A stretch of DNA of 64,000 bases from Escherichia coli (GTDB lineage: Bacteria > Pseudomonadota > Gammaproteobacteria > Enterobacterales > Enterobacteriaceae), in the NCBI RefSeq assembly GCF_044647545.1, contig NZ_CP172818.1, one strand, 5' to 3'. This document shows, in pieces, positions 1 through 64,000 of the stretch (the first letter of the stretch is position 1; the number at the start of each line of letters is the position of its first letter). The notes under the pieces were generated by a model. That model searched no databases. It was not told the origin of the DNA and saw only the letters and a list, made by a program, of their open reading frames with translations. The position numbers were made by a program, and so were the translations under genes.

Positions 1-538
1 AAAAGTACGCATTATGGAAGGGCAACTGGTGTCGATGATTAATGAATTGCGCCAGGGAGAACTGGATTTCACCATCAATACCTATTATCAGGGACCCTAC
101 GACCACGAATTTACTTTTGAGAAATTACTGGAAAAGCAATTCGCGATCTTTTGCCGCCCGGGACATCCCGCCATTGGTGCCCGTTCGATCAAACAGTTAC
201 TGGACTACAGCTGGACAATGCCGACGCCACACGGCAGCTACTACAAACAGTTGAGTGAATTGCTTGACGATCAGGCGCAAACGCCACAGGTCGGCGTAGT
301 CTGCGAGACGTTCTCAGCCTGTATCAGTCTGGTGGCAAAAAGCGATTTTCTCAGCATACTACCTGAAGAAATGGGCTGCGATCCCTTGCACGGACAGGGG
401 CTGGTGATGTTGCCGGTTAGCGAAATTTTACCGAAAGCGGCCTATTATTTGATTCAGCGGCGTGATAGTCGCCAGACACCACTGACCGCGTCATTAATCA
501 CGCAATTCCGGCGAGAATGCGGCTATCTGCAAAGTTAA
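1..538 (+). CDS. abgR: LysR-family transcriptional regulator, C-terminal portion (5' end lies outside the window)
   Basis: ORF 14..538 continues in frame to the window edge; LysR effector-domain-like sequence; position upstream of smrA/dgcM as in K-12. Confidence 0.75.
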   Translation, partial: KVRIMEGQLVSMINELRQGELDFTINTYYQGPYDHEFTFEKLLEKQFAIFCRPGHPAIGARSIKQLLDYSWTMPTPHGSYYKQLSELLDDQAQTPQVGVVCETFSACISLVAKSDFLSILPEEMGCDPLHGQGLVMLPVSEILPKAAYYLIQRRDSRQTPLTASLITQFRRECGYLQS

Positions 539-867
539 AACTGCATAAAAAAATAGAGTCTGTCGACATCCGCCAGACTCTACAGTACACACAGCAGTGC
601 ATCCGCGTCTTAAATCCGGCATGGTCTCCTCTGCGCCGGTGACTGTGTTATAACGGTTTTAACCTTTAGTTGCCAATTTTCTTCAGTGACAGATTTCACG
701 AAAATATAAGTTACATTATTAATATCGTGAATGAATAATCATGCATAAGCATTTTGCTTAAAATATCGGCAACATTTGGAACTTATTACTGGAAATTTGG
801 GTAATACGTTGTTGGACCAGCCCGGTCTGGTTATCATATCGCGCTCTTAATTGCGGGAGGATGTAAC

Positions 868-1431
868 ATGAACCTTGACGACAAATCGCTGTTTCTTGAC
901 GCCATGGAAGATGTCCAGCCGCTGAAACGTGCTACAGATGTCCACTGGCATCCAACGCGTAACCAACGTGCGCCGCAGCGTATCGACACGCTGCAACTTG
1001 ATAATTTCCTCACCACTGGATTTCTCGACATCATCCCGCTAACTCAGCCGCTGGAGTTTCGGCGGGAAGGGTTGCAACATGGGGTGCTGGATAAGCTGCG
1101 CAGTGGTAAATACCCGCAACAGGCGAGCCTGAATCTTTTGCGCCAGCCGGTGGAAGAGTGCCGCAAAATGGTGTTCAGTTTCATTCAACAAGCCCTGGCG
1201 GATGGTTTGCGTAATGTGCTGATTATTCATGGTAAAGGGCGGGAAGATAAATCGCATGCCAATATTGTCCGCAGCTATGTGGCGCGCTGGTTGACCGAAT
1301 TTGATGATGTCCAGGCATATTGTACCGCGCTACCGCATCATGGCGGCAGCGGGGCGTGTTACGTCGCACTACGTAAAACGGCACAGGCAAAGCAAGAAAA
1401 CTGGGAGCGCCACGCTAAGCGCAGTCGTTGA
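868..1431 (+). CDS. smrA: Smr-domain DNA endonuclease
   Basis: 187-aa ORF, Smr-like C-terminal region (LIIHGKG...); matches recalled YdaL/SmrA. Confidence 0.85.
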   Translation: MNLDDKSLFLDAMEDVQPLKRATDVHWHPTRNQRAPQRIDTLQLDNFLTTGFLDIIPLTQPLEFRREGLQHGVLDKLRSGKYPQQASLNLLRQPVEECRKMVFSFIQQALADGLRNVLIIHGKGREDKSHANIVRSYVARWLTEFDDVQAYCTALPHHGGSGACYVALRKTAQAKQENWERHAKRSR

Positions 1432-1451
1432 TCTCGAGACGCATCCGCGGC

Positions 1452-2684
1452 TTATGCCGCCAGCACGCGGTTGCGTCCATCATTTTTCGCCCGATACAAA
1501 GCATCATCAACGCGTTTAAACAGCTCATCGATGCTTTCATTTCCTTCGTGATGCGCCACACCAATGCTGACGGTAAAGCGTGGTAAGCCCGAAATACTCA
1601 CTTTTGCCACGCTTACGCGGATAGTTTCAGCCAGCGAAAGCGCGGTATCCAGTGGGGTTCTTGGTAGCAATAAGACAAACTCTTCGCCTCCCCAACGAAA
1701 CACCAAATCGCCTTTGCGAGCGCAACTTTCGAGGGTGCGGGCGAGGGCGCATAACACCTCATCACCTTTAGAATGCCCATAGAGATCGTTAATGTGTTTA
1801 AAACGATCGGTGTCGATGAGCAATAAGCTGTAATCCTGAGCGATGGCGAGGTGCTGCATTTGGCCAGGCTCGGTAATGTGATAAAACTGTCGCCGATTCA
1901 GTAATCCGGTCATCGCGTCATGGTGGGCAGCATGTTCCAGCTGCTCCTCCAGCCGTTTTTGCTCAGTAATATCATGCACAATACATAACATGAGCTTGTC
2001 GCCATAAATTTCAATCGGCCCAGCATAGGTCTGCACATGACGAGTCGAACCATCCGCCAATTTATGAACAAAATTCAAAGGCTTATGGCCACCGGGTAAA
2101 TGCGAAATTTCATGCATGATAGGCATGACGCGTCGCCCGAGCATATTTATTTCCCAGGTATGTTTCTGGCACATCGTTTCATGGTTATAACCATAGAAAT
2201 TGAGCGCGGCGAGGTTAGCATCAACGATTTGGCCATCTCGTGAGGGGTCAATCAACAACATTGGTGCAGAGTTAGTCAGAAAAAAGCGCGCATAAAAACC
2301 TTGTTTTTTGCGCTGATAATTTGCCGAGCGACTGGCTTTTAAACCCAGCGTTGCCGGCGCTTCGATACCTTCGAAAATAATCACCGGTTCTGTTTCTGTC
2401 AGCTCTCGCAAAACAAGCCGACAGCTTAATGCTGTTTCCTCTTCTTTACGTTGAACGGTGAGGATTTCGATAATATCGTGTTGGTTTTGCAGATCGGAGA
2501 GGTATTTCGGCAGTTCTTTTTGTGAGGAGACGGAATAGGGACCGGTTCGTAGCTGACTAAACGTGAGGTCTTGCATCAACAGTCGCGCCGCGCTGTTGGC
2601 ATAAATTAACTGTTCCTCAAAGGGCGAAACGATCCAGACAGGACTGGTGAGTAAGTCCAGGGTATTGAAGTTGTGCGTAATCAT
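1452..2684 (-). CDS. dgcM: Diguanylate cyclase with PAS domains
   Basis: ORF 1452..2744; GGEEF motif (RWGGEEF) visible; likely start at internal ATG (MITHNF) giving ~410 aa. Confidence 0.85.
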   Translation of the reverse strand: MITHNFNTLDLLTSPVWIVSPFEEQLIYANSAARLLMQDLTFSQLRTGPYSVSSQKELPKYLSDLQNQHDIIEILTVQRKEEETALSCRLVLRELTETEPVIIFEGIEAPATLGLKASRSANYQRKKQGFYARFFLTNSAPMLLIDPSRDGQIVDANLAALNFYGYNHETMCQKHTWEINMLGRRVMPIMHEISHLPGGHKPLNFVHKLADGSTRHVQTYAGPIEIYGDKLMLCIVHDITEQKRLEEQLEHAAHHDAMTGLLNRRQFYHITEPGQMQHLAIAQDYSLLLIDTDRFKHINDLYGHSKGDEVLCALARTLESCARKGDLVFRWGGEEFVLLLPRTPLDTALSLAETIRVSVAKVSISGLPRFTVSIGVAHHEGNESIDELFKRVDDALYRAKNDGRNRVLAA

Positions 2685-2917
2685 TGAGATCCCGTTATTT
2701 TTATCAATTTTTGTTGCTATCCGATCGCAAAAAAGCCACGTCATATGATCAGATAATTCTGATAATGATAGACGCTATTTAACACTTCACACGGTTTGTA
2801 TACGGAAAAGCATTTTGCTTTTTGTATTCAATTTAGACAGAATTTTATTAATCATTTCAGGGTAATGGGGTGATGAGATGTTGCGTAACAGGGCCAGAAG
2901 GCTAGACTACAAAATAA

Positions 2918-3922
<1,005 letters not shown>

Positions 3923-4111
3923 CAAAAGCAATTTCTCCGGGATTCTGTATACAAAAACGCCGTAAAGTTTGAGCGAAGTCAATAAACTCCCTACCTATTC
4001 AGGGCAATATCTCTCTCGCAGGTGAATGCAACGTCAAGCGATGGGCGTTGCGCTCCATATTGTCTTACTTCCTTTTTTGAATTACTGCATAGCACAATTG
4101 ATTCGTACGAC

Positions 4112-4139
4112 GCCGACTTTGATGAGTCGGCTTTTTTTT
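4112..4139 (+). terminator. Rho-independent terminator-like hairpin with T-run
   Basis: gccgactttgatgagtcggc followed by tttttttt. Confidence 0.5.
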
Positions 4140-4196
4140 GCCTGTTATTTATCAGCGTCTACCCTTTAAGAGTCCACCCAATGACCGGAGGGAAAT

Positions 4197-4370
4197 ATGA
4201 CGACACTTATTTATTTGCAAATTCCTGTCCCTGAACCGATTCCTGGCGATCCTGTTCCAGTACCAGATCCGATCCCTCGCCCGCAACCCATGCCTGACCC
4301 ACCACCCGATGAAGAACCGATTAAATTGTCGCATCGTGAGCGTAGATCTGCGAGGATACGCGCCTGCTAA
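4197..4370 (+). CDS. Candidate small proline-rich protein (57 aa), below the ORF-track size cutoff
   Basis: ATG preceded by ggaggg; translation MTTLIYLQIPVPEPIPGDPVPVPDPIPRPQPMPDPPPDEEPIKLSHRERRSARIRAC; immediately upstream of dbpA. Confidence 0.35.
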   Translation: MTTLIYLQIPVPEPIPGDPVPVPDPIPRPQPMPDPPPDEEPIKLSHRERRSARIRAC

Positions 4371-4399
4371 CTTTGCGTCGATGACCACGAGAATAGATT

Positions 4400-5773
4400 G
4401 TGACCGCTTTTTCTACCCTGAATGTTTTGCCTCCCGCCCAACTCACGAACCTTAATGAGTTGGGTTATTTAACTATGACGCCGGTGCAGGCTGCCGCGCT
4501 TCCGGCGATCCTTGCCGGAAAAGATGTTCGCGTGCAGGCGAAAACCGGCAGCGGCAAAACGGCGGCTTTTGGCCTCGGCTTGTTACAGCAAATTGATGCG
4601 TCGCTATTTCAAACCCAGGCTTTAGTGCTGTGTCCTACGCGTGAACTGGCGGATCAGGTGGCAGGTGAATTGCGTCGGCTGGCGCGTTTTCTGCCAAATA
4701 CCAAAATTTTGACGTTGTGCGGTGGTCAACCGTTCGGTATGCAGCGTGATTCGTTGCAACATGCGCCGCATATTATCGTGGCAACGCCGGGCCGTTTGCT
4801 GGATCACTTGCAAAAAGGCACGGTATCACTGGATGCGCTGAATACTTTGGTGATGGATGAGGCCGACCGCATGCTGGATATGGGATTTAGCGATGCCATT
4901 GATGATGTCATCCGTTTTGCGCCTGCATCTCGACAGACGCTTCTGTTTTCGGCAACCTGGCCGGAAGCCATCGCCGCAATCAGCGGAAGAGTGCAGCGCG
5001 ATCCTTTAGCGATTGAAATTGACTCAACAGATGCTCTGCCACCTATTGAACAACAATTTTATGAGACATCCAGCAAAGGCAAAATTCCGTTGTTGCAACG
5101 GTTATTAAGTTTGCATCAGCCATCCTCTTGCGTGGTGTTTTGCAATACCAAAAAAGATTGCCAGGCTGTCTGCGACGCGCTGAATGAAGTAGAGCAAAGT
5201 GCATTGTCGTTACACGGCGATCTGGAGCAACGTGATCGCGATCAGACCCTGGTACGTTTTGCTAACGGTAGCGCCCGTGTACTGGTTGCGACTGATGTTG
5301 CTGCGCGTGGTCTGGATATTAAATCGCTTGAGCTGGTGGTGAACTTTGAGCTGGCGTGGGACCCTGAAGTTCATGTACATCGCATCGGCCGTACAGCGCG
5401 TGCAGGAAATAGCGGTCTGGCGATCAGTTTCTGTGCCCCGGAAGAAGCACAGCGGGCCAATATCATTTCTGACATGTTGCAGATAAAACTTAACTGGCAA
5501 ACGCCGCCAGTTAATAGTTCCATTGTGCCGCTGGAAGCAGAAATGGCAACGTTATGTATCGATGGCGGGAAAAAAGCCAAAATGCGCCCGGGTGATGTAT
5601 TAGGTGCGCTGACAGGAGACATCGGGCTTGATGGCGCAGATATTGGCAAAATCGCCGTGCATCCGGCGCATGTCTATGTCGCGGTGCGTCAGGCTGTTGC
5701 TCATAAAGCATGGAAACAGTTACAGGGCGGGAAGATTAAAGGAAAAACGTGCCGGGTGCGGTTATTAAAATAA
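4400..5773 (+). CDS. dbpA: DEAD-box ATP-dependent RNA helicase DbpA
   Basis: 457 aa; GTG start; Walker A AKTGSGKT, DEAD box (VMDEAD), SAT motif. Confidence 0.92.
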   Translation: MTAFSTLNVLPPAQLTNLNELGYLTMTPVQAAALPAILAGKDVRVQAKTGSGKTAAFGLGLLQQIDASLFQTQALVLCPTRELADQVAGELRRLARFLPNTKILTLCGGQPFGMQRDSLQHAPHIIVATPGRLLDHLQKGTVSLDALNTLVMDEADRMLDMGFSDAIDDVIRFAPASRQTLLFSATWPEAIAAISGRVQRDPLAIEIDSTDALPPIEQQFYETSSKGKIPLLQRLLSLHQPSSCVVFCNTKKDCQAVCDALNEVEQSALSLHGDLEQRDRDQTLVRFANGSARVLVATDVAARGLDIKSLELVVNFELAWDPEVHVHRIGRTARAGNSGLAISFCAPEEAQRANIISDMLQIKLNWQTPPVNSSIVPLEAEMATLCIDGGKKAKMRPGDVLGALTGDIGLDGADIGKIAVHPAHVYVAVRQAVAHKAWKQLQGGKIKGKTCRVRLLK

Positions 5774-5817
5774 TGAAATGTTGAATTGCCGGGTGCAAGA
5801 GTAAACATCTTATTCGG

Positions 5818-5895
5818 GATTGCCGGATGCGACGCTGGCCGCGTCTTCTCCGGCCTCCATAAGAGTAGCCCGATAAGCTTGCGCATCGGGCGCTA
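5818..5895. repeat. REP/BIME-like extragenic palindromic element
   Basis: gccggatgcgacgctggccgcgtcttctccggcc-type palindromes between convergent dbpA and ttcA. Confidence 0.45.
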
Positions 5896-5901
5896 TCCGG
5901 G

Positions 5902-6837
5902 TTATTTCACTTCAACCACATTCAGTCGTAACTCATCCAACTGATTTTCATCTTCTTCAGGCTGCCAACCCGCCGGTTGTAGAGGGATCTCTTCGCGATC
6001 AAACGCCAGATCACCCCCGTTAACCACTTCAGAACCGTGGGTAATGCCTTTGAAATCGAACAGGTTGGTATCGCACAGATGCGACGGCACCACATTCTGC
6101 ATCGCGCTGAACATCGTCTCGATACGCCCCGGATAACGTTTATCCCAGTCACGCAACATGTCAGCAATCACCTGACGTTGCAGGTTAGGCTGTGAACCGC
6201 ACAGGTTGCACGGAATAATCGGGAACGCTTTTGCATCGGCAAAGCGCTGAATATCTTTCTCGCGGCAGTAGGCCAGCGGACGAATAACGATATGTTTGCC
6301 ATCATCGCTCATCAGTTTCGGAGGCATACCTTTCATCTTGCCGCCGTAGAACATATTTAAGAACAACGTTTGCAGGATATCGTCACGATGGTGACCCAGC
6401 GCGATCTTCGTCGCTCCCAGTTCCGTTGCGGTACGGTAAAGAATTCCGCGACGAAGACGAGAACACAGTGAGCAAGTGGTTTTGCCCTCCGGAATCTTCT
6501 CTTTCACGATACCGTAAGTGTTCTCTTCCACAATCTTGTACTCAACGCCCAGTTTTTCAAGATACTCGGGCAGAACGTGTTCCGGGAAGCCCGGTTGTTT
6601 TTGATCGAGGTTGACAGCCACCAGCGAAAAATTGATTGGCGCGCTTTGCTGCAAATTGCGCAGAATCTCCAGCATGGTATAGCTGTCTTTACCCCCTGAG
6701 AGGCAAACCATGATGCGATCGCCTTCTTCAATCATATTGAAGTCAGCAATGGCTTCGCCCACATTACGACGCAGACGTTTTTGTAATTTGTTCAGGTTGT
6801 ATTGTTCTTTCTTACTAATTTCTTGATTTTCTTGCAT
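5902..6837 (-). CDS. ttcA: tRNA 2-thiocytidine biosynthesis protein TtcA (5' end formed by the prophage junction)
   Basis: 311 aa; PP-loop SGGKDS and CxxC motifs; first ~16 codons lie in the att repeat. Confidence 0.9.
6788..6830. repeat. Prophage attachment-site core repeat, integrase-proximal copy
   Basis: 43-bp exact direct repeat ttgttcaggttgtattgttctttcttactaatttcttgatttt, also at 29887..29929. Confidence 0.75.
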
Positions 6838-6888
6838 TATTTCAGTTCTCTGGTACTAAATGGGGCAAATTGGGGGCAAACTTTGCAA

Positions 6889-8119
6889 CTACGATAACCG
6901 CGCATTCAACATGGCTATCTGTTCGTCGTTCATGTCATCAATCCACATACCGTAAATTTCATACACCATCTGCGCAGTTTCATGCCCCATTTGGCTGGCT
7001 ATAAATGCCGGGTTCGCTCCTGCCGTCAACAGCCAGCAGGCAAAAGTATGCCGCGTATGGTACGGATTACGGCGGCGAATACCAGCACGTTTTACTGCTG
7101 CATTCCACCTTGCCCCCAAACTGCTTACCGAGTAATAAGGTTTTTGTTTTCCGTTACACACCCTGGGCATGAAAACAAAATGCAGTTTTTGCTTTTCGGT
7201 TCTGCATACTGCCGATAATAAAAGGTGACGACTTTTGCGATGATGCCCGGTCAGTTTGTATTGCTCCTTCAGTGCTTCAAGAGCAGGCTGCAGTAGTGTT
7301 ACTGTTCGGATCCCGGCATTTGTTTTTGGGGGACCGAACATATCGAGCCCTCGTCAGGTTTCTTCTGACATTCACTATTCCCTTTTCGAGATCCACATCC
7401 TCCCACGCCAGAGCTGCCAGTTCCCCGTGACGAAGTCCTGAGTAAACGGCAAAGTTCCACAAGTTCTCGCTATCTCCTTTTTCACTTTCCATTAATGCAT
7501 TGAATTCTGTTTTAGATAACGGATCAGGCTTTATTCTGTTCGCTGTAATTTTTTTACTCCTTCAAATGGTTTGGTTGATATAAATCCGACTGATACGCAA
7601 AACGCAACAGCGAACAGAGCAAGGCAATATCGTATCAACTGTGCGCACGGTTCTTCCTTTTTTGTTGGATCTTGGATTATCCAGGTAAAGCGTTTCTCCA
7701 TGCAGCAGTTCATTCCGGTAGTTTAAGATATCGCTATAACGAATATGTGATATCGGGGTACTTTCACAAATTATTATTCTGAGTGTTTTTAATTGTGATT
7801 TCGTTTTCTTCATTGTGTTTGTTGTTAACTCTGTCTCTTTAATTTTTGTCCAGATATCACAAAGCTCTCCGAACGTTTTTATGACTCTCGTTGTCACCAT
7901 TTTTGCCCCAGTGCTGGACTGGGGAAAACGTCTTAAATACTCAAATTCACCGGAGTTTATTTCATGAACTATCAGCGCTCTTAAATTTCCGGCCTTTTTA
8001 ATATTACTGTTTGTAATCTCCCAGCCTTTTAATGTTTCCCGACATCGTTTTCCTCGAAACATGAACCAGATGCGAATGTATCTACCTCTAATCTCGACAC
8101 CTGTTGGTAATTTAGACAT
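6889..8119 (-). pseudogene. intR: Tyrosine integrase, frame-disrupted in this sequence
   Basis: Integrase-like translation split over ORFs 6889..7341, 7277..7492, 7531..7713 and 7562..8119 in different frames. Confidence 0.75.
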
Positions 8120-8120
8120 A

Positions 8121-8336
8121 TCATGAGTCTTTGATAAACTGATTTATCTTTGGATAGTTGTACCAGATAATCCCTCGTTTGCTGTCTGGCTTACCTAAAG
8201 GAGATACTCGTTTGAAGTGGAAGCCCTCCACCCAACAGTTCTGGCGGTATGCTTCAATTTGTCTGGCCCCCAGACCAGTGCGAAGCATCAGGCCGTATTC
8301 AACCATCCACTCTTCATTAAAGATTACTTGTGCCAT
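8121..8336 (-). CDS. xisR: Excisionase-like protein
   Basis: 71-aa ORF ([10 protein letters not shown]...) immediately upstream of integrase, overlapping arrangement. Confidence 0.8.
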
Positions 8337-8414
8337 CGCATCACCTCTGGCAGGCGCCAATGTTAGACTGAAATTGACGCCCGATGTTGATTATTAATAA
8401 TCAGCTATGAAGTT

Positions 8415-8624
8415 TTAATTTGAATACAATGCAATTCTCGAGGACTGAAGTTTCTCGCAATTAAAATTTATCAGTTTTACTTTCTGCTCTCTGGAAACGC
8501 CTGCTTCTTTTTTACCTGAGAGCATTTTTTCGCATTCTGATTTCGTTAGTTTAGATTTTGAATATCTTGTCCAGTTAGTAGGAGTGCCACCTTCCTTTTC
8601 AATAGTGGCGGTAATTTTATACAT
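8415..8624 (-). CDS. ydaC: Rac prophage small protein YdaC
   Basis: ORF 8415..8696; likely start at internal ATG (MYKITATIEKEGG). Confidence 0.65.
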   Translation of the reverse strand: MYKITATIEKEGGTPTNWTRYSKSKLTKSECEKMLSGKKEAGVSREQKVKLINFNCEKLQSSRIALYSN

Positions 8625-8811
8625 GAACACCTCCATTATTATTTCCAGTGGTTCGTTTATTCCATCTTTCGAGTGCTTCTTTTTCACTTCCACCATAACC
8701 GGTTCGGGATTCGCATCCGTTACACTTCGCTCGGTAATATCCTGAAATGGCTTTCACCGTTACTGATGGACAACCACAAAATGGACATGGTTTAACATTG
8801 TCATATCTCAT
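8617..8811 (-). CDS. ralR: Restriction alleviation protein / type I toxin RalR
   Basis: 64-aa Cys-rich product (MRYDNVKPCPFCGCPS...CNGCES) within ORF 8617..8850. Confidence 0.85.
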   Translation of the reverse strand: MRYDNVKPCPFCGCPSVTVKAISGYYRAKCNGCESRTGYGGSEKEALERWNKRTTGNNNGGVHV

Positions 8812-8867
8812 AATTTTTCTCATAAAAAATATTTCAAGTTGGCGGTGCATTACACCGCCAGGCTGAA

Positions 8868-9677
8868 TTATTCCTCTGAATTATCGATTACACTGTATTC
8901 CCCGGTTAATACAGAGGAATCTGCAGGATCGATTGTCAGTGGTTCCTTTTCATCCATTGATACTGCACGCTGGATCTCAATTGATACGGGCAAATATTTG
9001 AACAGGCGACGAATAGCCGTTTTCTTTGCCATTTCTTCCCAGTGAGTTACCCACGGCCCGTTATTACCAGCTTTACTCAGGCTGCGCACCAGCTCAATCT
9101 GTTTGCGCGTCATAACTTCAAACTGAGTACCTCCGTCTTTCAGTCTTGCGACAGCATAGACGTGGGTAACCGGGGCATCTTCGTTTTCTCCCGGGCGGTG
9201 TATTAACTTTTCATCAAGGCCAAATTCGAAGCTAAACTCGTCACCTTCACGGACAACACGGGCTGACAGGCTGGCGATTTGACCAGAACGGCGAGCCAGA
9301 TCAATCATGCCGCGATAGCCAATGATTAGCTGAACGTTCTTTTTACCGCTCTTTTCGTTTTTATTACCAAAAGGCAGTAAATATGCATGACCGAGGGCGC
9401 TACCTGGCTCAAGTCCGAGCTGTGAACACTGTACGATCGCACTGACAAAACTCATAGTGTCACAGTTTCCTAACGCCGGAACTTTACGAATTTCTGTGGT
9501 GGCGATACGGATCATACGTTCAGCCGTCATATGGCGTGGAAGAGCTGCTGCCAGTTGCTCTTTCATTGATGGCTGGTTAATAAAACTAATCACGTCGCTA
9601 TTTTTAACTGCTGCTGGTGCACGGTTTCCCTGAGTTTTTTGCAGATCGGCTTTTGCGATTGGTGGTTGCTTAGTCAT
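8868..9677 (-). CDS. recT: Recombinase RecT (single-strand annealing protein)
   Basis: ORF 8868..9734; recalled RecT N-terminus [12 protein letters not shown] at internal ATG. Confidence 0.9.
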
Positions 9678-12312
9678 TTGCATATTCCTTAGCCCAGCGG
9701 GGCAGTGATAATGTCTTAATAGCTGGCCATTCATCGGTATTCAGGCAGTCAGACAGGGTTCGCAGATTGCGGTGATATTCCTGTTGACCTGCCAGTTTTG
9801 CTTCTTCGCCCATCATGAAAATTTCAACCGGATAACGTCCGCATTCAATAGTTGTGCTGGCAACCAGAAAAACGAAAGTTGGCTGCACTCCAAACTGTGC
9901 TTCATAACCGTCACTGTAGAATGCATCCTGAACGTGATAGCGGTAGTCGTAATAAGCGGTTTTGAATCGTTGAATATCCGCCGTAGTTTTCACGTCCATG
10001 ATCCAGTGAAATTCAGGGATAATTTTGTCCGGACGGCACCGACACAAAATTCCTGTTTCAGGATCTTCCCAGTAAATTGATGATTCAGCGTGTCCGGCGC
10101 TTTCAACAAGCCATTGCCCCAGCGGCAAAGCCATAACGCTTTGATACATGAGTTCAATTTTCCGGCCTTCTTCCGCAGTGATAACCGTTTTTCCTGTGCT
10201 TGCGCATTCCATCAGAAACGCTTTCTCTTCTTCTTTTCCGGCGTTTGTACGGCGGTTAAATTCAGGTGCTACGATAAAGCGGTTACTGAATTCTTCCGGT
10301 TCAAGTACCCGGCAGTGGAAAGCAGTTCCTAAATCGAGCGTTTTTGTCTTTGTGGTGTCCACGGGGGCATTTTTACGCCACAAATATAGTGCCGGAGTAT
10401 CAGCAATGTCATCGAGCTGAGACTTACTGATACCGGGACCCGCGTGGTAATTCTCATTCGAAATTCCGTAATAAATACCTGGCTCTATGTCTTCTACGAT
10501 TAAGGGATCTGACGCCTCGCCAGTTTCACTATCGCTGGCATGATGCTGATTGCTGCCAGTGTTCTCCTTGTGCTGATGCGCAGTGCCTTCCATTTCCTCC
10601 AGATCATTTTTCTGAACTTCAGGCTGATTCTCTCCATCGAATATTTCCTGGTATGTTGCGTCACCCATCACCGCACCACAATCAGGGCAGTTGCCGCCAC
10701 CGCTCTGACCGCAGGCGGTGCAGATCTTTTCCGGTTCCTGTTGCACTACTGGTTCAGGTTGTTTCGTTTCTGGCTCGTTTTGTTGCGTATTTGGGCTGTT
10801 TTGTTCCGCTTTCTGGTCGTTCTGTTCCGTTTCTTGCTGGTTCTGGTTCACAGAATCGCGGGTCTGGATCCCCTTAATCCATTTCGGATCATTCGGGTCG
10901 CTAATCCCTTCAACAAATTCACCACGTGATACTGCAAGCAGTTCATCGTCATCGACAGGATTTTTTGATGGAATGTTTTTCCGGGCTTCATGGAGTTCTG
11001 CCCGCAGTTCCTGATATTTCGCATCAACAGAATTTACCTGTGACTGAGCATCCAGCGGCTGCGTGTCCTGATGATGTTCAGTTGCGTCCGGTTCCATTGT
11101 TTCAGCCTCTCCCTGTTCAACTGCCGTTGTTCCAGATGGTTGCGGTTTTTCTTCATCATCCTGTTTTCCTTCTTCTGTTACTCGCTGCGGCATCGGGGCA
11201 GAGGAGCGACCGCAGGCAATATCCACGATTTCCGGATCAGGGTTGGCATGATCGGTTTCAGTCAGTACTTTGTTCAGATATTCAGTGACGTGCGCGGGGA
11301 TGACCTCGATCCCAATTGGTGCTTCTTTTACGGACGCAACCACGATGGCGCGGGAATAATCCAGCCCGCCAGGCATGGTGATGAATTTGTCGCGGAAAAC
11401 AGAAAAGGGCGGTTTATTTTCAGCGATAATTTCCTCAATGCGTTTAGCGTGTGCCGGATGAAGGTTATAGATGTCCAGATCCATTGAACGGGCCAGTACG
11501 CCAGTGGCTACGTCGCGCGCCAGTGACGTCAGATCGTGTACGAAACCTTCGCCGCGATCGGTGAGGTTTCCGCCGCCAGCATTAGCACCGGAAGCCGTGC
11601 GAGTGATGTGTGAAACACGATTACCCTTCATCCACTCTTTTGTCAGCAGTCCTCGATCGGTGTAGTCAGCGTTCAGGTATGCTTCGAAAAAAGCAGTTAT
11701 CAGTCCCAGGTTTGAATTACCAGGATTAGGGAAAACTTTGTCAGTGTCACGAACCAGTTTGTGGAGTTCGCGAATTTCCAGCGGGTCGAGCAGGCTGGTT
11801 TTGTGGGAAACAGCCAGGGCAGTAACAGCCGGTAGTTCTTCAGCCCGAGCAATGTGTAATGCCTGGAGTCCGTCGCGTGAAACGTGCGTTACCGGTTTTT
11901 CGCTGCCGTGTTGAGCAAGCCAACGAATGGGCAGTTCCTGGCCAGAAATTGGGAGTAGCATATTCTCCTCAATCTCAGTCATGTCTTCGCCGTTGACGTT
12001 GGTATTGCCTTGATAGTGAGCGTTGTCTGGTGCTGCTCCCGGTTTTAGTTCCCATGTCATGGAGTCTTTGCTGAGTTGATAGCGTTCACTCCAGGTAAAA
12101 TCGATCTCACCTTCAGCGGGCAGGTCATTAACGACAGGAAAATTCGTGGCAACAGCTTTAAAATAGCTGCTCAGTTTTTTACCTGACTTAACGATCAGGT
12201 AGTCCAGAGTGGCACAGGTCGATTCAAAATCGTTGCTTGCCCACAGGACGACGTCAGGTTCACCGGATGATTTTTTCGCTTTCCGTAACAGGAAGAGTGG
12301 TTTTGTGCTCAT
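9670..12312 (-). CDS. recE: Exonuclease VIII RecE
   Basis: 880-aa ORF ending ...[11 protein letters not shown]; low-complexity acidic/Gln-rich middle region; overlaps recT start. Confidence 0.9.
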
Positions 12313-12413
12313 TGTTTTTTAACCTCAACTCAGATTAAAATTCGTTTTGTTCAGTGAATGATCTTGCCGGATACACACTGTTCATAGCCTGCGCCATACG
12401 CAGGCTATTTCTT

Positions 12414-12689
12414 TCAGATTTCACCTTTTAATTTCATTGCAATTAGAGTTGCCAGAAATTCGGCTTTTTTTTCTGCGGGCAGATTCTTTCCGATATGCAC
12501 CAGGCACATTTTTTTGACACCTTCATCAAGTGTTTTTACGTTGCCTGATGGACCATCGATATCAACCACAGTGAATGGGGTTTCTTTATTTTCTGTTTTA
12601 ATTACGTAGCCAATGCGCTTTCCTTCCAGATTCACCTCGTGAACAATGTCATCGGTAGTTACAACAGTGGCTTCATAATTGGTAATCAT
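12414..12689 (-). CDS. racC: Rac prophage protein RacC
   Basis: 91-aa product (MITNYEATVV...) within ORF 12414..12737. Confidence 0.8.
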   Translation of the reverse strand: MITNYEATVVTTDDIVHEVNLEGKRIGYVIKTENKETPFTVVDIDGPSGNVKTLDEGVKKMCLVHIGKNLPAEKKAEFLATLIAMKLKGEI

Positions 12690-12763
12690 GTTTTTCTCCT
12701 TAATTAAGGTTGAGCGAATACCTGCCATTTCTGGCATAAATTCAGTTTCGAATAGTCAATTAA

Positions 12764-12934
12764 TTAAAGTTCATGTGCCATCTGGTCTTTTTCGGCACAA
12801 GCTTCACTGCAATATTTTCTCGGTTCGTCTTTTGATAAAATCCCGTGCATGAAGTGAAGCATTCTTTCAATAGCTTTGCTTTCTTCAACGTCTTTTTTGC
12901 AAAGGTGGTAAGCACATTTTATTTTCTTAGTCAT
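12764..12934 (-). CDS. ydaE: Small Cys-rich zinc-ribbon-like protein (56 aa)
   Basis: Hand translation [56 protein letters not shown]; start overlaps kilR stop (TGATGA); not in ORF track (<60 aa). Confidence 0.7.
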   Translation of the reverse strand: MTKKIKCAYHLCKKDVEESKAIERMLHFMHGILSKDEPRKYCSEACAEKDQMAHEL

Positions 12935-13155
12935 CACCATGACTCCGCCTTTACAGGTAAACCATCACGACCGAGGAAGACTTTAATCATGCGGTCAGTA
13001 ATGAATGTTTTTGTGGTCAGGTTACGAATATATAGTTTTCGCTTTTTAATATTGTTTGCCGAGGCAATATATGTCCGGCCTTCATGAAGAACATAATCGC
13101 CAGGAGTCACACACTGACGTGGTATTTCATCAGTTCCGAAGTGATGTGCAATCAT
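12934..13155 (-). CDS. kilR: Cell division inhibitor KilR (FtsZ inhibitor)
   Basis: 73-aa product ([14 protein letters not shown]...) within ORF 12934..13167. Confidence 0.85.
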
Positions 13156-13596
13156 AATTATCTCCATTTTTACAAATGAACTTTGTTGATGCGGTGTCTG
13201 GTGCCTCCAGGTGACTGCAACCAGTTAACAATTACAGTCGGCTTTCCCACCCAAACCAATAAGGACTAACATGACTTTTAACTGTGCCACGTGCGCTTAG
13301 CCGCATTCACCGCATCACAAAATTCACTTTAAAAAGGGCGGACATCAGCCGAACTTCAAGAAAAAAACTGATGCCGCCAGGACTACACACAGCAATGTCG
13401 TTATTTACAACCGGAGGCGCACTCCCACCATTTAAATTTAACAGACAAGACCGACTCTTTATGGATATCGGAAATGCGCCTTCGTGTTGTGCCCGGTTTT
13501 ATTTCACCACCTCCGGGCTTCGGTGGTCTCGGCTATACCCCTACAGCGAGAGCTTGTGTTAACATTTCAATACCCTTACAGTTGAGAGTTATTGAT

Positions 13597-14085
13597 ATGT
13601 TGGATGTATTTACTCCATTGTTGAAACTTTTTGCTAACGAGCCACTCGAAAGACTTATGTATACGATTATCATTTTTGGTCTCACTCTCTGGCTGATACC
13701 GAAAGAGTTTACTGTCGCATTCAATGCTTATACTGAAATACCTTGGCTCTTTCAGATTATCGTTTTTGCCTTTTCTTTCGTGGTCGCCATTTCCTTCTCA
13801 AGATTGCGAGCACATATTCAAAAGCATTATTCATTACTACCAGAGCAACGAGTATTGCTTCGTTTATCTGAGAAAGAAATCGCTGTATTTAAAGATTTCC
13901 TTAAAACAGGAAATCTTATTATCACTTCTCCTTGCCGTAACCCGGTTATGAAAAAATTAGAACGGAAGGGCATCATTCAACATCAGAGTGATAGCGCAAA
14001 CTGTTCTTATTATCTCGTCACCGAAAAATACTCCCATTTTATGAAGTTATTCTGGAACAGCAGGAGTAGACGTTTTAATCGTTAG
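13597..14085 (+). CDS. sieB: Superinfection exclusion protein SieB
   Basis: 162-aa membrane protein from internal ATG (MLDVFTPLLK...) of ORF 13474..14085. Confidence 0.85.
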   Translation: MLDVFTPLLKLFANEPLERLMYTIIIFGLTLWLIPKEFTVAFNAYTEIPWLFQIIVFAFSFVVAISFSRLRAHIQKHYSLLPEQRVLLRLSEKEIAVFKDFLKTGNLIITSPCRNPVMKKLERKGIIQHQSDSANCSYYLVTEKYSHFMKLFWNSRSRRFNR

Positions 14086-14237
14086 CTTACTGTGTGCTTC
14101 TCCAACCATCGGCGCGCACCAGTTTCGGTTTTAAATGTTTTGCTTTTGGTATACGTCATGGCAGTGAACGTTCCATCCTGGTTGGGGAACACGCCGCACA
14201 CCAGGGATTCGTTGTTGCCGAGGTCGATTTTTTGCAT
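14082..14237 (-). CDS. ydaF: Small prophage protein (51 aa)
   Basis: Hand translation MQKIDLGNNESLVCGVFPNQDGTFTAMTYTKSKTFKTETGARRWLEKHTVS; stop overlaps sieB stop convergently. Confidence 0.55.
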   Translation of the reverse strand: MQKIDLGNNESLVCGVFPNQDGTFTAMTYTKSKTFKTETGARRWLEKHTVS

Positions 14238-14247
14238 TTTGCGAATC

Positions 14248-14382
14248 TCACATCTTGTTGCTACGTATAGCGACTTCTGCCTGCCAGAGATCCCAGTCGT
14301 TGCTGCGTAAAGCCTGCACAGCCTGGTTGTAAGTGATACCGCAACAATCCATCAAATACTGAACTACTTCGTAATGCACCAT
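14248..14382 (-). CDS. ydaG: Small prophage protein (44 aa)
   Basis: Hand translation MVHYEVVQYLMDCCGITYNQAVQALRSNDWDLWQAEVAIRSNKM. Confidence 0.55.
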   Translation of the reverse strand: MVHYEVVQYLMDCCGITYNQAVQALRSNDWDLWQAEVAIRSNKM

Positions 14383-14572
14383 CTTATCTCTCCCCTTAAC
14401 GCCGGGTGGCGGAACTAACTGCTGCACTGCAAAATTTGAATCCCGCCGTCATGTTCATACGCCTCGGGCTGGCTACTTAACCCCTTACCACTGCCTGGTA
14501 ACTCGAAGTATTGCCCGGCGTTCTGTGGGGCGGGGTGGGTGGTATGCTGGAACTATAGGTAATGCCTAATTG

Positions 14573-14596
14573 ATTGTCAATAGGCTATGCCTAATG
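14573..14596. promoter_or_regulatory. Operator-like 24-bp element distal to racR, inverted copy of 15219..15242
   Basis: attgtcaataggctatgcctaatg; 23/24 identical to reverse complement of 15219..15242; surrounded by extra GCCTAAT motifs. Confidence 0.4.
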
Positions 14597-14690
14597 TTTT
14601 GAGCGTAACCTAATAGGTGATGGCGACAGCAGAAAGTGATGGGGGGGTTAAATAACGGAATCCAGGAGTTTTCCGTCAGACCATATAAGT

Positions 14691-15167
14691 TTAAGTTCCA
14701 GTTTTTGTGATGTTCTGGCTTTTCCGTTCAGATTCAAGAGCTTTCAGATACTTACCCACTTTCATTTCCATCGCTGCTATGTAGGCGCGAACATCGTGGT
14801 CAACCCAATCTGGTTCTGTAGCATTTCCAGATAACAGGAAAGCTACAATCGCTCTTATTTCATCAGAGGCTGCTTGATAAAGGTTGTTTATATCTAAAAG
14901 TTCACTTTTTGTATCTGAATTGGTGGGGGTTGGTATGGGGTATTCGTTAAGCCCCCAATGCTCTGGACCAACAACATCAGAAAAGAAACGCCATAATTCT
15001 GGAAGTTTATCTTTACTTATAGAGCCTTTCTTAATCCAGTCATAAATTGATGGTGGTTGGACTTTAAAGTGGCGTGCGACCTCCGCCTTTGATTTGACGG
15101 ATCCCGATGCGATTTTTTTGTTAATGGCCTGCTCTATCGCTCGGCCTAAGTCTTTACCACTAAGCAT
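14691..15167 (-). CDS. racR: Prophage repressor RacR (CI-like)
   Basis: 158-aa ORF with N-terminal HTH-like region; divergent from ydaS. Confidence 0.9.
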   Translation of the reverse strand: MLSGKDLGRAIEQAINKKIASGSVKSKAEVARHFKVQPPSIYDWIKKGSISKDKLPELWRFFSDVVGPEHWGLNEYPIPTPTNSDTKSELLDINNLYQAASDEIRAIVAFLLSGNATEPDWVDHDVRAYIAAMEMKVGKYLKALESERKSQNITKTGT

Positions 15168-15218
15168 TGCTTAATATTCTCCTATGCGCATTACATTAGG
15201 CAATCCCTACCCTTACTG

Positions 15219-15242
15219 CATTAGGCACAGCCTATTGACAAT
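15219..15242. promoter_or_regulatory. Operator-like element in racR-ydaS divergent promoter region
   Basis: cattaggcacagcctattgacaat plus nearby palindrome ttaggcgtcgcctaa (15247..15261). Confidence 0.45.
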
Positions 15243-15290
15243 TGCGTTAGGCGTCGCCTAATATTTCTGTGTGTTTTTGGAGTTCATTCG

Positions 15291-15587
15291 ATGAAAAAAG
15301 AGAACTATTCATTCAAGCAAGCTTGTGCTGTTGTCGGTGGGCAATCAGCAATGGCTAGGCTTTTAGGTGTATCACCTCCAAGCGTAAATCAATGGATCAA
15401 AGGGGTACGTCAATTGCCTGCCGAGAGATGTCCAGCAATTGAACGTGCAACAAGAGGTGAGGTTCTGTGCGAAGAACTTCGTCCTGATATTGACTGGTCA
15501 TATTTACGACGTTCGGCATGTTGTTCGCAGAATATGTCAGTGAAGCAACTAAATGACAGTAACAAATCCTCATTTGATCATACCTGA
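15291..15587 (+). CDS. ydaS: Cro-like HTH protein YdaS
   Basis: 98 aa; HTH (QACAVVGGQSAMARLLGVSPPSVNQW). Confidence 0.88.
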   Translation: MKKENYSFKQACAVVGGQSAMARLLGVSPPSVNQWIKGVRQLPAERCPAIERATRGEVLCEELRPDIDWSYLRRSACCSQNMSVKQLNDSNKSSFDHT

Positions 15588-15609
15588 AACATCAAGAGGC
15601 AAATGATTC

Positions 15610-16032
15610 ATGAAAATCAAGCATGAGCACATCGAATCAGTGTTGTTTGCCCTAGCAGCCGAAAAAGGGCAGGCATGGGTAGCCAATGCAATTACTGAAG
15701 AATATCTGCGCCAGGGGGGCGGCGAATTGCCCCTGGTTCCAGGCAAGGACTGGAACAATCAGCAGAATATCTATCACCGTTGGTTGAAAGGTGAAACGAA
15801 AACGCAAAGAGAAAAAATTCAGAAGCTGATCCCAGCAATTCTGGCAATCCTTCCGCGCGAGCTGCGTCACCGACTCTGCATCTTCGATACCCTGGAACGC
15901 CGTGCATTACTGGCGGCGCAGGAAGCGTTAAGTACGGCAATTGATGCGCATGATGATGCAGTCCAAGCCGTTTACCGGAAAGCGCATTTCAGCGGCGGCG
16001 GTTCTTCCGACGATTCTGTCATTGTTCATTAA
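15610..16032 (+). CDS. ydaT: Rac prophage protein YdaT
   Basis: 140-aa ORF immediately downstream of ydaS. Confidence 0.88.
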   Translation: MKIKHEHIESVLFALAAEKGQAWVANAITEEYLRQGGGELPLVPGKDWNNQQNIYHRWLKGETKTQREKIQKLIPAILAILPRELRHRLCIFDTLERRALLAAQEALSTAIDAHDDAVQAVYRKAHFSGGGSSDDSVIVH

Positions 16033-16044
16033 GCAAAAGTTTCC

Positions 16045-16902
16045 ATGCTGTTTGTGCTTATTCTAAGCCACCGGGCAGCATCATACGGGGCAATTATGGC
16101 CGCATTACCATACATGCAACTGTACATAGCTGATTACCTGGCTGACACCATGCATTTGTCAGCAGAGGAGCATGGTGCGTATTTGTTGCTGATGTTCAAT
16201 TACTGGCAAACAGGAAAGCCAATACCTAAAAACAGGCTGGCAAAAATTGCCCGTCTGACTAACGAGCGATGGGCTGATGTTGAACCATCCTTGCAGGAGT
16301 TTTTTTGCGATAACGGCGAGGAATGGGTGCATCTTCGGATTGAGGAAGATCTGGCATCAGTCAGGGAAAAATTAACCAAAAAATCAGCCGCAGGAAAAGC
16401 ATCTGTTCAGGCCAGAAGAAGCAGAAAGGAAGCAGATGTTCAAACAAAACAAGAGAGAAATTTAACAGGTGTTCAAACAGATGTTGAAGTGGTGTTTGAA
16501 CATGATGTCAACACAAAGGCAACTAATAAAGATACAGATAAAGATCTAAAAACAGATCCCCCCCTAAATCCCCCCCGGGGGAATCGAGGTGTCAAAAAGT
16601 TTGACCCTCTGGATATTACTTTGCCGAACTGGATTTCTGTCTCGCTTTGGCGTGAGTGGGTTGAATTTCGCCAGGCATTGCGAAAACCGATTCGAACGGA
16701 GCAGGGCGCTAACGGGGCGATACGGGAGCTGGAAAAATTCCGCCAGCAGGGTTTTTCACCTGAGCAGGTGATTCGACACAGCATCGCCAATGAATACCAG
16801 GGCTTGTTCGCGCCGAAAGGTGTTCGACCTGAGACGTTACTCCGACAGGTTAACACCGTCTCGTTACCGGATAGTGCGATCCCGCCAGGCTTCAGGGGGT
16901 AA
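16045..16902 (+). CDS. ydaU: Replication initiation protein (lambda O-like role), YdaU
   Basis: 285 aa; internal iteron-like repeats and AT-rich segment in mid-gene. Confidence 0.8.
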   Translation: MLFVLILSHRAASYGAIMAALPYMQLYIADYLADTMHLSAEEHGAYLLLMFNYWQTGKPIPKNRLAKIARLTNERWADVEPSLQEFFCDNGEEWVHLRIEEDLASVREKLTKKSAAGKASVQARRSRKEADVQTKQERNLTGVQTDVEVVFEHDVNTKATNKDTDKDLKTDPPLNPPRGNRGVKKFDPLDITLPNWISVSLWREWVEFRQALRKPIRTEQGANGAIRELEKFRQQGFSPEQVIRHSIANEYQGLFAPKGVRPETLLRQVNTVSLPDSAIPPGFRG

Positions 16903-16908
16903 CTGACC

Positions 16909-17655
16909 ATGAAAAATATTGCGACAGGCGATGTTCTTGAACGTATCCGCAGACTGGCCCCGTCACATGTAACCGCGCCATTCAAGACGGTAGCGGAGTG
17001 GCGCGAGTGGCAACTTTCCGAAGGCCAGAAACGTTGTGAGGAGATCAACCGTCAGAATCGTCAGTTGCGGGTGGAAAAAATTCTGAATCGCTCTGGCATC
17101 CAGCCATTGCACCGCAAATGCTCGTTTTCGAATTACCAGGTGCAGAACGAAGGGCAGCGATACGCGTTGAGTCAGGCGAAATCCATCGCTGATGAACTGA
17201 TGACCGGGTGTACAAATTTTGCGTTCAGCGGAAAACCTGGTACCGGGAAGAACCACTTAGCGGCAGCTATCGGGAATCGCCTGCTGAAAGACGGTCAGAC
17301 AGTGATTGTGGTTACCGTGGCTGATGTTATGAGTGCCCTGCACGCCAGCTATGACGATGGGCAGTCAGGCGAAAAATTTTTGCGGGAACTGTGCGAAGTG
17401 GATCTGCTGGTTCTTGATGAAATTGGCATTCAGCGCGAGACGAAAAACGAGCAGGTGGTACTGCACCAGATTGTTGATCGCCGGACAGCGTCGATGCGCA
17501 GCGTGGGGATGCTGACAAACCTGAACTATGAGGCCATGAAAACATTGCTCGGCGAGCGGATTATGGATCGCATGACCATGAACGGCGGGCGATGGGTGAA
17601 TTTTAACTGGGAGAGCTGGCGTCCGAATGTCGTCCAGCCAGGAATTGCGAAGTAA
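16909..17655 (+). CDS. ydaV: DnaC-like helicase loader YdaV
   Basis: 248 aa; Walker [16 protein letters not shown], Walker B LLVLDEIG. Confidence 0.88.
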
Positions 17656-17677
17656 TTTTTACCGGGAGAAAAATTTA

Positions 17678-18199
17678 ATGGAGACTGTTTTTGACGCACT
17701 GAAAGCAATGGGAAAAGCCACATCCATAGAACTTGCTGCGCGACTTGATATCAGTCGTGAAGAAGTGCTGAACGAACTATGGGAACTGAAAAAGGCTGGT
17801 TTTGTTGATAAAAGCGCGTACACCTGGCGTGTGGCTGATAACAATGTTCAGCAGGAACAGCCAGCGCAGGCAGAACTGCCGGAAGAAATCACCACAGCAA
17901 CAGTAGCGAAAATCTCAGAGTGCGATTTAACCGCGACGATTGAACAACGAGGACCACAAACGGCTGATGAGCTGGCTACATTGTTTGGTACCACATCACG
18001 CAAAGTGGCTTCAACGCTGGCAATGGCAATCAGCAAAGGTCGTCTGATTCGCGTAAATCAGGGCGGTAAATTTCGTTACTGCATACCGGGCGATAATTTA
18101 CCAGCAGAGCCGAAAGCAGCATCGGTATCTCCGCTCTGGTTATCTGCATCATCGTCTGCCTGTCATGGGCTGTTAATCATTACCGTGATAACGCCATGA
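17678..18199 (+). CDS. ydaW: Putative winged-helix DNA-binding protein YdaW (possibly remnant)
   Basis: ATG with gggag SD at 17678; 3' end overlaps Rz-like frame. Confidence 0.5.
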
Positions 18200-18570
18200 C
18201 CTACAAAGAGCAGCGCGATAAAAAAGTCAGTGAGCTGAAGCAGGCGACTGCCACCATTACTGACATGCAGCAGCGCCAGCGTACTGCTGATGCACTTGAT
18301 GCTAAATACACGAAGGAGTTAGCTGATGCGAAAGCTGAAAATGATGCTCTGCGTGATGATGTTGCCGCTGGTCGTCGTCGGTTGCACATCAAAGCAGTCT
18401 GTCAGTCAGTGCGTGAAGCCACCACCGCCTCCGGCGTGGATAATGCAGCCTCCCCCCGACTGGCAGACACCGCTGAACGGGATTATTTCACCCTCCGGGA
18501 ACGACTGGTAATGATGCAGGCCCAACTTGAAGGTGCTCAGCAATACATAACCGAGCAGTGTTTAAAGTAA
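18100..18570 (+). pseudogene. rzpR: Rz-like i-spanin remnant (no ATG at the lambda-Rz-equivalent N-terminus)
   Basis: Frame encoding ...[36 protein letters not shown]... resembles lambda Rz; ORF track lists only 18196..18570. Confidence 0.65.
18326..18511 (+). CDS. rzoR: Rz1-like o-spanin lipoprotein, embedded in rzpR in +1 frame
   Basis: 61 aa; lipobox LVVVGC; proline-rich ([15 protein letters not shown]). Confidence 0.7.
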
Positions 18571-18707
18571 AATCTTAACTACAATATGATTCATTTTGAT
18601 GATTGTTTCATAAGGAACAGTGAAGTAAGATCTAAGAGGAGTTAAATTTTATACAGTATAATCATAATATTGCAGCAAGGTGGTTATAATTGAAAGAATA
18701 TTTAGAT

Positions 18708-20165
18708 ATGAATACATCTCATGTAAGAGTTGTTACTCATATGTGTGGGTTCCTGGTTTGGCTCTATAGTCTTTCAATGTTGCCACCAATGGTTGTAGCA
18801 TTGTTTTATAAAGAAAAAAGCCTGTTTGTTTTCTTTATAACTTTCGTTATATTTTTTTGCATTGGTGGCGGAGCGTGGTATACAACTAAGAAATCTGGCA
18901 TTCAATTACGTACCCGTGATGGGTTTATTATAATTGTAATGTTTTGGATTTTGTTTTCTGTTATTAGTGCATTCCCTTTATGGATTGACTCAGAACTTAA
19001 TTTAACGTTCATTGATGCTCTGTTTGAAGGGGTTTCTGGAATAACAACAACAGGAGCAACTGTAATTGATGATGTTAGTTCATTACCTCGGGCATATTTG
19101 TACTATCGGTCACAGTTAAATTTTATAGGTGGTTTAGGAGTTATTGTTCTGGCGGTTGCTGTATTGCCATTATTGGGTATTGGTGGTGCAAAGCTTTATC
19201 AGTCAGAAATGCCGGGGCCATTTAAGGATGACAAACTCACTCCCCGCCTGGCCGATACGTCACGGACACTGTGGATAACTTATTCTTTATTAGGTATTGC
19301 TTGTATTGTCTGTTATAGACTTGCAGGAATGCCTTTGTTTGATGCTATTTGTCACGGGATTTCCACAGTTTCGCTTGGTGGTTTCTCAACTCATAGCGAG
19401 AGTATCGGATATTTTAATAACTATTTGGTTGAGCTGGTGGCTGGTTCTTTTTCCCTGCTATCGGCTTTCAACTTCACTCTTTGGTATATTGTTATTAGCA
19501 GGAAAACGATAAAACCTTTAATCAGAGATATTGAACTTCGTTTCTTTCTGTTAATAGCCTTAGGGGTGATCATTGTTACCTCTTTCCAGGTCTGGCATAT
19601 AGGTATGTATGACTTGCATGGAAGTTTTATTCATTCGTTTTTTCTTGCCAGCTCCATGCTCACTGATAATGGTTTAGCTACGCAGGATTATGCAAGTTGG
19701 CCCACGCACACGATAGTGTTTTTGCTGTTGTCAAGTTTCTTTGGGGGATGTATAGGTTCAACTTGTGGTGGAATTAAGTCACTTCGATTTCTTATACTTT
19801 TCAAACAAAGCAAACACGAGATAAATCAGCTTTCTCATCCCAGAGCGTTGTTGAGTGTAAATGTAGGAGGGAAGATAGTTACAGATCGTGTAATGAGGTC
19901 TGTATGGAGTTTCTTTTTTCTTTATACTCTCTTCACGGTGTTTTTTATACTGGTGTTAAATGGTATGGGATATGATTTTCTTACATCATTTGCAACAGTG
20001 GCTGCATGTATTAATAATATGGGATTAGGTTTTGGGGCTACTGCATCGTCATTCGGAGTGCTTAATGACATTGCAAAATGCTTAATGTGCATAGCTATGA
20101 TTCTTGGTCGCCTTGAAATTTATCCTGTTATTATATTGTTTTCAGGTTTTTTTTGGCGCTCCTAA
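18708..20165 (+). CDS. trkG: Potassium uptake protein TrkG (TrkH paralog)
   Basis: 485 aa from internal ATG (MNTSHVRV); multi-pass membrane protein; AT-rich. Confidence 0.9.
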   Translation: MNTSHVRVVTHMCGFLVWLYSLSMLPPMVVALFYKEKSLFVFFITFVIFFCIGGGAWYTTKKSGIQLRTRDGFIIIVMFWILFSVISAFPLWIDSELNLTFIDALFEGVSGITTTGATVIDDVSSLPRAYLYYRSQLNFIGGLGVIVLAVAVLPLLGIGGAKLYQSEMPGPFKDDKLTPRLADTSRTLWITYSLLGIACIVCYRLAGMPLFDAICHGISTVSLGGFSTHSESIGYFNNYLVELVAGSFSLLSAFNFTLWYIVISRKTIKPLIRDIELRFFLLIALGVIIVTSFQVWHIGMYDLHGSFIHSFFLASSMLTDNGLATQDYASWPTHTIVFLLLSSFFGGCIGSTCGGIKSLRFLILFKQSKHEINQLSHPRALLSVNVGGKIVTDRVMRSVWSFFFLYTLFTVFFILVLNGMGYDFLTSFATVAACINNMGLGFGATASSFGVLNDIAKCLMCIAMILGRLEIYPVIILFSGFFWRS

Positions 20166-20302
20166 TATATGGCTGATTTATAATTGTGAGTTTAATATTA
20201 TGTTGACTCACTCATTGATCCAATACCTAACTTTACCAGCAACACCTCCGTCCCCAGTAGCACTGGCTGCTGGGGTGCGTTTTATTCATAAAGCAAGGCT
20301 GT

Positions 20303-20566
20303 ATGAGCGAGAAATTAAAGATAGTCTATCGCCCATTACAAGAATTGTCACCGTATGCGCACAACGCCAGGACGCACAGTACTGAGCAGGTGGCACAACT
20401 GGTAGAAAGTATTAAGCAATTCGGCTGGACTAATCCGGTGCTGATTGACGAAAAGGGCGAAATTATTGCGGGTCACGGTCGTGTTATGGCGGCTGAAATG
20501 CTCAAAATGGATTCTGTTCCGGTCATTGTTCTGTCTGGCCTGACGGATGAGCAGAAGCAGCGATAA
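20303..20566 (+). CDS. ynaK: ParB-like nuclease-domain fragment protein YnaK
   Basis: 87 aa with ParB N-terminal-like motif (GHGRVMAA). Confidence 0.75.
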   Translation: MSEKLKIVYRPLQELSPYAHNARTHSTEQVAQLVESIKQFGWTNPVLIDEKGEIIAGHGRVMAAEMLKMDSVPVIVLSGLTDEQKQR

Positions 20567-20906
20567 CGATCAGTATCGCTCCCGTAATGCATTAATCCGT
20601 CGCCACATTGAGAAAATGGATGCCAGTTTGCACGTCGGAACGAAGGAGTTTGATATTTCAAAGGTTTCCGAGGTGGATTCTGTTGATGATTTACTCATTG
20701 ATAATGCCGCTCGTTATCTGCTGAAAGACTGGAAAGGGGTTGGTGAACTGGTTAATGGTGTTGAGGTTGCACTGGAATATACGGCAGAACGAGGGATCGC
20801 GCTGCTTAAGCAGAATCCAGAGTTGTACTGGCAGATCCTTGCAGAAGCAGCCAGCATCGCCCAGGGTAAAGAGCAGCAGAAGCAGGATACGATAAAAAAG
20901 CCATAG
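20547..20906 (+). pseudogene. ydaY: Prophage gene remnant YdaY
   Basis: 119-aa ORF overlapping ynaK end; no recognisable complete domain. Confidence 0.5.
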
Positions 20907-20980
20907 CTGCCCAGCGGTGGTTATCGGAGTTCGGGGGAGAAAGGGGGGAAAAGGCAAGATGGAAGCGAGAAAAACTCAGG

Positions 20981-21214
20981 TTGCCACCGATACCGGAACC
21001 AGAAATAGACCCGGTGCTTAAGGAGTTGTTGTACGCCTATTCGGTAATATCCCGTGCCCGACGTTATGCTGGAATGGCTGGGGTGCCTTTGCCTTTATCT
21101 CTGACAGAGATAAATGAATATTTAGCCACTCATCCGGTATTGATTGAGCGCGATGAATTTGAAGCAGTGATCTTTGCACTGGATGACCAGTATTTTCAGG
21201 AGCAGTGTGTGTAG
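20981..21214 (+). CDS. Phage-related small ORF, possible tail-assembly fragment (uncertain)
   Basis: 77-aa ORF immediately upstream of tape-measure fragment. Confidence 0.3.
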   Translation: MPPIPEPEIDPVLKELLYAYSVISRARRYAGMAGVPLPLSLTEINEYLATHPVLIERDEFEAVIFALDDQYFQEQCV

Positions 21215-21379
21215 TTGTTAATTACGTACACTCTGTTACAGAGATGTGATGGTGTCTTTAATTAAATCGATGATGCTCCTGGAGAAAAGCATTGCGTGGC
21301 CTCGTAATCGCTATATCTACTATTATGTCGCCTGAAACCCACTTCGCGGTGGGTTTTTTGTTGTCAGGAGTTTTAATAA

Positions 21380-22408
21380 ATGGCAGAGCAAACCTCGCGT
21401 CTCGCAATAATTATTGATAGCACTGGAGCGAAAAATAATGCTGACAATCTGACCTCCTCATTAGTCAAAATGACGCAGGCTGGGGAAACTGCTGCAAATA
21501 GCGCAGGGAAAGTGACTAAGGCAACAGAAGATGAGAAGAACGCGCTCGCAAAATTAAAAGCAGCTATTGATCCAGTTGGTGCCGCAATTGATACTGTCGG
21601 TCGACGCTATTCTGAATTAAAGAAATTTTTCGATAAAGGGCTTATTGATAAAGAAGAATATGAATTTCTTGTCCGTAAACTTAATGAAACCACAGAGGAA
21701 TTGAGCGGGGTTGCGCAAGCGCAGAGAGAAGCCGAGAAGGCCGGAAAACTTGCTGCCGCTCAGCAGGAAGCGCAGGCTCAGGCCTTTCAAAGAATGCTGG
21801 ACAAGATCGACCCTCTGGCTGCGGCGCTAAGAAATCTTGAACAACAGCATGATGAACTTAATGCTGCGTTTGCATCCGGGAAAATAAATGGTTCTCAGTT
21901 TGAGAATTATAGCCGAAAAATACAGGAAACACGGCGAGAGCTTACCGGAGAGGCTCAGGCAGAGCGAGAAGCAGCAAAAGCGCATGATGAACAGGTTGTT
22001 GCTTTGCAACGTCTGATTGCTCAACTTGATCCTGTCGGAACTGCTTTTAATCGTCTGGTAGAACAACAGAAACAGCTCAATGAAGCAAAAGCTAAGGGGA
22101 TGCTTTCTCCTGAAATGTATGAGGAGCTTTCTGGAAAACTTCGTGCTATGCGGAGTGAGCTTGAGGTTACTCAATCACAATTAAGCAAAACCGGAATGTC
22201 GGCAAAACAAACGGCTTTTGCTATGCGCATGTTGCCTGCACAAATGACGGATATTGTTGTTGGGTTGTCCACTGGTCAGTCGCCATTTATGGTGTTAATG
22301 CAGCAGGGCGGCCATTCAGCTATGCAGGAGACAAGAATCGCCAGCTTACCCGTTACAGCGATACCCGCTGGCATGAAGATTCAGTGCGTAACCGCTGGTT
22401 CAGCATGA
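21380..22408 (+). pseudogene. tmpR: Tail tape-measure protein, N-terminal fragment
   Basis: 342-aa coiled-coil-rich ORF typical of tape-measure N-termini; far too short for a full TMP. Confidence 0.7.
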
Positions 22409-22524
22409 TGGCGGGGCCATCTGTACGCGTGAATGAATGGTTCAGTGCTTATGCGATGGCGGGTGTGGCTTACAGCCGTGTTTCGACGTTCTCCGGGGAT
22501 TATCTCCGCGTAACTGACAACAAG
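22407..22524 (+). pseudogene. lomR: Lom-family outer membrane protein, internal fragment upstream of IS5
   Basis: Frame MAGPSVRVNEWFSAYAMAGVAYSRVSTFSGDYLRVTDNK runs into IS5 left end. Confidence 0.5.
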
Positions 22525-23720
<1,196 letters not shown>

Positions 23721-23910
23721 CAAGGGGAAAACGCACGATGTGCTGACCGGAAGTGATGACGATCGCCACAGCAACACGTCTCTGGCGTGGGGAGCTGGCG
23801 TGCAGTTTAACCCGACCGAATCCGTGGCCATTGACATTGCTTATGAAGGCTCCGGCAGTGGCGACTGGCGCACTGACGGTTTCATCGTGGGTGTCGGTTA
23901 TAAATTCTGA
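23721..23910 (+). pseudogene. lomR: Lom-family outer membrane protein, C-terminal fragment
   Basis: Ends with OMP beta-barrel signature ...GFIVGVGYKF; resumes after IS5. Confidence 0.7.
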
Positions 23911-23974
23911 TTAGCCAGGTAACACAGTGTTATGACAGCCCGCCGGTTCAGGCGGGCTTTTTTGTGGAGTGGAT

Positions 23975-26900
23975 ATGGCAGCAGTAAAAATCTCAGGTGT
24001 GCTGAAAGATGGTGCGGGAAAACCAATACAGAACTGCACTATTCAACTGAGGGCAAAGCGTAACAGCACCACGGTACTGGTGAACACGGTGGCCTCTGAA
24101 AATCCGGATGAAGCCGGGCGTTACAGCATGGATGTTGAGTATGGCCAGTACAGCGTCACCCTGCTGGTTGAAGGTTTTCCGCCTTCACATGCCGGAACCA
24201 TTACCGTCTATGAAGGTTCCAGACCAGGTACGCTGAATGATTTTCTCGGTGCCATGACGGAAGATGATGTCATGCCGGAGGCATTGCGTCGTTTTGAGGC
24301 AATGGTGGAAGAAGCGGCACGCAACGCGTCCGCGGTGGCACAGAACACGGCAGCCGCGAAGAAGTCAGCCAGTGATGCCAGCACATCAGCCCGTGAGGCG
24401 GCAACCCATGCGGCTGATGCTGCGGACTCAGCACGCGCAGCCAGCACGTCAGCCGGACAGGCCGCGTCGTCGGCTCAGTCAGCGTCTTCCAGCGCAGGAA
24501 CGGCATCAACAAAGGCCACTGAAGCATCAAAAAGTGCTGCCGCTGCAGAGTCCTCAAAAAGCGCGGCGGCCACCAGTGCCGGTGCGGCGAAAACGTCAGA
24601 AACGAATGCTTCAGCGTCACTACAATCAGCAGCCACATCTGCATCCACCGCGACCACGAAGGCATCAGAAGCTGCGACCTCGGCCCGGGATGCGGCGGCC
24701 TCAAAAGAAGCGGCAAAATCATCAGAAACGAACGCATCATCAAGCGCCAGTAGTGCAGCTTCCTCGGCAACGGCGGCAGGAAATTCCGCGAAGGCGGCAA
24801 AAACGTCCGAGACGAACGCCAGGTCTTCTGAAACGGCAGCGGGACAGAGCGCCTCGGCTGCGGCAGGCTCAAAAACAGCGGCTGCGTCGTCTGCCAGTGC
24901 AGCGTCAACAAGTGCCGGGCAGGCCTCAGCCAGTGCCACCGCCGCCGGAAAATCGGCAGAAAGCGCCGCATCGTCTGCTTCAACAGCCACAACGAAGGCT
25001 GGCGAAGCCACTGAACAGGCCAGCGCAGCAGCGAGGTCTGCTTCCGCAGCGAAGACATCCGAAACGAACGCGAAAGCGTCGGAAACAAGCGCAGAATCCT
25101 CAAAAACGGCTGCCGCATCGTCAGCCAGTTCGGCGGCGTCATCGGCATCATCGGCGTCTGCTTCAAAAGATGAGGCGACCAGACAAGCGTCAGCAGCGAA
25201 GAGCAGCGCCACGACGGCATCCACGAAGGCGACAGAGGCTGCTGGCAGTGCGACGGCGGCAGCTCAGAGCAAAAGTACGGCGGAATCCGCGGCAACGCGC
25301 GCCGAGACAGCAGCTAAACGGGCAGAGGATATTGCATCCGCCGTGGCGCTTGAGGATGCAAGTACGACGAAAAAGGGGATAGTACAGCTCAGCAGTGCGA
25401 CCAACAGTACGTCTGAAACGCTGGCGGCAACGCCAAAGGCAGTAAAATCAGCCTATGACAATGCAGAGAAACGTCTGCAGAAAGACCAGAACGGCGCTGA
25501 TATACCCGATAAGGGATGCTTCCTGAACAACATTAACGCGGTCAGTAAAACAGACTTTGCTGATAAGCGTGGTATGCGTTATGTGCGGGTTAACGCTCCT
25601 GCAGGTGCAACATCTGGAAAATATTACCCTGTTGTTGTTATGCGTTCTGCTGGCTCAGTAAGCGAACTGGCATCAAGAGTCATTATCACCACGGCAACGC
25701 GAACCGCAGGCGATCCGATGAATAACTGCGAGTTTAACGGATTTGTTATGCCTGGTGGCTGGACTGACAGGGGGCGTTATGCTTATGGCATGTTCTGGCA
25801 ATATCAAAACAATGAACGAGCCATTCACTCAATAATGATGAGTAATAAGGGCGATGATTTGCGCTCTGTGTTCTATGTTGATGGCGCTGCTTTCCCTGTT
25901 TTTGCGTTTATTGAAGATGGCCTGTCAATATCCGCACCTGGTGCTGATCTCGTTGTTAATGATACGACCTATAAGTTTGGGGCAACAAATCCGGCGACTG
26001 AATGTATCGCGGCGGACGTTATCCTTGATTTTAAGAGTGGGCGTGGTTTTTATGAGTCTCATTCGTTAATCGTTAACGATAACTTGTCGTGCAAAAAACT
26101 TTTTGCCACAGACGAAATTGTAGCGCGTGGTGGTAATCAGATTCGAATGATAGGTGGGGAGTATGGTGCATTATGGCGTAATGATGGCGCTAAAACTTAC
26201 CTGCTGCTTACCAATCAAGGTGATGTTTATGGTGGCTGGAATACATTAAGACCGTTTGCTATTGATAACGCAACCGGCGAACTGGTTATTGGAACCAAAC
26301 TGTCCGCAAGTCTGAACGGTAATGCATTAACAGCAACAAAGCTGCAAACGCCAAGACGGGTTTCTGGTGTTGAGTTTGATGGTTCCAAAGATATTACTTT
26401 AACCGCCGCGCATGTGGCTGCTTTTGCCAGAAGGGCAACGGATACATATGCCGATGCGGATGGTGGCGTTCCATGGAATGCCGAATCTGGCGCTTACAAT
26501 GTCACCCGCTCTGGCGACAGCTATATTCTGGTTAACTTCTATACCGGAGTCGGAAGTTGCCGGACCCTGCAGATGAAGGCGCATTACAGAAATGGTGGTC
26601 TGTTCTACCGTTCTTCAAGAGACGGTTATGGTTTTGAGGAAGACTGGGCAGAAGTTTATACCTCGAAAAATCTTCCACCAGAAAGCTACCCAGTCGGCGC
26701 ACCAATCCCGTGGCCATCAGATACGCCACCTGCAGGTTATGCAATCATGCAGGGGCAGACGTTTGATAAGGCAGCATATCCGAAACTGGCTATTGCCTAT
26801 CCTTCTGGTGTTATTCCAGATATGCGCGGCTGGACAATCAAGGGCAAACCCGCCAGTGGTCGGGCCGTATTGTCTCAGGAACAGGATGGCATTAAATCGC

Positions 26901-27340
26901 ACACCCACAGTGCCAGCGCATCCAGTACGGATTTGGGTACGAAAACCACATCGTCGTTTGATTACGGTACTAAATCAACGAATAACACAGGTGCACATAC
27001 CCACAATGTATCTGGTACTGCAAATAGTGCTGGCGCACATACTCATACCGTTCCATTAAGGAGACCAAACAGTGGCGGTATGAATTTCGACTGGCTGGAT
27101 GGTTCATCAAGTGGCACGGTGGTGGGGAATGGAACTGTGCCTTCTTCTGGCGCACATACCCACTCAGTATCAGGTACCGCTACAAGTGCTGGGGCACATG
27201 CACACACTGTTGGTATTGGCGCTCATACGCACTCTGTTAAGATTGGTTCACATGGACACACCATCACCGTTAACGCTGCTGGTAACGCGGAAAACACCGT
27301 TAAAAACATCGCATTTAATTATATTGTGAGGCTTGCATAA
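23975..27340 (+). CDS. stfR: Side tail fiber protein
   Basis: ~1121 aa; Ala/Ser/Thr-rich repeats in the middle, HxH repeats near the C-terminus. Confidence 0.9.
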
Positions 27341-27915
27341 TGGCATTCAGAATGAGTGAACAATCACGTACCGTAAAAATTTATAACCTGCTGGCCGGAA
27401 CTAATGAGTTTATTGGTGAAGGTGACGCATATATTCCACCTCATACAGGGCTGCCAGCTAATTCTACAGATATCGCCCCACCGGAAATTCCTGCTGGCTT
27501 TGTGGCAGTTTTTAACAGTGAAAATGAATCGTGGAATATTGTTGAAGACCATCGTGGTAAAACGGTCTATGACGTGGCGTCGGGGGACGCATTGTTTATT
27601 TCTGAACTCGGACCGCTACCAGAGAATGTCACCTGGTTGTCGCCAGCAGGGGAGTATCAGAAGTGGGACGGCGTATCCTGGGTGAATGATGAGGAAGCAG
27701 AAAAACTGTTTCGGATACGGGAAGCGGAAGAAAGAAAAAGCAACCTGATGCAGGTAGCCAGTGAGCATATTGCGCCGCTTCAGGATGCTGCAGATCTGGA
27801 AATTGCAACGGAGGAAGAAACCCCGTTGCTGGAAGCATGGAAAAAGTATCGGGTATTGCTGAACCGTGTTGATACGTCAACTGCACAGGATATTGAATGG
27901 CCAGCACTGCCGTAG
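27340..27915 (+). CDS. tfaR: Tail fiber assembly protein
   Basis: 191-aa ORF start-overlapping stfR stop; Tfa-like. Confidence 0.85.
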
Positions 27916-28012
27916 GGTAAAACATATAAATTCTATAATTAGATGTATCTTTCCATTTACGGCAAGGAAGGGGGCTTGGAAGACGTAAAGCATCTCACAC
28001 CGAGATTATTTT

Positions 28013-28603
28013 TTATATGTCAGGTGTCTGAAGTTTTGCTTTGGCTCTTAAAATGGTTTGCCGCGAGGTTTTGAATTCCCGGGCAATGGCACTTATACTT
28101 ACACCTGACTTAATTCGTTCGAATACCACCTGTTTCTGTTCTTCATTTAACACAGGTGGTCGACCAAAACGTTTCCCTGCGCCGCGGGCTCTTACTATCC
28201 CGGAATGAGTGCGTTCAAGTAAAAGGTCTCGTTCAAATTCAGCGACTGCTGAAATTACTTGCATCATCATTTTTCCTGTTGGACTGGTCAGGTCAATGCC
28301 ACCCAATGCTAAGCAATGCACTCTGATACCTGTTTCGGTCAGTTGTTCCACTGTTTTCCTGATATCCATTGCATTACAACCAAGGCGATCCAGTTTTGTC
28401 ACAATCAATTGATCACCACATTTCAGGCGAGCAAGCAACCGGTTAAAACCAGGACGCTCACTGGTTGCTGCTGAGCCGCTAATGTGTTCTTCGATTATTT
28501 GCTGAGGTTTGATTTTAAAACCTGCACTTTCGATTTCCCGGCGTTGATTTTCGGTGGTCTGATCCAGCGTTGATATCCGACAGTAAGCAAAAATTCGAGA
28601 CAT
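28013..28603 (-). CDS. pinR: Serine recombinase / DNA invertase (Pin/Gin/Hin family)
   Basis: 196 aa; N-terminal catalytic Ser region (YCRISTLDQ); C-terminal HTH. Confidence 0.9.
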
Positions 28604-28919
28604 AGTGAGACTCTATACGAAATTGGTGTTCATATCATAATGCATCTCAGAAAATAATTATGATTATTTTTGTGCATATTTGTATGTACACGTTCGAAAA
28701 TAAACGAATGCGTATGCAACCCCGTAATTTTGGTGAGACCCAAAATCGATTTTGTGAAAAAAGGCTTTAACTCGGTTTGTTTTTCGAGTTCCGGGCGGAC
28801 TCAAGGAAGAAGAATAGTGTTGCGTGTTATTTTAACCAGATTTCAAGTTGTTTGGTCGTGGAAAAGTGGAGCAAAATGTTGTTAAAGTGGAAAAATGATA
28901 AAAAAGTAAGTTTATTATA

Positions 28920-29153
28920 TTACATTTTACCATTTAAATTTTGGTTGTCTTTAAGAACTGATATCGCTGTTTGTAATAATTCTTTGTTATCCAGCCATGA
29001 TTTTTTCTTTATGTTTCCTTCAATGTAATCAAGCAATGTTCTGGTATTGATAGGTCTTCCCTGTTTTGCTACTTCCACTACAGCATCCCCTAGGATAATT
29101 CTTACTTCAGGAAGCTGCGCAGGGAACCACTTTAGGGTGTCTTTTGATTTCAT
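28920..29153 (-). CDS. ynaE: Rac prophage protein YnaE (YdfK-like)
   Basis: 77-aa product from internal ATG (MKSKDTLKWF...) of ORF 28920..29258. Confidence 0.75.
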   Translation of the reverse strand: MKSKDTLKWFPAQLPEVRIILGDAVVEVAKQGRPINTRTLLDYIEGNIKKKSWLDNKELLQTAISVLKDNQNLNGKM

Positions 29154-29882
29154 GAAGATATTCCTTAAAATATTATTGATTTTCATTGCGATATTGTATG
29201 TCTGATTCAGGATATGTTGACTTATACATCGGTTTTGTCTGGTTATTGGATATGCCAATCCCTAATTTTATTAGAGCATGACTAAAAATGCTGAATATGA
29301 TAAGGAGCGAAGTGATTATCAGTATGCTGTTCATATAGCCTCGAATTAGTAATGTGTTATATATGATATAGTTGACAATTTTTATCCTGGGTGTTCTTAA
29401 AGTTCGTAGATAAACATTGTCGTTTCAGGTATACAGGAATGCTAACAGGTGGCGGCAAAAATCAGGCGGTTTATGGCGCAAGCTGAAGTGGCAACTGCAA
29501 ACTATCTTATGCAGAGACTCTACACGGATTGGGTTTAAAAGTATACATAGATAACAGTTTTTATCTGAAGAAGAAAAATATCAAGGTGATATAGCCTATA
29601 TGCCTTTGATGCGGAGGAATGAATGTGATGGGAGTGATGTATCTGAATAGTTGAAAAACCGCAGTCACGTCGTATGCAAGAACGTGCTGCGGTTGGTTTG
29701 ACTTTGATTGAGACGTTTTGGAATTTTTTTCGGTGGCAAAAATGGGGCAAAACGCTGCAAAAGGGGCAAAAAAGGGGCAAAAAAAGAGTGGATTATCGTA
29801 GCTTATTGTTGTCGCTGATGATATTTAACACATTGAAAAATAAGTAAAATACTTATGAGTCAGAGAGTTGTGATTTTTGCCC

Positions 29883-29936
29883 TTACTTGTTCAGGTTGTA
29901 TTGTTCTTTCTTACTAATTTCTTGATTTTGCGACAT
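29883..29936 (-). pseudogene. ttcC: Remnant of displaced original ttcA 5' end
   Basis: ATG at ~29936 reads [17 protein letters not shown] then stop at the att repeat boundary. Confidence 0.5.
29887..29929. repeat. Prophage attachment-site core repeat, distal copy
   Basis: Identical 43 bp to 6788..6830. Confidence 0.75.
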
Positions 29937-30111
29937 TTAAAAGCGACTCAATTCGTTATATGGCATCAGAAGAGTATGCGTCATGCCGGAACGCCCAGCA
30001 TAAGAAATCTGATATAAAAACTGTGGCGTGTATGGTACGGATTAGAGGGGAAAATGTCAGCACATTTGCGAAATGAATCAAAAAGCCCGCAGCAATGTGC
30101 GGGCGTTAGTG

Positions 30112-30627
<516 letters not shown>

Positions 30628-30686
30628 TTAGATCAAAGGAGGAAGAATAAGCAGAAAAAGCCCGCCATAACAGCGGGCAGGAGGAT

Positions 30687-31820
30687 TTAGAACTGATAAA
30701 CCAGACCTAAAGCGACAATATCATCGGTAGAGATGCCGTTGGCAGCGTAGAAGCTGTCATCTTCATCCAACAGGTTGATTTTATAGTCAACGTAGGTGGA
30801 CATATTTTTGTTGAAATAGTAAGTCGCGCCAACATCGGCGTATTTAACCAGATCTTTATCATCAACACCTGCCGGGTTGTCTGCACCACCGGCAGCGTGA
30901 AGGTCACGGCCTTTAGACATCAGGAAAGAGACTGCCGGACGCAGACCAAAATCAAACTGGTACTGTGCAGTAACTTCAAAGTTCTGGGTTTTGTTCGCAA
31001 CTGCATAATCGCTGTCGCCAAACGGGGTCATGTTACGCGTTTCTGAATACATGGTTGCCAGGTAAATATTGTTAGCATCGTATTTTAGCCCAGCAGTCCA
31101 CGCGTCTGCTTTATCACCACCTGCCGCAGTATGGTTAACCTGGTCATTGGTGCGGTCAGATGAGGTGTATGCCGCACCAGCGCTAAAGCCCATGCCTAAA
31201 TCATATGTTGTGGAAAGACCCCAGCCGTCACCGTTTTCATGGCGAACATCACGTCCGTTGTTGGTGCCTTCCTGACCATTACTGGCACCTTCGTTGTTAC
31301 CTTGATACTGCACCGCGAAGTTCAGACCATTTACCAGACCGAAGAAATCAGTATTACGATAAGTCGCGACGCCGTTGGCACGACCAGTCATAAAGTTGTC
31401 TGCATTGGTATAAGAGTCACCGCCAAATTCAGGCAGCATATCGGTCCAGCCTTCGATGTCGTACATTACGCCATAATTACGTCCGTAATCGAAAGAACCG
31501 TAATCTGCAAATTTCAGTCCGGCAAATGCCAGACGGGTCCATGACTGGTTTGTTGAAGATTCAGTGTTGTTTGCCTGAATATTGTATTCCCATTGACCGT
31601 AGCCAGTGAGTTGATCGTTAATTTGGGTTTCGCCTTTAAAACCCAGACGCGCATAGCTCTGGTCGCCATCTTTCGCTGAATTATCAGAAAAATAATGCAG
31701 GCCATCAACTTTGCCATACAGATCCAATTTGTTGCCGTCTTTATTATAAACTTCGGCTGCATGTGCAGCACCTGCGGCGAGCAGGGCAGGAATTAAAAGT
31801 GCCAGTACTTTGCTTTTCAT
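30687..31820 (-). CDS. ompN: Outer membrane porin N
   Basis: 377 aa; signal peptide; C-terminal ...YQF. Confidence 0.92.
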
Positions 31821-32047
31821 TGAATAAATCCTTTAGTTATTTTATTTGCCTTTTATCCCCATTTCGGGGAGTGAAAACATCCTAAAGGAGAAGTTCAGTT
31901 AGCCGATAAATATCATTTGTTACGCCTTAAGTAAAACCTTAATCAAATAATTCTACGGAAATGATAATAAGTTTGGTGAATATATTGTTGGCGACATATA
32001 CAAAATAAAAATTATACATTTAAATAGTGATGCGTTATTCTTCGCGG

Positions 32048-32152
32048 GTTATATGCCTTTATTGTCACAAAGATTATTTTCTGTTGGACCCTTGTTACTG
32101 TTTATCCAACAAATAATGAGACAAGCCCGAACAGTCGTCCGGGCTTTTTTTT
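32048..32152 (+). ncRNA. micC: MicC-like small regulatory RNA
   Basis: 5' gttatatgcctttattgtcaca matches recalled MicC seed; ends in hairpin cccgaacagtcgtccggg + T-run (32125..32150). Confidence 0.7.
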
Positions 32153-32180
32153 AGAATTGGATAATCCTTATCCAGAGCAT

Positions 32181-35100
32181 TTAATCGGTGTTGCTTTTTT
32201 CAGCTTTTCCGGCCATTTGTGCCAGGAAGTCATAGCGTTTTTGCAAATCAGCTGCAGCATCTTTCCATAACTGTTCTGCCACTTCTGGCTGCTGCGAATT
32301 CAGACGACGGAAACGCTGCTCGTGAAGTAACGTTTCTTCCAGTGCTTCTGACGGCGGGCGTGAATCCAGCGCCAGCGGTAGTTTGCCTTCATCGGCACGA
32401 CGAGGATCAAAGCGATATAACGGCCAGAAGCCGGTAGCAGTGAGTTGGCGCATCTGGTCGTGGCTGAGAGCCAGATCGTAACCATGCTCTTCACACGGGC
32501 TATAAGCAATGATCAGCGATGGTCCCGGATACGCTTCCGCTTCCTGAATCGCTTTCACCGTCTGGTTCAGCTGCGCGCCGAGAGAAATCTGCGCCACATA
32601 AACATGACCGTACATCATCATACTGACGCCAAGATCTTTACGCGCTTTACGTTTGCCGTGCTCGCCGAACTTAGTTACTGCACCCAGCGGTGTCGCTTTC
32701 GACGCCTGACCACCAGTGTTGGAATAGCATTGCGTATCCAGCACCAGAATATTGACGTTTTCCGTCAAACTCAATACATGATCCAGACCACCAAAGCCGA
32801 TATCGTAAGCCCAGCCGTCACCACCAATCAGCCAGATTGATTTTTCCACCAGAGCATCTGCGTCACGTAGCAGTTCATGTGCTTCGGCAACATCGTTGAG
32901 TTGCTGGCGTAAAGCTGCAACCTGTTCACGACGAATCTCTGGCGTAGCGTCTGATTTCAACGCAGTCAGTAATTCCGCCGGGATTTTATCGGCAAATTGA
33001 TCCAGCAGACGCAGCACGCGGACACGGTGTTGATCGACCGTCAGGCGGAAACCCAGGCCAAATTCGGCGTTATCTTCAAACAGCGAGTTCGCCCATGCCG
33101 GCCCGCGACCGTTGGCATCGGTAGTATACGGTGTAGAGGGCAGGTTACCGCCATAAATTGAAGAACATCCCGTAGCGTTAGCGATCAACATCCGGTCGCC
33201 ATACAGCTGAGTCAGCAATTTAATATACGGCGTCTCGCCACAACCGGAGCAAGCACCGGAATATTCAAACAGCGGTGTAATCAGCTGTGATGTACGAATA
33301 TCAATACGTTCCAGTTTGCTACGGTCGATTTCTGGCAGGTTGAGGAAGAAATCGTAATTGATTTTCTCTTCTTCGACATGTTCCAGCCGCGACATCATAT
33401 TGATGGCTTTAATCTCTGGATTCTGACGGTCTTTCGCCGGGCAAACTTCGACGCACAGGTTACAACCGGTGCAATCTTCCGGAGCCACCTGCAAGACATA
33501 TTTCTGCCCGCGCATATCACGCGATTTCACATCCAGCGAATGCAGGCTGGCAGGGGCGTTTTCCATCGCTTCAGGCGGTACCACTTTTGCGCGAATAGCT
33601 GAGTGTGGGCAAGCAGCGACGCAGTGGTTACATTGGGTACAGAGTTCCTCTTTCCAGATGGGGATCTCTTCGGCGATATTGCGTTTTTCCCAGCGCGTGG
33701 TGCCCATCGGCCAGGTGCCGTCTGGCGGCAGCGCCGAAACGGGGAGGGCATCACCAAGCCCGGCGAGCATCGCCGCGGTTACGGTTTTCACGAAATCAGG
33801 GGCGGCATCGGAAACCACTGGCGGTCGATTGGCGCTGTGCGGATTTACTGGTTGCAGCGGAACTTCTTCTACGGATTCACGTGCCAGCGCCAGAGCCTGC
33901 CAGTTGCGTTCCACCAGATCCTGACCTTTGCTACTGTAACTTTTGGCAATCGCACCCTGCAATTCTGCGAGGGCGCTATCGCCAGGCAGAATTTGCGTAA
34001 GATGGAAAAAAGCCATCTGCATGACGGTATTAATACGGGCCGCCAGGCCACATTCGCGGGCGATTTTCGCCGCGTTAATCACATAGAAGCGCGCTTTTTT
34101 CTGGTTTAACACGGCCTGAACTTCCTGCGGCAAGCGCGACCATACTTCATCTGCGCTGTACGGCGTGTTGAGCAGGAAAATGCCGCCAGGTTTTAAACGT
34201 TCAGCCATCTGATATTTATCGATAAACTGCAACTGGTGGCAGCCAACAAAATCAGCCTGGGGAATCAGATAAGCGGAACGAATCGGCTGCTCGCTCACGC
34301 GAAGGTGAGAAACCGTCAGGCCGCCCGCCTTTTTGGAGTCGTAAACAAAATAGCCCTGTGCGTACCACGGCGTGGAATTACCGATAATCTTGATATTGTT
34401 TTTGGTCGCGGAAACGCTGCCATCACTACCAAGGCCATAAAACAAGGCTTCAAGTTTCGCCGAGTTTGGCAGGGTGTTATCCGGCAACGGCAGTGACAGA
34501 TTGGTCACATCATCGTAAATACCAACCGTAAAGCGCGCTTTCGGTTTAGCCGCGTTGAGCTCGGCAAATACCGCCAGTACACAGTCCGGGCCAAATTCTT
34601 TGGATGAAAGACCATAGCGCCCACCAATGACACGGGGCAGGGTTTCGCGCTCACCATTATTAAAGGCTTCTGCCAGTGCGGTCATCACATCCAGATAGAG
34701 CGGTTCTGCCTGGGCACCGGGTTCTTTGGTTCTGTCCAGTACCGCCACGCTGCGTACGGATCCCGGCAGAGCTTGTAGCAAGTGTTTGGCGGAGAAGGGA
34801 CGGTACAGGCGAACTTTCAGCACGCCGACTTTTTCGCCACGGGTTAGCAGTTCATCAACCACTTCTTCACAGGTGCCAATGGCAGAGCCCATCAGGATAA
34901 TCACCCGTTCCGCTTGCGGATGCCCGTAATACTCAAACGGCTGATACTGACGACCTGTCGCGGCAGCGAAATCATTCATCGCCTGTTCAACATGGTCATA
35001 GACCGCGTTGTACCAGGGGTTGGTGGCTTCGCGAGACTGGAAATAAGTGTCAGGATTGGCGGACGTACCGCGGATCACCGGATGTTCCGGGTTGAGCGCC

Positions 35101-35705
35101 CGGGCGCGATGAGCATCAATTTCGGCCTGCGGCATGAGATCAAGAATAGTGTCATCGGCCAGCGGGACAATTTTATTGATTTCGTGGGACGTGCGGAAAC
35201 CATCAAAGAAATGAATAAATGGCACGCGGCTCTTCAGCGTTGCGATGTGCGAAATGAGAGCAAAGTCTTGCGCTTCCTGGACGTTAGCCGCACACAACAT
35301 CGCGCAACCCGTCTGGCGCACCGCCATAACGTCGGAATGATCGCCAAAAATAGAGAGTGCATGTGTGGCAACGGTACGTGCCGCTACATGCAGGACAAAT
35401 GGCGTCAGTTCGCCTGCCAGTTTGTACAGCGTCGGGATCATCAGCAGCAAACCCTGCGATGACGTAAACGATGTTGAAAGGGCACCCGTCTGCAAAGCGC
35501 CATGCACGGTAGCGATAGCACCCGCTTCCGACTGCATTTCAACCACGCGTGGTGTGTCTCCCCAAACGTTCTTCAAGCCGTTTCCGGCCCAGGCATCAGC
35601 CTGTTCTGCCATCGTGGAACTGGGGGTAATAGGGTAGATGGCGATAACTTCACTGGTGCGAAACGCCACCGAAGCAACCGCGCCATTACCGTCAATAGTA
35701 ATCAT
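32181..35705 (-). CDS. ydbK: Pyruvate:flavodoxin/ferredoxin oxidoreductase
   Basis: 1174 aa; two 4Fe-4S ferredoxin motifs (CTQCNHCVAACP, CTGCNLCVEVCP). Confidence 0.93.
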   Translation of the reverse strand: MITIDGNGAVASVAFRTSEVIAIYPITPSSTMAEQADAWAGNGLKNVWGDTPRVVEMQSEAGAIATVHGALQTGALSTSFTSSQGLLLMIPTLYKLAGELTPFVLHVAARTVATHALSIFGDHSDVMAVRQTGCAMLCAANVQEAQDFALISHIATLKSRVPFIHFFDGFRTSHEINKIVPLADDTILDLMPQAEIDAHRARALNPEHPVIRGTSANPDTYFQSREATNPWYNAVYDHVEQAMNDFAAATGRQYQPFEYYGHPQAERVIILMGSAIGTCEEVVDELLTRGEKVGVLKVRLYRPFSAKHLLQALPGSVRSVAVLDRTKEPGAQAEPLYLDVMTALAEAFNNGERETLPRVIGGRYGLSSKEFGPDCVLAVFAELNAAKPKARFTVGIYDDVTNLSLPLPDNTLPNSAKLEALFYGLGSDGSVSATKNNIKIIGNSTPWYAQGYFVYDSKKAGGLTVSHLRVSEQPIRSAYLIPQADFVGCHQLQFIDKYQMAERLKPGGIFLLNTPYSADEVWSRLPQEVQAVLNQKKARFYVINAAKIARECGLAARINTVMQMAFFHLTQILPGDSALAELQGAIAKSYSSKGQDLVERNWQALALARESVEEVPLQPVNPHSANRPPVVSDAAPDFVKTVTAAMLAGLGDALPVSALPPDGTWPMGTTRWEKRNIAEEIPIWKEELCTQCNHCVAACPHSAIRAKVVPPEAMENAPASLHSLDVKSRDMRGQKYVLQVAPEDCTGCNLCVEVCPAKDRQNPEIKAINMMSRLEHVEEEKINYDFFLNLPEIDRSKLERIDIRTSQLITPLFEYSGACSGCGETPYIKLLTQLYGDRMLIANATGCSSIYGGNLPSTPYTTDANGRGPAWANSLFEDNAEFGLGFRLTVDQHRVRVLRLLDQFADKIPAELLTALKSDATPEIRREQVAALRQQLNDVAEAHELLRDADALVEKSIWLIGGDGWAYDIGFGGLDHVLSLTENVNILVLDTQCYSNTGGQASKATPLGAVTKFGEHGKRKARKDLGVSMMMYGHVYVAQISLGAQLNQTVKAIQEAEAYPGPSLIIAYSPCEEHGYDLALSHDQMRQLTATGFWPLYRFDPRRADEGKLPLALDSRPPSEALEETLLHEQRFRRLNSQQPEVAEQLWKDAAADLQKRYDFLAQMAGKAEKSNTD

Positions 35706-35978
35706 ATGACACCCTTACATTGCGCAAATGAGGGGCGCACGAAATTGCTGCGCGCCCAGTAGTTATCTTTCAATTTTAGCAAATGGCTTTCTTCTGCATT
35801 TTCGCTTTTGTGTCCCCCATATCAGTGTAATGAATGTTTTGATCAAACAGAGGGCAAAAAAATAGCCATAAAAAAGTAAAAATGCGGGGCAACGCGCAGG
35901 ACAGCTCTCGACGCCGCCCTCTGTGCTGCCTATTATTTATGGCGGTGTCGTTTGGCTTGAAGATCAGAGGAAGAAAAG

Positions 35979-36245
35979 ATGCGAGCAGCGTTTTGGGTAG
36001 GGTGTGCCGCTTTATTATTGTCGGCGTGTAGTAGTGAACCTGTTCAGCAGGCGACTGCGGCGCACGTAGCGCCAGGTTTAAAAGCGTCGATGTCCAGTAG
36101 TGGAGAAGCAAATTGTGCAATGATCGGCGGTTCGCTTTCTGTTGCCCGTCAACTGGATGGTACGGCGATTGGGATGTGTGCATTACCCAACGGCAAACGC
36201 TGTAGCGAACAGTCACTTGCCGCCGGGAGCTGTGGCAGCTATTAA
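35979..36245 (+). CDS. ydbJ: Small lipoprotein YdbJ
   Basis: 88 aa; lipobox LLSAC. Confidence 0.8.
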   Translation: MRAAFWVGCAALLLSACSSEPVQQATAAHVAPGLKASMSSSGEANCAMIGGSLSVARQLDGTAIGMCALPNGKRCSEQSLAAGSCGSY

Positions 36246-36664
36246 TTCATTAAATCCGCCAGCTTATAAGTTAATGTCTGTTTCGCGGTCGCCAGCGTTA
36301 ACTGGTTCGCGGTCAGATCCACTTGTGCACCTTCTTTCAGCATTTCGCTAATGGTGTTATCGAGTTCATTAAGCTGTGGGTTGGCGCACATCATACGGGT
36401 CATTGCCAGTCCTTTGGCTGTCAGTTCACCATTAGACAGTTTGCCTTCACCGCTAAAGCGGTTACACATGCTGCCGGAAATCATCATTTTTTCACCAAAG
36501 CTGATTTCTGGCGGATTTTTATCGCTGGTCACGGGCTTACCGTTTACGCTTTCCAGCACAAAGCGATGATGCTGTAGCTGTTCTGGGGTTACAGCAATTT
36601 TGTCATTACTTACACATCCCGCCATCAGCAGGCTTAGCGCAACAAACGCGGCTACTTTCTTCAT
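36242..36664 (-). CDS. hslJ: Heat-shock lipoprotein HslJ
   Basis: 140 aa from internal ATG (MKKVAAF...); lipobox MAGC. Confidence 0.88.
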   Translation of the reverse strand: MKKVAAFVALSLLMAGCVSNDKIAVTPEQLQHHRFVLESVNGKPVTSDKNPPEISFGEKMMISGSMCNRFSGEGKLSNGELTAKGLAMTRMMCANPQLNELDNTISEMLKEGAQVDLTANQLTLATAKQTLTYKLADLMN

Positions 36665-36774
36665 TGTGGTTCTCAATTACAGTTTCTGACTCAGGGCTAT
36701 TTTAAGAATAGAGGATGAAAGGTCTTTGGGGATTATCTGAATAAGCTCCCCTGGAATGCAGGGGAGCGGCAAGA

Positions 36775-37764
36775 TTAAACCAGTTCGTTCGGGCAGGTTT
36801 CGCCTTTTTCCAGATTGCTTAAGTTTTGCAGCGTAGTCTGAGAAATACTGGTCAGAGCTTCTGCTGTCAGGAATGCCTGATGCCCGGTAAACAGCACGTT
36901 GTGGCAGGCAGACAGGCGACGGAATACGTCATCCTGAATTACGTCGTTGGATTTATCTTCAAAGAAAAGATCGCGTTCGTTCTCATACACGTCCATACCC
37001 AACGAACCAATTTTCTGATTTTTCAGCGCTTCAATTGCTGCCTGAGAATCAATCAATGCACCGCGACTGGTATTGACGATCATCACGCCATTTTTCATCT
37101 GTTCGAAGGCAGCTTCGTTCAACAGATGATAGTTTTCCGGTGTCAGCGGGCAGTGCAGAGAGATAACGTCTGATTCAGAGAACAGGGTTGGCAGATCGAC
37201 ATACTCCACACCGAGTTCCAGTGCCGCCGCACTTGGATACGGATCGAACGCCAGCAGACGCATACCAAAACCTTTCAGAATGCGCAGCATCGCCACACCG
37301 ATTTTGCCGGTACCGATAACGCCTGCCGTTTTGCCATACATAGTAAAGCCGGTCAGACCTTCCAGAGAGAAGTTGGCGTCACGGGTACGCTGATACGCGC
37401 GGTGAATACGGCGGTTCAGCGTCATCATCATACCGATGGCATGTTCAGCAACGGCTTCTGGATCATAGGCTGGAACACGGACTACTTTCAGCCCCAGTTC
37501 TTTTGCCGCGTCAAGGTCGACGTTATTGAAACCGGCACAGCGCAGGGCGATATATTTAACGCCGTGCTTTTTCAGCTCTTCCAGCACCGGGCGGCTGCCG
37601 TCATCGTTTACGAAAATACATACCGCTTCGCAGCCATTGGCAGTTTTAGCGGTTTTTTCCGTCAGCAGAAAGTCAAAAAATTCCAGCTCAAAGCCAAAGG
37701 ACTCGTTCACCTGTTGCAGGTACTTCTTGTCGTACTGTTTTGTGCTATAAACGGCGAGTTTCAT
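36775..37764 (-). CDS. ldhA: Fermentative D-lactate dehydrogenase
   Basis: 329 aa; NAD-binding GVIGTGKIG. Confidence 0.93.
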   Translation of the reverse strand: MKLAVYSTKQYDKKYLQQVNESFGFELEFFDFLLTEKTAKTANGCEAVCIFVNDDGSRPVLEELKKHGVKYIALRCAGFNNVDLDAAKELGLKVVRVPAYDPEAVAEHAIGMMMTLNRRIHRAYQRTRDANFSLEGLTGFTMYGKTAGVIGTGKIGVAMLRILKGFGMRLLAFDPYPSAAALELGVEYVDLPTLFSESDVISLHCPLTPENYHLLNEAAFEQMKNGVMIVNTSRGALIDSQAAIEALKNQKIGSLGMDVYENERDLFFEDKSNDVIQDDVFRRLSACHNVLFTGHQAFLTAEALTSISQTTLQNLSNLEKGETCPNELV

Positions 37765-37971
37765 AAGACTTTCTCCAGTGATGTTGAATCACATTTAAGC
37801 TACTAAAAATATTTTACAAAATTTCAAATATAATTGAAAGCTATGGCGATATTGAAAAATTCATCAACAACTATGCTTAGTGTAGGCGCAACCTTCAACT
37901 GAACGGTTAAACATGCCACAATACCCGTATTGAATGCTTAATTTTTCGCTAAATCAGGATATTAACTACCC

Positions 37972-40611
37972 ATGCTGGGTAAATATAAAGCCGTTCTCGC
38001 GCTGTTATTACTGATTATTCTTGTGCCGTTGACGCTGCTGATGACGCTCGGGCTGTGGGTTCCTACGCTGGCGGGCATCTGGCTACCGCTCGGGACACGT
38101 ATTGCATTAGATGAAAGCCCACGCATTACGCGTAAAGGTTTAATCATTCCCGATCTCCGTTATCTGGTGGGAGATTGTCAGCTTGCGCATATCACCAACG
38201 CCAGCCTTTCACATCCCAGCCGCTGGTTATTGAACGTCGGCACGGTAGAACTTGATTCTGCTTGTCTGGCGAAATTGCCGCAGACGGAGCAATCGCCAGC
38301 CGCTCCAAAAACCCTCGCGCAGTGGCAGGCCATGTTGCCTAACACCTGGATCAATATCGATAAACTGATTTTTTCTCCCTGGCAGGAATGGCAGGGAAAA
38401 CTCTCTCTCGCATTAACCTCCGATATCCAGCAACTGCGTTATCAGGGCGAAAAAGTTAAATTTCAAGGCCAGCTGAAAGGGCAACAACTTACAGTCAGCG
38501 AACTGGATGTCGTCGCGTTTGAAAATCAGCCGCCGGTTAAACTGGTGGGGGAATTTACTATGCCGCTCGTGCCGGATGGACTTCCGGTAAGTGGGCATGC
38601 TACTGCGACGTTAAACTTGCCGCAGGAACCGTCACTGGTGGATGCAGAGCTGGACTGGCAGGAAAATAGCGGGCAATTGATCGTGCTGGCACGGGATAAC
38701 GGCGATCCGTTGCTCGATTTGCCGTGGCAAATTACTCGTCAACAATTGACCGTAAGCGATGGTCGCTGGAGCTGGCCGTATGCAGGTTTTCCTTTGAGTG
38801 GCCGACTGGGTGTCAAAGTCGACAACTGGCAGGCAGGGCTCGAGAACGCTCTGGTCAGCGGACGACTGAGTGTGCTGACCCAGGGGCAAGCGGGTAAGGG
38901 CAACGCGGTGCTTAATTTTGGCCCTGGAAAATTAAGCATGGATAACAGCCAGCTGCCTATGCAGCTGACCGGTGAAGCGAAACAGGCGGATCTCATTTTA
39001 TACGCCCGCTTACCTGCGCAGCTAAGCGGAAGTCTGACTGACCCAACGCTGGCCTTTGAGCCAGGCGCGTTATTACGTTCGAAGGGAAGAGTCATCGATT
39101 CGCTGGACATCGATGAAATCCGCTGGCCTTTAGCGGGTGTAAAAGTCACCCAACGTGGTGTTGACGGACGTTTGCAGGCCATTTTGCAGGCGCATGAAAA
39201 TGAACTGGGCGATTTCGTGCTGCATATGGATGGACTGGCGAATGATTTTCTCCCTGACGCTGGCCGCTGGCAGTGGCGCTACTGGGGAAAAGGCAGTTTT
39301 ACACCGATGAATGCCACCTGGGATGTCGCAGGAAAGGGTGAGTGGCATGACAGCACGATTACGCTGACCGATCTCTCCACCGGTTTCGACCAGTTACAAT
39401 ACGGTACGATGACGGTTGAAAAGCCGCGACTAATTCTCGACAAGCCCGTCGTCTGGGTACGTGACGCACAGCATCCCTCCTTTAGCGGCGCGCTGTCACT
39501 GGACGCCGGGCAAACGCTGTTCACTGGCGGCAGTGTGTTACCGCCATCAACCTTAAAATTTAGCGTCGATGGACGCGATCCGACGTATTTCCTCTTTAAA
39601 GGCGATTTACATGCTGGTGAGATTGGCCCGGTTCGGGTAAATGGTCGCTGGGACGGTATTCGTCTGCGCGGTAACGCCTGGTGGCCTAAACAATCACTGA
39701 CCGTATTCCAGCCGCTGGTGCCACCCGACTGGAAGATGAACTTACGCGATGGCGAACTATATGCCCAGGTCGCATTTTCTGCTGCGCCTGAACAAGGATT
39801 CCGCGCGGGAGGGCACGGTGTGTTGAAAGGCGGTAGTGCCTGGATGCCAGATAATCAGGTTAACGGTGTCGATTTTGTCCTGCCTTTCCGTTTTGCCGAT
39901 GGAGCCTGGCATCTGGGGACTCGCGGCCCCGTTACGTTGCGAATTGCCGAAGTGATTAATCTGGTGACAGCGAAAAATATTACGGCTGATTTGCAAGGTC
40001 GTTATCCGTGGACTGAAGAAGAACCATTGCTGTTGACTGATGTTAGCGTTGATGTGTTAGGCGGTAACGTACTGATGAAACAATTACGTATGCCGCAACA
40101 TGACCCGGCGCTGTTGCGGCTGAATAATCTTTCCTCCAGCGAACTGGTTAGCGCCGTCAATCCGAAACAATTCGCCATGTCCGGGGCATTTAGTGGTGCA
40201 TTGCCGTTATGGCTAAACAACGAAAAATGGATAGTGAAAGATGGTTGGCTGGCAAATAGCGGGCCAATGACCTTGCGGCTGGATAAAGACACCGCAGATG
40301 CGGTGGTGAAAGACAATATGACTGCGGGTTCAGCAATTAACTGGTTGCGCTATATGGAAATTAGCCGTTCATCGACAAAAATTAATTTAGATAATCTCGG
40401 TTTATTAACCATGCAGGCCAACATTACAGGTACCAGTCGCGTTGATGGTAAAAGCGGTACGGTAAATCTTAATTACCATCATGAAGAGAATATTTTTACG
40501 CTGTGGCGCAGTTTACGCTTTGGCGATAATCTCCAGGCATGGTTGGAGCAGAACGCACGTCTGCCGGGAAATGACTGTCCGCAAGGAAAAGAGTGTGAGG
40601 AAAAACAATGA
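37972..40611 (+). CDS. ydbH: AsmA-like large envelope protein YdbH
   Basis: 879 aa; N-terminal TM helix. Confidence 0.9.
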   Translation: MLGKYKAVLALLLLIILVPLTLLMTLGLWVPTLAGIWLPLGTRIALDESPRITRKGLIIPDLRYLVGDCQLAHITNASLSHPSRWLLNVGTVELDSACLAKLPQTEQSPAAPKTLAQWQAMLPNTWINIDKLIFSPWQEWQGKLSLALTSDIQQLRYQGEKVKFQGQLKGQQLTVSELDVVAFENQPPVKLVGEFTMPLVPDGLPVSGHATATLNLPQEPSLVDAELDWQENSGQLIVLARDNGDPLLDLPWQITRQQLTVSDGRWSWPYAGFPLSGRLGVKVDNWQAGLENALVSGRLSVLTQGQAGKGNAVLNFGPGKLSMDNSQLPMQLTGEAKQADLILYARLPAQLSGSLTDPTLAFEPGALLRSKGRVIDSLDIDEIRWPLAGVKVTQRGVDGRLQAILQAHENELGDFVLHMDGLANDFLPDAGRWQWRYWGKGSFTPMNATWDVAGKGEWHDSTITLTDLSTGFDQLQYGTMTVEKPRLILDKPVVWVRDAQHPSFSGALSLDAGQTLFTGGSVLPPSTLKFSVDGRDPTYFLFKGDLHAGEIGPVRVNGRWDGIRLRGNAWWPKQSLTVFQPLVPPDWKMNLRDGELYAQVAFSAAPEQGFRAGGHGVLKGGSAWMPDNQVNGVDFVLPFRFADGAWHLGTRGPVTLRIAEVINLVTAKNITADLQGRYPWTEEEPLLLTDVSVDVLGGNVLMKQLRMPQHDPALLRLNNLSSSELVSAVNPKQFAMSGAFSGALPLWLNNEKWIVKDGWLANSGPMTLRLDKDTADAVVKDNMTAGSAINWLRYMEISRSSTKINLDNLGLLTMQANITGTSRVDGKSGTVNLNYHHEENIFTLWRSLRFGDNLQAWLEQNARLPGNDCPQGKECEEKQ

Positions 40612-40793
40612 AAATTTTACTGGCTGCGTTGACGTCATCTTTTATGCTGGTTGGCTGTACGCCTCGCATTGAAGTCGCTGCCCCTAAGGAACCGATCACT
40701 ATCAATATGAACGTTAAAATTGAGCATGAGATCATCATCAAGGCAGACAAAGATGTCGAAGAGCTGCTTGAAACTCGTAGCGATCTTTTCTGA
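40608..40793 (+). CDS. ynbE: Small lipoprotein YnbE
   Basis: 61 aa; lipobox LVGC; ATG overlaps ydbH stop (ATGA). Confidence 0.8.
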   Translation: MKILLAALTSSFMLVGCTPRIEVAAPKEPITINMNVKIEHEIIIKADKDVEELLETRSDLF

Positions 40794-40800
40794 GGCGATG

Positions 40801-41127
40801 ATGAAGAAAACATTACTTCTTTGTGCGTTTCTTGTTGGGCTGGTAAGCAGCAATGTAATGGCATTGACTCTGGATGAAGCCAGAACTCAGGGGCGGGTAG
40901 GTGAAACATTTTATGGTTATCTGGTTGCGCTGAAAACAGATGCTGAAACAGAGAAATTAGTAAACGACATTAATGCCGAACGTAAAGCGAGTTACCAACA
41001 ACTGGCAAAGCAAAATAATGTGTCGGTAGATGATATCGCGAAACTCGCCGGGCAAAAGCTCGTAGCTCGGGCCAAACCGGGGGAATATGTACAAGGGATA
41101 AACGGTAAATGGGTGCGAAAATTTTAA
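40801..41127 (+). CDS. ydbL: Periplasmic protein YdbL
   Basis: 108 aa with signal peptide (MKKTLLLCAFLVGLVSSNVMA). Confidence 0.8.
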   Translation: MKKTLLLCAFLVGLVSSNVMALTLDEARTQGRVGETFYGYLVALKTDAETEKLVNDINAERKASYQQLAKQNNVSVDDIAKLAGQKLVARAKPGEYVQGINGKWVRKF

Positions 41128-41297
41128 TAGCAAAACCGCACTATCGGGATAACGCTACAGGAGAAGGCGATTAATCTATTTTCCGGAAACAAGATGATTA
41201 TTCAAAAACTCCTGTCAAATTGCCTTTCGCCCTGAAAATGAATAGTCAAATATCTGTTTTAACTAATTAGCGTTGCTGTACATGCAACGCTAATTAG

Positions 41298-42203
41298 TTA
41301 GCGGAATTTACGTCGATACTCGCCTGGCGTCATCCCAAAGCGTTGCTTAAATACCGTTGAAAAATGACTCTGGTCGGAAAATCCCCAATGAAAGCCAATG
41401 CCTGCCAGTTTTTCATCATCTGCGGCATGGCGAATCGCATCTGCACAAAAATCGAGACGACGGTTACGGATATATTGCGCGACTACCAAACCTTTATCGG
41501 CAAACATTCGGTACAAACTACGTACTGACATACCTGTCTCTCCGGCTATCCACTCCGGGCGTAATATCTCTTCGCGAATATTATCGTCTATCAACGTAAC
41601 CACTTTTTGAAACTGACGTTCACGACGAGGTTGAACAGATTCCCGCTGATGAAGTACCGGGCGCAGCAGACACACCATCGCCTGTAGCGCAGCTTCACTT
41701 TCTGTTTCAGAAAGTGCCGGATTATTCATGCTCTCCTGTAACAGGCGATGACTGAGTTGCACCATGGGTAAGTCAGCGTCCAGTCTTTCTGCGCAGATAG
41801 GTTTTTGATGGGGAAAATATTGTTCCAGCAGAGTGCGTGGCAAAAGTAATGAAATCTGTTTAGAAGACTCCTGCCAGTAAAGCGAACAGGGGCGTGAGGC
41901 ATCGAGTAACGTAATATCGCCAGCGCCAATCTGCACCTGACGCTCATCCTGCTCCATTATTGCCTGACCACTAAGCTGAAAAACGGTGTAAAACCAGGCA
42001 TCGTCGCTGCCTTTTACTTCCTGCCAGGTGCGGGATAAATTCACCCCGCTGGTTGTCACGGTACTCAGCTTTAGTCCTTTGGCAAAATGCGTGTCCAGTA
42101 CACCCGTGTAACGCTCAGTCAGCAGGCGTCCGGTAAAATTTCCGCATACCTGATTGATTTGGGAAAGCCATTGCTGAAACTCATTATCCACTGCGGGGTT
42201 CAT
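41298..42203 (-). CDS. feaR: AraC-family activator FeaR
   Basis: 301 aa; C-terminal AraC HTH; divergent from feaB. Confidence 0.9.
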   Translation of the reverse strand: MNPAVDNEFQQWLSQINQVCGNFTGRLLTERYTGVLDTHFAKGLKLSTVTTSGVNLSRTWQEVKGSDDAWFYTVFQLSGQAIMEQDERQVQIGAGDITLLDASRPCSLYWQESSKQISLLLPRTLLEQYFPHQKPICAERLDADLPMVQLSHRLLQESMNNPALSETESEAALQAMVCLLRPVLHQRESVQPRRERQFQKVVTLIDDNIREEILRPEWIAGETGMSVRSLYRMFADKGLVVAQYIRNRRLDFCADAIRHAADDEKLAGIGFHWGFSDQSHFSTVFKQRFGMTPGEYRRKFR

Positions 42204-42435
42204 GGCACGTTTTCGCTCTGTGAAATGTATTTTTATTGTTGCATTTGTGTTGCAATAAACGAAGCTAATGAGCCTGACTATAGGAAATAAGTCTTGTCAG
42301 GCATAGAGACATAAGCGGTTATTGTCACGATTTGCGGAGCTTGTCACAGCTGACAAAGCGAATGTCACAGCGAAAAAAGTGACTTTTCTTGTCGCTGCGT
42401 ACACTGAAATCACACTGGGTAAATAATAAGGAAAA

Positions 42436-43932
42436 GTGATGACAGAGCCGCATGTAGCAGTATTAAGCCAGGTCCAACAGTTTCTCGATCGTCAACACGG
42501 TCTTTATATTGATGGTCGTCCTGGCCCCGCACAAAGTGAAAAACGGTTGGCGATCTTTGATCCGGCCACCGGGCAAGAAATTGCGTCTACTGCTGATGCC
42601 AACGAAGCGGATGTAGATAACGCAGTCATGTCTGCCTGGCGGGCCTTTGTCTCGCGTCGCTGGGCCGGGCGATTACCCGCAGAGCGTGAACGTATTCTGC
42701 TACGTTTTGCTGATCTGGTGGAGCAGCACAGTGAGGAGCTGGCGCAACTGGAAACCCTGGAGCAAGGCAAGTCAATTGCCATTTCCCGTGCTTTTGAAGT
42801 GGGCTGTACGCTGAACTGGATGCGTTATACCGCCGGGTTAACGACCAAAATCGCGGGTAAAACGCTGGACTTGTCGATTCCCTTACCCCAGGGGGCGCGT
42901 TATCAGGCCTGGACGCGTAAAGAGCCGGTTGGCGTAGTGGCGGGAATTGTGCCATGGAACTTTCCGTTGATGATTGGTATGTGGAAGGTGATGCCAGCAC
43001 TGGCAGCAGGCTGTTCAATCGTGATTAAGCCTTCGGAAACCACGCCACTGACGATGTTGCGCGTGGCGGAACTGGCCAGCGAGGCTGGTATCCCTGATGG
43101 CGTTTTTAATGTCGTCACCGGGTCAGGTGCTGTATGCGGCGCGGCCCTGACGTCACATCCTCATGTTGCGAAAATCAGTTTTACCGGTTCAACCGCGACG
43201 GGAAAAGGTATTGCCAGAACTGCTGCTGATCACTTAACGCGTGTAACGCTGGAACTGGGCGGTAAAAACCCGGCAATTGTATTAAAAGATGCTGATCCGC
43301 AATGGGTTATTGAAGGCTTGATGACCGGAAGCTTCCTGAATCAAGGGCAAGTATGCGCCGCCAGTTCGCGAATTTATATTGAAGCGCCGTTGTTTGACAC
43401 GCTGGTTAGTGGATTTGAGCAGGCGGTAAAATCGTTGCAAGTGGGACCGGGGATGTCACCTGTTGCACAGATTAACCCTTTGGTTTCTCGTGCGCACTGC
43501 GACAAAGTGTGTTCATTCCTCGACGATGCGCAGGCACAGCAAGCAGAGCTGATTCGCGGGTCGAATGGACCACCAGAGGTATTATGTTGCGCCAACGCTA
43601 GTGCGGTAAAATCCCGATGCTAAATTGCGCTTAACTCGTGAAGAGGTGTTTGGTCCGGTGGTAAACCTGGTGCGAGTAAGCGGTGGAAGAGGCGTTACAA
43701 CTGGCAAACGACACGGAATATGGCTTAACTGCCAGTGTCTGGACGCAAAATCTCTCCAGGCTCTGGAATATAGCGATCGCTTACAGGCAGGGACGGTGTG
43801 GGTAAACAGCCATACCTTGATTGACGCTAACTACCGTTTGGTGGGATGAAGCAGTCAGGAACGGGCCGTGATTTTGGCCCCGACTGGCTGGACGGTTGGT
43901 GTGAAACTAAGTCGGTGTGTGTACGGTATTAA
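42436..43932 (+). pseudogene. feaB: Phenylacetaldehyde dehydrogenase, 3' part frame-disrupted here
   Basis: Aldehyde dehydrogenase ORF stops at 43623 (395 aa); homologous sequence continues in another frame (43625..43849). Confidence 0.75.
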
Positions 43933-43952
43933 TATTGGTTCGCTAATTAAGT

Positions 43953-43979
43953 AAAAAACGGCACCTGGTGCCGTTTTTT
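43953..43979. terminator. Bidirectional rho-independent terminator between convergent feaB and tynA
   Basis: aaaaaacggcacctggtgccgtttttt (A-run, hairpin, T-run). Confidence 0.55.
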
Positions 43980-43991
43980 GTCTGAAAACAA

Positions 43992-46266
43992 TCACTTATC
44001 TTTCTTCAGCGCCCCTAGCGTTGGCGTTTCATAAAGAAGTTCCATGGTTTAAGCAGAGTATGTACCCATTCGGTCGGCATAATCGGCCACTCTTCAGCAC
44101 GGGCCACATGTGTGGTGCCGGTGGGTCATCCAGACAACGGCGTCGGTGTTGTCCAGCGACTCGTTATCTTTACTGTATTGTCCAAGACCGGTGTCATCAG
44201 TAGAACGGTTCAGGATATTTGCCTTCCGGGAAACGCTCGCCAGGATGATAACGCGTTACCCAGAAAGCTGCTTTGTCCATAAAGCTTAAACGATGATAGA
44301 TCCACTCATCCCAGGCGCCACTGGGCACCTTTTGCTACCGGGTGAGTACCGCCTGCATAAGGAATAATTTGATAGGAAACTGGATTGCCCATGCGGTTCT
44401 CTTTGTTGCGGGTTACTCAACAGACGAATCATGCCCCGGATCAAACTACGGCATCCTGTTCATTGCCGATGTTGTACTGATTAACTTGCATCAAGGTACT
44501 GGTGCGTCGGCCACCGGCAGTATTCGGTTTCCACTGGGTCCATCGCCACCAGGCTGTTATTCTCGCCATCTACATAAGGAATCGAGGCAGAAATTATCGA
44601 TCTGTTTGGTGTCAGTACCCACGATACTGTGATCGATAAGCGTGCCGTAGCGCGTGTCATCTTTCGCCGTCTCATCGTGCATGGTTTTCGCTTTAACACC
44701 TTTCACCGCTTCGATGCCCGTAGCACCGGCATCAATGCCAATAGTGCCGTTTTCATGGAAGATCCAGTCAAAATGTAGTCATAGTTACCCACTGTACTGA
44801 TCCAGCGCACCACTGACTCCCAGCATTCAGGTACTGACGTTGGGCTGGCCCATTTCCTGATGCTTATACTCCGGCCCGGCATAACGTTTCAAATACCGCG
44901 ATAGCGCGAGGATCTCCATCGGCACGCCAGTGTAGTCGGCGATGGTTTCATTAAGGAGCACTGCGTTAGACGGGGCATCTTTACCACGGCGAAATTGGTG
45001 AGGTTAGCGTGCCCATACCGTAGTCACCAGAGTCCAGATACGCTTTAAAGTACCAGCCAATATCCAGGATCACCGTAAGGCACAATAATGTCGCCGAGGA
45101 GAACCTTCGTGCATGACTTTGCGTTTGGTGCCGATATTGGTATATAGTCACGGTGGAGATCATAGGCCCGACGCGAGAGTTCATGCTGAGGTGAAAATCC
45201 CAGTTCCGCCAGTGAATAGTATCTCGCCAGTAATGGTGTAATTTTTACCTTCAGGCTCAATGATTTGCATAGGCTTGACTGCCGGAGCAACGCGGTCACG
45301 GCTATCAAATGGGCGTGCGGTCATTCACACGGAACTCCGGACCTTCTTCAATCTTAACGATTTTTTTCTGTTTCTGATCAACGACCGCCACCAGGTTTTC
45401 GATGGGATGTGCCCAGTAGTTCCATCGCCGACAGTCAAGATAGCTGATGACTTTGAGCAACCGGGCATCTTGTTTCAGGCCATCTTTACCATCGAAATAA
45501 CCTACGGTCAGCGGCGTGGTAATCACTTTTTTCGCATCAGTAATACCGCGTTTCTTCACGGCAGCGGCAAATTCTTCACTGTTGTTAATAATGTTCTGCA
45601 CACTGGCGAAATCATCCAGCAACACCATACCCGTGGCGTGTTTAATGGGTTCCAGGAGAGCAGTTTGTTGTTTTGCAGATCCACCACCGCTTCGATGATA
45701 TGTTTGCCGTCGAGCATAATGACGTCGGCTTTGCGCGGCTGGTCAACCGGTTTGTTTTCCAGCGCAAACGCCCAGACAGCTTCTTTATCTGGCGGTAGCA
45801 GGAGATCTCAGTAAAACAGGGTATTGGGTTTGAAGTCCCGCGGAAGCTTTAACAATTTCAACGGCCTGTTTAATTTCGTACCACAGTTCACGCATTAAGT
45901 GGGTGAGGGCGCTTTTATTACCTGAAAGGTTTGATCCAGACCGGACTGGAAAACATCGTTAATAAAGGTGTCGCAAAACCCAGGCCTTATTGTCTTTCAT
46001 ACGCTCCCGGCACTTGCAGTGCCAAGGTAGCCATTAACAATTGCTGTTTTGCGCACCAGGCTTCACTTTCACGTACGCGCCATCTTTAATCAGGGTAAAG
46101 ATCTGGGCGTAGTCGTCCCACTGCACATCGGCACCAAATTCTTTAAGCGTTTCATCCATTGGCACCATATGCGCTTCACCACCGTGGGCAAATACCGGCG
46201 CTTGCCAGGCGAAACTTAAGGCGACTGCCAACGCCAGGGTTGTTTTACGGGCAGAATCCGGAGAAA
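43992..46266 (-). pseudogene. tynA: Copper amine oxidase, heavily frame-disrupted here
   Basis: C-terminus GALKKDK at 43992; recognisable TynA-like fragments in ORFs 44481..44699, 44981..45184, 45305..45628, 46034..46315 in different frames. Confidence 0.7.
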
Positions 46267-46525
46267 GAGGGCTTCCAGTTATTAACCTCGTCAGATGTTG
46301 TGTTCTTGTTAGCAACCGCGCTCTGTGGGCGGTTTAGTCAGGTTCACATTATGAGTACTGATGCAAAGAAATCCTGCACCTCAGAGTTATTTGGCAGGTG
46401 TGCCCACTTTTTCATACAGTGGGTGCCCTGAAAATCAATGTACACATCATGCATAATGTGACAACGTCACAAAAGTTAGTGAAATGAAAAAGGGCAACTG
46501 TTCGGGCCGTTGCCCTTCATTCACC

Positions 46526-48563
46526 GATTAATCGACAAAATCACCATATCCTGGCCACCAGCGTCAGAATTGAATACAGCGCCACCGGGGTTTGATGCTG
46601 ATTGAATACCTCTACCGCCCATTCCACCACCTGTTGGTTTTTCTTCTGCGCTACGCTGTTTTTTCAGCGTCTTGCGCTTACAGGTGAGACGCACCTGGAT
46701 GGTATCGCCTGGCTTTACGGGTTCGATAAGCGCAAGTTTTCCAGCCCATAATTAGCAATGACCGGACCGACACCGGCATCGACAAACAGACCCGCAGAGC
46801 CGCAGAAAAAGCACAAAATACCCATGCACCACACGCTCACCGAAAATAGATTCGGCAGCAGCAGAATATTATCCATATGCGCATAGAAATAATCGCCGCT
46901 GAGGCAAGCAAAGTTAACAATATCGGCCTCTGTCATTGTGCGGCGGGAGTGGCAGGTATCCGCCTGGTTGTAGCTCCTCAAAATATTTGCGGAACGGATG
47001 AATACGATCTTCTTCGACTTTCGCACCACGCACCCACTGTTTACTGATAGCTGCAAGCATCGTCGGACTACCCTGAACAGCGGTTCGCTGCGTGTGATCC
47101 TTCACCCGCTCGTAAACCACCTAATTCTTCACCGCCTCCTGCGCGACCAGGCCCACCATGTAACAGTTGTGGCAGTCGGAGAGCCATGCCGGTGGATTCT
47201 TTTGCCGATTCCTCATTGAGGATCTGAATTCGCCCATGCGTACGTGCCGCGTCGGTAATAAACTGACGCGCAATTTGCGGATCAGCCGTCACCAGCGTTC
47301 CGCAAGGCTACCGCCGCCTGCACAAGCCAGTTGCAGAGCATGTCGCTGGTTTTGTGCTGGCATCAGCGTTGCGACAGGGCCAAAGGCTTCTGTTGCATGT
47401 ACCGCCGGTGTTTCATCCGGCTGCGGACAGTACAATAAGGTTGGCGGGAAAGAGCACCCGCAGCAGATAAATCCGCCTGACCACCGAGGCGAATCTCGCA
47501 TCCTGCAGCCAGCAATATGTTCACTTTTTCCTGCACATCGGCACGCTGCTCAGCATTTACCAGTGCGCCCATATTCACGCCTTCCTGAGCAGGATCACCG
47601 ACCACGACTTTCTGTAATCGCGCAACCAGGACGATTCACTGACAGCATTAACCAATGCCTGCGGCGCGATAATCCGCCGGATTGCCGTACATTTTTGCCC
47701 GGCTTTTGTGGTCATCTCACGCACAACTTCACGAATAAACAGCGCAAACTCCGAGTTAAATGCGGGTAACATCTTCGCCCAGTACGCAGCAGTTCAGGGA
47801 ATCAGCTTCCATAGTGAAGGGGATAGATTTGGCGACGATATTTGGCTGAACTCGCGGCGTCTCTGCAGGTCGCCGCTGACCCGTGAAAGTCACCACATCC
47901 TGGCTGTCCAGATAATCCAAAAGGTCGCCCGCACTACCGCAGATCAGACTAATTGCGCCTTCGGGAACAAGACCACTATCGACAATTGATTTCACCATCG
48001 CCTGAGTACGTTGGGCCGTCGCGGTAGCTGGTTTGATGATGGCTGGCATTCCGCCCAGCCACGTTGGTGCCAGCTTCCGGCGTTTTGCCACAGGGGAAGT
48101 TAAAGGCGTTAATATGCACTGCCACGCCTGAGCTTTGAGGTCAGTACATGGCGCGCGGCAAATCCACCTTCTTTCGATAAGGGGATCAATTCATCTTCCG
48201 GCCACAGCGTATCGTCGGCGGCTGCCCGGCTACCGAGGCTGGCGTAAGTAAATAACGTCCCAATGCCACCTTCAAATCAACCGAACTGTTGCCGCGTTGC
48301 GCCTGTTTGCGCAGAAAGACATAGAAGCGCTCTTTTTTCACTCAGCAGATGTTTAGCGACCGCTTTAAGCATCGCCGCACGTTCGATAAAGGTCATCACG
48401 CAGAAGCAGCCTTTTCAATGGCAAACTGCAACGGGCCACCGCCATATAGACCTTTCACTGGTCACTTCCCATAACGCCTCGCCGCTGATAGCGTGGTGAA
48501 TCAAACGGCTACCACCCCGCCAGACTGCCAGGTACCGGATAAGAAACTGGCTAACTGCTGCAT
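46526..48563 (-). pseudogene. paaZ: Bifunctional PaaZ, heavily frame-disrupted here
   Basis: N-terminus MQQLASFLSGTWQSG at ~48563; fragments spread over at least 7 short ORFs; terminator hairpin at ~46488..46516. Confidence 0.7.
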
Positions 48564-48796
48564 CGCTACTCTCCAGATGTTTCACATTTATGTTGCTAAT
48601 AGTTAAATTGCGAATCATAAAAAGCAAGGGTTCTTTTAACGAAATGTTAACTATGCAAATATGTATCACAACTGCGGAAAACATTAATGCACTGATAAAT
48701 AATGATTTATAAAAAATCGGGTGCGAAATCCGTCACAGTTCAAGCATACAAAATTTGTGATTTTAGTTAACCATTGTGTAACTTTCATAAACAATG

Positions 48797-48834
48797 TGAT
48801 TCGTGTTTTTAATTAATTCGCGAACTTGGAATCG
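48797..48834. promoter_or_regulatory. PaaX-operator-like inverted repeat in paaZ-paaA divergent promoter region
   Basis: TGATTC ... GAATCG half-sites ~26 nt apart. Confidence 0.35.
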
Positions 48835-48846
48835 TAAAGGTAATAA

Positions 48847-49773
48847 CATAACCCAAGAAGAACGCTTTGAGCAACGGATAGCCCAGGAAACGGCTATCGA
48901 GCCGCAGGACTGGATGCCAATAAGAAAGCACTGATCCGCCAGATTGGGCAGCATGCACACTGCAAATTGTGGTATGTTCCTGAAGGTAACTGGATCACTG
49001 GCGCACGACCTTTTGCAGCATAAAGCCATTCTGTTCGCCAAAGTCCAGGATGAAGCCGGTCATCGTCTGTATCTCTATAGCGCCGCCGAAACACTGGGCT
49101 GCACAGAGAAGACATCTACCAAAAAATGCTCAAACAACGATAAATATTCCTCCATCTTTAATTATCCGACATTGGTCTCCAGGGGCTGATATCGGCGTTA
49201 TCGGCTGGCTGGTGGAGTAGCAGCGATCGTCAATCAGGTGGCGTTATGTCGCACTTCTTATGGCCCGTATGCCAGAGCAATGGTGAAGATCTGCAAAGAA
49301 GAGAGTTTTTCACCAGCGTCAGGGGTTTGAAGCCTGCATGGCACTGGCGCAGGCGGCGAAGGACGCTCAAAAGCAGATGTTGCAAGACGCCATTAACCGT
49401 TTCTGGTGGCCAGCCTTAATGATGTTCGGGCCAAACGATGATAACTCGCCAAACAGCGCCAGAAGTACCGCCTGGAAAATCAAACGTTTCACCAACGACG
49501 AACTCGCCAGCGTTTCGTGGATAACACCATTCCACAGGTTGAAATGCTCGGTATGACCGTTCCTGACCCGGATCTGCATTTTGACACTGAAAGCGGTCAC
49601 TACCGCTTTGGTGGAAATCAACTGGCAGGAGTTTAACGAAGTAATTAACGGTCGCCGGAATTTGTAATCAGGAGAGGCTCGACGCCAAACGTAAAGCCTG
49701 GGAAGAAGGTACCTGGGTACGGGAAGCAGCGCTGGCCCATGCACAAAAACAACTTGCCCGTAAGGTCGCATAA
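48847..49773 (+). pseudogene. paaA: PaaA-like monooxygenase subunit, frame-disrupted, no ATG at expected start
   Basis: Frame begins ata-acc-caa (ITQEERFEQRIAQETAIEPQDW) then stops; later fragment in ORF 49338..49556. Confidence 0.65.
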
Positions 49774-49784
49774 GGAGATTCAAA

Positions 49785-50077
49785 ATGAGTAATGTTTATT
49801 GGCCGTTATACGAAGTTTACCCGTTCGTGGCAAACAGGGCTTATCACACCGCCATGTTGGCAGTTTTTACATGCTGCCGATGAGCGGATGGCACTGAAAA
49901 TGCCGGTGATTGTTACACCGTCGTAGCGAAGGATGTTCAATTTGGGTGGTGAAGGCGAGTGAAATTGTTGCCTCGCAACCGGAAGAACGCGGTGAATTTT
50001 TTGATCCGGCTGAAGCAAGGTCTATCGCCATCCAACGTTTTACACCATCCCTGATGGCATTCAACATGAGGTCGGAA
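49785..50077 (+). pseudogene. paaB: PaaB-like subunit, 3' end frame-disrupted
   Basis: MSNVYWPLYEV... start at 49785; later part in shifted frame (ORF 49910..50149). Confidence 0.6.
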
Positions 50078-50820
50078 ATGAATCAGTTAACGGCTTACAC
50101 CTTCGCCTGGGCGATAACTGCCTGGTGCTTCCAGCGGTTGGGTGAATAGTGCGGTCATGCACCGGAACTGGAAATCGATCTCGCACTGGCAAATATTGGA
50201 CTCGATTTATTAGGCCAGGCACGCAACTTCTTATCGTATGCCGCTGAATTAGCGGGAGAAGGCGATGAAGATACCCTGGCCTTCACCCCAACAAGCACCA
50301 GTTCAGCAACTTATTGTTGGTTGAACAGCCAAACGGCAATTTTGCCGACAACCGTCGCCAGTATTTCATCGATGCATGGCATGTGGCGCTCTTTACCATT
50401 CTGATGGAGAGCCGTGATCCGCGACTGGCGGCGATTTCTGCAAAGCGATTAAAGAAGCGCGTTATAGCCTGCGTTTTATTCGTGGCTGGCTGGAGCAACT
50501 GGGCAATGGTACTGACGTATACGGGCGAAAGAATGCCAGCAGGCCATCAACAAGTTGTGGCGTTTTACCGCCGAACTGTAGATGCCGACGAGATTGATAT
50601 TGCACTGAGTGAAGAGGGTATTGCGGTTGATCCACGCGCTTTTACGCGCAGCGTGGGAAGCCGAAGTTTTTGCCGGGATCAACGAAGCCACATTCAACGT
50701 ACCGCAGAGCAGGCGTATCGCACTGGCGGTAAAAAAGGACTGCATACCGAACACCTTGGACCCATGCTGGCAGAAATGCAGTTATTGTTTGAGCGTGTCT
50801 TGCCCGGTCAGCAATGGTAA
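50078..50820 (+). pseudogene. paaC: PaaC-like subunit, frame-disrupted
   Basis: MNQLTAY start at 50078; C-terminal part in ORF 50314..50820. Confidence 0.65.
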
Positions 50821-50834
50821 CAGAGGAGGTGGGT

Positions 50835-51325
50835 ATGCAACGTATCAGCCACCATTCCGCCGCCACAGGTTCATCCAGATATGGGCGCTACTGGGCGCGA
50901 TCCCGGACCGGAGATCCCGGTGCTGACCATTACCGATTTAGGCATGGTGCGTAATGTGACACAGATGGAAAGAATGGGTGATCGGCTTTACGCCGACTTA
51001 TTCCGGTTGTCCGGCAACGGAACGTTGATTGGCGCGATACGTGAGGCAATGACAACCCACGGGTTTACCCGTACGGTTGTGCTGCAACTCGACCCGGCAT
51101 GGACCACCGACTGGATGACCCCCGATGCCCGTGAGCGTCTGCGACGGTATGGCATTAGCCCGCCCGGCCGGAACAGTTGCCGGCCCATTTGCCGCCAGAA
51201 GTACGTTGCCCGCGCTGCGCCAGCGTCCATCCACACTTATCAGTGAATTTGGTTCCACGGCCTGCAAAGCATTGTACCGCTGCGATAGTTGCCACAAACC
51301 TTTCGATTATTTCAAATGTATTTGA
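50835..51325 (+). pseudogene. paaD: PaaD-like protein, frame-disrupted
   Basis: MQRISHH... start; fragments in ORFs 50881..51246 and 51125..51325 (ends ...FDYFKCI). Confidence 0.65.
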
Positions 51326-51332
51326 GGATGCC

Positions 51333-52406
51333 ATGACAACGTTTCATTCCTTAACAGTGGCAAAAGTGGGCCCGGAAACCCGTGATGCGGTGACCATTAC
51401 CTTTGCATGCAGCCTTTGCAGGAGGCGTATCACTTTCGCCCCGGTCAACATTTGACCTTAAAAGCCAGTCTTGATGGTGAAGAATTAGCCATTGTTCTCC
51501 ATTTGCCGCAGCTACCTGCCTGGCGAAATTAGTGTGGCGGTGAAAGCCATTGAAGGCGGACGTTTCTCCCGCTATGCCCGCGAACACATCCGCCAGGGTA
51601 TGACGCTGGAGGTCATGGTGCCGCAGGGGCATTTCGGCTATCAGCCACAGGCCGAACACCAGGGCCGCTATCTGGCTATTGCAGCAGGATCAGGTATTAC
51701 GCCAATGCTGGCGATTATCGCCACCACTTTCAAACCGAGCCTGAAAGTCAGTTCACCCTGATCTACGGTAACCGTACCAGCCAGAGCATGATGTTTCGCC
51801 AGGCACTGGCAGACCTGAAAGACAAATATCCTCAGCGTTTACAGTTGTTGTGCATTTTCAGTCAGGAAACCCTCGACAGCGATCTGCTTCACGGGCGTAT
51901 TGACGGTGAAAAATTACGTGGCTTGGGGCCTCGCTCATTGATTTTTCGTCTTTATGATGAGGCGTTTGCTTTGTGGTCCGGCGGCGATGATGGATGAGAC
52001 GGAAGCCGCCTTAAAAGCACTGGGAATGCCAGATAAAACCATTCATCTGGAGCGGTTTAATACGCCTGGCACGCGCGTCAAAGCGTCGCGTTAACGTGCA
52101 AAGTGACGGACAAAAGTGACTGTACGTCAGGATCGGCGGGATCGGGAAATCGTGCTTAATGCCGACGATGAAAGCATTCTCGATGCGGCATTGCGCCAGG
52201 GGGCTGATCTGCCCTATGCCTGCAAAGGCGGCGTCTGTGCGACCTGCAAATGCAAAGTGCTGCGTGGCGAAGTGGCGATGGAAACCAATTACAGTCTGGA
52301 ACCGGATGAACTGGCCGCAGGTTATGTGTTGAGTTGCCAGGCACTGCCGCTGACCAGCGATGTGGTGGTTGACTTTGACGCGAAGGGGATGGCATCAGCG
52401 AACTGA
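51333..52406 (+). pseudogene. paaE: PaaE-like reductase, frame-disrupted
   Basis: MTTFHSLTVAKV start at 51333; 2Fe-2S ferredoxin C-terminal fragment in ORF 52116..52406. Confidence 0.68.
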
Positions 52407-53172
52407 TCGTCAGCCGTCAGCAACAGGTGCTTGCTGCTGACCCTTAACCGTCCCGCCGCACGTAATGCGCTGAGAATAATGCCCTTCTGACGCAACTGGT
52501 AAATGAACTGGAAGCTGCGGCTACCGATAGCAGCATTTCGGTCTGTGTGATTACCGGTAATGCACGCTTTTTTGCCGCTGGGGCCGATCTCAACGAAATG
52601 GCAGAAAAAGATCTCGCGGCCACCTTAAACGATACACGTCCGCAGCTATGGGCGCGATTGCAGGCCTTTAATAAACCACTTATCGCAGCCGTCAATGGTT
52701 ACGCGCTTGGGGCGGGTTGCGAACTGGCATTGTTGTGCGATGTGGTGGTTGCCGGAGAGAACGCGCGTTTTGCGTTGCTTTTTACAGGAAATCACTCTCG
52801 GCATCATGCCAGGCGCAGGAGGAACGCAACGTTTAATCCGTAGTGTCGGTAAATCGTTAGCCAGCAAAAATGGTGCTGAGCGGAGAAAGTATCACCGCTC
52901 AGCAAGCACAGCAGGCCGGGCTGGTTAGCAACATCTTCCCCAGCGATTTAACCCTCGAATACGCCTTACAGCTGGCATCGAAAATGGCACGTCACTCGCC
53001 GCTGGCCTTACAAGCGGCAAAGCAAGCGCTGCGCCAGTCGCAGGAAGTGGCTTTGCAAGCCGGACTTGCCCAGGAGCGACAGTTATTCACCTTGCTGGCG
53101 GCAACAGAAGATCGTCATGAAGGCATCTCCGCTTTCTTACAAAAACGCACGCCCGACTTTAAAGGACGCTAA
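52389..53172 (+). pseudogene. paaF: PaaF-like enoyl-CoA hydratase, frame-disrupted
   Basis: Crotonase motifs split between ORFs 52547..52843 and 52870..53172. Confidence 0.68.
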
Positions 53173-53960
53173 TGATGGAATTCATCCTCAGTCATGTAGA
53201 AAAGGGCGTGATGACACTAACGCTCAACCGCCCGGAACGCCTGAACAGTTTTAATGATGAGATGCACGCACAACTGGCAGAGTGCCTGAAACAGGTCGAG
53301 CGCGACGACACTATCCGTTGCCTGTTACTTACAGGTGCCGGGCGCGGATTTTGTGCTGGTCAGGATCTTAACGATCGTAACGTTGATCCCACAGGCCCCG
53401 CACCGGATTTAGGGATGTCAGTTGAACGTTTCTATAACCCACTGGTACGTCGCCTGGCAAAACTGCCAAAACCGGTGATCTGTGCAGTCAATGGCGTGGC
53501 GGCAGGGGCAGGCGCAACACTGGCACTGGGGGGCGACATCGTTATTGCTGCCCGTTCAGCAAAATTCGTCATGGCGTTTAGTAAGTTAGGCTTAATACCC
53601 GATTGCGGTGGAACCTGGTTACTGCCACGCGTTGCCGGACGAGCGCGCGCCATGGGGCTGGCACTGCTGGGGAATCAACTGAGTGCTGAACAGGCGCACG
53701 AATGGGGGATGATCTGGCAGGTTGTTGATGATGAAACGCTGGCAGATACCGCGCAACAGCTGGCACGGCATCTGGCGACACAACCGACATTTGGTCTTGG
53801 ACTTATCAAGCAAGCGATAAATAGCGCTGAAACCAATACGCTCGATACGCAACTGGATCTGGAACGTGACTATCAGCGACTTGCCGGACGGAGCGCAGAT
53901 TATCGTGAAGGTGTCAGTGCGTTCCTGGCTAAACGCTCACCGCAGTTCACGGGGAAATAG
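53172..53960 (+). CDS. paaG: Crotonase-family isomerase PaaG
   Basis: 262-aa intact ORF; enoyl-CoA hydratase/isomerase fold. Confidence 0.9.
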   Translation: MMEFILSHVEKGVMTLTLNRPERLNSFNDEMHAQLAECLKQVERDDTIRCLLLTGAGRGFCAGQDLNDRNVDPTGPAPDLGMSVERFYNPLVRRLAKLPKPVICAVNGVAAGAGATLALGGDIVIAARSAKFVMAFSKLGLIPDCGGTWLLPRVAGRARAMGLALLGNQLSAEQAHEWGMIWQVVDDETLADTAQQLARHLATQPTFGLGLIKQAINSAETNTLDTQLDLERDYQRLAGRSADYREGVSAFLAKRSPQFTGK

Positions 53961-53961
53961 C

Positions 53962-55389
53962 ATGATGATAAATGTGCAAACTGTGGCAGTGATTGGGAGC
54001 GGCACCATGGGGGCAGGCATTGCTGAAGTTGCTGCCAGTCATGGACACCAGGTTTTACTGTATGACATTTCTGCTGAAGCGCTGACCCGCGCAATCGACG
54101 GGATACACGCGCGGCTAAATTCACGCGTGACGCGGGGAAAACTGACTGCTGAAACCTGTGAACGCACATTGAAACGCCTGATCCCGGTGACCGATATTCA
54201 CGCGCTGGCAGCTGCGGACCTGGTCATTGAAGCGGCGTCTGAACGTCTGGAAGTCAAAAAAGCGCTCTTTGCACAGCTGGCGGAAGTTTGCCCGCCACAA
54301 ACGCTATTGACCACTAACACTTCGTCAATCTCTATAACCGCGATTGCTGCGGAGATAAAAAATCCTGAACGTGTTGCGGGGCTGCATTTTTTTAACCCGG
54401 CACCGGTGATGAAGTTGGTGGAGGTGGTCAGTGGGCTGGCAACGGCGGCGGAAGTTGTTGAGCAGTTGTGTGAACTAACGTTGAGTTGGGGTAAGCAGCC
54501 TGTGCGCTGTCATTCGACTCCTGGATTTATCGTTAACCGTGTTGCGCGTCCTTATTATTCCGAGGCCTGGCGGGCACTGGAAGAGCAGGTTGCTGCACCA
54601 GAAGTGATTGACGCTGCACTTCGCGATGGCGCTGGTTTCCCGATGGGGCCGCTGGAATTAACCGATCTGATTGGTCAGGACGTCAATTTTGCTGTCACCT
54701 GTTCGGTGTTTAACGCTTTCTGGCAGGAGCGTCGTTTTTTACCTTCGCTGGTGCAACAGGAACTGGTGATTGGTGGACGGTTGGGCAAGAAAAGTGGGCT
54801 GGGCGTGTACGACTGGCGCGCGGAACGTGAGGCAGTTGTTGGCCTGGAAGCGGTAAGCGACAGTTTTAGCCCAATGAAAGTAGAAAAGAAAAGTGACGGT
54901 GTCACGGAAATTGACGATGTTTTATTGATTGAGACACAAGGCGAGACGGCACAGGCGCTGGCAATACGACTGGCACGCCCGGTGGTAGTGATCGATAAAA
55001 TGGCGGGCAAGGTGGTGACCATTGCTGCTGCAGCGGTGAACCCGGACTCAGCGACCCGCAAGGCCATTTATTACCTGCAACAGCAGGGCAAAACAGTGCT
55101 GCAAATTGCAGATTACCCAGGAATGCTGATTTGGCGAACGGTAGCAATGATCATCAATGAAGCCCTTGATGCGCTTCAAAAAGGCGTGGCCTCTGAACAG
55201 GATATCGATACCGCCATGCGTCTTGGGGTGAATTATCCATATGGCCCACTTGCCTGGGGAGCGCAACTTGGCTGGCAGCGAATATTAAGGCTCCTTGAAA
55301 ATCTACAGCATCACTATGGCGAAGAACGCTATCGCCCATGTTCATTGCTGCGCCAACGGGCGCTTCTGGAGAGCGGTTATGAGTCATAA
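53962..55389 (+). CDS. paaH: 3-hydroxyadipyl-CoA dehydrogenase PaaH
   Basis: 475 aa from internal ATG (MMINVQ); Rossmann motif VAVIGSGTMGAGIA. Confidence 0.9.
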   Translation: MMINVQTVAVIGSGTMGAGIAEVAASHGHQVLLYDISAEALTRAIDGIHARLNSRVTRGKLTAETCERTLKRLIPVTDIHALAAADLVIEAASERLEVKKALFAQLAEVCPPQTLLTTNTSSISITAIAAEIKNPERVAGLHFFNPAPVMKLVEVVSGLATAAEVVEQLCELTLSWGKQPVRCHSTPGFIVNRVARPYYSEAWRALEEQVAAPEVIDAALRDGAGFPMGPLELTDLIGQDVNFAVTCSVFNAFWQERRFLPSLVQQELVIGGRLGKKSGLGVYDWRAEREAVVGLEAVSDSFSPMKVEKKSDGVTEIDDVLLIETQGETAQALAIRLARPVVVIDKMAGKVVTIAAAAVNPDSATRKAIYYLQQQGKTVLQIADYPGMLIWRTVAMIINEALDALQKGVASEQDIDTAMRLGVNYPYGPLAWGAQLGWQRILRLLENLQHHYGEERYRPCSLLRQRALLESGYES

Positions 55390-55801
55390 GGCCTGGCAAA
55401 ATGCCCATGCAATGTATGAGAACGATGCCTGCGCCAAAGCGCTTGGCATCGACATTATCTCAATGGATGAAGGCTTTGCTGTAGTGACCATGACCGTCAC
55501 TGCACAAATGCTTAACGGTCATCAAAGTTGCCACGGCGGGCAGCTATTTTCACTGGCTGATACTGCCTTTGCCTACGCCTGCAATAGCCAGGGGCTGGCA
55601 GCCGTCGCTTCTGCCTGCACGATTGATTTTTTGCGTCCAGGCTTTGCCGGAGACACCTTAACTGCTACTGCGCAGGTACGTCATCAGGGCAAGCAAACCG
55701 GTGTTTACGACATCGAAATTGTTAACCAACAACAAAAAACGGTTGCGCTGTTTCGCGGTAAATCTCACCGCATCGGCGGCACCATTACAGGAGAAGCCTG
55801 A
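55379..55801 (+). CDS. paaI: Hotdog-fold thioesterase PaaI
   Basis: 140 aa from internal ATG (MSHKAWQ). Confidence 0.88.
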   Translation: MSHKAWQNAHAMYENDACAKALGIDIISMDEGFAVVTMTVTAQMLNGHQSCHGGQLFSLADTAFAYACNSQGLAAVASACTIDFLRPGFAGDTLTATAQVRHQGKQTGVYDIEIVNQQQKTVALFRGKSHRIGGTITGEA

Positions 55802-57006
55802 TGCGTGAAGCCTTTATTTGTGACGGAATTCGTACGCCAATTGGTCGCTACGGCGGGGCATTATCAAGTGTTCGGGCTGATGATCTGGCTGCTATCCCTT
55901 TGCGGGAACTGCTGGTGCGAAACCCGCGTCTCGATGCGGAGTGTATCGATGATGTGATCCTCGGCTGTGCTAATCAGGCGGGAGAAGATAACCGTAACGT
56001 AGCCCGGATGGCGACTTTACTGGCGGGGCTGCCGCAGAGTGTTTCCGGCACAACCATTAACCGCTTGTGTGGTTCCGGGCTGGACGCACTGGGGTTTGCC
56101 GCACGGGCGATTAAAGCGGGCGATGGCGATTTGCTGATCGCCGGTGGCGTGGAGTCAATGTCACGGGCACCGTTTGTTATGGGCAAGGCAGCCAGTGCAT
56201 TTTCTCGTCAGGCTGAGATGTTCGATACCACTATTGGCTGGCGATTTGTGAACCCGCTCATGGCTCAGCAATTTGGAACTGACAGCATGCCGGAAACGGC
56301 AGAGAATGTAGCTGAACTGTTAAAAATCTCACGAGAAGATCAAGATAGTTTTGCGCTACGCAGTCAGCAACGTACGGCAAAAGCGCAATCCTCAGGCATT
56401 CTGGCTGAGGAGATTGTTCCGGTTGTGTTGAAAAACAAGAAAGGTGTTGTAACAGAAATACAACATGATGAGCATCTGCGCCCGGAAACGACGCTGGAAC
56501 AGTTACGTGGGTTAAAAGCACCATTTCGTGCCAATGGGGTGATTACCGCAGGCAATGCTTCCGGGGTGAATGACGGAGCCGCTGCGTTGATTATTGCCAG
56601 TGAACAGATGGCAGCAGCGCAAGGACTGACACCGCGGGCGCGTATCGTAGCCATGGCAACCGCCGGGGTGGAACCGCGCCTGATGGGGCTTGGTCCGGTG
56701 CCTGCAACTCGCCGGGTGCTGGAACGCGCAGGGCTGAGTATTCACGATATGGACGTGATTGAACTGAACGAAGCGTTCGCGGCCCAGGCGTTGGGTGTAC
56801 TACGCGAATTGGGGCTGCCTGATGATGCCCCACATGTTAACCCCAACGGAGGCGCTATCGCCTTAGGCCATCCGTTGGGAATGAGTGGTGCCCGCCTGGC
56901 ACTGGCTGCCAGCCATGAGCTGCATCGGCGTAACGGTCGTTACGCATTGTGCACCATGTGCATCGGTGTCGGTCAGGGCATCGCCATGATTCTGGAGCGT
57001 GTTTGA
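55801..57006 (+). CDS. paaJ: Thiolase PaaJ
   Basis: 401 aa; thiolase active-site region [10 protein letters not shown]. Confidence 0.92.
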
Positions 57007-57032
57007 GCATATCAACCTGCGAGTACCCTACA

Positions 57033-58346
57033 ATGATAACCAATACAAAGCTTGACCCGATTGAAACCGCGTCTGTTGATGAGTTACAGGCGTTGCAAAC
57101 ACAGCGTCTGAAATGGACGCTCAAACACGCGTATGAAAATGTGCCGATGTATCGGCGCAAATTCGACGCAGCAGGCGTACATCCTGATGATTTCAGGGAA
57201 CTTTCAGACCTGCGTAAATTTCCCTGTACCACCAAACAGGATCTGCGCGACAACTATCCCTTTGACACCTTTGCCGTGCCAATGGAACAAGTGGTGCGCA
57301 TTCATGCTTCTTCGGGAACCACAGGTAAACCGACAGTTGTCGGCTATACGCAAAACGATATTGATAACTGGGCCAATATTGTAGCGCGTTCTTTGCGTGC
57401 GGCAGGGGGCTCGCCCAAAGACAAAATTCATGTTGCCTATGGTTACGGCCTGTTTACTGGTGGGCTGGGTGCGCACTATGGTGCCGAACGTCTGGGCGCT
57501 ACGGTGATCCCGATGTCTGGCGGGCAGACGGAAAAACAAGCGCAACTGATCCGTGATTTTCAACCAGATATGATCATGGTTACGCCATCTTATTGCCTTA
57601 ACCTGATTGAAGAGCTGGAGCGGCAGTTGGGCGGTGATGCCAGCGGTTGCTCGCTGCGGGTTGGAGTATTTGGTGCTGAGCCGTGGACACAGGCCATGCG
57701 TAAAGAGATTGAGCGTCGCCTGGGGATCACCGCACTGGATATTTATGGCCTGTCAGAAGTGATGGGGCCGGGGGTGGCGATGGAGTGTCTGGAAACTACC
57801 GACGGCCCAACCATTTGGGAAGATCATTTCTATCCTGAAATTGTTAATCCTCATGACGGCACACCGCTTGCCGATGGTGAACATGGCGAACTGTTATTCA
57901 CCACGCTGACCAAAGAAGCATTGCCGGTCATTCGTTACCGCACGCGTGATTTAACCCGACTGTTACCAGGAACGGCGCGGACTATGCGCCGCATGGATCG
58001 CATCAGCGGACGCAGCGATGACATGTTGATTATTCGCGGTGTAAATGTCTTTCCGTCACAACTGGAAGAAGAGATTGTCAAATTCGAACATTTATCGCCG
58101 CATTACCAACTGGAGGTGAACCGCCGGGGGCATCTTGATTCACTTTCTGTGAAAGTGGAGTTGAAAGAAAGTAGCCTGACATTGACGCATGAGCAGCGTT
58201 GCCAGGTATGCCACCAGCTGCGCCATCGGATTAAGTCGATGGTGGGGATCTCTACCGATGTGATGATCGTTAACTGTGGCAGTATCCCGCGTTCAGAAGG
58301 CAAGGCGTGTCGGGTGTTTGATCTGCGCAATATTGTTGGTGCCTGA
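57033..58346 (+). CDS. paaK: Phenylacetate-CoA ligase PaaK
   Basis: 437 aa from internal ATG (MITNTKLDP); AMP-binding motif SSGTTGKPT. Confidence 0.9.
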   Translation: MITNTKLDPIETASVDELQALQTQRLKWTLKHAYENVPMYRRKFDAAGVHPDDFRELSDLRKFPCTTKQDLRDNYPFDTFAVPMEQVVRIHASSGTTGKPTVVGYTQNDIDNWANIVARSLRAAGGSPKDKIHVAYGYGLFTGGLGAHYGAERLGATVIPMSGGQTEKQAQLIRDFQPDMIMVTPSYCLNLIEELERQLGGDASGCSLRVGVFGAEPWTQAMRKEIERRLGITALDIYGLSEVMGPGVAMECLETTDGPTIWEDHFYPEIVNPHDGTPLADGEHGELLFTTLTKEALPVIRYRTRDLTRLLPGTARTMRRMDRISGRSDDMLIIRGVNVFPSQLEEEIVKFEHLSPHYQLEVNRRGHLDSLSVKVELKESSLTLTHEQRCQVCHQLRHRIKSMVGISTDVMIVNCGSIPRSEGKACRVFDLRNIVGA

Positions 58347-58446
58347 CGTATCGTCTGGCCCTGGTGGGGTAAAGCGCCAGGGCCAGAAGTCGATACGACC
58401 TGTGCTATGATTCATAAATCACAACAATAACAACAGACTGAAGCGA

Positions 58447-64000: not shown

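Follow-up and report, generated by a model that had tools for sequence, protein, structure and literature searches.

Known cases in which a short open reading frame governs the gene that follows it are the arrest or leader peptides, such as SecM-secA, TnaC-tnaA, ErmCL-ermC and MifM-yidC2: a stalling-prone motif lies in the upstream frame, initiation of the downstream gene is weak, the regulated gene always follows and the RNA possesses a conserved alternative structure. A second kind of system is that of the polyproline proteins, with at least three consecutive prolines in a strong context. Three prolines flanked by aspartate form a strong ribosome-stalling context, and stalls of this kind are normally relieved by EF-P and not by a specific effector; in CadC, an EF-P-dependent polyproline protein, the PPP motif tunes the copy number. 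Concerning the helicase gene dbpA, its product DbpA remodels the peptidyl-transferase region of 23S rRNA, and to our knowledge almost nothing is known about the way in which the gene itself is regulated. The small protein YnaL was described by VanOrsdel et al. 2018 (PMC6001520), who detected its translation by immunoblot of a chromosomal SPA-tag fusion, found the gene positive in tetracycline-inhibited ribosome profiling and suggested a possible ynaL-dbpA operon. In our literature search this was the only paper in which YnaL is discussed, and neither there nor elsewhere was a partner, a phenotype or a function reported.

We analysed a stretch of 64,000 nucleotides of Escherichia coli (contig NZ_CP172818.1), here called the window. 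An earlier note, made from the letters alone, had pointed to a proline-rich frame of 57 codons upstream of dbpA, opening at ATG 4197 behind a GGAGGG, and had considered it unlisted and probably unannotated. All the elements of this description can be read in the sequence: the frame occupies 4197..4370 on the plus strand (57 codons plus the stop TAA at 4368-4370), the Shine-Dalgarno sequence GGAGGG lies at 4187..4192 (plus strand) with a spacer of 4 nt to the ATG, and the product is MTTLIYLQIPVPEPIPGDPVPVPDPIPRPQPMPDPPPDEEPIKLSHRERRSARIRAC (57 aa). However the gene itself is not new, being the already annotated and experimentally detected ynaL, whose extent is supported by RefSeq, Pfam, the list of ORFs and the published YnaL sequence. 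RefSeq names it 'ynaL: proline-rich small protein YnaL'; the coordinates were confirmed in E. coli FDAARGOS_497, where the protein is WP_001296046.1, and in K-12 MG1655 the gene is b4743 / YP_009518775.1 (1409308-1409481), flanked by fnrS (b4699) and dbpA. The Pfam profile PF23677, 'Protein YnaL-like', aligns its positions 1-57 with residues 1-57 (E=2.1e-40, 136.9 bits with a cutoff of 27), and the sequence given in PMC6001520 is exactly the 57-aa sequence of the window. No difference from YnaL of E. coli K-12 was found: the 57 aa are identical, the gene likewise sits between fnrS and dbpA, and the Pfam profile is matched over its full length. The suggestion of the earlier note that the frame might be a genuine small protein is thus borne out by the annotation, the complete PF23677 match, the tagged protein and ribosome profiling of PMC6001520 and the purifying selection described below. 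Among solved structures no relative of YnaL was found, and its exact sequence had no match in the cluster collection, in which the protein is present under longer gene calls (for example P0002).

At the DNA level, the 521 bases of the window from 3900 to 4420 are 100% identical to E. coli FDAARGOS_497 and 97.9% identical to the listed lab-derivative strains (tolC-, BL21(RP)), in a comparison made up of these strains with K-12 MG1655 itself left out. Since the window comes from a non-K-12 strain, the DNA around ynaL differs from that of laboratory strains, while the protein is the same. The region is nearly universal in the species: megablast with 3900-4420 as the query found it in 5,392 of 5,426 complete E. 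coli genomes, with a coverage of at least 80% in 5,390.

Upstream, zntB ends at 3922 in the window and is followed by the sRNA FnrS with its intrinsic terminator (4018..4139, plus strand), identified by Rfam RF01796 (134.8 bits over 4018-4135) and by the K-12 annotation; the terminator lies at 4112-4131 and its T-run reaches 4139. FnrS was the only Rfam family found in 3800-4600, and it adjoins ynaL in every locus examined, including those in which dbpA does not. With its own Shine-Dalgarno sequence, ATG and ORF, ynaL is a self-contained unit just downstream of FnrS and zntB. The 57 nt that separate the FnrS terminator from the ATG of ynaL contain TTGCCT (4138-4143) and C-TACCCT (4160-4165), two hexamers that are conserved in about 87 sequences around a spacer of 16 nt, variable in sequence and fixed in length (4138..4165, plus strand). 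This arrangement resembles a weak ynaL promoter and can be proposed, from its sequence, as a candidate only; it remained below the threshold of the consensus scan, and a sigma-S reading of it is weakened by the enrichment of DbpA in exponential phase (PMC13393375). The TTGCCT hexamer overlaps the end of the T-run of the FnrS terminator. A different micro-ORF is found on the other side of zntB, where 15 codons at 2878-2925, ending 13 nt upstream of zntB, correspond to the RefSeq 'protein YnaN' (b4773 in K-12); this known micro-ORF is possibly a leader of zntB.

Downstream, the gene for the ATP-dependent RNA helicase DbpA occupies 4400..5773 (plus strand) as the 3' neighbour of ynaL. The distance of 30 bp between the two genes given earlier has to be corrected to 29 nt (the TAA ends at 4370 and dbpA begins with GTG at 4400), and the aligned start codon of dbpA is GTG in all but a few of 92 related sequences. 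The spacer (4371..4399, plus strand) contains a conserved CGAGA, a weak SD-like element before the GTG; it has no terminator and its fold reaches only -2.1 kcal/mol.

Homologues bearing PF23677 occur in Escherichia, Salmonella, Citrobacter, Enterobacter, Klebsiella, Raoultella and Kosakonia, and also in Leclercia, Lelliottia, Superficieibacter, Pseudocitrobacter and other genera. When 1.84 billion representatives were searched exhaustively with the profile, only 34 clusters were returned, and the YnaL family is therefore narrow. We aligned 30 homologous proteins, and in the alignment the start position and the first ~15 residues vary freely, the near-invariant parts being DPxPxPDPIPRPQPMPDPPPDEEPIK(L/M)SH and RSARIRAC. 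For the analysis of DNA, loci from eight genera were combined with 85 loci recovered from a species-level genome collection by the degenerate pattern PDPPPD-(D/E)-x-PIK. The ynaL frame is open in all collected loci, an in-frame ATG stands behind an SD core in 83 of 88 related loci, and the frame with its SD-ATG is maintained across more than 90 species.

Two parts of the frame can be distinguished before its last third. Codons 1-17 (4197..4247, plus strand) are rich in leucine and drift in length and sequence in both the protein and the DNA alignments. They are followed by the proline-rich core D18-E40, DPVPVPDPIPRPQPMPDPPPDEE (4248..4316, plus strand), which includes the DPPPD motif at 4296-4310 and which is under purifying selection at the protein level. 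Within codons 18-32, a part that the search pattern did not cover, conservation has a period of 3 nt: the first and second positions show an entropy of ~0-0.1 bit at Pro, Asp, Arg and Gln codons and, at the variable V/I/M codons, values reaching 1.3 bit, with third positions at 1.2-1.9 bits, near saturation. The Nei-Gojobori pN/pS over 15 lineages is 0.196 for the core (pS=0.71, near saturation) and 0.104 for dbpA in the same genomes, against 1.9 and 3.8 in the shifted plus-strand frames of the core. The conservation and codon-substitution analysis that the earlier note had proposed as a check therefore reveals purifying selection on the frame, which is more than a chance occurrence, as also indicated by the retention of the SD-ATG. 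The conserved SD and the pN/pS also lend indirect support to the translation detected in PMC6001520. As judged from these substitution patterns, what selection preserves is the peptide itself, an acidic and proline-rich core of ~23 residues with DPPPD, with an N-terminus that drifts.

The same data bear on the opposite explanation, namely that the conservation is only a nucleic-acid signal, in RNA or DNA, and that the open frame is incidental. Over the whole gene this is very improbable, given that codons 18-40 combine fixed first and second positions with third positions close to saturation, that a pN/pS of 0.20 is obtained in this frame only, that frame and SD-ATG are kept in so many species and that the protein has been detected experimentally; for the core it is refuted by the codon-position entropies and pN/pS. 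It does hold for the last third of the gene, where two blocks, which we call A and B, are frozen at all positions and block B even where it is untranslated; for the tail of ynaL a nucleic-acid constraint is the favoured reading.

Indels of ynaL were in-frame in the sequences examined. Salmonella enterica (P0053) carries an in-frame duplication of 10 aa (PDPRPHPQPM) and E. coli E69 (L032) an in-frame deletion of 11 codons, both in the proline-rich region and both of the repeat-slippage type. Other variants concern the two ends of the gene. Three loci of Escherichia species outside E. coli sensu stricto (L022, L050, L083) have a weakened SD, AAAGGG instead of GGAGGG, together with a double ATG at the start and His46 replaced by Gln. 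In Klebsiella michiganensis / grimontii (L054, L089, L092) the usual stop is missing and the frame continues for 84 aa, overlapping the dbpA start in another frame. Insertion sequences between FnrS and ynaL are rare and were found in two E. coli strains: IS200C in TUM1226 (L097), where the annotation of ynaL is kept, and IS1A in STEC388 (L098), where the N-terminus is altered and a YnaL of 61 aa is still annotated.

To what extent ynaL belongs to dbpA can be seen in genomes where the two are not adjacent, our sample of which consists of four loci only (L099, L100, L101 and L102), taken from weaker profile matches. All four have zntB and FnrS upstream of ynaL (Rfam 83-133 bits). In L099, L101 and L102 a terminator hairpin and then the convergent ttcA come after ynaL, dbpA being absent there, while in L100 ttcA stands between ynaL and dbpA, and the region upstream of dbpA is unrelated and lacks the blocks. 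The hairpins that follow ynaL where dbpA is absent have energies from -17 to -23 kcal/mol; the stable ones of L099, L101 and L102 lie at -21 to -23 kcal/mol. The ZntB proteins of L099 and L102 are 88% and 84% identical to that of E. coli, values comparable to those of Kosakonia and Klebsiella, and those of L100 and L101 are more distant (68%). Several of the weaker matches keep the core as SDPxPTDPVPIPDPIPxPQPxPDPP... and have a different C-terminus. The core of ynaL is therefore kept regardless of dbpA, which disfavours a dbpA leader as the conserved role and favours a stand-alone small protein: ynaL is not primarily a dbpA leader. The proposal that the frame could be a translated leader for dbpA is accordingly not supported as a conserved role, three of the four divergent loci ending ynaL with a terminator and without dbpA.

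The motif DPPPD itself varies among the weaker matches, with APPPD in P0121, DPPPE in P0135 and no PPP at this place in P0138 and P0139. A divergent subclass (P0136, P0139, P0142, P0144 and P0148; loci L099 2501-2677, L100 2501-2692 and L101 2501-2677) has a second polyproline right at the end of the protein, ...DPPPH(R/M)-stop. Three prolines so near a stop codon are unusual and may affect termination.

The two blocks of the last third are block A, CCGATTAAATTGTCGCAT, codons P41-H46 (4317..4334, plus strand), which is conserved at all three codon positions, and block B, AGATCTGCGAGGATACGCGCC, codons R50-A56 (4344..4364, plus strand), also conserved at all codon positions. Their third-position entropies are 0.16 bit for block A, although the search pattern left the third positions of its codons CCN ATH AAR free, and 0.04 bit for block B, in comparison with 1.12 bits in the flanking PDPPPDEE codons and 1.02 bits in codons 6-20 of dbpA. 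The 9-12 nt between the blocks are variable at all positions. Both blocks are invariant across ~15 genera in which dbpA adjoins ynaL, as seen in a set of 92 sequences that requires PIK and is hence blind to dbpA-adjacent genomes lacking block A. Fifteen of the 92 distinct sequences have an earlier in-frame stop that excludes block B from the ORF, and block B is unchanged in all of them. These stops belong to at least three lineages (TAG in the E. cloacae type, TAG or TAA in the Lelliottia type, and TAA or TGA at a different codon in the Kosakonia cowanii type) and sit directly after ...PIK(L/M)S(H)R, deleting the RSARIRAC tail; they are always past block A and never ahead of it. Since block B remains invariant though untranslated in 15 sequences, its constraint is one on the nucleic acid rather than on the tail of YnaL. 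Moreover, both blocks are missing from all four loci without adjacent dbpA; the tail of L102 reads PYKLSR and shows synonymous differences from block A, such as CTA in place of the Leu codon TTG, which is what a nucleotide freeze dependent on a neighbouring dbpA would lead one to expect. The appearance of the two blocks is that of a so far undescribed control element at the junction of ynaL and dbpA and not that of a protein feature. Block B contains the rare codons AGA, AGG and ATA, an SD-like GAGG and a GATC site. The blocks are unique in the window, where no second copy was found.

We considered what such an element could be. One rather unlikely possibility is that blocks A and B are a promoter or operator of dbpA, for instance a weak extended -10 (TG-n-GAGGAT) with a GC-rich discriminator (ACGCGCC). 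The presence of two conserved blocks at a fixed spacing of 9-12 variable nt, found solely where dbpA is adjacent, is consistent with this, as are the TGcGAGGAT geometry that can be read in the sequence and the failure of RNA structure to account for the blocks. However in 3850-4500 neither strand yielded a sigma-70-like site in the consensus scan, and the TG-n-GAGGAT read by hand is weak; the distance from TTGTCG of block A to GAGGAT, 20 nt, is too long for sigma-70. Moreover, all the bases of the 21-nt block are invariant, more than promoters normally need, and in L100 the sequence preceding dbpA is another one, from which the blocks are missing.

Several other functions of the conserved bases were evaluated and rejected. 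In the consensus fold the sole conserved helix is one of 6 bp between two invariant hexamers, in block A and in UGUGAC at the start of dbpA; this pairing of block A with the start-codon region does no better than shuffled sequences (P 0.40) and has no compensatory substitutions. A hairpin between blocks A and B likewise gave a shuffle P of 0.65 without compensatory changes and is broken in 12-30 of the 92 sequences, and the E. coli RNA fold of the region is unremarkable (z=-0.46). Concerning an autoregulatory site for DbpA that mimics hairpin 92 of 23S rRNA, the fraction of random 54-mers from the window scoring at least as high was 0.44 for nt 2454-2606 and 0.78 for the whole 23S, and the blocks alone gave random-match fractions of 0.22-0.99, no excess over chance. 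The pairing of FnrS with the 3' region of ynaL and the initiation region of dbpA has an ordinary duplex energy (fraction 0.56). Dual coding was also discarded: in 69 of 92 sequences the sole other open frame of the plus strand contains an ATG, which depends on a freely varying synonymous site, and the first codon positions of the antisense frame fall on variable sites.

A further possibility is that ynaL acts in cis as a stalling leader, a pause at DPPPD altering the exposure of the downstream mRNA and hence the translation of dbpA. Pausing would occur under a shortage of EF-P or of peptidyl-transferase capacity, and the supply of the helicase would be tied to the status of translation. Several observations fit this proposal: DPPPD occurs unchanged in all 30 aligned proteins; the constraint at the protein level stops after PPPDE and that at the nucleotide level starts at 4317, ~15 nt past the PPP codons; premature stops never precede block A; and no terminator stands before dbpA, whose GTG start and weak CGAGA SD are located 14-30 nt past the ynaL stop. 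Moreover, in a proteomic study of 2026 (PMC13393375) DbpA as well as EF-P was enriched during exponential phase, a finding compatible with coupling that shows no more than a correlation. The proposal is contradicted by the persistence of the same core with a terminator of its own and without dbpA in L099, L101 and L102, and by its separation from dbpA in L100. In addition, no conserved RNA structure joins the blocks to each other or to the start of dbpA, and the full-length tagged YnaL accumulates (PMC6001520), from which it follows that a stall is not terminal. We therefore regard the leader as doubtful.

A narrower version, restricted to E. coli and its relatives, in which the coupling of ynaL and dbpA is specific to this clade, is also rather improbable. 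Just as tentative is the idea that, from Escherichia to Klebsiella, the blocks (4317-4364) are a cis-regulatory element coupling dbpA to EF-P or peptidyl-transfer capacity, a link suggested by the fact that ribosomes must cross DPPPD, ~15 nt upstream, before reaching the blocks. If true, this coupling would establish a feedback between the DbpA helicase and the success of ribosomes at difficult peptide bonds.

The explanation that we prefer, with a probability of roughly 85%, is that the ORF is the known translated gene ynaL, that its product is a stand-alone protein acting in trans and that the last third of the gene overlaps an element of the ynaL-dbpA junction. YnaL would be an intrinsically disordered small protein, polyproline-II-like, acting alone in trans on some partner; this role is suggested by two observations, purifying selection and persistence without the downstream gene, and ynaL might still act in cis on a target other than dbpA. 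Its synthesis would depend on EF-P, as expected from the PPP in an Asp-flanked context. In the group formed by Escherichia, Salmonella, Citrobacter, Enterobacter, Klebsiella and Kosakonia, dbpA comes directly after ynaL, begins with GTG behind a weak SD and is not preceded by a terminator; here the two genes are probably transcribed together, with ynaL as the first cistron. The frozen element made of blocks A and B would serve this junction and not the protein.

With the gene ynaL already known, what is new here is the pair of frozen blocks at the ynaL-dbpA junction. Blocks of 16 nt and 21 nt, present only where dbpA abuts ynaL, offer a well-defined candidate for an element that controls dbpA, one that is easy to mutate. 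On the other side, selection on the peptide, and the association of the gene with FnrS and zntB and not with dbpA, turn the search for the function of YnaL away from a simple dbpA leader.

Comparing YnaL with known systems, the P-x-P repeat composition is shared with the proline-rich spacer of TonB and with antimicrobial peptides such as apidaecin and oncocin. Kinship with TonB was rejected as compositional only (NCBIfam E=2.9e-4, with 20.8 bits where the cutoff is 315; Pfam TonB_N E=0.68, with 11 bits where it is 33), and by inspection of the sequence YnaL has neither a membrane anchor nor the TonB C-terminal domain. The likeness to the antimicrobial peptides is also only compositional; these are strongly cationic, whereas the proline-rich part of YnaL is acidic (net ~-5).

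There is also a resemblance to the arrest and leader peptides, with which ynaL shares the short upstream ORF, the stalling-prone motif and the weak downstream initiation, together with a peptide conserved up to the stall site and nucleotides conserved after it. However, unlike them, ynaL survives without the downstream gene in several lineages, so that the rule by which the regulated gene always follows holds for 92 of 92 E. coli-type sequences and fails in L099-L102; no stall-sensitive RNA switch was found, the 6-bp helix being no better than shuffles where those systems have a conserved alternative structure, and YnaL accumulates in full length. A further resemblance is that to EF-P-dependent polyproline proteins. 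YnaL, like CadC, possesses PPP, here in a strong DPPPD context present in 30 of 30 aligned proteins (its presence in the 92 genome loci is a requirement of the search pattern and not independent evidence), and distant relatives add a second DPPP before the stop. CadC is a folded protein with a PPP insert, whereas YnaL is essentially one proline-rich segment.

Follow-up and report, generated by a model that had tools for sequence, protein, structure and literature searches.

What is the 23-kb block at the 5' end of ttcA, and from where does the gene take its start codon and promoter? The question is raised by two direct repeats in the window, the 64-kb stretch of Escherichia coli DNA analysed here. 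A repeat search of the whole window gave two copies of a 43-nt sequence, TTGTTCAGGTTGTATTGTTCTTTCTTACTAATTTCTTGATTTT, at 6788-6830 and 29887-29929. The copies are 100% identical and spaced 23,099 bp apart. By our own arithmetic, about 3e-17 exact 43-mer pairs would be expected by chance in 64 kb.

The left copy, attL (6788..6830), lies within ttcA, which encodes the 311-aa tRNA 2-thiocytidine-32 synthetase on the minus strand (5902..6837, with the ATG at 6837-6835 and the stop at 5902). By alignment it runs from the second base of codon 3 to codon 17. The preliminary description had placed the repeat on the first codons of the gene. The overlap holds for codons 3-17, but the start codon, codon 2 and the opening base of codon 3 are not part of the repeat and fall in DNA unique to the phage. 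The right copy, attR (29887..29929), covers codons 3-17 of a displaced ttcA 5' end (29883..29936, minus strand), which is annotated in K-12 as the pseudogene ttcC (b4638).

The block is, with high confidence, the cryptic lambdoid prophage Rac, integrated in ttcA by IntR and carrying a replacement for the 5' end and promoter of the gene. It is collinear with positions 1411899-1434958 of E. coli K-12 MG1655, both in two BLAST segments of about 98% identity and in per-gene mapping, and it separates ttcA, into whose 5' end it is inserted, from uspF. Published work (Liu et al. 2015) and the K-12 annotation already cover Rac with its att sites and the remnant ttcC. The identification itself re-identifies Rac, and only the correct delimitation of the element in the window sequence is new.

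The body of the element (6831..29886) matches MG1655 at about 98% identity and has matches in PHROGs. Its left part contains intR, xisR, rcbA, ralR, recT, recE, racC, ydaE, kilR, sieB, ydaF and ydaG. These are followed in the middle by racR, ydaS, ydaT, ydaU, ydaV, ydaW, rzpR/rzoR, trkG, ynaK, ydaY and ynaA, and on the right by lomR::IS5, stfR, tfaR, pinR, ynaE and ynaM.

The integrase and excisionase genes lie directly inside the left repeat. The gene intR (6889..8119, minus strand) encodes a tyrosine integrase with an Arm-DNA-binding, a SAM-like and a catalytic domain. Indels (net -5 nt, 8 internal stops) split the gene into ORFs at 7562-8119 and 6889-7341, and Pfam on the two fragments gives PF00589 at 4e-13 and PF12167 at 9e-27. 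The frameshift variant is absent from the approximately 1,870 complete genomes covering this stretch, among which the best match is 97.7%. Because housekeeping genes elsewhere in the window are also riddled with indels, the frameshifts may be sequence errors. This copy of Rac may have lost the ability to excise, or the fault may lie in the sequence itself. The neighbouring xisR (ydaQ; 8121..8336, minus strand) is identical to its K-12 counterpart in 72 of 72 amino acids, and its function as an excisionase has been described (Liu et al. 2015, PMC4632033).

Neither the K-12 annotation nor a PHROGs scan of ten right-half ORFs shows a gene for terminase, portal, capsid, holin or endolysin. The matches of these ORFs are confined to replication and tail fragments, a truncated spanin and an invertase. 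A defective element without head, holin and endolysin genes, as first described, is therefore borne out, except that one piece of the lysis cassette is still there: an N-terminally truncated, Rz-like Rz/Rz1 spanin gene, rzpR/rzoR (18196..18570, plus strand), which matches phrog_13 over profile positions 32-154 of 154 and is the only such remnant. PHROGs and the K-12 annotation identify ynaA (21380..22408, plus strand) as a 342-aa fragment of a tail tape-measure protein. An IS5 element interrupts lomR at its K-12 position (22525..23720, minus strand; transposase 22672-23652). K-12 mapping and PHROGs also place the tail fibre gene stfR (23975-27340) and the assembly protein gene tfaR (27340-27915) on the plus strand and the invertase gene pinR (28013-28603) on the minus strand. 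Internal deletions would have taken the antiterminator, holin, endolysin, terminase, head and most tail genes.

Evidence on the boundaries can be obtained by reconstructing the empty site. When the block and one copy of the repeat are removed from the window, the resulting 1000-nt sequence matches many Rac-free E. coli at 100%, so that attB is rebuilt exactly. The empty site occurs in one piece in 2,489 of 5,426 complete genomes, and a Rac-type attL junction in 2,913 of the 5,426. In Rac-free strains TtcA begins with MSQNQEIS, and the neighbour of its gene is uspF (30112..30546, minus strand). Together with the collinearity with Rac, the reconstructed site supports the preliminary description, which had taken the repeats as prophage boundaries. 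It had also taken the far junction to hold the displaced start of ttcA, and Rac-free strains use exactly the start that K-12 annotates as ttcC.

Direct repeats around a block with an IS5 and cargo such as trkG might also be left by a transposon or genomic island that duplicated its target. However, the 43-bp sequence is already present, once, in the empty site, and no duplication was therefore created on insertion. One end of the block has a tyrosine integrase and an excisionase, lambdoid immunity, replication and tail-fibre genes lie within it, and related full phages of 52 kb occupy the same site. The empty site, these phages and the phage gene content exclude a transposon or island, leaving it a vanishingly small probability.

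Integration of Rac into ttcA can be described as a sequence of steps. IntR would recombine phage attP with bacterial attB where the first conserved ttcA codons (YNLNK) lie. Since integration separates the gene from its original 5' end, the phage would carry a replacement next to attP. This would bring a sigma-70 promoter, embedded towards the 3' end of int, and a leader of 212 nt, followed by a new ATG and some 12 N-terminal codons that vary. The 43-bp repeat would combine a crossover segment of at most 15 bp with 28 bp of phage-borne ttcA copy, which in the window does not differ from that of the host. The 5' end that the host gene lost would remain at the far junction as ttcC.

Arm-type sites for such a reaction can be proposed on both sides. 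Two direct GGGGCAAA repeats in the interval between the int stop and the ttcA ATG (6862..6880, plus strand) are candidate P' arm-type Int sites, and other species have the paired motif between int and ttcA as well. Where the phage ends on the right, a cluster of GGGGCAAA-like sequences (29732..29882, plus strand) may provide the P arm. It has exact copies at 29744, 29763 and 29774, degenerate copies, and an inverted copy (29874-29882) that adjoins the core. Five of the seven matches in the window lie within about 150 bp of the two cores, although the total of 7 is not above that of shuffled sequence (3.3 +/- 1.8).

How much of the repeat serves for crossover can be judged by comparing att sites. 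The segment TTGTTCAGGTTGTAT, which encodes YNLNK of TtcA, is common to attL, attR, attB and attP, and would be the maximal crossover segment (6788..6802, equivalent to 29887-29901 in attR). The shared length of attL and attR is only 15 bp in Rac-SA53, 26 perfect bp followed by 3 mismatches in K-12, and 43 bp in the window. This suggests that about 15 bp or less of the repeat can be the crossover site, and that the remainder is a phage-borne copy of ttcA codons. For att sites of the lambda type, strand exchange is expected in an overlap of 6-8 bp, and the comparison with Rac-SA53 narrows it to 15 bp or less.

The repeat had been described as the att core in its entirety. Its role at the boundary is real, but it is very improbable that all 43 bp are a recombination core whose perfect identity is needed for integration. 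The window copies are 100% identical and five complete genomes have the same form, as such a core would have it. However, three mismatches fall in the distal 17 bp in K-12 and some 2,900 further genomes, and K-12 Rac nevertheless excises precisely. The attL and attR of Rac-SA53 match over just the 15 bp, and all 6-7 viral contigs in attP form have phage-type alleles unlike the host. A further viral contig (L012) was considered for narrowing the crossover to TTGTAT and was rejected, because its different left flank is not found in E. coli genomes.

A short crossover segment leaves the origin of the perfect form to be explained; it is found in 5 of 5,426 complete genomes. Three bases (6814, 6815 and 6822) set the window attL, with its variant allele ACTAATTTC beside the core, apart from the usual Rac attL, and simple recombination of a K-12-type attP with attB therefore does not yield it. 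Excision and re-integration of a K-12-type Rac was likewise rejected, since crossover in the common core would remake the K-12 attL. By a slight balance of probability, the perfect form is secondary. It may have arisen by gene conversion from attR to attL, by recombination that replaced the ttcA flank with Rac-free DNA, the heteroduplex reaching 6830, where homology ends, or as an artefact of assembly or polishing, with attL overwritten by reads from attB or attR. The three bases are exactly those of the attR/attB version. The left flank is non-K-12, whereas Rac from 6823 onward is mostly identical to K-12. The allele is absent from the roughly seven attP contigs sampled and present in the K-12-like assembly BHUCD01, and the window contains poor-quality stretches. 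Against a secondary origin stand the five complete genomes, which are independent and hold different Rac-like prophages (for instance 1919D3). With these five and only about seven attP contigs sampled, a natural phage attP allele may also be the source.

A simple assembly chimera at attL was rejected, as the shared sequence that follows the last variant base on the right is only 8 bp long and the same form is seen in five complete genomes. The best identity of the window to complete E. coli genomes is 99.1% over 5800-9000, 97.5% over 20000-31000 and 94.7% over 46000-50000, and none is exact; the attL variant is also carried by 1919D3 and BHUCD01, and these two are no closer.

Separating the crossover site from the gene-repair copy within a block of att identity affects how prophage boundaries are called. 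It also bears on the change of the host protein upon excision. Because of the perfect 43 bp, TtcA in the window starts with MQENQEIS, compared with MQENQQIT in K-12, and excision would alter two amino acids here and four in K-12. Excision of Rac, the change of the TtcA N-terminus and the role of XisR have been reported in K-12 (Liu et al. 2015, PMC4632033; NAR 2023).

The start of ttcA and its promoter had been ascribed to the phage, and two kinds of data agree with this. In attP-form viral contigs (L014-L016, L020, L026 and L027), the MQEN start is already joined to the core and to the right end of the phage, and lies beside int. In K-12, the transcription start of ttcA (b1344) was mapped by SMRT-Cappable-seq to 1,412,160 on the reverse strand, the only transcriptional context of this gene in M9 and rich medium (Yan et al. 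2018, Suppl. Data 2). This start lies inside intR, 7 nt past a TACCAT box, in a stretch that is identical in the window. It corresponds to the A at 7049, which precedes the ttcA ATG by 212 nt.

The putative promoter (7049..7085, minus strand) would thus occupy int codons ~347-357. Its layout is CTGGTA (7085-7080), a 17-nt spacer, TACCAT (7062-7057), 7 nt and the A. The proposed -35 and -10 hexamers are moderate matches to the consensus, and a consensus promoter scan did not flag this copy. The supplements of Romero 2014 and Cappable-seq 2016 list no transcription start at the ttcA locus, and no mutation or reporter experiment on promoter activity of the int element was found in the literature searched.

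A second piece of integrase appears to lie on the other side of the prophage. The "native" spacer between uspF and ttcA contains a fossil integrase fragment (KCADIFPSNPYHTRHSF...) at 30017..30067 on the minus strand, which agrees with the integrase in 15 of 29 amino acids (E 4e-6). The alignment score is 27, compared with a maximum of 15 in 2000 shuffles and 582 other window chunks. By blastn against phages, only weak matches were obtained (E 0.6), all to Rac-type int. Here the promoter scan did flag a site, with a predicted -35 CTGACA (30060-30055), -10 TACCAT (30037-30032) and start at 30024.

Many enterobacteria have, upstream of ttcA, a conserved element of about 45 bp with a TACCAT box; the "native" site at 30017-30067 is one instance.

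We consider it reasonably likely that the enterobacterial ttcA promoter is a domesticated piece of phage integrase: decayed prophages would leave only the ~45-bp piece, and "prophage-free" loci would be integration fossils. The sigma-70 promoter of the host gene would lie inside int codons ~347-357, the catalytic NPYHTRH box. Among the fossils would then be the displaced start in the window and the loci of Citrobacter, Enterobacter, Pectobacterium, Mangrovibacter and possibly Salinivibrio. The "original" ttcA start is itself probably a relic of an older integration.

The piece in "prophage-free" species could instead be a neutral scar, the not yet decayed remains of the best-conserved integrase motif with no promoter function. 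This seems unlikely. Detection by tblastn favours conserved motifs, the 44-aa translation of the fossil has no Pfam match, and the fossil sites have no measured transcription start; for the K-12 ttcC fossil promoter none is given in a table that covers only whole-gene transcripts. On the other hand, the sole K-12 ttcA start follows the TACCAT of the element by 7 nt. Minimal fossils have sharp, unrelated flanks on both sides, with 85-157 nt lost between element and ATG. The 14-mer AATCCGTAYCATAC was present at 15 of 80 loci; every copy lay 60-230 nt upstream of ttcA, with none elsewhere, against about 0.01 matches expected by chance. Synonymous sites of intact int genes are best conserved here (0.85 identical codons, against a background of ~0.3).

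No description of a domesticated-integrase promoter of ttcA was found in the literature searched. If domestication is correct, phages have swapped the 5' end of ttcA repeatedly, a phage coding sequence doubles as a host promoter and was then domesticated across Enterobacterales, and "empty" attachment sites cannot safely be taken as ancestral.

The closest known system is Rac of K-12, which shares the insertion site, the gene order, the IS5 in lomR and the ttcC remnant, with most proteins 100% identical. Apart from attL, the window differs in its frameshifted intR, a divergent in-frame patch in recE (+42 nt), a divergent tfaR and stfR C-terminus, and flanks from a non-K-12 lineage.

Rac-SA53 (KU052037), Sp10, CP-933R and the 1919D3 prophage have the same integrase family, ttcA attB and int-xis-ralR-recT-recE left arm. 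Full-size Rac-like phages, unlike the Rac of the window, measure about 50 kb and still have the genes for terminase, head and lysis. In Rac-SA53 the ttcA 5' copy is of another version (MQENQKNTKKEIYNLNK), and this phage has only 15 bp in common with attB.

Lambda Int/Xis resembles the Rac system in its arm-binding N-terminal and catalytic C-terminal integrase domains, a small adjacent excisionase gene and the position of int by attP; for lambda-type arm sites, the GGGGCAAA repeats are candidates only. Finally, e14 and phage 21 at icd, and islands at tRNA and tmRNA genes, also insert within a gene, carry a substitute gene end, keep its function and leave a duplicated fragment, as reviewed elsewhere. 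These elements replace the 3' end, whereas Rac at ttcA replaces the 5' end, and Rac must therefore also supply a promoter, leader, ribosome-binding site and start codon.

The 43-nt direct repeat TTGTTCAGGTTGTATTGTTCTTTCTTACTAATTTCTTGATTTT occurs in two copies that are 100% identical and 23,099 bp apart, at 6788-6830 and 29887-29929, and a repeat search of the window returned exactly the pair that had been proposed as prophage boundaries. By our arithmetic, about 3e-17 exact 43-mer pairs are expected by chance in 64 kb. The block between the copies is collinear with E. coli K-12 MG1655 1411899-1434958, annotated "cryptic prophage Rac", including all named genes and the IS5 within lomR. Per-gene mapping gives 100% identity to K-12 for most Rac proteins. 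The difference in length (23,099 bp here, 23,060 bp in K-12) is explained by recE (+42 nt), stfR (+3), intR (-5) and ynaM (-1).

Profile searches provide an independent line of evidence and agree with the K-12-based annotation. Arm-DNA-binding, SAM-like and Phage_integrase domains are found on two int fragments. The right half of the element encodes an O-like/primosomal protein, a DnaC-like loader, an N-terminally truncated Rz spanin, ParB-like and tail-chaperone fragments, a 342-aa tape-measure fragment, a tail fibre with its assembly protein, and a DNA invertase. Neither annotation nor profile search finds terminase, portal, capsid, holin or endolysin genes in the element, which is therefore defective. 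The preliminary description had said as much of head, holin and endolysin genes, and needs correcting only in that a remnant of the lysis cassette, the spanin, persists. The element belongs to Rac: insertion site, gene order, integrase type and empty-site reconstruction were each tested and agree.

Several genes differ from their K-12 counterparts. In recE, a patch at 10503-10944 differs in about 110 columns, among them those of a 43-nt insertion within a GTTT-rich linker. The net change is +42 nt, so that RecE has 880 aa rather than 866. The patch keeps the frame, in contrast to the indels in intR, and looks like a natural alternative allele gained by recombination. The stfR C-terminus and tfaR (26000-27999), beside the pinR invertase, show about 160 substitutions and 26 indel columns, with TfaR identical at 172/192 residues; a tail-fibre specificity cassette may have been exchanged here. 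There is also a 1-nt deletion in ynaM (29222-29334) and an internal stop in ydaW (17678-18238). The transcription start of racR (b1356) in the operon table of Yan et al. (2018), 1,420,241, corresponds to window position 15167, the first base of the start codon. The racR transcript thus appears leaderless, like that of lambda cI from PRM.

The integrase gene carries 13 substitutions and 9 indel columns in 7204-7632 (net -5 nt), which leave ORFs of 185 and 150 aa. This variant occurs in no complete E. coli genome, the best match being 97.7%. At face value, the frameshifts mean that the element could not excise unaided and that a junction PCR would yield no product. Compared with MG1655 the window is a patchwork, and no complete E. 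coli genome matches it as a whole. Many kilobases are 100% identical to K-12 (including most of Rac, 42 kb and 53-64 kb). Both flanks (0-7 kb and 30-41 kb) differ from it by 1-2.5% substitutions and zero indels, and agree exactly with other natural lineages. Between 43.6 and 53 kb there are about 240 indel columns, feaB (3' end), tynA, paaZ and paaA-F lack intact ORFs, and identity among 3,181 E. coli genomes reaches 94.7% at best. This stretch looks like poor sequence quality and "not credible biology", which makes other indels of the window doubtful. Because of this, the intR frameshifts may be sequence error too. At 60952-62133, in the region of the K-12 ydbA autotransporter pseudogene, there are four tandem copies of a 294-nt unit, with 91% identity among the first three.

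The direction of events can be read from genomes with and without the element. Joining 6331-6830 to 29930-30429 rebuilds an empty site of 1000 nt, which was compared with 5,426 complete E. coli genomes. Full-length identity, 100% over 1000 nt, is found in many of them; the site is in one piece in 2,489 of the 5,426, while the Rac-type ttcA-int junction is found in 2,913. In the Rac-free genome IMT16316, for instance, annotated ttcA directly adjoins uspF and its product begins MSQNQEIS. The comparison with prophage-free strains that had been called for thus recovers attB, and the uninterrupted locus does contain the core. The attB predicted for an excision product would read ...CAAAATCAAGAAATTAGT.... 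In the attP-form viral contigs (L014-L016, L020, L026 and L027), the right end of the phage (...GATTTTTGCCCTTAC) is joined through the core to a CTTGCAT (= ATGCAAG) start beside int. Taken together, these observations identify MSQ... as the resident ttcA start and MQE... as the start brought by the phage.

In the window, ttcA runs on the minus strand from an ATG at 6837 to a stop at 5902. Codons 3-17 lie within the repeat, and the ATG and codon 2 are in element-specific DNA, as expected if the prophage supplied the current start. The displaced original start also survives, as had been suggested: a short ORF at the far junction, 29936-29883, is a remnant of the ttcA 5' end and corresponds to the annotated K-12 pseudogene ttcC (b4638). 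Liu et al. 2015 (PMC4632033) had already shown Rac to lie in ttcA, its excision to alter the N-terminus of TtcA, and YdaQ/XisR to act as the excisionase. A 2023 NAR paper reports identical excisions of 23,060 bp, which changed three bases of ttcA.

The perfect repeat is longer than the site of recombination. In the junction alignment, K-12 attL and attR are identical over 26 bp only (TTGTTCAGGTTGTATTGTTCTTTCTT) and then differ at the equivalents of 6814, 6815 and 6822. In Rac-SA53, a 52-kb phage, they have only TTGTTCAGGTTGTAT in common. Judging from this comparison, the crossover must fall within 6788-6802, since from the 16th base attL is phage-type and attR host-type. These 15 bases encode YNLNK, the first TtcA residues conserved from Escherichia to Haemophilus; the preceding residues vary freely among genera. 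The remaining 28 bp would therefore be a copy, carried by the phage, that mimics the 5' codons of ttcA, and no recombination site. Thus the 43-bp repeat of the preliminary description stands as a repeat but not as a core. One viral contig (IMGVR_UViG_2740892248_000001, L012:1-110) has the Rac-type int/ttcA-start junction with another preceding flank (…ATATTCAGATTGTAT…), which was not found in E. coli genomes. Two readings fit this flank: a phage right arm of another kind, or a secondary attachment site in a different host, which would narrow the crossover to TTGTAT.

The attL allele of the window, ACTAATTTC, gives a TtcA start of MQENQEIS. Its perfect 43-bp form occurs in 5 of the 5,426 complete genomes, as against about 2,900 with the K-12 form, and a K-12-type attP crossing over in the common core cannot give rise to it. 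It is possibly a rare phage allele, although none of the attP-form viral contigs examined carries it. Most likely it reflects secondary homogenisation: a conversion with attR or an incoming Rac-free flank as donor, or a polishing artefact. The same attL is present in BHUCD01 (NZ_CM183442.1; locus L008, 6819-6949), which has other scattered differences from MG1655 together with K-12 size and coordinates. BHUCD01 may be a reference-guided assembly, and this bears on whether the attL variant can be an artefact.

The substituted 5' end includes a promoter. A repeat search pairs 7042-7092, within int, with 30017-30067, in a 51-nt match at 76%. The second segment is outside the prophage, in the interval from the uspF terminator to the ttcC start. 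Strand and side of the core are alike in both places. The match scores 27, whereas neither 2,000 shuffles nor 582 other window chunks exceed 15. Translated, 30017-30067 gives KCADIFPSNPYHTRHSFYIRFLMLG-PA, which aligns with IntR 345-373 (KRAGIRRRNPYHTRHTFACWLLTAGANPA) at 15/29 residues (E 4e-6). Score and translation together indicate that the native ttcA upstream region holds a fossil of an integrase C-terminus.

Scanned for promoter consensus, the fossil yields a putative promoter, CTGACA-17-TACCAT at 30060-30032, with a predicted start at 30024, 88 nt upstream of the resident ATG. The homologous intR site reads CTGGTA-17-TACCAT, which predicts a transcription start about 212 nt 5' of the ttcA ATG. 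In the SMRT-Cappable-seq operon table of Yan et al. 2018, b1344 (ttcA) has a single start, 1,412,160 on the reverse strand, which is its sole transcriptional context in M9 and rich medium. This K-12 base is an A, 212 nt 5' of the ATG, within intR and 7 nt past TACCAT; the window is identical to K-12 here, with 7049 as the equivalent position. The ttcA promoter, as mapped in K-12, is therefore located in codons of the integrase catalytic NPYHTRH box, and the promoter-proximal sequence is prophage-derived, as first proposed. The displaced native promoter reads towards ynaM and ynaE, which share its strand, and might drive their transcription.

Similar elements can be found in other species. One genome per species was scanned with TtcA, returning 80 loci. 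Every Escherichia-, Citrobacter-, Enterobacter- and Kluyvera-like representative, as well as those of Pectobacterium, Brenneria and Mangrovibacter, has int-type sequence 50-230 nt upstream of ttcA. An intact Rac-type int is present in 3 loci (the E. cloacae copy just 70% identical in protein), a C-terminal fragment in 6, and a minimal piece, IntR aa ~344-362, in 8 and at the E. coli native site, Salinivibrio being a weak case. In the 80-locus scan, no such element lies upstream of ttcA in Yersinia, Rosenbergiella, Budvicia, Providencia, Morganella or more distant taxa. In Salinivibrio sharmensis (Vibrionaceae; L060:2900-2960), the integrase-like fossil comprises 13 aa, GICGQNPYHTRHS, accompanied by AATCCGTATCATAC, and lies some 60 nt upstream of ttcA, which suggests that the same integrase family targeted ttcA well beyond Enterobacterales.

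The aligned elements have the consensus TAAAACGTGCTGGCATTCGCCGCCGTAATCCGTACCATACGCG, in which the CTG of the -35 box and ATCCGTA.CATAC at the -10 box are near-invariant. Of the 80 loci, 15 contain the 14-mer AATCCGTAYCATAC, in each case at the element position, and it is found nowhere else in the loci; by our arithmetic, chance would give about 0.01 matches. On balance, the element has probably been retained as the ttcA promoter, and the "empty" ttcA sites of these genera would then descend from older integrations. Alternatively, it is a neutral scar, visible only through motif conservation, and the start mapping does come from the K-12 intR site and from none of the fossil sites. This explanation is weakened by the mapped start itself and by the boundaries of the minimal fossils, which switch abruptly to unrelated sequence on either side, with 85-157 nt lost between element and ATG. 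Synonymous conservation in the intact int genes also counts against it, being highest at aa 341-360 (identical-codon fraction 0.85, against a background of ~0.3, between Rac and E. cloacae).

Rac, its att sites, the exchange of the ttcA start and ttcC are already known and published. The searchable literature covers the N-terminal variation and does not describe an int-embedded promoter or fossils at empty sites, which may still be published. According to reviews, e14 and phage 21 at icd and the islands in tRNA and tmRNA genes, like Rac, carry a substitute gene end. Rac differs from them in that it replaces a 5' end, for which both a promoter and a start codon are required.

Follow-up and report, generated by a model that had tools for sequence, protein, structure and literature searches.

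The integrase gene of the Rac prophage in this Escherichia coli record raises a question that is easily put: when a gene can be read only in pieces, has the gene decayed in the organism, or has its sequence been damaged in the making of the assembly? In K-12, IntR (b1345) is a lambda-type tyrosine integrase that acts with XisR at attL and attR (PMC4632033), XisR serving as the Rac excisionase and the attachment site lying in ttcA (Liu et al. 2015, PMC4632033). The window (the whole stretch of DNA analysed, 64,000 nucleotides) carries smrA, dgcM, zntB, dbpA and ttcA in its 5′ part, followed by the Rac prophage with its broken integrase gene.

The Rac Integration Module and Its Borders

Comparison of annotations gives the gene order ttcA, intR, xisR, rcbA, ralR, recT, recE in the window and in K-12 alike. 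The module comprises intR and xisR, an attL at the 5′ end of ttcA and a matching attR, all of which are present:

5902..6837, minus strand: ttcA, the host gene with the Rac attachment site, intact, 311 aa (ORF list)
6788..6830, no strand: attL, left copy of a 43-bp exact direct repeat, TTGTTCAGGTTGTATTGTTCTTTCTTACTAATTTCTTGATTTT (repeat comparison)
6889..8119, minus strand: intR, the Rac prophage tyrosine integrase gene, broken (ORF list, K-12 annotation, alignment and three-frame translation)
7562..8119, minus strand: intR fragment ORF, 185 aa (ORF list)
7531..7713, minus strand: intR fragment ORF, 60 aa (ORF list)
7277..7492, minus strand: intR fragment ORF, 71 aa (ORF list)
6889..7341, minus strand: intR fragment ORF, 150 aa (ORF list)
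8121..8336, minus strand: xisR (ydaQ), the Rac excisionase gene, intact (K-12 annotation transferred by alignment)
29887..29929, no strand: attR, right copy of the same 43-bp repeat (repeat comparison)

The prophage spans ~23.1 kb between attL and attR, and it resembles the Rac of K-12 in that attL, attR and xisR are all intact; xisR, contained in ORF 8121..8360, is identical to its K-12 counterpart. The att sites do differ in one respect, as the exact match between the two arms is limited to the first 26 bp in K-12 and extends to 43 bp in the window. The window ttcA/attL departs from K-12 at positions 6814, 6815 and 6822, where the attL arm equals the attR copy, and it therefore encodes, unlike K-12, a TtcA N-terminus other than MQENQQITKK, a hybrid of that sequence and the MSQNQEISKK of TtcA′, the post-excision form (Liu et al. 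2015, PMC4632033). Exactly this TtcA protein is found on 19 public contigs, including those of several complete genomes in which the 411-aa integrase is intact. Because of these contigs, and because the three bases equal the attR copy, we rejected the idea that the differences at 6814, 6815 and 6822 belong to the damage described below; judged from such matches, this form of attL and of the TtcA N-terminus is a natural variant.

Reading Frames and Catalytic Residues

An earlier note on this DNA had identified the region as the Rac integrase gene with a frame broken several times across four ORFs, and had given K-12 a single intact intR of ~411 aa. All of this is borne out by the K-12 annotation and by alignment: intR lies between ttcA and xisR in both genomes, the K-12-type reference is one intact gene of 1236 nt (411 aa), the window gene is 1231 nt long, all four ORFs were recovered, and three-frame translation confirms that every frame is required to trace the integrase sequence. 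The alignment of 6889..8119 to K-12 intR that the note had proposed as a check confirmed the breakage and gave 13 substitutions and 7 indels. Thus the window gene, although identical to K-12 intR outside 7204-7632, is 5 bases shorter and lacks a continuous 411-aa ORF. Against the annotated intR of more than 1,100 genomes the fragments reach 95.5% DNA identity, and are on that comparison not chance ORF noise.

It is the 7 small indels within 7204-7632 that make IntR readable solely by hopping across three frames. Relative to K-12, the changes are −1 at 7204, −3 at 7228 and +1 at 7231, then +1 at 7348 and −1 at each of 7538, 7585 and 7632. The three single-base deletions at 7632, 7585 and 7538, which fall within 95 nt, jointly bring back the original frame, although the segment that they shift contains a stop codon, so that ORF 7562..8119 ends at 7562. 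Past the +1 at 7348 the remainder of the gene is out of frame and uncompensated.

Intact IntR homologues, including those of the E. coli IntR cluster, carry an arm DNA-binding domain (PF12167) and a phage integrase domain (PF00589), and the frame-corrected window protein is homologous to this tyrosine recombinase (phage integrase) family; the fragments give weak tyrosine-recombinase matches in NCBIfam. As written, the catalytic residues do not lie on one polypeptide. GLRHGE is encoded in ORF 7277..7492, while PPKT, HTRHT, GHE and the tyrosine of YEIY are encoded in ORF 6889..7341, in another frame; we take these motifs, from what is generally known of tyrosine recombinases, to supply Arg-I, Lys, His-x-x-Arg, His/Trp and Tyr, respectively. 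On this reading of its motifs, the window sequence as written encodes no functional integrase.

Eight residues are changed by substitution (Y164D, Q217D, Q219E, K223N, I258R, H303Y, E305Q and G307C), mostly at positions conserved among relatives down to ~65% identity, and the conserved positions affected belong to the motifs NYI, GQSQNxWKF and HHREYG. The 16 relatives read have none of the eight variant residues.

Could such a gene nevertheless work, as a split or recoded integrase produced by programmed frameshifting or from separately translated domains? The return to frame after three −1 deletions is what one might cite in favour of this idea. It is at odds with the stop codon in the shifted segment, with the uncompensated +1 at 7348 that parts Arg-I from the other catalytic residues, and with changes that strike conserved residues in an arrangement seen in no other genome compared, and we regard it as scarcely credible.

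Frameshift-truncated IntR is also encountered in other public assemblies. One such protein, P0063 (281 aa, from the Logan assemblies), enters past GLRHGE the alternative frame of window ORF 7277..7492 (...YVRSPKNKC...).

Distribution of the Changes within intR

All the changes fall within one short stretch of the gene:

7204..7632, no strand: degraded block in intR, with 20 private events, namely 13 substitutions, 5 deletions and 2 insertions (alignment to K-12)

At 20 events in 429 bp, the block differs from K-12 at a rate of 4.66%. The events are gathered in clusters (7204-7231, 7345-7350, 7454-7474, 7538, 7585 and 7622-7632), forming patches of 6-28 bp with perfectly K-12-like sequence in between; one variant patch reads GGAGATAGCGAGAACTTGTGGAACTTT. 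On either side the differences from K-12 stop altogether: there are zero in 6823-7203 (381 bp) and zero in 7633-10499 (2,867 bp), where ~150 events would be expected at the rate of the block. Indels account for one event per about two substitutions (a substitution:indel ratio of 1.9), and the dispersion index is 2.07. The substitutions are distributed over the three codon positions as 6:1:6, and transitions and transversions stand at 6:7. The flanking core genes present a different picture against K-12, with a strong third-position bias (7:2:78 in nifJ and 10:0:46 in ydbH) and zero indels. Codon positions, transition ratio and the many indels, so unlike those of the flanking core genes, thus mark the intR changes as unconstrained.

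These figures bear directly on the possibility that intR is a genuine pseudogene, in which the 13 substitutions and 7 indels are real and abolish functional IntR, leaving the prophage unable to excise despite intact attL, attR and xisR. There are reasons to take this possibility seriously: none of the ORFs as given holds all the catalytic residues; Rac is a defective, cryptic prophage, and an integrase lost from such an element would be no biological surprise; public data contain IntR proteins that are truncated or frameshifted, such as P0063; and short homopolymer runs, in which slippage is also a real mutational event, are the site of four of the six 1-bp indels. The window gene does share with the decayed integrases of cryptic prophages that it is a broken tyrosine recombinase gene whose defective prophage still has its att sites intact. 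Genuine decay, however, would be expected to go with divergence of the neighbouring DNA and with sharing by related strains, whereas the neighbours here are 100% K-12; neither linked neutral divergence nor sharing by related genomes was found for intR. With 20 private events in 429 bp set beside more than 3 kb of unchanged prophage DNA, a genuine origin implies that mutation ran locally at hundreds of times the background rate. Moreover, a ratio of about one indel to two substitutions, the indels being of both kinds, greatly exceeds what is usual in bacterial pseudogenes. Judged from the alignment, the distribution of the changes does not fit gradual decay.

Absence of the Variants from Other Genomes

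If the damage had been inherited, traces of it might be sought in related alleles. The damaged part of intR was found in ~1,865 complete E. coli genomes, among which the best match is 95.5%, to the K-12 allele, and all the matches span 486 bp where the window has 481 bp. None of the 20 changes is present in these genomes, a further point against a genuine pseudogene. The same emerges from an alignment of five alleles: those of K-12, FDAARGOS_497, REL606, O157 and MEI7 are all intact, are increasingly diverged and share none of the window variants, and at the sites where intR is naturally polymorphic the window has the K-12 state. An exact 41-mer across the patch at 7202-7242 had zero matches in genome contigs and metagenome contigs, and look-ups of the exact 185-aa and 150-aa fragment proteins returned no matches.

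Changes that are private to one genome could still have come from elsewhere, through recombination or gene conversion in which short patches of intR were overwritten from the diverged and decayed integrase of another prophage or species. The patchy layout, with variant stretches of 6-28 bp amid K-12-like sequence, is suggestive of such an exchange, and recE and stfR in the same window carry mosaic foreign patches that remain in frame. A donor was therefore sought. None was found for the variant patches in 5,426 complete E. coli genomes, searched at the DNA level in both near and distant modes, in 50,697 phage records, or among the protein relatives of IntR that were inspected after a search of 5.8 billion proteins. 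That search placed the frame-corrected protein at 97% identity to the E. coli IntR cluster; identity drops to 72% for the next family, in which all eight variant residues are missing. A diverged paralogue or donor was accordingly rejected as the origin of the patches. A donor that had once been functional should also have left a third-position bias and a kept frame, and the intR patches have neither. Taken together, this makes an origin by gene conversion highly improbable.

A Second Degraded Block

The earlier note had not mentioned a second stretch of the window, far from the prophage integrase, that is degraded in much the same manner:

43572..52866, no strand: second degraded block, comprising the 3′ end of feaB, tynA, paaZ and paaA-paaF (alignment to K-12)

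Here 478 events in 9295 bp, made up of 288 substitutions and 190 small indels against K-12, amount to 5.14%, and no ORF exceeds 200 aa. The indels, which are ~40% of the events, are almost all of 1-3 bp; the edges are sharp and the block lies inside DNA that is 100% identical to K-12. Side by side, the intR block and this one have event rates of 4.66% and 5.14%, substitution:indel ratios of 1.9 and 1.5, and dispersion indices of 2.07 and 2.03. By these measures, the two blocks carry the same error signature. That a 9.3-kb block of core metabolic genes should share it points to a process that has nothing to do with integrase biology, which is again contrary to what a genuine pseudogene would predict. 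With all of this in view, we consider a genuine intR pseudogene unlikely, and evolutionary decay, on the pattern of the changes, a very unlikely origin of the damage.

The best match of the second block among the 5,426 E. coli genomes is 95.7%, and the haplotype that underlies it is BS-04-like rather than K-12, with 79 shared SNPs versus 1; on account of this underlying haplotype, the block appears to have a separate origin as well.

Real changes could in principle be produced at such density by a localised mutation shower, which would have had to introduce ~5% events into bounded tracts of 429 bp and 9.3 kb while leaving their neighbours untouched. We consider this most improbable. Naive, uniform mutation in silico is likewise an unlikely source, as transitions and transversions in the large block stand at ~1.4, the dispersion index is ~2, and there is a modest enrichment in homopolymers.

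A closer resemblance is to the assembly or consensus errors of draft genomes, which share with the window private, clustered indels of 1-3 bp mixed with substitutions, sharp bounds and perfect neighbours. The presence in the window of a second block with the same statistics on another haplotype adds to this likeness, as does the intR of another draft, L008 (GCA_027273915.1, contig JAPXCL010000012.1, ~4400-4760 in the orientation of the window). This draft has its own single-base intR deletions, corresponding to window positions 7328, 7423, 7478 and 7658, and has no integrase gene called. Aligned with the window it disagrees at 87 columns, and it was rejected as a candidate source of the window sequence. 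Its deletions, being different ones, indicate that breaks of assembly type do occur in intR in public data, and L008 is probably an independent case of the gene being broken by assembly errors. The likeness to draft-genome errors is incomplete in that only about half of the 1-bp indels of the large block fall in homopolymer runs, which is not the textbook profile of homopolymer errors.

A Mosaic of Strain Haplotypes

The setting of the two blocks can be considered next, since at least three strain haplotypes are pieced together across the window. The stretches 1-6800, 29734-41505 and 59242-59968 are ~100% of the FDAARGOS_497 type and ~2% diverged from K-12, while Rac (outside the patches described below), feaR-paaX and ydbA::IS2 are K-12-identical. 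The FDAARGOS_497-type genome itself is without the feaB-paaK genes, with feaR and paaX surviving only in part, and its annotation shows no ydbA after paaY; the points at which the window switches haplotype coincide with the endpoints of these deletions. Natural recombination would not be expected to give such a mosaic, whereas a mixed-strain, reference-assisted or gap-filled assembly would. A mosaic with its switches at deletion endpoints suggests that the assembly is chimeric, mixed-strain or reference-assisted.

Small private clusters of indels also occur at or near the block junctions, at 59923/59956 in paaY and at 62800-62820. The paaY ORF (59379-60038) encodes 219 aa versus 196 aa, with a frameshifted tail at the C-terminus; it has 1-base deletions at 59923 and 59956, near the haplotype junction at ~59968, and the exact 219-aa protein had no match in a protein look-up. 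At 62800-62820, a tight cluster of small indels with one substitution interrupts the otherwise K-12-identical ydbA/IS2, and may be a junction artefact or a difference at the IS boundary.

Within Rac there are other departures from K-12, of a different kind. The recE gene (ORF 9670..12312) has an in-frame divergent patch at 10500-10830 and encodes 880 aa, compared with 866 aa in K-12. Part of the patch is like the recE alleles of STEC prophages and another part has no good match, 91.7% being the highest full-length value for a 501-bp query; a protein look-up with the exact 880-aa RecE gave no match. Further patches rich in substitutions relative to K-12 occupy 18151-18303, 22383-22488, 23739-24322 and 26000-27150 (the rzpR region, the IS5/lom region and stfR), and the substitutions in stfR are third-position-biased (27:23:95). 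To judge by their sequence, the patches of recE (10500-10830), 18151-18303, 22383-22488, 23739-24322 and stfR look like natural mosaic alleles and not like errors. Given the natural-looking alleles of recE, 18151-18303 and stfR, the Rac prophage of the window does not just reproduce the K-12 reference. A pure fill-in from K-12 would fit the K-12-identical islands, but was rejected as it leaves the recE and stfR alleles and the BS-04-like paa haplotype unexplained.

The Most Probable Origin of the Broken Gene

What, then, happened to intR? The changes, their privacy, clustering and sharp bounds, the second block and the mosaic can all be read directly from the sequence, and it is from these that we infer a technical cause. 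An artefact is favoured because the changes are private, because they are clustered in K-12-identical DNA, and because their signature is common to the 9.3-kb block. The stretch 7204-7632 is thus very probably a localised patch of low-quality sequence in a chimeric or multi-haplotype assembly, and the real intR intact. The 429-bp stretch would be low-accuracy sequence with ~5% errors, a third to two fifths of them indels of 1-3 bp, within an assembly that combines two or more haplotypes or data sources. Such a patch might arise from a poorly covered or unpolished long-read segment, from gap filling, or from a multi-strain (chimeric or reference-assisted) consensus.

The earlier note had left the choice between a genuine defect and a localised error open. 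The private and clustered changes and the shared signature favour the error and speak against the defect, and it is the second degraded block and the multi-strain mosaic, neither of which had entered that note, that decide the question. Its statement that the prophage cannot excise presupposes a genuine sequence, which we judge unlikely.

Consequences for Reading This Record

Excision of lambdoid prophages depends on their integrase, and IntR would likewise be required for Rac to excise. Support for the requirement comes from Rac itself, whose excision was induced when the excisionase and the integrase were overproduced (PMC4632033). If the damage were genuine, the intact att sites and XisR could therefore not excise the prophage without IntR. 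Taken at face value, the frameshifts would lead to an annotation of Rac as a prophage that has lost its integrase function and can no longer excise, and about ten genes of phenylacetate and amine catabolism would also be called pseudogenes. The evidence from the window suggests that both degraded blocks arose technically, in a multi-haplotype assembly, and to the extent that they did, conclusions about gene content, pseudogenes or prophage mobility drawn from this record are unsafe. There is no novel biology in either outcome: a genuine defect would be an ordinary event, one more inactivated integrase in a cryptic prophage. The practical value of the finding would instead be that of a quality warning on the record, especially for the 9.3-kb block.

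Follow-up and report, generated by a model that had tools for sequence, protein, structure and literature searches.

A K-12-type RalR/RalA module of the Escherichia coli prophage Rac: placement of the antitoxin RNA and distribution of its pairing with ralR

We identify the interval 8415-8860, with high confidence, as the type I toxin-antitoxin module RalR/RalA of Rac, a cryptic lambdoid prophage, present here in its K-12 sequence. The window, i.e. the whole stretch of DNA analysed, is 64 kb long, and all positions refer to it. The antitoxin RNA, which the first-pass annotation had called not locatable from the sequence alone, is placed at 8440-8618 on the plus strand by a covariance-model match to Rfam RF02694 and because the K-12 locus, where ralA is annotated, has the same sequence. 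The present analysis directly supports the genes, this match, the complementarity between the two RNAs and the identity to K-12. For toxicity, DNase activity, compensatory rescue, the Hfq requirement and the 5' end of RalA we rely on published work on the same sequence in K-12. The locus is already known, being the described RalR/RalA pair of the E. coli Rac prophage, and nothing in it is novel. The identification is secure; the lineage caveats described below qualify the need for RalA in nature and leave the identity of the locus unchanged.

The ralR locus and its toxin

An inspection of the sequence together with the listing of its open reading frames (ORFs) gave a run of minus-strand genes over 7900-9400:

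~8121-8336, minus: xisR (ORF listing)
8415-8624, minus: rcbA/ydaC coding sequence, 69 aa, DUF1187; annotated rcbA in K-12, formerly ydaC
8617-8811, minus: ralR coding sequence, 64 aa plus stop (ORF listing, profile matches, K-12 annotation)
8868-9677, minus: recT (ORF listing)
from 9670, minus: recE (ORF listing)

The ORF of rcbA/ydaC lies downstream of ralR and overlaps it by 8 nt. The interval 8415-8860, which the first-pass annotation had given for ralR, does contain ralR and RalA but is wider than ralR alone, as it takes in rcbA/ydaC, ralR and most of the recT-ralR spacer. BLAST against E. coli K-12 MG1655 found no difference over 7634-10384, a segment that covers ralR, rcbA/ydaC, RalA, recT and xisR; this makes the module the Rac allele of K-12. 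The present locus agrees with the RalR/RalA system described in K-12 (Guo 2014, PMC4041452; RF02694) in sequence, gene order, RalA offset and 16-nt pairing, the module showing no differences, whereas the host surroundings differ. BLAST gave 17 SNPs in ttcA relative to K-12 and an intR broken by 7 small indels, and the host is thus not K-12.

The 64-aa product of ralR, MRYDNVKPCPFCGCPSVTVKAISGYYRAKCNGCESRTGYGGSEKEALERWNKRTTGNNNGGVHV, is a Cys-rich protein of the Lar family with cysteines at C9, C12, C14, C30 and C33. Three profiles score above their cut-offs on it: the NCBIfam equivalog NF007260 ('type I toxin-antitoxin system endodeoxyribonuclease toxin RalR'; 166 bits, cut-off 113), Pfam PF14354 (Lar_restr_allev; 53.5 bits, cut-off 28.6, 2.9e-14) and TIGR03655 (55.3 bits, cut-off 39.6). 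The gene is annotated as ralR in K-12 (b1348). The ORF at 8617-8811 and the NF007260 match thus bear out the first-pass reading of ralR as a gene for a small Cys-rich DNase-type toxin, in agreement with the published work (Guo 2014, PMC4041452). RalR of identical K-12 sequence was reported to be toxic and to cleave DNA (Guo 2014, PMC4041452), and the zinc-ribbon-like Lar-family protein would act as a non-specific DNase when over-produced. RalR takes its name from restriction alleviation and, like the Lar/Ral restriction-alleviation proteins (PF14354, TIGR03655), matches both models; its identity to lambda Ral is only 24% (Guo 2014, PMC4041452). Some alleles inactivate the toxin through ralR W50* (8662 C>T), which several IMG/VR contigs carry.

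The antitoxin RNA and its pairing with ralR

The elements of the antitoxin RNA and of its target are as follows:

8425-8430, plus: TACAAT, a -10-like hexamer and candidate promoter element, read from the sequence and missed by the consensus scan
8440-8618, plus: RalA sRNA, 179 nt (Rfam RF02694), antisense to rcbA/ydaC, with its final 2 nt over the ralR stop codon
8441-8478, plus: predicted RalA 5' stem-loop (Rfam consensus structure, MFE fold)
8502-8517, plus: RalA pairing region, nt 63-78, TGCTTCTTTTTTACCT (complementarity; mutational evidence in Guo 2014, PMC4041452)
8502-8512, plus: perfect pairing core of 11 nt (complementarity to the ralR mRNA)
8585-8618, plus: predicted RalA terminator (Rfam consensus structure, MFE fold, Guo 2014, PMC4041452)
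8674-8689, minus: target site in the ralR mRNA, AAGUGAAAAAGAAGCA, CDS nt 123-138, codons 41-46, S-E-K-E-A

An Rfam scan of the whole 64-kb window at gathering thresholds matched RF02694, RalA ('RalR antitoxin'), at 225.1 bits against a gathering score of 170 (E = 1e-53) and over model positions 1-179 of 179. NC_000913.3 annotates the ncRNA ralA (b4714) at 1413556-1413734, starting 25 nt inside rcbA and ending 1 nt beyond the start of the ralR stop codon, and 8440-8618 has the same offset. The earlier statement that the toxin is neutralised by a small RNA, RalA, encoded nearby agrees with Guo 2014 (PMC4041452). As for the places where the RNA had been thought to lie, the ralR-ydaC overlap was well chosen, since the 3' end of RalA at 8618 reaches it, but the flanking non-coding DNA was not, as RalA is wholly antisense to the rcbA/ydaC coding sequence. 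The RNA is missing from a protein-only track because PGAP-annotated RefSeq records list proteins only. The impact on annotation is small: this is the textbook RalR/RalA pair, and the sole gap is a protein-only track that hides an annotated sRNA.

The 5' end of RalA, GAGGACTGAAGT, was mapped by primer extension, using RNA from a plasmid whose insert began at the ralR start and ended at the ydaC stop (Guo 2014, PMC4041452). A 5' end with GAGGACTGAAGT is reported to coincide with a primary transcription start site in dRNA-seq data, and the abundance of RalA is described as very low (PMC7967276). An independent RNA-seq study detected RalA in 8 of 8 conditions. A consensus scan for sigma-70-like promoters gave none at a suitable distance from 8440. 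TACAAT at 8425-8430 ends 10 nt upstream of the RalA 5' end, is not accompanied by a convincing -35, and reads TATAAT (8427 C>T) in four variant alleles; it is the best candidate element of the putative RalA promoter, and no more than a candidate. A plus-strand TTGACG-16-AATAAT at 8374-8401, considered as the RalA promoter, would start transcription ~30 nt upstream of the mapped 5' end and was not adopted because that end has independent dRNA-seq support.

The 3' end of RalA was originally placed from a predicted hairpin (Guo 2014, PMC4041452), and we likewise infer both the end and the terminator. The predicted terminator has a 6-bp stem (8585-8590 with 8605-8610) and a 14-nt loop, followed by GUAAUUUU with four U. 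A consensus scan found no intrinsic terminator in 8250-8950 and so missed the predicted RalA terminator; in some natural variants 4 of the 6 stem pairs are broken, with no compensation. Two pairs of the predicted 5' stem-loop are broken in 3 of 17 variants, with no covariation. The MFE fold of RalA agrees with the consensus structure from Rfam, yet its stability does not exceed that of shuffles (-35.5 versus -34.6 kcal/mol, z = -0.26), and when the Rfam structure was applied to 17 distinct RalA variants, no pair was changed on both sides, at a mean column identity of 98%. The RalA structure is therefore a single-sequence prediction, which the available variation neither supports nor refutes.

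The 16-nt complementarity to the ralR mRNA that the first-pass annotation had suggested looking for is present, between 8502-8517 and 8674-8689. The plus strand reads TGCTTCTTTTTCACTT at 8674-8689, inside ralR, and since ralR is transcribed from the opposite strand its mRNA is complementary to RalA. The duplex comprises 14 Watson-Crick pairs, 1 G:U pair and 1 mismatch and includes the 11-nt perfect core, and its RalA side corresponds to the pairing region placed 62 nt downstream of the RalA 5' end by Guo 2014 (PMC4041452). At up to 2 mismatches, the 16-mer has 2 matches in the whole 64-kb window (8502-8517 and 8674-8689), against 0.07 expected. An unrestricted RNAduplex run of RalA against ralR returned one long, loop-ridden duplex that was uninformative on the 16-mer, and pairing was scored by the longest perfect complement and by ungapped 16-mer scoring. 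The longest complement between RalA and ralR is the 11-nt run, a length reached in 1.7% of dinucleotide shuffles of RalA. This core is the codon string AAA-GAA-GCA (K-E-A), read in the same frame in ralR and in rcbA/ydaC. From sequence alone, the pairing is suggestive, not compelling.

All functional evidence on RalA and ralR comes from one study, with plasmid over-expression (Guo 2014, PMC4041452). In that work ydaC DNA neutralised RalR even when the ydaC start codon was changed to ACG or a stop was placed at codon 9, and RalA supplied in trans from pBAD rescued cells from RalR. Four mutations in the RalA 16-mer abolished rescue and matching ralR mutations restored it. Deletion of hfq also abolished rescue, and Hfq bound RalA in vitro. 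In the presence of RalA the RalR protein dropped whereas the ralR mRNA did not, which points to a block of translation. Deletion of ydaC led to more double-strand breaks, an effect attributed to loss of RalA and activation of RalR (Guo 2014, PMC4041452). We found no RIL-seq, CLASH or Term-seq evidence on RalA in the literature.

The proposed mechanism is as follows. RalA would be a 179-nt Hfq-dependent sRNA, made convergently to ralR from the strand opposite rcbA/ydaC; its nt 63-78 would pair with ralR codons 41-46 and block translation of ralR, giving less RalR protein at an unchanged ralR mRNA level. Hfq-assisted pairing of these two segments is the best-supported account of how RalR synthesis is lowered, because the compensatory-mutation experiment used this exact sequence.

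A site inside the coding region, together with Hfq dependence, is unusual for type I systems (Wen and Fozo 2014). RalA resembles the antitoxins of TisB/IstR-1, ShoB/OhsC and ZorO/OrzO in being a separately transcribed sRNA with a short pairing of 16-21 nt in place of a long overlap in cis (Guo 2014, PMC4041452). It differs from those systems in that it pairs inside the toxin coding region and not in the 5' UTR, needs Hfq and is antisense to a second, conserved protein gene, and in that its toxin RalR is soluble and a DNase instead of being a small membrane peptide (Wen and Fozo 2014). SymE/SymR is likewise a type I system whose toxin is a nuclease and not a membrane peptide; SymR, however, is a genuine cis-antisense RNA that covers the 5' end of symE, and SymE is a reported ribonuclease (Wen and Fozo 2014), whereas RalR cleaves DNA. 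With its annotated ends, RalA covers only 2 nt of the ralR coding sequence (8617-8618), its long overlap being with rcbA/ydaC. An antitoxin gene overlapping the toxin gene, as in Hok/Sok-like and Ibs/Sib-like cis-antisense pairs, is thus not what these ends give, and RalA would belong there only if ralR and rcbA were co-transcribed.

Variation across genomes and alternative accounts of RalA

The 481-nt region of the module is present in 1,922 of 5,426 complete E. coli genomes. We gathered 39 distinct variants (91-100% identity) from E. coli genomes and IMG/VR contigs, and seven Citrobacter-type loci whose RalR is 67-75% identical. A scan of genome contigs with RalR gave 5 loci only and a first scan of viral contigs gave 80 near-identical Rac copies; useful diversity was obtained by drawing on a spread listing of E. 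coli genomes and by scanning with the Citrobacter YdaC as seed.

The variants speak for the protein encoded by rcbA/ydaC. Its product matches Pfam PF06688 (DUF1187) at 131.7 bits against a cut-off of 20.7 (1.2e-38). Variable sites in the ydaC frame fall on codon positions 1/2/3 as 8/4/23 (third position, 23 of 35; chi-square p = 1.8e-4), and dN/dS is 0.04-0.20 across lineages, with synonymous sites near saturation (pS 0.6-0.9). By these sequence measures rcbA/ydaC is a real protein-coding gene, contrary to the conclusion of the original paper (Guo 2014). Roughly half of the distinct variants have 8438 T>A, which turns rcbA codon 63 into TGA and leaves a 62-aa protein; this position sits 2 nt upstream of the RalA 5' end. 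DUF1187 (RcbA-like) genes of 62-64% identity also occur in Klebsiella-type and other prophages that have no Lar/RalR neighbour, where one has a Dam-like methyltransferase gene upstream and another an unrelated 64-aa ORF outside the Lar family. As these genes lack a RalR neighbour and still lie near recT, xis and int, DUF1187 is taken to be an independent conserved prophage gene.

In the E. coli lineage, the 11-nt core shows almost no variation. The ralR-side substitutions in the duplex, 8674 T>C and 8681 T>C, each convert an A-U pair to G:U, and the pairing is therefore kept. On the RalA side, 8514 and 8517 vary without compensation, and one variant carries T63C, a change that reduced antitoxin activity (Guo 2014, PMC4041452). 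Third-codon positions are variable at 3 of 6 in the RalA 16-mer, versus 23 of 60 across ydaC; at these positions in the E. coli variants, no constraint on the 16-mer beyond the protein code was detectable.

The pairing was found only in the E. coli Rac lineage when compared with the seven Citrobacter-type loci. There the ralR-ydaC synteny is kept and the homologous sites (e.g. AAGCATGAGGCT and AAAGCGTCAGCC) are not complementary, the longest complement being 7-8 nt against a shuffle mean of 8. The RalA covariance model scores these loci at 29-35 bits only, with many non-standard pairs. Moreover, a natural 12-nt in-frame deletion, 8498-8509, removes 8 of the 16 pairing nucleotides, hits the core and changes KKEAGV of rcbA/ydaC to KI. 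It occurs in 17 complete E. coli genomes, from mouse, human, cat and rodent isolates, and the four carriers checked all encode a RalR identical to that of K-12 (WP_001317028.1). These natural alleles, which lack the pairing core and carry a K-12-identical RalR, are a ready-made test of the need for RalA at native expression. We consider the comparative results, namely the coding nature of rcbA/ydaC, the confinement of the pairing to one lineage and the core-less natural alleles, to be of modest interest to specialists.

Because the pairing is restricted to one lineage and can be lost without loss of ralR, two other readings stay alive, both at low probability. One is that RalA acts mainly as a cis-antisense RNA on a native ralR-rcbA mRNA, the 16-nt trans pairing being secondary. 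Given co-transcription of ralR and rcbA, which we infer, RalA would match the 3' part of the toxin transcript as a perfect antisense of 179 nt, and the long duplex would lead to RNase III cleavage or to control of rcbA; readthrough of the weak RalA terminator would add complementarity to ralR itself. The sequence carries the 8-nt ralR-rcbA overlap (ATGTATAA), and a consensus scan found no terminator-like site between the two genes or after rcbA. RalA itself lies entirely opposite rcbA and reaches the ralR stop codon, its terminator is weak and not conserved, and the Citrobacter-type loci keep the ralR-ydaC synteny without the 16-nt pairing. Wen and Fozo (2014) also raised an RNA interaction via overlapping 3' ends as a possibility, end mapping then being lacking. 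The published experiments argue otherwise: RalA in trans neutralised RalR made from a plasmid with ralR only and no ydaC region, rescue returned with compensatory changes in the two 16-mers alone, and extra RalA did not lower the ralR mRNA, unlike what cleavage of a long duplex by RNase III predicts (Guo 2014, PMC4041452). We therefore regard a mainly cis-antisense action as decidedly improbable.

The other reading takes the trans pairing as a young, lineage-specific coincidence of shared K-E-A codons (AAA GAA GCA) that is relevant only under over-expression. Prophage repression would then be what mainly silences ralR, RcbA (DUF1187) would be the conserved element, and RalA a low-level antisense by-product. 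Experiments speak directly for a working pairing (compensatory rescue, the Hfq requirement), and deletion of ydaC is reported to raise double-strand breaks (Guo 2014, PMC4041452); we accordingly think a coincidence unlikely, even with several observations on its side. The 11-nt core is an identical codon string in the same frame of both genes, and complementarity of this length is only modestly unlikely by chance, given the 1.7% of shuffles that reach it. The more distant ralR-ydaC loci lack the pairing, and its core is deleted in the 17 complete genomes, with RalR as in K-12 in 4 of 4 carriers checked. Strong purifying selection acts on ydaC (dN/dS 0.04-0.20, saturated synonymous sites), DUF1187 genes occur where RalR is no neighbour, and RalA is of very low abundance (PMC7967276). 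A broader form, in which the pairing is a recent Rac-lineage accident of the shared AAAAAGAAGCA (K-E-A) and is dispensable natively, RcbA has the conserved function and the native role of RalA is cis-antisense, is doubtful but deserves some weight; if the accident were true, natural alleles without 8 of the 16 pairing nucleotides would be neutral.

We rejected the YdaC protein as the antitoxin, since it is largely refuted by the published start- and stop-codon mutants (Guo 2014, PMC4041452). With the start changed to ACG or a stop at codon 9 ydaC kept its antitoxin activity, and an RNA-only pBAD-ralA construct rescued (Guo 2014, PMC4041452); DUF1187 genes also adjoin unrelated upstream genes. 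The two-gene operon arrangement with overlapping ORFs, and the standing of ydaC as a real, conserved protein-coding gene, would suit a type II-like pair, which we nevertheless find scarcely credible. Hfq-assisted pairing of RalA with ralR remains our preferred account.

Other features in the window

A very stable hairpin (-25.8 kcal/mol, z = -5.6) lies on the minus strand at 8819-8880, between the recT stop and the ralR ATG. Its core, GGCGGUG-UAAUG-CACCGCC, is kept in most variants examined, and its 3' arm passes a U-rich stretch to just upstream of the ralR start. The predicted hairpin may terminate or attenuate recT transcription, or may mask the ribosome-binding site of ralR. A match to mir-67 at 8818-8882 (17.8 bits versus 53) was rejected as a chance match on this hairpin. 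Directly upstream of the hairpin, a consensus scan gave a minus-strand promoter-like TTAACC-18-GATAAT at 8909-8880. A 14-nt inverted repeat (8422-8435 with 8887-8900, 86% complementary) brackets the ralR-rcbA module, one arm over the candidate RalA -10 and the other between the two hexamers of the promoter-like site that precedes ralR; it may be due to chance.

Compared with K-12, the Rac integrase gene intR (6885-8119, minus) is broken up into three ORFs (185, 71 and 150 aa) by its 7 small indels together with clustered SNPs, the differences spanning 7205-7633. Among complete E. coli genomes covering the full query, the best match to 6880-7700 is ~97.4%. The interruption is either a private pseudogene or a local sequence error.

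Four other Rfam families were matched above their gathering scores in the window:

545-640, minus: McaS (Rfam)
4018-4135, plus: FnrS (Rfam)
27683-27881, plus: IS009 (Rfam)
32045-32160, plus: MicC (Rfam)

A protein-only track would likewise hide these sRNA genes.

What the first reader, a model, noticed from the sequence alone, without database searches (positions are those of the whole stretch)
12764..13155. kilR and a missed 56-codon Cys4 ORF (ydaE) coupled through TGATGA overlap
The ORF track lists only kilR. Immediately downstream on the same strand, a 56-codon frame starts inside the kilR stop context and encodes two CxxC-like pairs (CAYHLC ... CSEAC) typical of a zinc ribbon. Tight translational coupling suggests co-expression with the FtsZ inhibitor.
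Basis: seen in the sequence. Interest (0 to 1): 0.3.

Follow-up and report, generated by a model that had tools for sequence, protein, structure and literature searches.

The report
Known Rac prophage kilR–ydaE gene pair
The "missed" reading frame is ydaE, an already annotated small zinc-finger gene of the E. coli Rac prophage that overlaps the end of the cell-division inhibitor gene kilR, so the finding is correct but not new, and what YdaE does is still unknown.

Summary
kilR lies at 12934..13155 (minus strand, 73 aa). A 56-codon frame at 12764..12934 (minus strand) starts inside TGATGA, so kilR's TGA stop and the ATG share one base. The frame has no internal stop and four cysteines: C7/C12 (CX4C) and C42/C46 (CX3C).

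It is not new. This stretch is 100% identical to E. coli K-12 Rac, where RefSeq annotates kilR and ydaE. EcoCyc calls YdaE a zinc-binding protein, citing Blindauer 2002.

What I added:
- ORF length alone is not significant. Coding status rests on purifying selection and a 275-cluster enterobacterial family.
- The predicted fold is a treble-clef finger, like eL24, FCS fingers, YacG and the SmtA finger. It is not a zinc ribbon, and not an Rtr1 phosphatase or a metallothionein.
- In 40 species-level loci, YdaE always precedes a RecE-type gene. The upstream gene varies: Kil/KilR, DUF1482 or a 38–51-aa ORF.
- Atlantibacter and Phytobacter prophages encode one conserved Kil–YdaE fusion protein.
- A metagenomic 180–230-aa family ends in the same finger.

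YdaE's function remains inferred. Novelty: already known. Interest: low.

The parts
12934..13155 (-). kilR coding sequence, 73 aa. It encodes an inhibitor of FtsZ and MreB. The predicted structure is a small beta-barrel followed by a disordered C-terminal tail, and the tail is the active region.
12764..12934 (-). ydaE coding sequence as annotated in RefSeq, 56 aa. It is a single-zinc Cys4 finger protein.
   Evidence: NCBIfam NF041288 scores 86 bits against a cut-off of 35. It matches phrog_1520. AF2 gives pLDDT 89.5. Purifying selection is shown.
12931..12940 (-). Junction sequence ATGGTGATGA. It holds three in-frame candidate ydaE starts (ATG 12940, GTG 12937, ATG 12934) interleaved with the last kilR codons and the stop (TGG TGA, stop at 12936..12934).
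   Evidence: Across eight Rac-type alleles, only the ATG at 12940 is kept in all. GTG becomes GTA in L098 and L103, and the ATG at 12934 becomes ATA in the Stx1c phage.
12943..12952 (-). Shine-Dalgarno-like AAAGGCGGAG inside the kilR codons for ...KAE. GGAG lies 5 nt before GTG 12937 and 8 nt before ATG 12934. AAGG lies 7 nt before ATG 12940.
   Evidence: Duplex energies with the 16S rRNA tail are -6 to -7 kcal/mol. The site is weakened in allele L100 (AAAAGCGGAA).
12929..12944 (-). Predicted RNA hairpin AGUCAU-GGUG-AUGACU that pairs the two ATGs with each other. In the same fold, the Shine-Dalgarno-like site pairs with ydaE codons 10-13.
   Evidence: minimum free energy -31.3 kcal/mol for 120 nt, z = -2.57, with 5 of 200 shuffles folding as well. 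There is no covariation support: the consensus energy is only -8 kcal/mol. This is low-weight evidence.
12899..12916 (-). First zinc knuckle, codons C7..C12 (TGT GCT TAC CAC CTT TGC, encoding CAYHLC).
   Evidence: It aligns to SmtA Cys9 and Cys14.
12797..12811 (-). Second Cys pair, C42..C46 (CSEAC). It sits at the end of a strand and the first turn of the C-terminal helix.
   Evidence: It aligns to SmtA Cys32 and Cys36 (YCSEACA is identical in both).
12767..12787 (-). Codons 50-56, DQMAHEL. DQMAHE is the near-invariant C-terminal end of the family and is always the last residues of the protein.
   Evidence: All 72 long-form metagenomic relatives also end in ...DQMAHEG-type termini.
12791..12900 (-). 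Divergent allelic patch in the middle of ydaE. DNA identity to other Rac-type prophages is only 53-73% here, while kilR and racC on either side are 97-100% identical.
   Evidence: There are two main allele classes...ERMLHFMHGILSKDEPR... and ...KRPLHFMRGVIPTTEMK.... pN/pS is 0.5-0.8 with pS about 0.4. This fits an old mosaic allele rather than recent positive selection.
12414..12689 (-). racC, 91 aa, function unknown. It is the next gene in the operon.
   Evidence: NF007306.
9670..12312 (-). recE (exonuclease VIII). A RecE-type gene is the conserved downstream neighbour of the YdaE family.

Best explanation
**Shown.** This is the kilR-ydaE pair of the early-left operon of an E. coli Rac prophage. 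The operon order is ydaG-ydaF-kilR-ydaE-racC-recE-recT. It is repressed by RacR and silenced by Rho/NusG. ydaE is a real, already annotated gene. Its 56-58-aa product folds around one structural Zn(Cys4) site formed by C7, C12, C42 and C46. The predicted fold is a treble-clef finger: a knuckle, a beta-hairpin and a C-terminal helix. Its closest sequence relative with a solved structure is the zinc-finger site of the cyanobacterial metallothionein SmtA. Its closest fold relatives are eL24, FCS/TRASH fingers and YacG.

**Inferred, likely.** The ydaE start region lies inside the last codons of kilR and has only a modest, partly sequestered Shine-Dalgarno-like site. Ribosomes finishing kilR would therefore re-initiate on ydaE, so the two proteins are made together.

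**Inferred, about 0.3-0.35.** YdaE is not a metal store. It is a small protein-binding module of phage early operons. Its invariant C-terminal helix (YCSxxCAxxDQMAHE, always the extreme C-terminus) would be the contact surface for a conserved target. It is delivered together with a Kil-type host inhibitor. In Atlantibacter and Phytobacter prophages it is part of a single Kil-YdaE polypeptide. KilR does not need it in order to kill.
For: **Identity and annotation.**
- The 1.2-kb stretch is 100% identical to K-12, with kilR and ydaE annotated.
- Both pass their NCBIfam cut-offs.

**Zinc binding.** YdaE is listed as a zinc-binding protein in EcoCyc and in Blindauer 2002, as cited by PMC6892955, PMC7012810 and PMC5821084.

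**Co-expression.** kilR and ydaE are co-induced on loss of RacR.

**Real coding gene.**
- pN/pS is 0.1-0.2 at the knuckle and the helix.
- The family has 275 clusters.

**Fold.**
- AF2 pLDDT is 89.5, with the second Cys pair at a strand end and the helix N-terminus.
- The only PDB sequence hit is SmtA 1jjd_A, aligning all four Cys and SKAI.R/YCSEACA.
- hhalign probabilities are 68% to SmtA and 82% to YacG.

**Coupling.**
- The stop/start overlap T(G/A)ATG is kept in all eight Rac-type alleles.
- The K-12 junction RNA is predicted to sequester the Shine-Dalgarno-like site and the starts, z = -2.6.
- In 38 species-level loci the upstream gene overlaps ydaE, is fused to it, or ends within 11 nt of it.

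**Link to Kil.**
- A single in-frame Kil-YdaE ORF of 124 aa occurs in L123, L124, L131, L132 and L139.
- Five protein clusters with 305 member sequences carry both PF27398 and PF27493.
- The frame is kept at pS about 0.7, with pN/pS 0.14 for the Kil part and 0.44 for the YdaE part.
- One cluster has no internal Met at the linker.
- Separate fusions join the 38-aa upstream ORF to YdaE.

**Early-gene module.** 72 of 145 new 50%-identity representatives are proteins of 136-230 aa (mostly 180-215) that end in the same finger. They lie in arrays of small same-strand ORFs.
Against: - No experiment shows what YdaE binds.
- KilR alone is fully toxic from a plasmid, and plasmid kilR complements a kilR deletion (PMC12482147, PMC5793797).
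- The upstream partner is one of three unrelated families: Kil/KilR 15 loci, DUF1482 13, 'MIDFARKPAR' ORF 10. This argues against a specific Kil-YdaE contact.
- AF2 of the natural fusion gives two well-folded domains on a low-confidence linker (pTM 0.51, pLDDT below 50 at residues 71-73). No packing between the domains is predicted.
- A RecE-type gene lies downstream in 36 of 36 loci with enough sequence, which fits a recombination role equally well.
- RNA covariation gives no support for the sequestering fold.
- The details of the 2002 zinc-binding experiments could not be read here.
Confidence: 0.85

Rival explanations
1. YdaE is an accessory factor of the RecE/RecT recombination module. For example, it could bind the non-nuclease N-terminal or middle region of RecE, or protect linear DNA ends as an anti-nuclease. 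On this view its position next to kilR is incidental.
For: - A RecE-type ORF follows YdaE within about 300-700 nt in 36 of 36 species-level loci that have enough sequence. Sometimes a RacC-like gene lies in between.
- The same order is seen in Rac-SA53, an Stx1c phage, HK225, Gifsy-1, Klebsiella phages and PHB10.
- In Kosakonia the downstream 746-790-aa protein carries YdfE_N and YdfE_C domains and has no Exonuc_VIII or DUF3799 match. It still shares residues 199-395 with RecE residues of about 227-421.
- The mosaic joint lies upstream of ydaE, not downstream.
Against: - Gene order in lambdoid early operons is often kept by descent without any functional link.
- No YdaE-RecE fusion was seen among the hits listed.
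- The long-form relatives sit in small-ORF arrays with no RecE in view.
- The YdaE C-terminus is invariant while the RecE proteins are only 25-40% identical. That fits a conserved host target better.
- By my recollection of the recombineering literature, not checked here, truncated RecE plus RecT works without ydaE.
Confidence: 0.2
2. YdaE is a built-in attenuator or antidote of KilR. It would be made in fixed ratio by coupling and would temper or time the division block, in the manner of a toxin-antitoxin pair.
For: - The stop/start overlap is tight.
- The KilR C-terminal tail is its active region and acts in a length-dependent way. That tail is exactly where YdaE is attached in the natural fusions.
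- ydaE transposon insertions change fitness under several chemical stresses (PMC5064937).
- A TraDIS study flagged ydaE as insertion-poor.
Against: - The Keio ydaE deletion is viable and was used in screens.
- Chromosomal kilR causes arrest under OxyS or peroxide even though ydaE is intact and co-transcribed.
- Most family members sit behind genes unrelated to Kil.
- A fused toxin-antidote kept under purifying selection would be unusual.
Confidence: 0.1
3. YdaE is a zinc-homeostasis protein, either a mini-metallothionein or a zinc chaperone.
For: - There is weak similarity to Pfam Metallothio_Pro: 20.6 bits, E = 5e-4.
- The only PDB sequence hit is SmtA.
- It is listed as a putative zinc chaperone in PMC6892955.
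Against: - The Pfam score is below the cut-off of 33 bits.
- Only the four finger cysteines are kept. The cluster ligands of SmtA are missing.
- The gene sits in a repressed prophage early operon.
- Its presence did not track zinc tolerance in 179 pig isolates: 42.9%, 16.2% and 52.8% across the three MIC classes.
- One structural site cannot buffer zinc.
Confidence: 0.04
4. YdaE is a nucleic-acid-binding finger, GATA-like or eL24-like. It would regulate transcription or translation of the early operon or of host genes.
For: - The best fold matches are RNA-binding ribosomal proteins eL24 and eS26.
- The SmtA finger is described as GATA-like.
- One source names a homologue 'predicted nucleic acid-binding'.
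Against: - By my count from the sequence, the protein is roughly charge-neutral, with about 11 Lys/Arg against 10 Asp/Glu.
- The conserved surface is an acidic/His C-terminal helix (DQMAHE), not a basic patch.
Confidence: 0.1
5. The frame is a chance ORF and not a gene.
For: ORF length alone is not significant: P is about 0.046, and shuffles give about 2 such ORFs per 1.3 kb.
Against: - It passes the NCBIfam cut-off.
- It belongs to a family of 275 clusters.
- The frame is under purifying selection.
- The AF2 model is confident.
- Published work reports zinc binding by the protein.
Confidence: 0.01

Closest known systems
YdaE family (NCBIfam NF041288, Pfam PF27493, PHROG 1520); E. coli K-12 ydaE (WP_001352098.1)
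   Same: The sequence is identical to the K-12 protein. It has the same operon position after kilR and before racC and recE, the same four cysteines and the same DQMAHE end.
   Different: Nothing differs. This is the family's type member. Only the rest of the window departs from MG1655; for example, RecE is 880 aa rather than 866.
Zinc-finger site A of the bacterial metallothionein SmtA/BmtA (PDB 1JJD, Pfam PF02069)
   Same: It shares the CX4C...YCSEACA ligand pattern and the SKAI(D/E)R strand. The four cysteines align to SmtA Cys9, Cys14, Cys32 and Cys36.
   Different: YdaE has a 12-residue longer hairpin. It lacks the extra Cys and His ligands of the Zn4 cluster. It scores below the Pfam cut-off, 20.6 against 33 bits. 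It is a prophage early gene, not a zinc-regulated gene.
YacG, the Cys4 zinc-finger inhibitor of DNA gyrase (PDB 4TMA chain I)
   Different: There is no Pfam YacG match at E ≤ 1. YdaE has a longer hairpin. It ends in DQMAHE rather than YacG's longer C-terminal tail, which (from memory, not checked here) is what contacts GyrB. No evidence links YdaE to gyrase.
TRASH / FCS (MYM) / eL24 treble-clef zinc fingers
   Different: The spacer between the Cys pairs is 29 residues, against 19-22 in the TRASH motif as I recall it. K-12 YdaE has no Pfam hit to these families.
Rtr1/RPAP2 zinc-finger domain (Pfam PF04181)
   Same: This is the best Pfam hit, E = 2.3e-6, covering profile positions 20-69 of 75. 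Some RefSeq homologues are named after it.
   Different: It is below the gathering cut-off, 28.2 against 33 bits. Only the finger is shared. The name 'phosphatase' for 56-aa proteins is an over-annotation.
Overlapping stop/start (translationally coupled) gene pairs in phage early operons
   Same: The two genes are on the same strand, share 1 to 7 nt between stop and start, and the downstream gene has a weak ribosome-binding site of its own.
   Different: Dependence of ydaE translation on kilR translation has not been tested. Other family members use separate strong Shine-Dalgarno sites with gaps of 3-33 nt.

Membership tests
YdaE family (NF041288 / PF27493) | Score above the curated NCBIfam cut-off of 35 bits | tested here: met
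   86.1 bits, E = 1.2e-24, covering residues 5-56 against profile positions 1-50 of 50.
YdaE family (NF041288 / PF27493) | Four conserved cysteines and the C-terminal YCSxxCAxxDQMAHE motif at the end of the protein | tested here: met
   Alignments A1 and A2.
YdaE family (NF041288 / PF27493) | Position in a lambdoid prophage early-left operon, upstream of a RecE-type gene | tested here: met
   for K-12. 36 of 36 species-level loci. Phage loci.
KilR (NF008465 / PF27398 / phrog_294) | Full-length HMM match above the cut-off of 92 bits | tested here: met
   159.1 bits, residues 1-73 against profile 1-73. phrog_294 E = 7.5e-35.
KilR (NF008465 / PF27398 / phrog_294) | Inhibition of FtsZ and MreB, and toxicity that depends on the C-terminal tail | not testable with these tools
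   Taken from the literature: PMC12482147 and PMC5793797. The sequence here is identical to the protein that was tested.
Bacterial metallothionein BmtA/SmtA (PF02069) | Pfam gathering score of 33 bits | tested here: not met
   20.6 bits, E = 5.2e-4.
Bacterial metallothionein BmtA/SmtA (PF02069) | Additional Cys and His ligands that form a multi-zinc cluster | tested here: not met
   Only the four finger cysteines align, and the SmtA C-terminal ligand-rich tail has no counterpart.
Bacterial metallothionein BmtA/SmtA (PF02069) | Zinc-finger site A (CX4C...CX3C) | tested here: met
   The alignment to 1jjd_A places C7, C12, C42 and C46 on SmtA C9, C14, C32 and C36. The E-value of 0.24 is not significant on its own.
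Rtr1/RPAP2 (PF04181) | Pfam gathering score of 33 bits | tested here: not met
   28.2 bits.
YacG (DUF329, PF03884) | Sequence-family match | tested here: not met
YacG (DUF329, PF03884) | Binding and inhibition of GyrB | not testable with these tools
   No complex prediction or interaction assay was available here.
Translationally coupled gene pair | Stop and start overlap on the same strand | tested here: met
   TGATG at 12936..12932. T(G/A)ATG or an upstream ATG/GTG is kept in eight alleles.
Translationally coupled gene pair | Downstream translation depends on upstream translation | not testable with these tools
   The only indication is a predicted RNA fold that sequesters the site (z = -2.57). 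It has no covariation support.

The most novel reading that the evidence does not exclude
The YdaE finger, with its invariant free C-terminus ...DQMAHE, could be a portable effector or targeting module of phage early proteins.

- In enterobacterial Rac- and Gifsy-like prophages it is made together with whichever small host-directed protein sits upstream (Kil/KilR, DUF1482 or a 38-51-aa ORF).
- In Atlantibacter and Phytobacter prophages it is a single Kil-YdaE polypeptide, attached to the very tail that makes KilR active.
- In uncultured phages it caps an uncharacterised N-terminal domain of about 140 aa.

If so, YdaE would act on the same host machinery as Kil (division or elongation) or would tune it. 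Published phenotypes of kilR::cat deletions may then partly reflect polar loss of ydaE.
Probability: 0.3. Interest if true: 0.45.

Novelty: already known. Interest (0 to 1): 0.15.

Why it matters
As submitted, the finding matters little. It rediscovers an annotated K-12 gene whose zinc binding was reported in 2002. It mainly shows that a 60-aa ORF threshold hides real small genes.

Some value remains:
- YdaE is one of the many K-12 prophage proteins with a known cofactor but no known role. It sits next to KilR, which contributes to survival after oxidative stress.
- The conserved Kil–YdaE fusion, the always-terminal DQMAHE motif and the large metagenomic long-form family give concrete, cheap experiments to find its partner.
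- There is a practical caveat for KilR work. The last kilR codons carry the ydaE start region, so kilR deletions or C-terminal edits in the chromosome may also alter ydaE expression.

Tried and rejected
1. **Viral-contig scan.** The 80 loci kept were nearly all 98-100% identical Rac copies. They were useless for diversity, and the junction was invariant. I replaced this with a DNA-pattern scan of species-level genomes.
3. **Profile search of PDB sequences.** Nothing was significant.
4. **Positive selection on the divergent central patch of ydaE.** Rejected. pN/pS is 0.5-0.8 and pS is already about 0.4, so this is an old allelic mosaic.
5. **AF2 of the natural Kil-YdaE fusion to look for domain packing.** pTM was 0.51 with a low-confidence linker, so there is no evidence for a fixed complex. 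The tool returns no PAE, so paired-chain tests were not possible.
6. **RNA covariation at the junction.** The alleles are too similar, and one sequence (L121) was given with wrong coordinates. This was uninformative.
7. **PADLOC defence models.** No hits for YdaE, KilR or RacC.
8. **Pfam scan of the alternative upstream proteins and RacC-like proteins.** Only DUF1482 was recognised.
9. **The Blindauer 2002 paper.** It is not held, and papers that cite it give no detail. The specifics of the zinc experiments rest on secondary citation and on my memory.
10. **Literature search for ribosome-profiling or proteomic detection of YdaE.** Nothing was found.
11. **Search for the long-form family in cultured phages.** Only the stand-alone finger of lambdoid phages was found.
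12. **My first assumption that the window is MG1655.** Rejected. Outside the kilR-ydaE stretch it differs: 99.8% and 97.7% identity, and RecE carries a 14-aa insertion.
Full report
**1. The observation**

Reading the minus strand shows kilR from ATG 13155 to TGA 12936..12934. A second frame starts at ATG 12934..12932 and ends at TAA 12766..12764. It has 56 codons and no internal stop. It encodes [56 protein letters not shown].

The hexamer TGATGA (12936..12931) holds the kilR stop and the ydaE start, which share one base. Two further in-frame starts lie just upstream: GTG at 12937 and ATG at 12940. The mechanical ORF is therefore 58 aa.

The four cysteines are C7/C12 (CX4C) and C42/C46 (CX3C).

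ORF length by itself is not evidence. The chance of staying open for 56 codons at this composition is about 0.046, and shuffled sequence gives about two such ORFs per 1.3 kb.

**2. What it is**

The 1.2 kb around the finding is 100% identical to E. coli K-12 strains. In those strains RefSeq annotates racC, ydaE ('YdaE family protein'), kilR and sieB at exactly these positions. 4416 of 5426 complete E. coli genomes carry related sequence.

- YdaE scores 86 bits against NCBIfam NF041288 (cut-off 35).
- KilR scores 159 bits against NF008465 (cut-off 92).
- In PHROGs they fall in phrog_1520 (unknown function) and phrog_294 (Kil).

The window as a whole is not MG1655. Over 9 kb it is 99.8% and 97.7% identical, and its RecE is 880 aa with a 14-aa insertion. 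It is therefore a Rac prophage of another E. coli strain that carries the K-12 allele of kilR-ydaE.

**3. What is already published**

- PMC6892955 cites Blindauer et al. [quoted passage not shown] I recall that paper reporting a single Cys4-bound zinc, but I could not read it here.
- kilR and ydaE are induced together, 40- to 70-fold, when RacR repression is lost (PMC6765115, PMC11014345).
- KilR inhibits FtsZ and MreB. Its 12-residue disordered C-terminal tail is the active region, and the identity of the last three residues does not matter (PMC12482147).
- kilR is silenced by NusG/Rho and is released by OxyS (PMC5793797).
- ydaE mutants show phenotypes in T6SS-susceptibility and chemical-stress transposon screens, without any mechanism.

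**4. Evidence that the frame is a real gene**

The family has 275 clusters at 90% identity, and all those with a source name are from Enterobacteriaceae. In a 67-sequence alignment, C12 and C46 are invariant and C7 and C42 are kept in at least 90% of sequences. The last 16 residues, YCSxxCAxxDQMAHE, are almost invariant.

Between Rac-type alleles, pN/pS is 0.1-0.2 in the knuckle and the C-terminal helix. It is 0.3-0.8 in the central hairpin, at pS 0.4-0.9.

**5. Fold**

AF2 on the family alignment gives pLDDT 89.5. The model has strands at 4-6, 15-17, 22-30 and 33-41 and a helix at 44-55. The second Cys pair spans the end of a strand and the first helical turn. That is treble-clef geometry, not a zinc ribbon.

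- Foldseek gave nothing significant.
- The only PDB sequence hit of the K-12 protein is SmtA (1jjd_A). It aligns all four cysteines plus SKAI.R and YCSEACA, though E = 0.24.
- Pairwise hhalign gives 68% probability to SmtA and 82% to YacG.
- Pfam hits to Rtr1/RPAP2 (28.2 bits) and Metallothio_Pro (20.6 bits) are below their 33-bit cut-offs.

YdaE is therefore neither an Rtr1 phosphatase nor a metallothionein.

**6. The junction**

Eight Rac-type alleles all keep a stop/start overlap, but not the same start.
- L098 and L103 have TAATG, so GTG becomes GTA.
- The Stx1c phage has ATA in place of the K-12 ATG.
- Only the upstream ATG (window 12940) is present in all eight.

The SD-like AAAGGCGGAG (12952..12943) is modest and is weakened in L100.

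The K-12 junction RNA is predicted to pair the two ATGs in a 6-bp hairpin and to pair the SD with ydaE codons 10-13 (dG -31.3 kcal/mol, z = -2.57). The alleles are too similar for covariation to test this fold.

Coupling by termination-reinitiation is therefore plausible but inferred. A practical point follows. The KilR codons for ...KAESW double as the ydaE initiation region. Edits to the kilR 3' end may therefore change ydaE expression.

**7. Context across species**

A DNA-pattern scan of one genome per species gave 43 loci, of which 40 are true YdaE genes.

*Downstream.* A RecE-type ORF follows in 36 of 36 loci that have enough sequence. Some have a RacC-like gene in between.

*Upstream.* The neighbour is one of three unrelated small genes: Kil/KilR (15 loci), DUF1482 (13) or a 38-51-aa 'MIDFARKPAR' ORF (10). 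The junctions are always tight:
- overlaps of -1 to -8 nt;
- gaps of 3-11 nt with an SD that overlaps the upstream stop;
- or a full fusion of the two genes.

The same order is seen in Rac-SA53, an Stx1c phage, HK225, Gifsy-1, Klebsiella prophages and PHB10, and in Erwinia, Franconibacter, Leclercia and Kosakonia contigs.

**8. Fusions**

In Atlantibacter (L123, L124, L131, L132) and Phytobacter (L139), the Kil homologue and YdaE form one 124-aa ORF.
- The protein database holds five such clusters, with 305 member sequences and identity down to 69%. Each carries both PF27398 and PF27493.
- Between the two genera the frame is kept at pS about 0.7. pN/pS is 0.14 for the Kil part, about 0.5 for the linker and 0.44 for the YdaE part.
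- One cluster lacks the internal Met at the linker, so there the finger can only be made as a fusion.
- AF2 of the fusion gives two well-folded domains: a small beta-barrel at residues 8-59 and the finger at 77-124. They are joined by a low-confidence linker, with pTM 0.51. No fixed packing is predicted.

Separately, the 38-aa upstream ORF is fused to YdaE in several clusters and in phrog_6751.

**9. A wider family**

An exhaustive profile search found 172 representatives at 50% identity. Of the 145 new ones, 72 are 136-230 aa long (mostly 180-215). These have an unrecognised N-terminal domain of about 140 aa, and the YdaE finger forms their extreme C-terminus (...DQMAHEG). That domain has no Pfam or PHROG match in the six I scanned.

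Three contexts that I looked at are arrays of small same-strand ORFs of 36-47% GC, typical of phage early regions. No cultured phage in the collection carries the long form.

**10. How it most likely works**

*Shown.* The gene identities, the overlap, the conservation and the confident finger model were established here. The zinc site and the co-induction come from the literature cited above.

*Inferred.* YdaE is translated by ribosomes that finish kilR. It acts as a small protein-binding module through its invariant C-terminal helix, and it is delivered together with a Kil-type inhibitor.

I put about 0.3-0.35 on that functional reading. The alternatives, with my estimates, are:
- a RecE/RecT accessory, 0.2;
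- a nucleic-acid-binding regulator, 0.1;
- a KilR attenuator, 0.1;
- a zinc-homeostasis role, 0.04.

KilR's self-sufficient toxicity and the three unrelated upstream partners argue against a specific KilR-YdaE complex. The stable fusion argues that the two functions are at least compatible and act at the same time.

**11. Verdict**

The finding is accurate but already known. I rate interest as low. The only possibly new angles are the conserved Kil-YdaE fusion, the always-terminal DQMAHE motif and the long-form metagenomic family. All three are leads, not results.

Noticed in passing
window 12791..12900 (-): There is a roughly 110-nt patch in the middle of ydaE that is only 53-73% identical to other Rac-type prophages. 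kilR and racC on either side are 97-100% identical. There are two main allele classes (HGILSKDEPR and RGVIPTTEMK). pN/pS is below 1 and pS is high, so this looks like an old mosaic allele with recombination joints inside the gene.
   Followed up: yes
L123:9-452, L124, L131, L132 (Atlantibacter); L139:5569-5994 (Phytobacter); P0121-P0125: The Kil homologue and YdaE are fused into one 124-aa ORF. The fusion is kept under purifying selection across two genera. It is annotated only as 'YdaE family protein'.
   Followed up: yes
L005:2383-2499 (Gifsy-1 STM2630.1n) and 10 species-level loci, e.g. L113, L125, L140: An unannotated-function 38-51-aa ORF (MIDFARKPAR...RRLCYLLAQKG) always overlaps the ydaE-like start by 8 nt (ATGnnTAA). 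It is fused in frame to YdaE in several protein clusters (P0009, P0012, P0040, P0070; phrog_6751).
   Followed up: partly
P0143-P0267 (72 representatives); loci L147, L148, L149: A metagenomic family of proteins of 136-230 aa (mostly 180-215) has an unrecognised N-terminal domain (M[RK]TN[KL]EKY...KPTRxDVE...) and a YdaE-type finger as the extreme C-terminus. The genes lie in arrays of small same-strand ORFs. The family is absent from cultured phage genomes.
   Followed up: partly
window 9670..12312 (-), insertion at about 10795..10836: recE here is an 880-aa ORF, against 866 aa in MG1655. It carries a 14-aa insertion ([14 protein letters not shown]) and about 40 substitutions in residues 456-603. 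The window is therefore not MG1655, even though kilR-ydaE is identical to K-12.
   Followed up: partly
L110 (MAG 'Proteobacteria bacterium OH_SBlB_131'), L117 (MAG 'Candidatus Nanosynbacter sp.'): Two metagenome-assembled genomes of unrelated taxa carry kilR-ydaE-racC at 99-100% identity to E. coli Rac. This is most likely contamination of the bins by E. coli contigs.
   Followed up: no
L003:2253-2492 (phiSTEC1589-Stx1c); L006:2992-3147; L008:1707-1859; names: Several annotations are misleading. A KilR homologue is labelled 'cell division protein FtsZ'. YdaE homologues are labelled 'DNA breaking-rejoining protein', 'Rtr1/RPAP2 family protein phosphatase' or 'YacG/DUF329 gyrase inhibitor'. A small ORF at the ydaF position in L008 is labelled 'head-DNA stabilization protein D'.
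   Followed up: partly
window 14552..14580 (-): A near-consensus sigma-70 promoter-like site (TTGACA-17-TATAGT, 11 of 12 matches) lies between racR and ydaG and points toward ydaG-ydaF-kilR-ydaE. It is a candidate early-left promoter.
   Followed up: no
window 8440..8618 (+), 4018..4135 (+), 545..640 (-), 32045..32160 (+), 27683..27881 (+): Rfam matches above gathering score: RalA antitoxin sRNA, FnrS, McaS, MicC and IS009. All are expected for this part of the E. coli chromosome.
   Followed up: no
window 12384..12408 (+): A 10-bp GC-rich hairpin followed by a T-rich run lies on the plus strand between recE and racC. It is antisense to the operon, and its role is unknown.
   Followed up: no
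L092/L093:4577-6949 (Kosakonia); window 11050..11634: A 746-790-aa protein with YdfE_N and YdfE_C domains follows ydaE in Kosakonia. It shares a domain of about 200 aa (39.5% identity) with the non-nuclease N-terminal part of RecE.
   Followed up: partly
P0082 (220 member sequences): A common E. coli YdaE allele has Trp in place of the first zinc ligand (MTKKIKWAYHLC). It may be a decayed copy in a cryptic prophage.
   Followed up: no

Follow-up and report, generated by a model that had tools for sequence, protein, structure and literature searches.

A candidate pL/OL promoter-operator unit facing away from racR in the immunity region of the Escherichia coli Rac prophage

The racR locus and its flanking inverted repeat

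The stretch of DNA analysed here (64,000 nucleotides, hereafter the window) carries the Rac prophage of E. coli K-12, and its positions 14200-15700 are 100% identical to K-12 derivatives. The Rac repressor gene racR (158 aa) occupies 14691..15167 on the minus strand. To its right, on the plus strand, lie ydaS (15291..15587), a cro-like gene that is the first of the rightward operon and matches the transcriptional repressors of PHROG 35 (E = 1e-27), and ydaT (15610-16032). To its left, on the minus strand, are ydaG (14248..14382, 44 aa), which is the first annotated gene downstream of the candidate promoter pL described below, and ydaF (14082-14237), with kilR, racC and recE further leftward. 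The assignments of racR and ydaS made in an earlier, sequence-only reading of this DNA were correct. Pfam matches of RacR were limited to weak HTH hits (HTH_17 the best, E = 0.005), and an S24 peptidase domain was not among them; the protein acts in the manner of CI without belonging to the CI/LexA-type (S24) family. Both ydaG and ydaF fall into PHROGs of unknown function, and neither an N gene nor a nut system was recognised downstream of pL. An Rfam search with 14000-15700, covering both strands and allowing E values up to 1, returned no match.

Directly after the racR stop codon, the centroid fold contains an 8-bp hairpin followed by UAUUUAA (14653..14678, minus strand), a candidate weak terminator or 3′-end element of racR. 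In our set of 42 distinct E. coli-type haplotypes, this hairpin shows one compensatory change, A-U to G-C at 14672/14659, in 6 haplotypes. Since its fold z-score is not significant, being no better than that of shuffled sequences, and the compensatory pair is a single one, we dropped the firm reading as the racR terminator and keep the hairpin as a candidate. Approximately 25 nt immediately after the racR stop (CTTAnnCTnnTnTGGTCnnAnGnnAA; 14670-14695, minus strand) are kept even in Mixta, Morganella and Proteus, and this conserved stretch overlaps the 5′ arm of the hairpin.

The sequence-only reading had described a 24-bp inverted repeat bracketing racR, and direct alignment bears this out: 14573-14596 (ATTGTCAATAGGCTATGCCTAATG) is identical to the reverse complement of 15219-15242 at 23 of 24 positions. 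A repeat search lengthens the pair to 35 nt at 83% identity (14573-14607 and 15208-15242, with 600 nt separating the arms), and once a 1-nt indel is allowed the arms align over about 50 nt, taking in a second operator and a -10 hexamer. This is the sole 24-mer inverted repeat with at most one mismatch within the 64-kb window. The analytic chance expectation for such a 24-mer pair is 5e-4 per window and 2.5e-5 within 1.5 kb, and none of 200 block shuffles yielded one.

Several inverted repeats in the racR-ydaS intergenic region are protected by RacR, with the consensus (T/A)TAGGC-n3-GCCTA(T/A) (PMC9638921), and RacR binding at these right-hand operators has been documented by EMSA, DNase I footprinting and ChIP (PMC9638921, PMC5700373). 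Matches to TTAGGCNNNGCCTAA with at most two mismatches occur five times in the 64 kb, at 14555-14569, 14580-14594, 15196-15210, 15221-15235 and 15247-15261. All five lie in the two arms, which confirms the half-site clusters of the earlier reading. Only these clustered sites with at most two mismatches are informative as operator matches: the consensus is not enriched window-wide when three mismatches are allowed, and neither is the heptamer GCCTAAT (6 found versus 6.7 expected), five of its six copies in the window falling inside the two patches.

The right arm corresponds to the ydaS promoter already published, together with its footprinted RacR operators. PydaST, the equivalent of pR (TTGACA-18-TAATAT; 15235..15264, plus strand), was recovered by a promoter scan with the same hexamers and spacing as found by experiment (PMC11879457). 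OR1 (15247..15261) matches the consensus, overlaps the PydaST -10 and is located on the ydaST promoter (PMC9638921); the sequence-only reading had noticed this palindrome but understated it as near-perfect, the half-sites TTAGGC gtc GCCTAA being perfectly symmetric. OR2 (15221..15235), a consensus match that forms the core of the right repeat arm, adjoins the PydaST -35 (PMC9638921). Nearer to racR are a further consensus match, TTAGGCAATCCCTAC (15196..15210), within the footprinted intergenic region, and a published operator with a TAAGCATTGCTTA core, recovered by motif search, over the racR start codon (15160..15174) (both PMC9638921). The E. coli lineages (K-12, O157) thus have four right-hand sites versus three in Mixta, Morganella and Proteus (L006, L007, L008), and the extra unit is the operator unit of about 26 bp at 15196-15210.

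The left arm and its conservation

The two arms carry the same parts in the same order, namely operator 2, a TTGACA -35, operator 1 and a -10, and their promoters point outward. On the right the parts read ATTAGGCacaGCCTA / TTGACA / attgcg / TTAGGCgtcGCCTAATAT, and on the left, on the minus strand, ATTAGGCataGCCTA / TTGACA / atcaa / TTAGGCattACCTATAGT. In each arm one operator adjoins the -35 and the other overlaps the -10, with a centre-to-centre spacing of 25 bp between OL1 and OL2 and 26 bp between OR1 and OR2. The promoter scan finds exactly two strong sites, both outward-facing and one per arm. The sequence-only reading had overlooked both this near-consensus outward sigma-70 promoter in each arm and the second operator and -10 beyond the 1-nt indel.

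The left-arm promoter, TTGACA-17-TATAGT (minus strand, 14580-14552), matches the consensus at 11 of 12 positions and faces leftward, to ydaG, ydaF and kilR. Its candidate -35 (TTGACA, 14575..14580) adjoins OL2, and its candidate -10 (TATAGT, 14552..14557), which varies in one of six columns across the 42 haplotypes, overlaps the outer half-site of OL1. OL2 (ATAGGCTATGCCTAA, 14580..14594), the core of the left repeat arm, is a candidate RacR operator with one mismatch, and OL1 (ATAGGTAATGCCTAA, 14555..14569) is a second with two mismatches to TTAGGCnnnGCCTAA and few variable columns. A third operator, OL3 (TTGAGCGTAACCTAA, 14599..14613), is weak and doubtful, with three mismatches at 19 bp from OL2. 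We consider it highly likely, from this arrangement and its conservation, that the left arm represents the pL/OL of the Rac lambdoid immunity region, not described before. The G7 homopolymer noted by the sequence-only reading is present nearby (14641..14647) but is probably irrelevant: it seems neutral because the run measures 6, 7 or 8 nt among otherwise near-identical loci and is interrupted or absent in the O157 type. A change in its length moves the distance from the racR stop to OL by about 1 nt.

The sequence-only reading had suggested looking for paired sites in homologous prophages, and they are present in O157, Mixta, Morganella and Proteus. The RacR locus of O157:H7 has about 87% DNA identity and the same two promoters and paired operators, the left hexamer pair TTGACA/TATAGT being identical. 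In Mixta, Morganella and Proteus, where the RacR homologs share 57-62% protein identity, ATTAGGC-n3-GCCTAAT sites occur on both flanks, and each of the three carries a ATTAGGCnnAGCCTATTGAC...ATTAGGnnTnnCCTAATAT block downstream of the repressor stop codon. Beyond the first ~30 nt that follow the racR stop, O2-TTGAC-O1 is the only non-coding block without variation across these lineages. The five-lineage alignment shows no change in TTGAC, and a counterpart of OL1 sits at the same position in O157, Mixta, Morganella and Proteus.

Variation among the 42 haplotypes follows the same pattern. OL1, OL2 and the -10 together have 5 variable columns out of 33, as against 98 of 246 in the flanking non-coding DNA (Fisher p = 0.006), and the two variable columns of OL2 both fall in its central 3-nt spacer. 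What speaks against the pL/OL reading is that OL1 has two mismatches and that OL3 is poorly conserved: 8 of its 15 columns vary among the haplotypes, and no matching site was found at its position in Mixta, Morganella and Proteus. A contig scan recovered only three usefully diverged RacR homologs, all with the same operator sequence, and co-variation of repressor and operator is seen between unrelated immunity types only.

Other records also carry this immunity type. Two contigs, L004 and L005, with RacR 100% and 92% identical, respectively, belong to metagenome-assembled genomes labelled Candidatus Nanosynbacter and Lachnospiraceae, and are almost certainly mis-binned E. coli prophage contigs. 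The 55.7-kb record of phage vB_EcoS-683R6 (L092) contains the distal OL/pL and the leader that follows it (98.4% identity) as well as a repressor gene of the Rac type, and the Rac immunity type therefore appears to be in use among recoverable phages. The annotation there names YdaS ‘repressor protein cI’ and YdaT ‘activator protein cII’.

As to the literature, no RacR binding at 14555-14594 is reported in the Rac papers searched, and a search for a start site or RNA polymerase at the distal promoter found none near 14545. The same papers make no mention of a distal site downstream of racR, of ydaG in such a context or of looping. The RacR regulon, ‘ydaFG operon’ included, has been called uncharacterised (PMC11014345). 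In the literature searched there appears to be no prior description of a Rac left operator, and the left copy thus appears to be new for Rac.

Exchange of the immunity cassette and the shared leader

Comparison of K-12 with a heteroimmune relative (L003) places both arms within a single exchangeable unit. Homology between the two stops at 14540 and restarts at 15604, just before ydaT, and these breaks delimit a cassette (14541..15603) that comprises pL/OL, racR, OR/pR and ydaS. The left breakpoint lies approximately at the predicted start site of pL, and many genomes agree on its location, with breakpoints at query positions 343-347. Between the breakpoints L003 has a different repressor and a different cro-like gene, along with a motif of its own, GTACTnnnAGTAC, in exactly four copies, two per flank and 24 bp apart. 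A third version is found in phage Evi, where GTTTAGTGTTT repeats occur on both flanks and a 24-nt inverted repeat, its arms 988 nt apart, is made up by the outward TTGACT...TAAACT promoters. Inheritance and exchange therefore involve the operators, the repressor and the cro-like gene together, as one cassette.

The left junction recurs well beyond these examples. Among viral contigs that share the leader, at least a dozen unrelated promoter-operator cassettes are joined to it, each with a TTGAC-type -35 at an equal distance, and the Rac left arm is one of these leader-joined cassettes. The paired operators around racR proposed by the sequence-only reading are thus strongly supported by conservation, by co-inheritance within the cassette and by the published RacR consensus. 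Its emphasis on a mere distal site was misplaced, however: what it took for a copy lying simply beyond the racR 3′ end is a whole promoter-operator unit, the candidate pL/OL, directed away from racR.

Two observations concern the wider family. Loci L093-L212, in which cassettes with their own dyad motifs meet one leader at one junction, amount to a catalogue of heteroimmune pL/OL modules. The HK022 pL operators, GTACT...AAGTAC (L213, 4810-4880), are of the same motif type as those of L003 (1857-1893 and 2417-2453), and the L003 repressor gene is much shorter than HK022 cI.

The shared leader itself is a separate mosaic module of about 156 nt (14391..14546, minus strand) downstream of candidate pL. 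Very C-rich at its 5′ end (CAUACCACCCACCCCGCCCCACAGAACGCC), it hardly varies over its first ~95 nt among 85 unique variants. Matches to the leader turn up in thousands of E. coli genomes, with no feature annotated there (the query has a match of some kind in 3797 of 5426 genomes, for most of them confined to the leader), and it is found in functional phages, including Evi and Tritos. The z-score of its predicted fold is a mere -1.9, and the first 95 nt are too invariant for covariation to be assessed. We rejected the leader as an antitermination RNA of the HK022 put type, since the two sequences, compared by reading, show no evident likeness between it and the HK022 pL-nun interval or putL. 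It may serve Rho as an entry site or represent a cis-acting RNA so far unrecognised.

The leader also has coding features. A conserved GAGG-N9-AUG opens an unannotated 18-codon ORF in K-12 (MTAGFKFCSAAVSSATRR; 14396-14452, minus strand), and in many phages a YdaF-like (DUF1391) protein of 76-78 aa is read in frame from this AUG. One variant of the ORF, MTAGTLCITAQQVFSS... versus MTAGFNFNNYAAGFCS..., resembles a compensated frameshift, as if the open frame may matter more than the peptide sequence.

Repression, looping and other roles of the left arm

Rac is part of the standard laboratory E. coli, and its repressor is essential because it keeps toxic genes silent, ydaS/ydaT to the right and kilR to the left. 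Since the distal unit faces away from racR and into the leftward early genes, its main job is most likely the direct repression of candidate pL. As a near-consensus sigma-70 promoter, pL would transcribe the leader and then ydaG and ydaF and, further on, kilR, racC and recE. RacR dimers bound cooperatively to OL1 and OL2 would exclude RNA polymerase from pL, as at OR1/OR2. Binding of RacR at OL is predicted from sequence identity and conservation, and pL is likewise a predicted promoter, within an architecture that is conserved and co-inherited with its repressor. In all likelihood, RacR at OL1/OL2 occludes pL, and by blocking polymerase at OL as well as at OR one repressor would silence both early operons.

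Upon lowered RacR expression, RNA-seq shows ydaF, ydaG, ydaE and racC up by about 40-fold and kilR, ydaC and ralA by more than 70-fold (PMC6765115). Part of this leftward derepression could be read-through from racR promoters, as RNA-seq cannot separate pL transcription from read-through. Silencing of kilR has been ascribed to Rho-dependent termination of transcripts from the racR promoter (PMC4150792).

The distal copy might instead be no promoter at all and act only as an auxiliary operator, looping to the racR-ydaS region to strengthen repression or autoregulation there; the sequence-only reading leaned this way. Lambda CI uses OL in this manner. RacR, for its part, has been reported as an octamer (PMC11014345). 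However, the promoter within the distal arm agrees with the consensus at 11/12 positions and keeps its hexamers from genus to genus, and the dozen or more heteroimmune cassettes joined to the common transcribed leader all put their -35 at one distance from it. Furthermore, the genes immediately downstream are those strongly derepressed when RacR falls (PMC6765115), and the counterpart in prophage CP-933P is an active, repressible promoter (PMC8630535). We regard a purely auxiliary operator as improbable.

Slightly less probable again is that the distal sites, instead of being a promoter's operator, work mainly as a protein roadblock or terminator that keeps racR transcripts out of ydaG and kilR. 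The sites do lie directly in the path of racR transcription, with just the weak hairpin at 14653-14678 and no strong intrinsic terminator after racR, and Rho-dependent termination of racR-promoter transcripts reportedly protects cells from kilR (PMC4150792). Such a function leaves the conserved outward hexamers and the mirror symmetry with pR unexplained. Stopping racR read-through on top of acting as pL/OL, though not in its place, is possible and compatible with the main reading.

It is very improbable that the arms are terminal inverted repeats bounding a DNA segment that can move or invert, be it a transposon-like cassette or a phase-variation switch with racR as the part that flips, even though they bracket a single gene and the left mosaic breakpoint is just outside the left arm. 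All 212 arms in the collected loci (104 + 108) are in the canonical orientation, with none inverted, and the right breakpoint (15604) falls about 360 bp past the right arm, after ydaS; on these two grounds the reading was rejected. In addition, there is no recombinase inside, conservation is limited to operator half-sites and promoter hexamers and does not extend to the arm ends, and unrelated cassettes share the layout with different motifs. Chance similarity without function, expressing nothing beyond the AT-rich character of promoter regions, has a negligible probability and is already refuted by the 5e-4 pairs expected per window, the 0 of 200 shuffles and the conservation across genera.

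With the left arm read as pL/OL, the question of a DNA loop arises in addition. In lambda, the CI octamer loops OL to OR. RacR is reported from size-exclusion chromatography to be an octamer as well, which the authors assigned to four sites within the intergenic region (PMC11014345). By analogy, a RacR octamer may bridge OL1-OL2 and OR1-OR2 and loop out the ~640 bp that contain racR alone. This is plausible because RacR is reported to be octameric and lambda CI loops in this manner, and we put it forward tentatively, judging it somewhat less probable than not. In three lineages OL2 and OR2 are 641, 591 and 629 bp apart, with no conserved helical phase. Such a loop would be unusually tight and would sharpen repression and the autoregulation of racR, as in lambda. 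If it forms, racR transcription would run inside the loop and exit through repressor-bound OL, and the loop would link three processes, namely shutting off the two early promoters, autoregulating racR and preventing read-through into the lethal kilR operon. The octamer would then be reinterpreted, and published discrepancies between in vivo results and those obtained in vitro with templates that lack the distal site would be explained.

The Rac layout is an ordinary textbook lambdoid OL/pL, and no general principle is changed by it. With the lambda immunity region it shares a repressor gene between two outward early promoters, operators that are tandem dyads of a single sequence family with neighbours spaced by about 2.4 helical turns, a cro-like gene as the first on the right, an octameric repressor (reported for RacR) and a cassette swapped whole between heteroimmune phages. 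It differs in that OL and OR are ~640 bp apart with racR alone between them, as opposed to ~2.3 kb with rexAB in lambda. The Rac E. coli lineages have four right-hand sites and a weak third left operator. No N gene or nutL was recognised in Rac, but this feature is not universal among lambdoid phages. Unlike CI, RacR is without the S24 self-cleavage domain, and the two proteins have unrelated C-terminal domains (PMC11014345). Lambda Cro represses cI, whereas YdaS reportedly does not repress racR in this way (PMC9638921).

The closest precedent is CP-933P of E. coli O157:H7, where a search for a lambda-like OL found PL933P and OL1-3, with hexamers identical to those of the right promoter, and where PL933P is shut down ~100-fold by PaaR2 and YdaS (PMC8630535). 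CP-933P is a sister lambdoid prophage that likewise has a ydaS-ydaT module and an octameric repressor (PMC8630535). It differs from Rac in its repressor, PaaR2, and operator sequences, in the toxin-antitoxin pair in the repressor operon and in the greater distance between its operator sets. HK022, P22 and 434-type phages also have compact cassettes, in which OL and OR directly flank the repressor gene. In these, however, the repressors are of the self-cleaving CI/LexA type, and HK022 has putL downstream of pL.

While unsurprising to phage biologists, the left unit should be useful for work on RacR, kilR and Rho-dependent silencing. It is a DNA element missing from the reporter and in vitro templates used so far, and recent RacR work used the racR-ydaS intergenic region only (PMC11014345). 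It would supply a mechanism that directly accounts for the 40-70-fold rise of the leftward genes, and it offers a lambda-like reading of the RacR octamer. Finally, it suggests that kilR may be silenced by repression of pL together with Rho-dependent termination.
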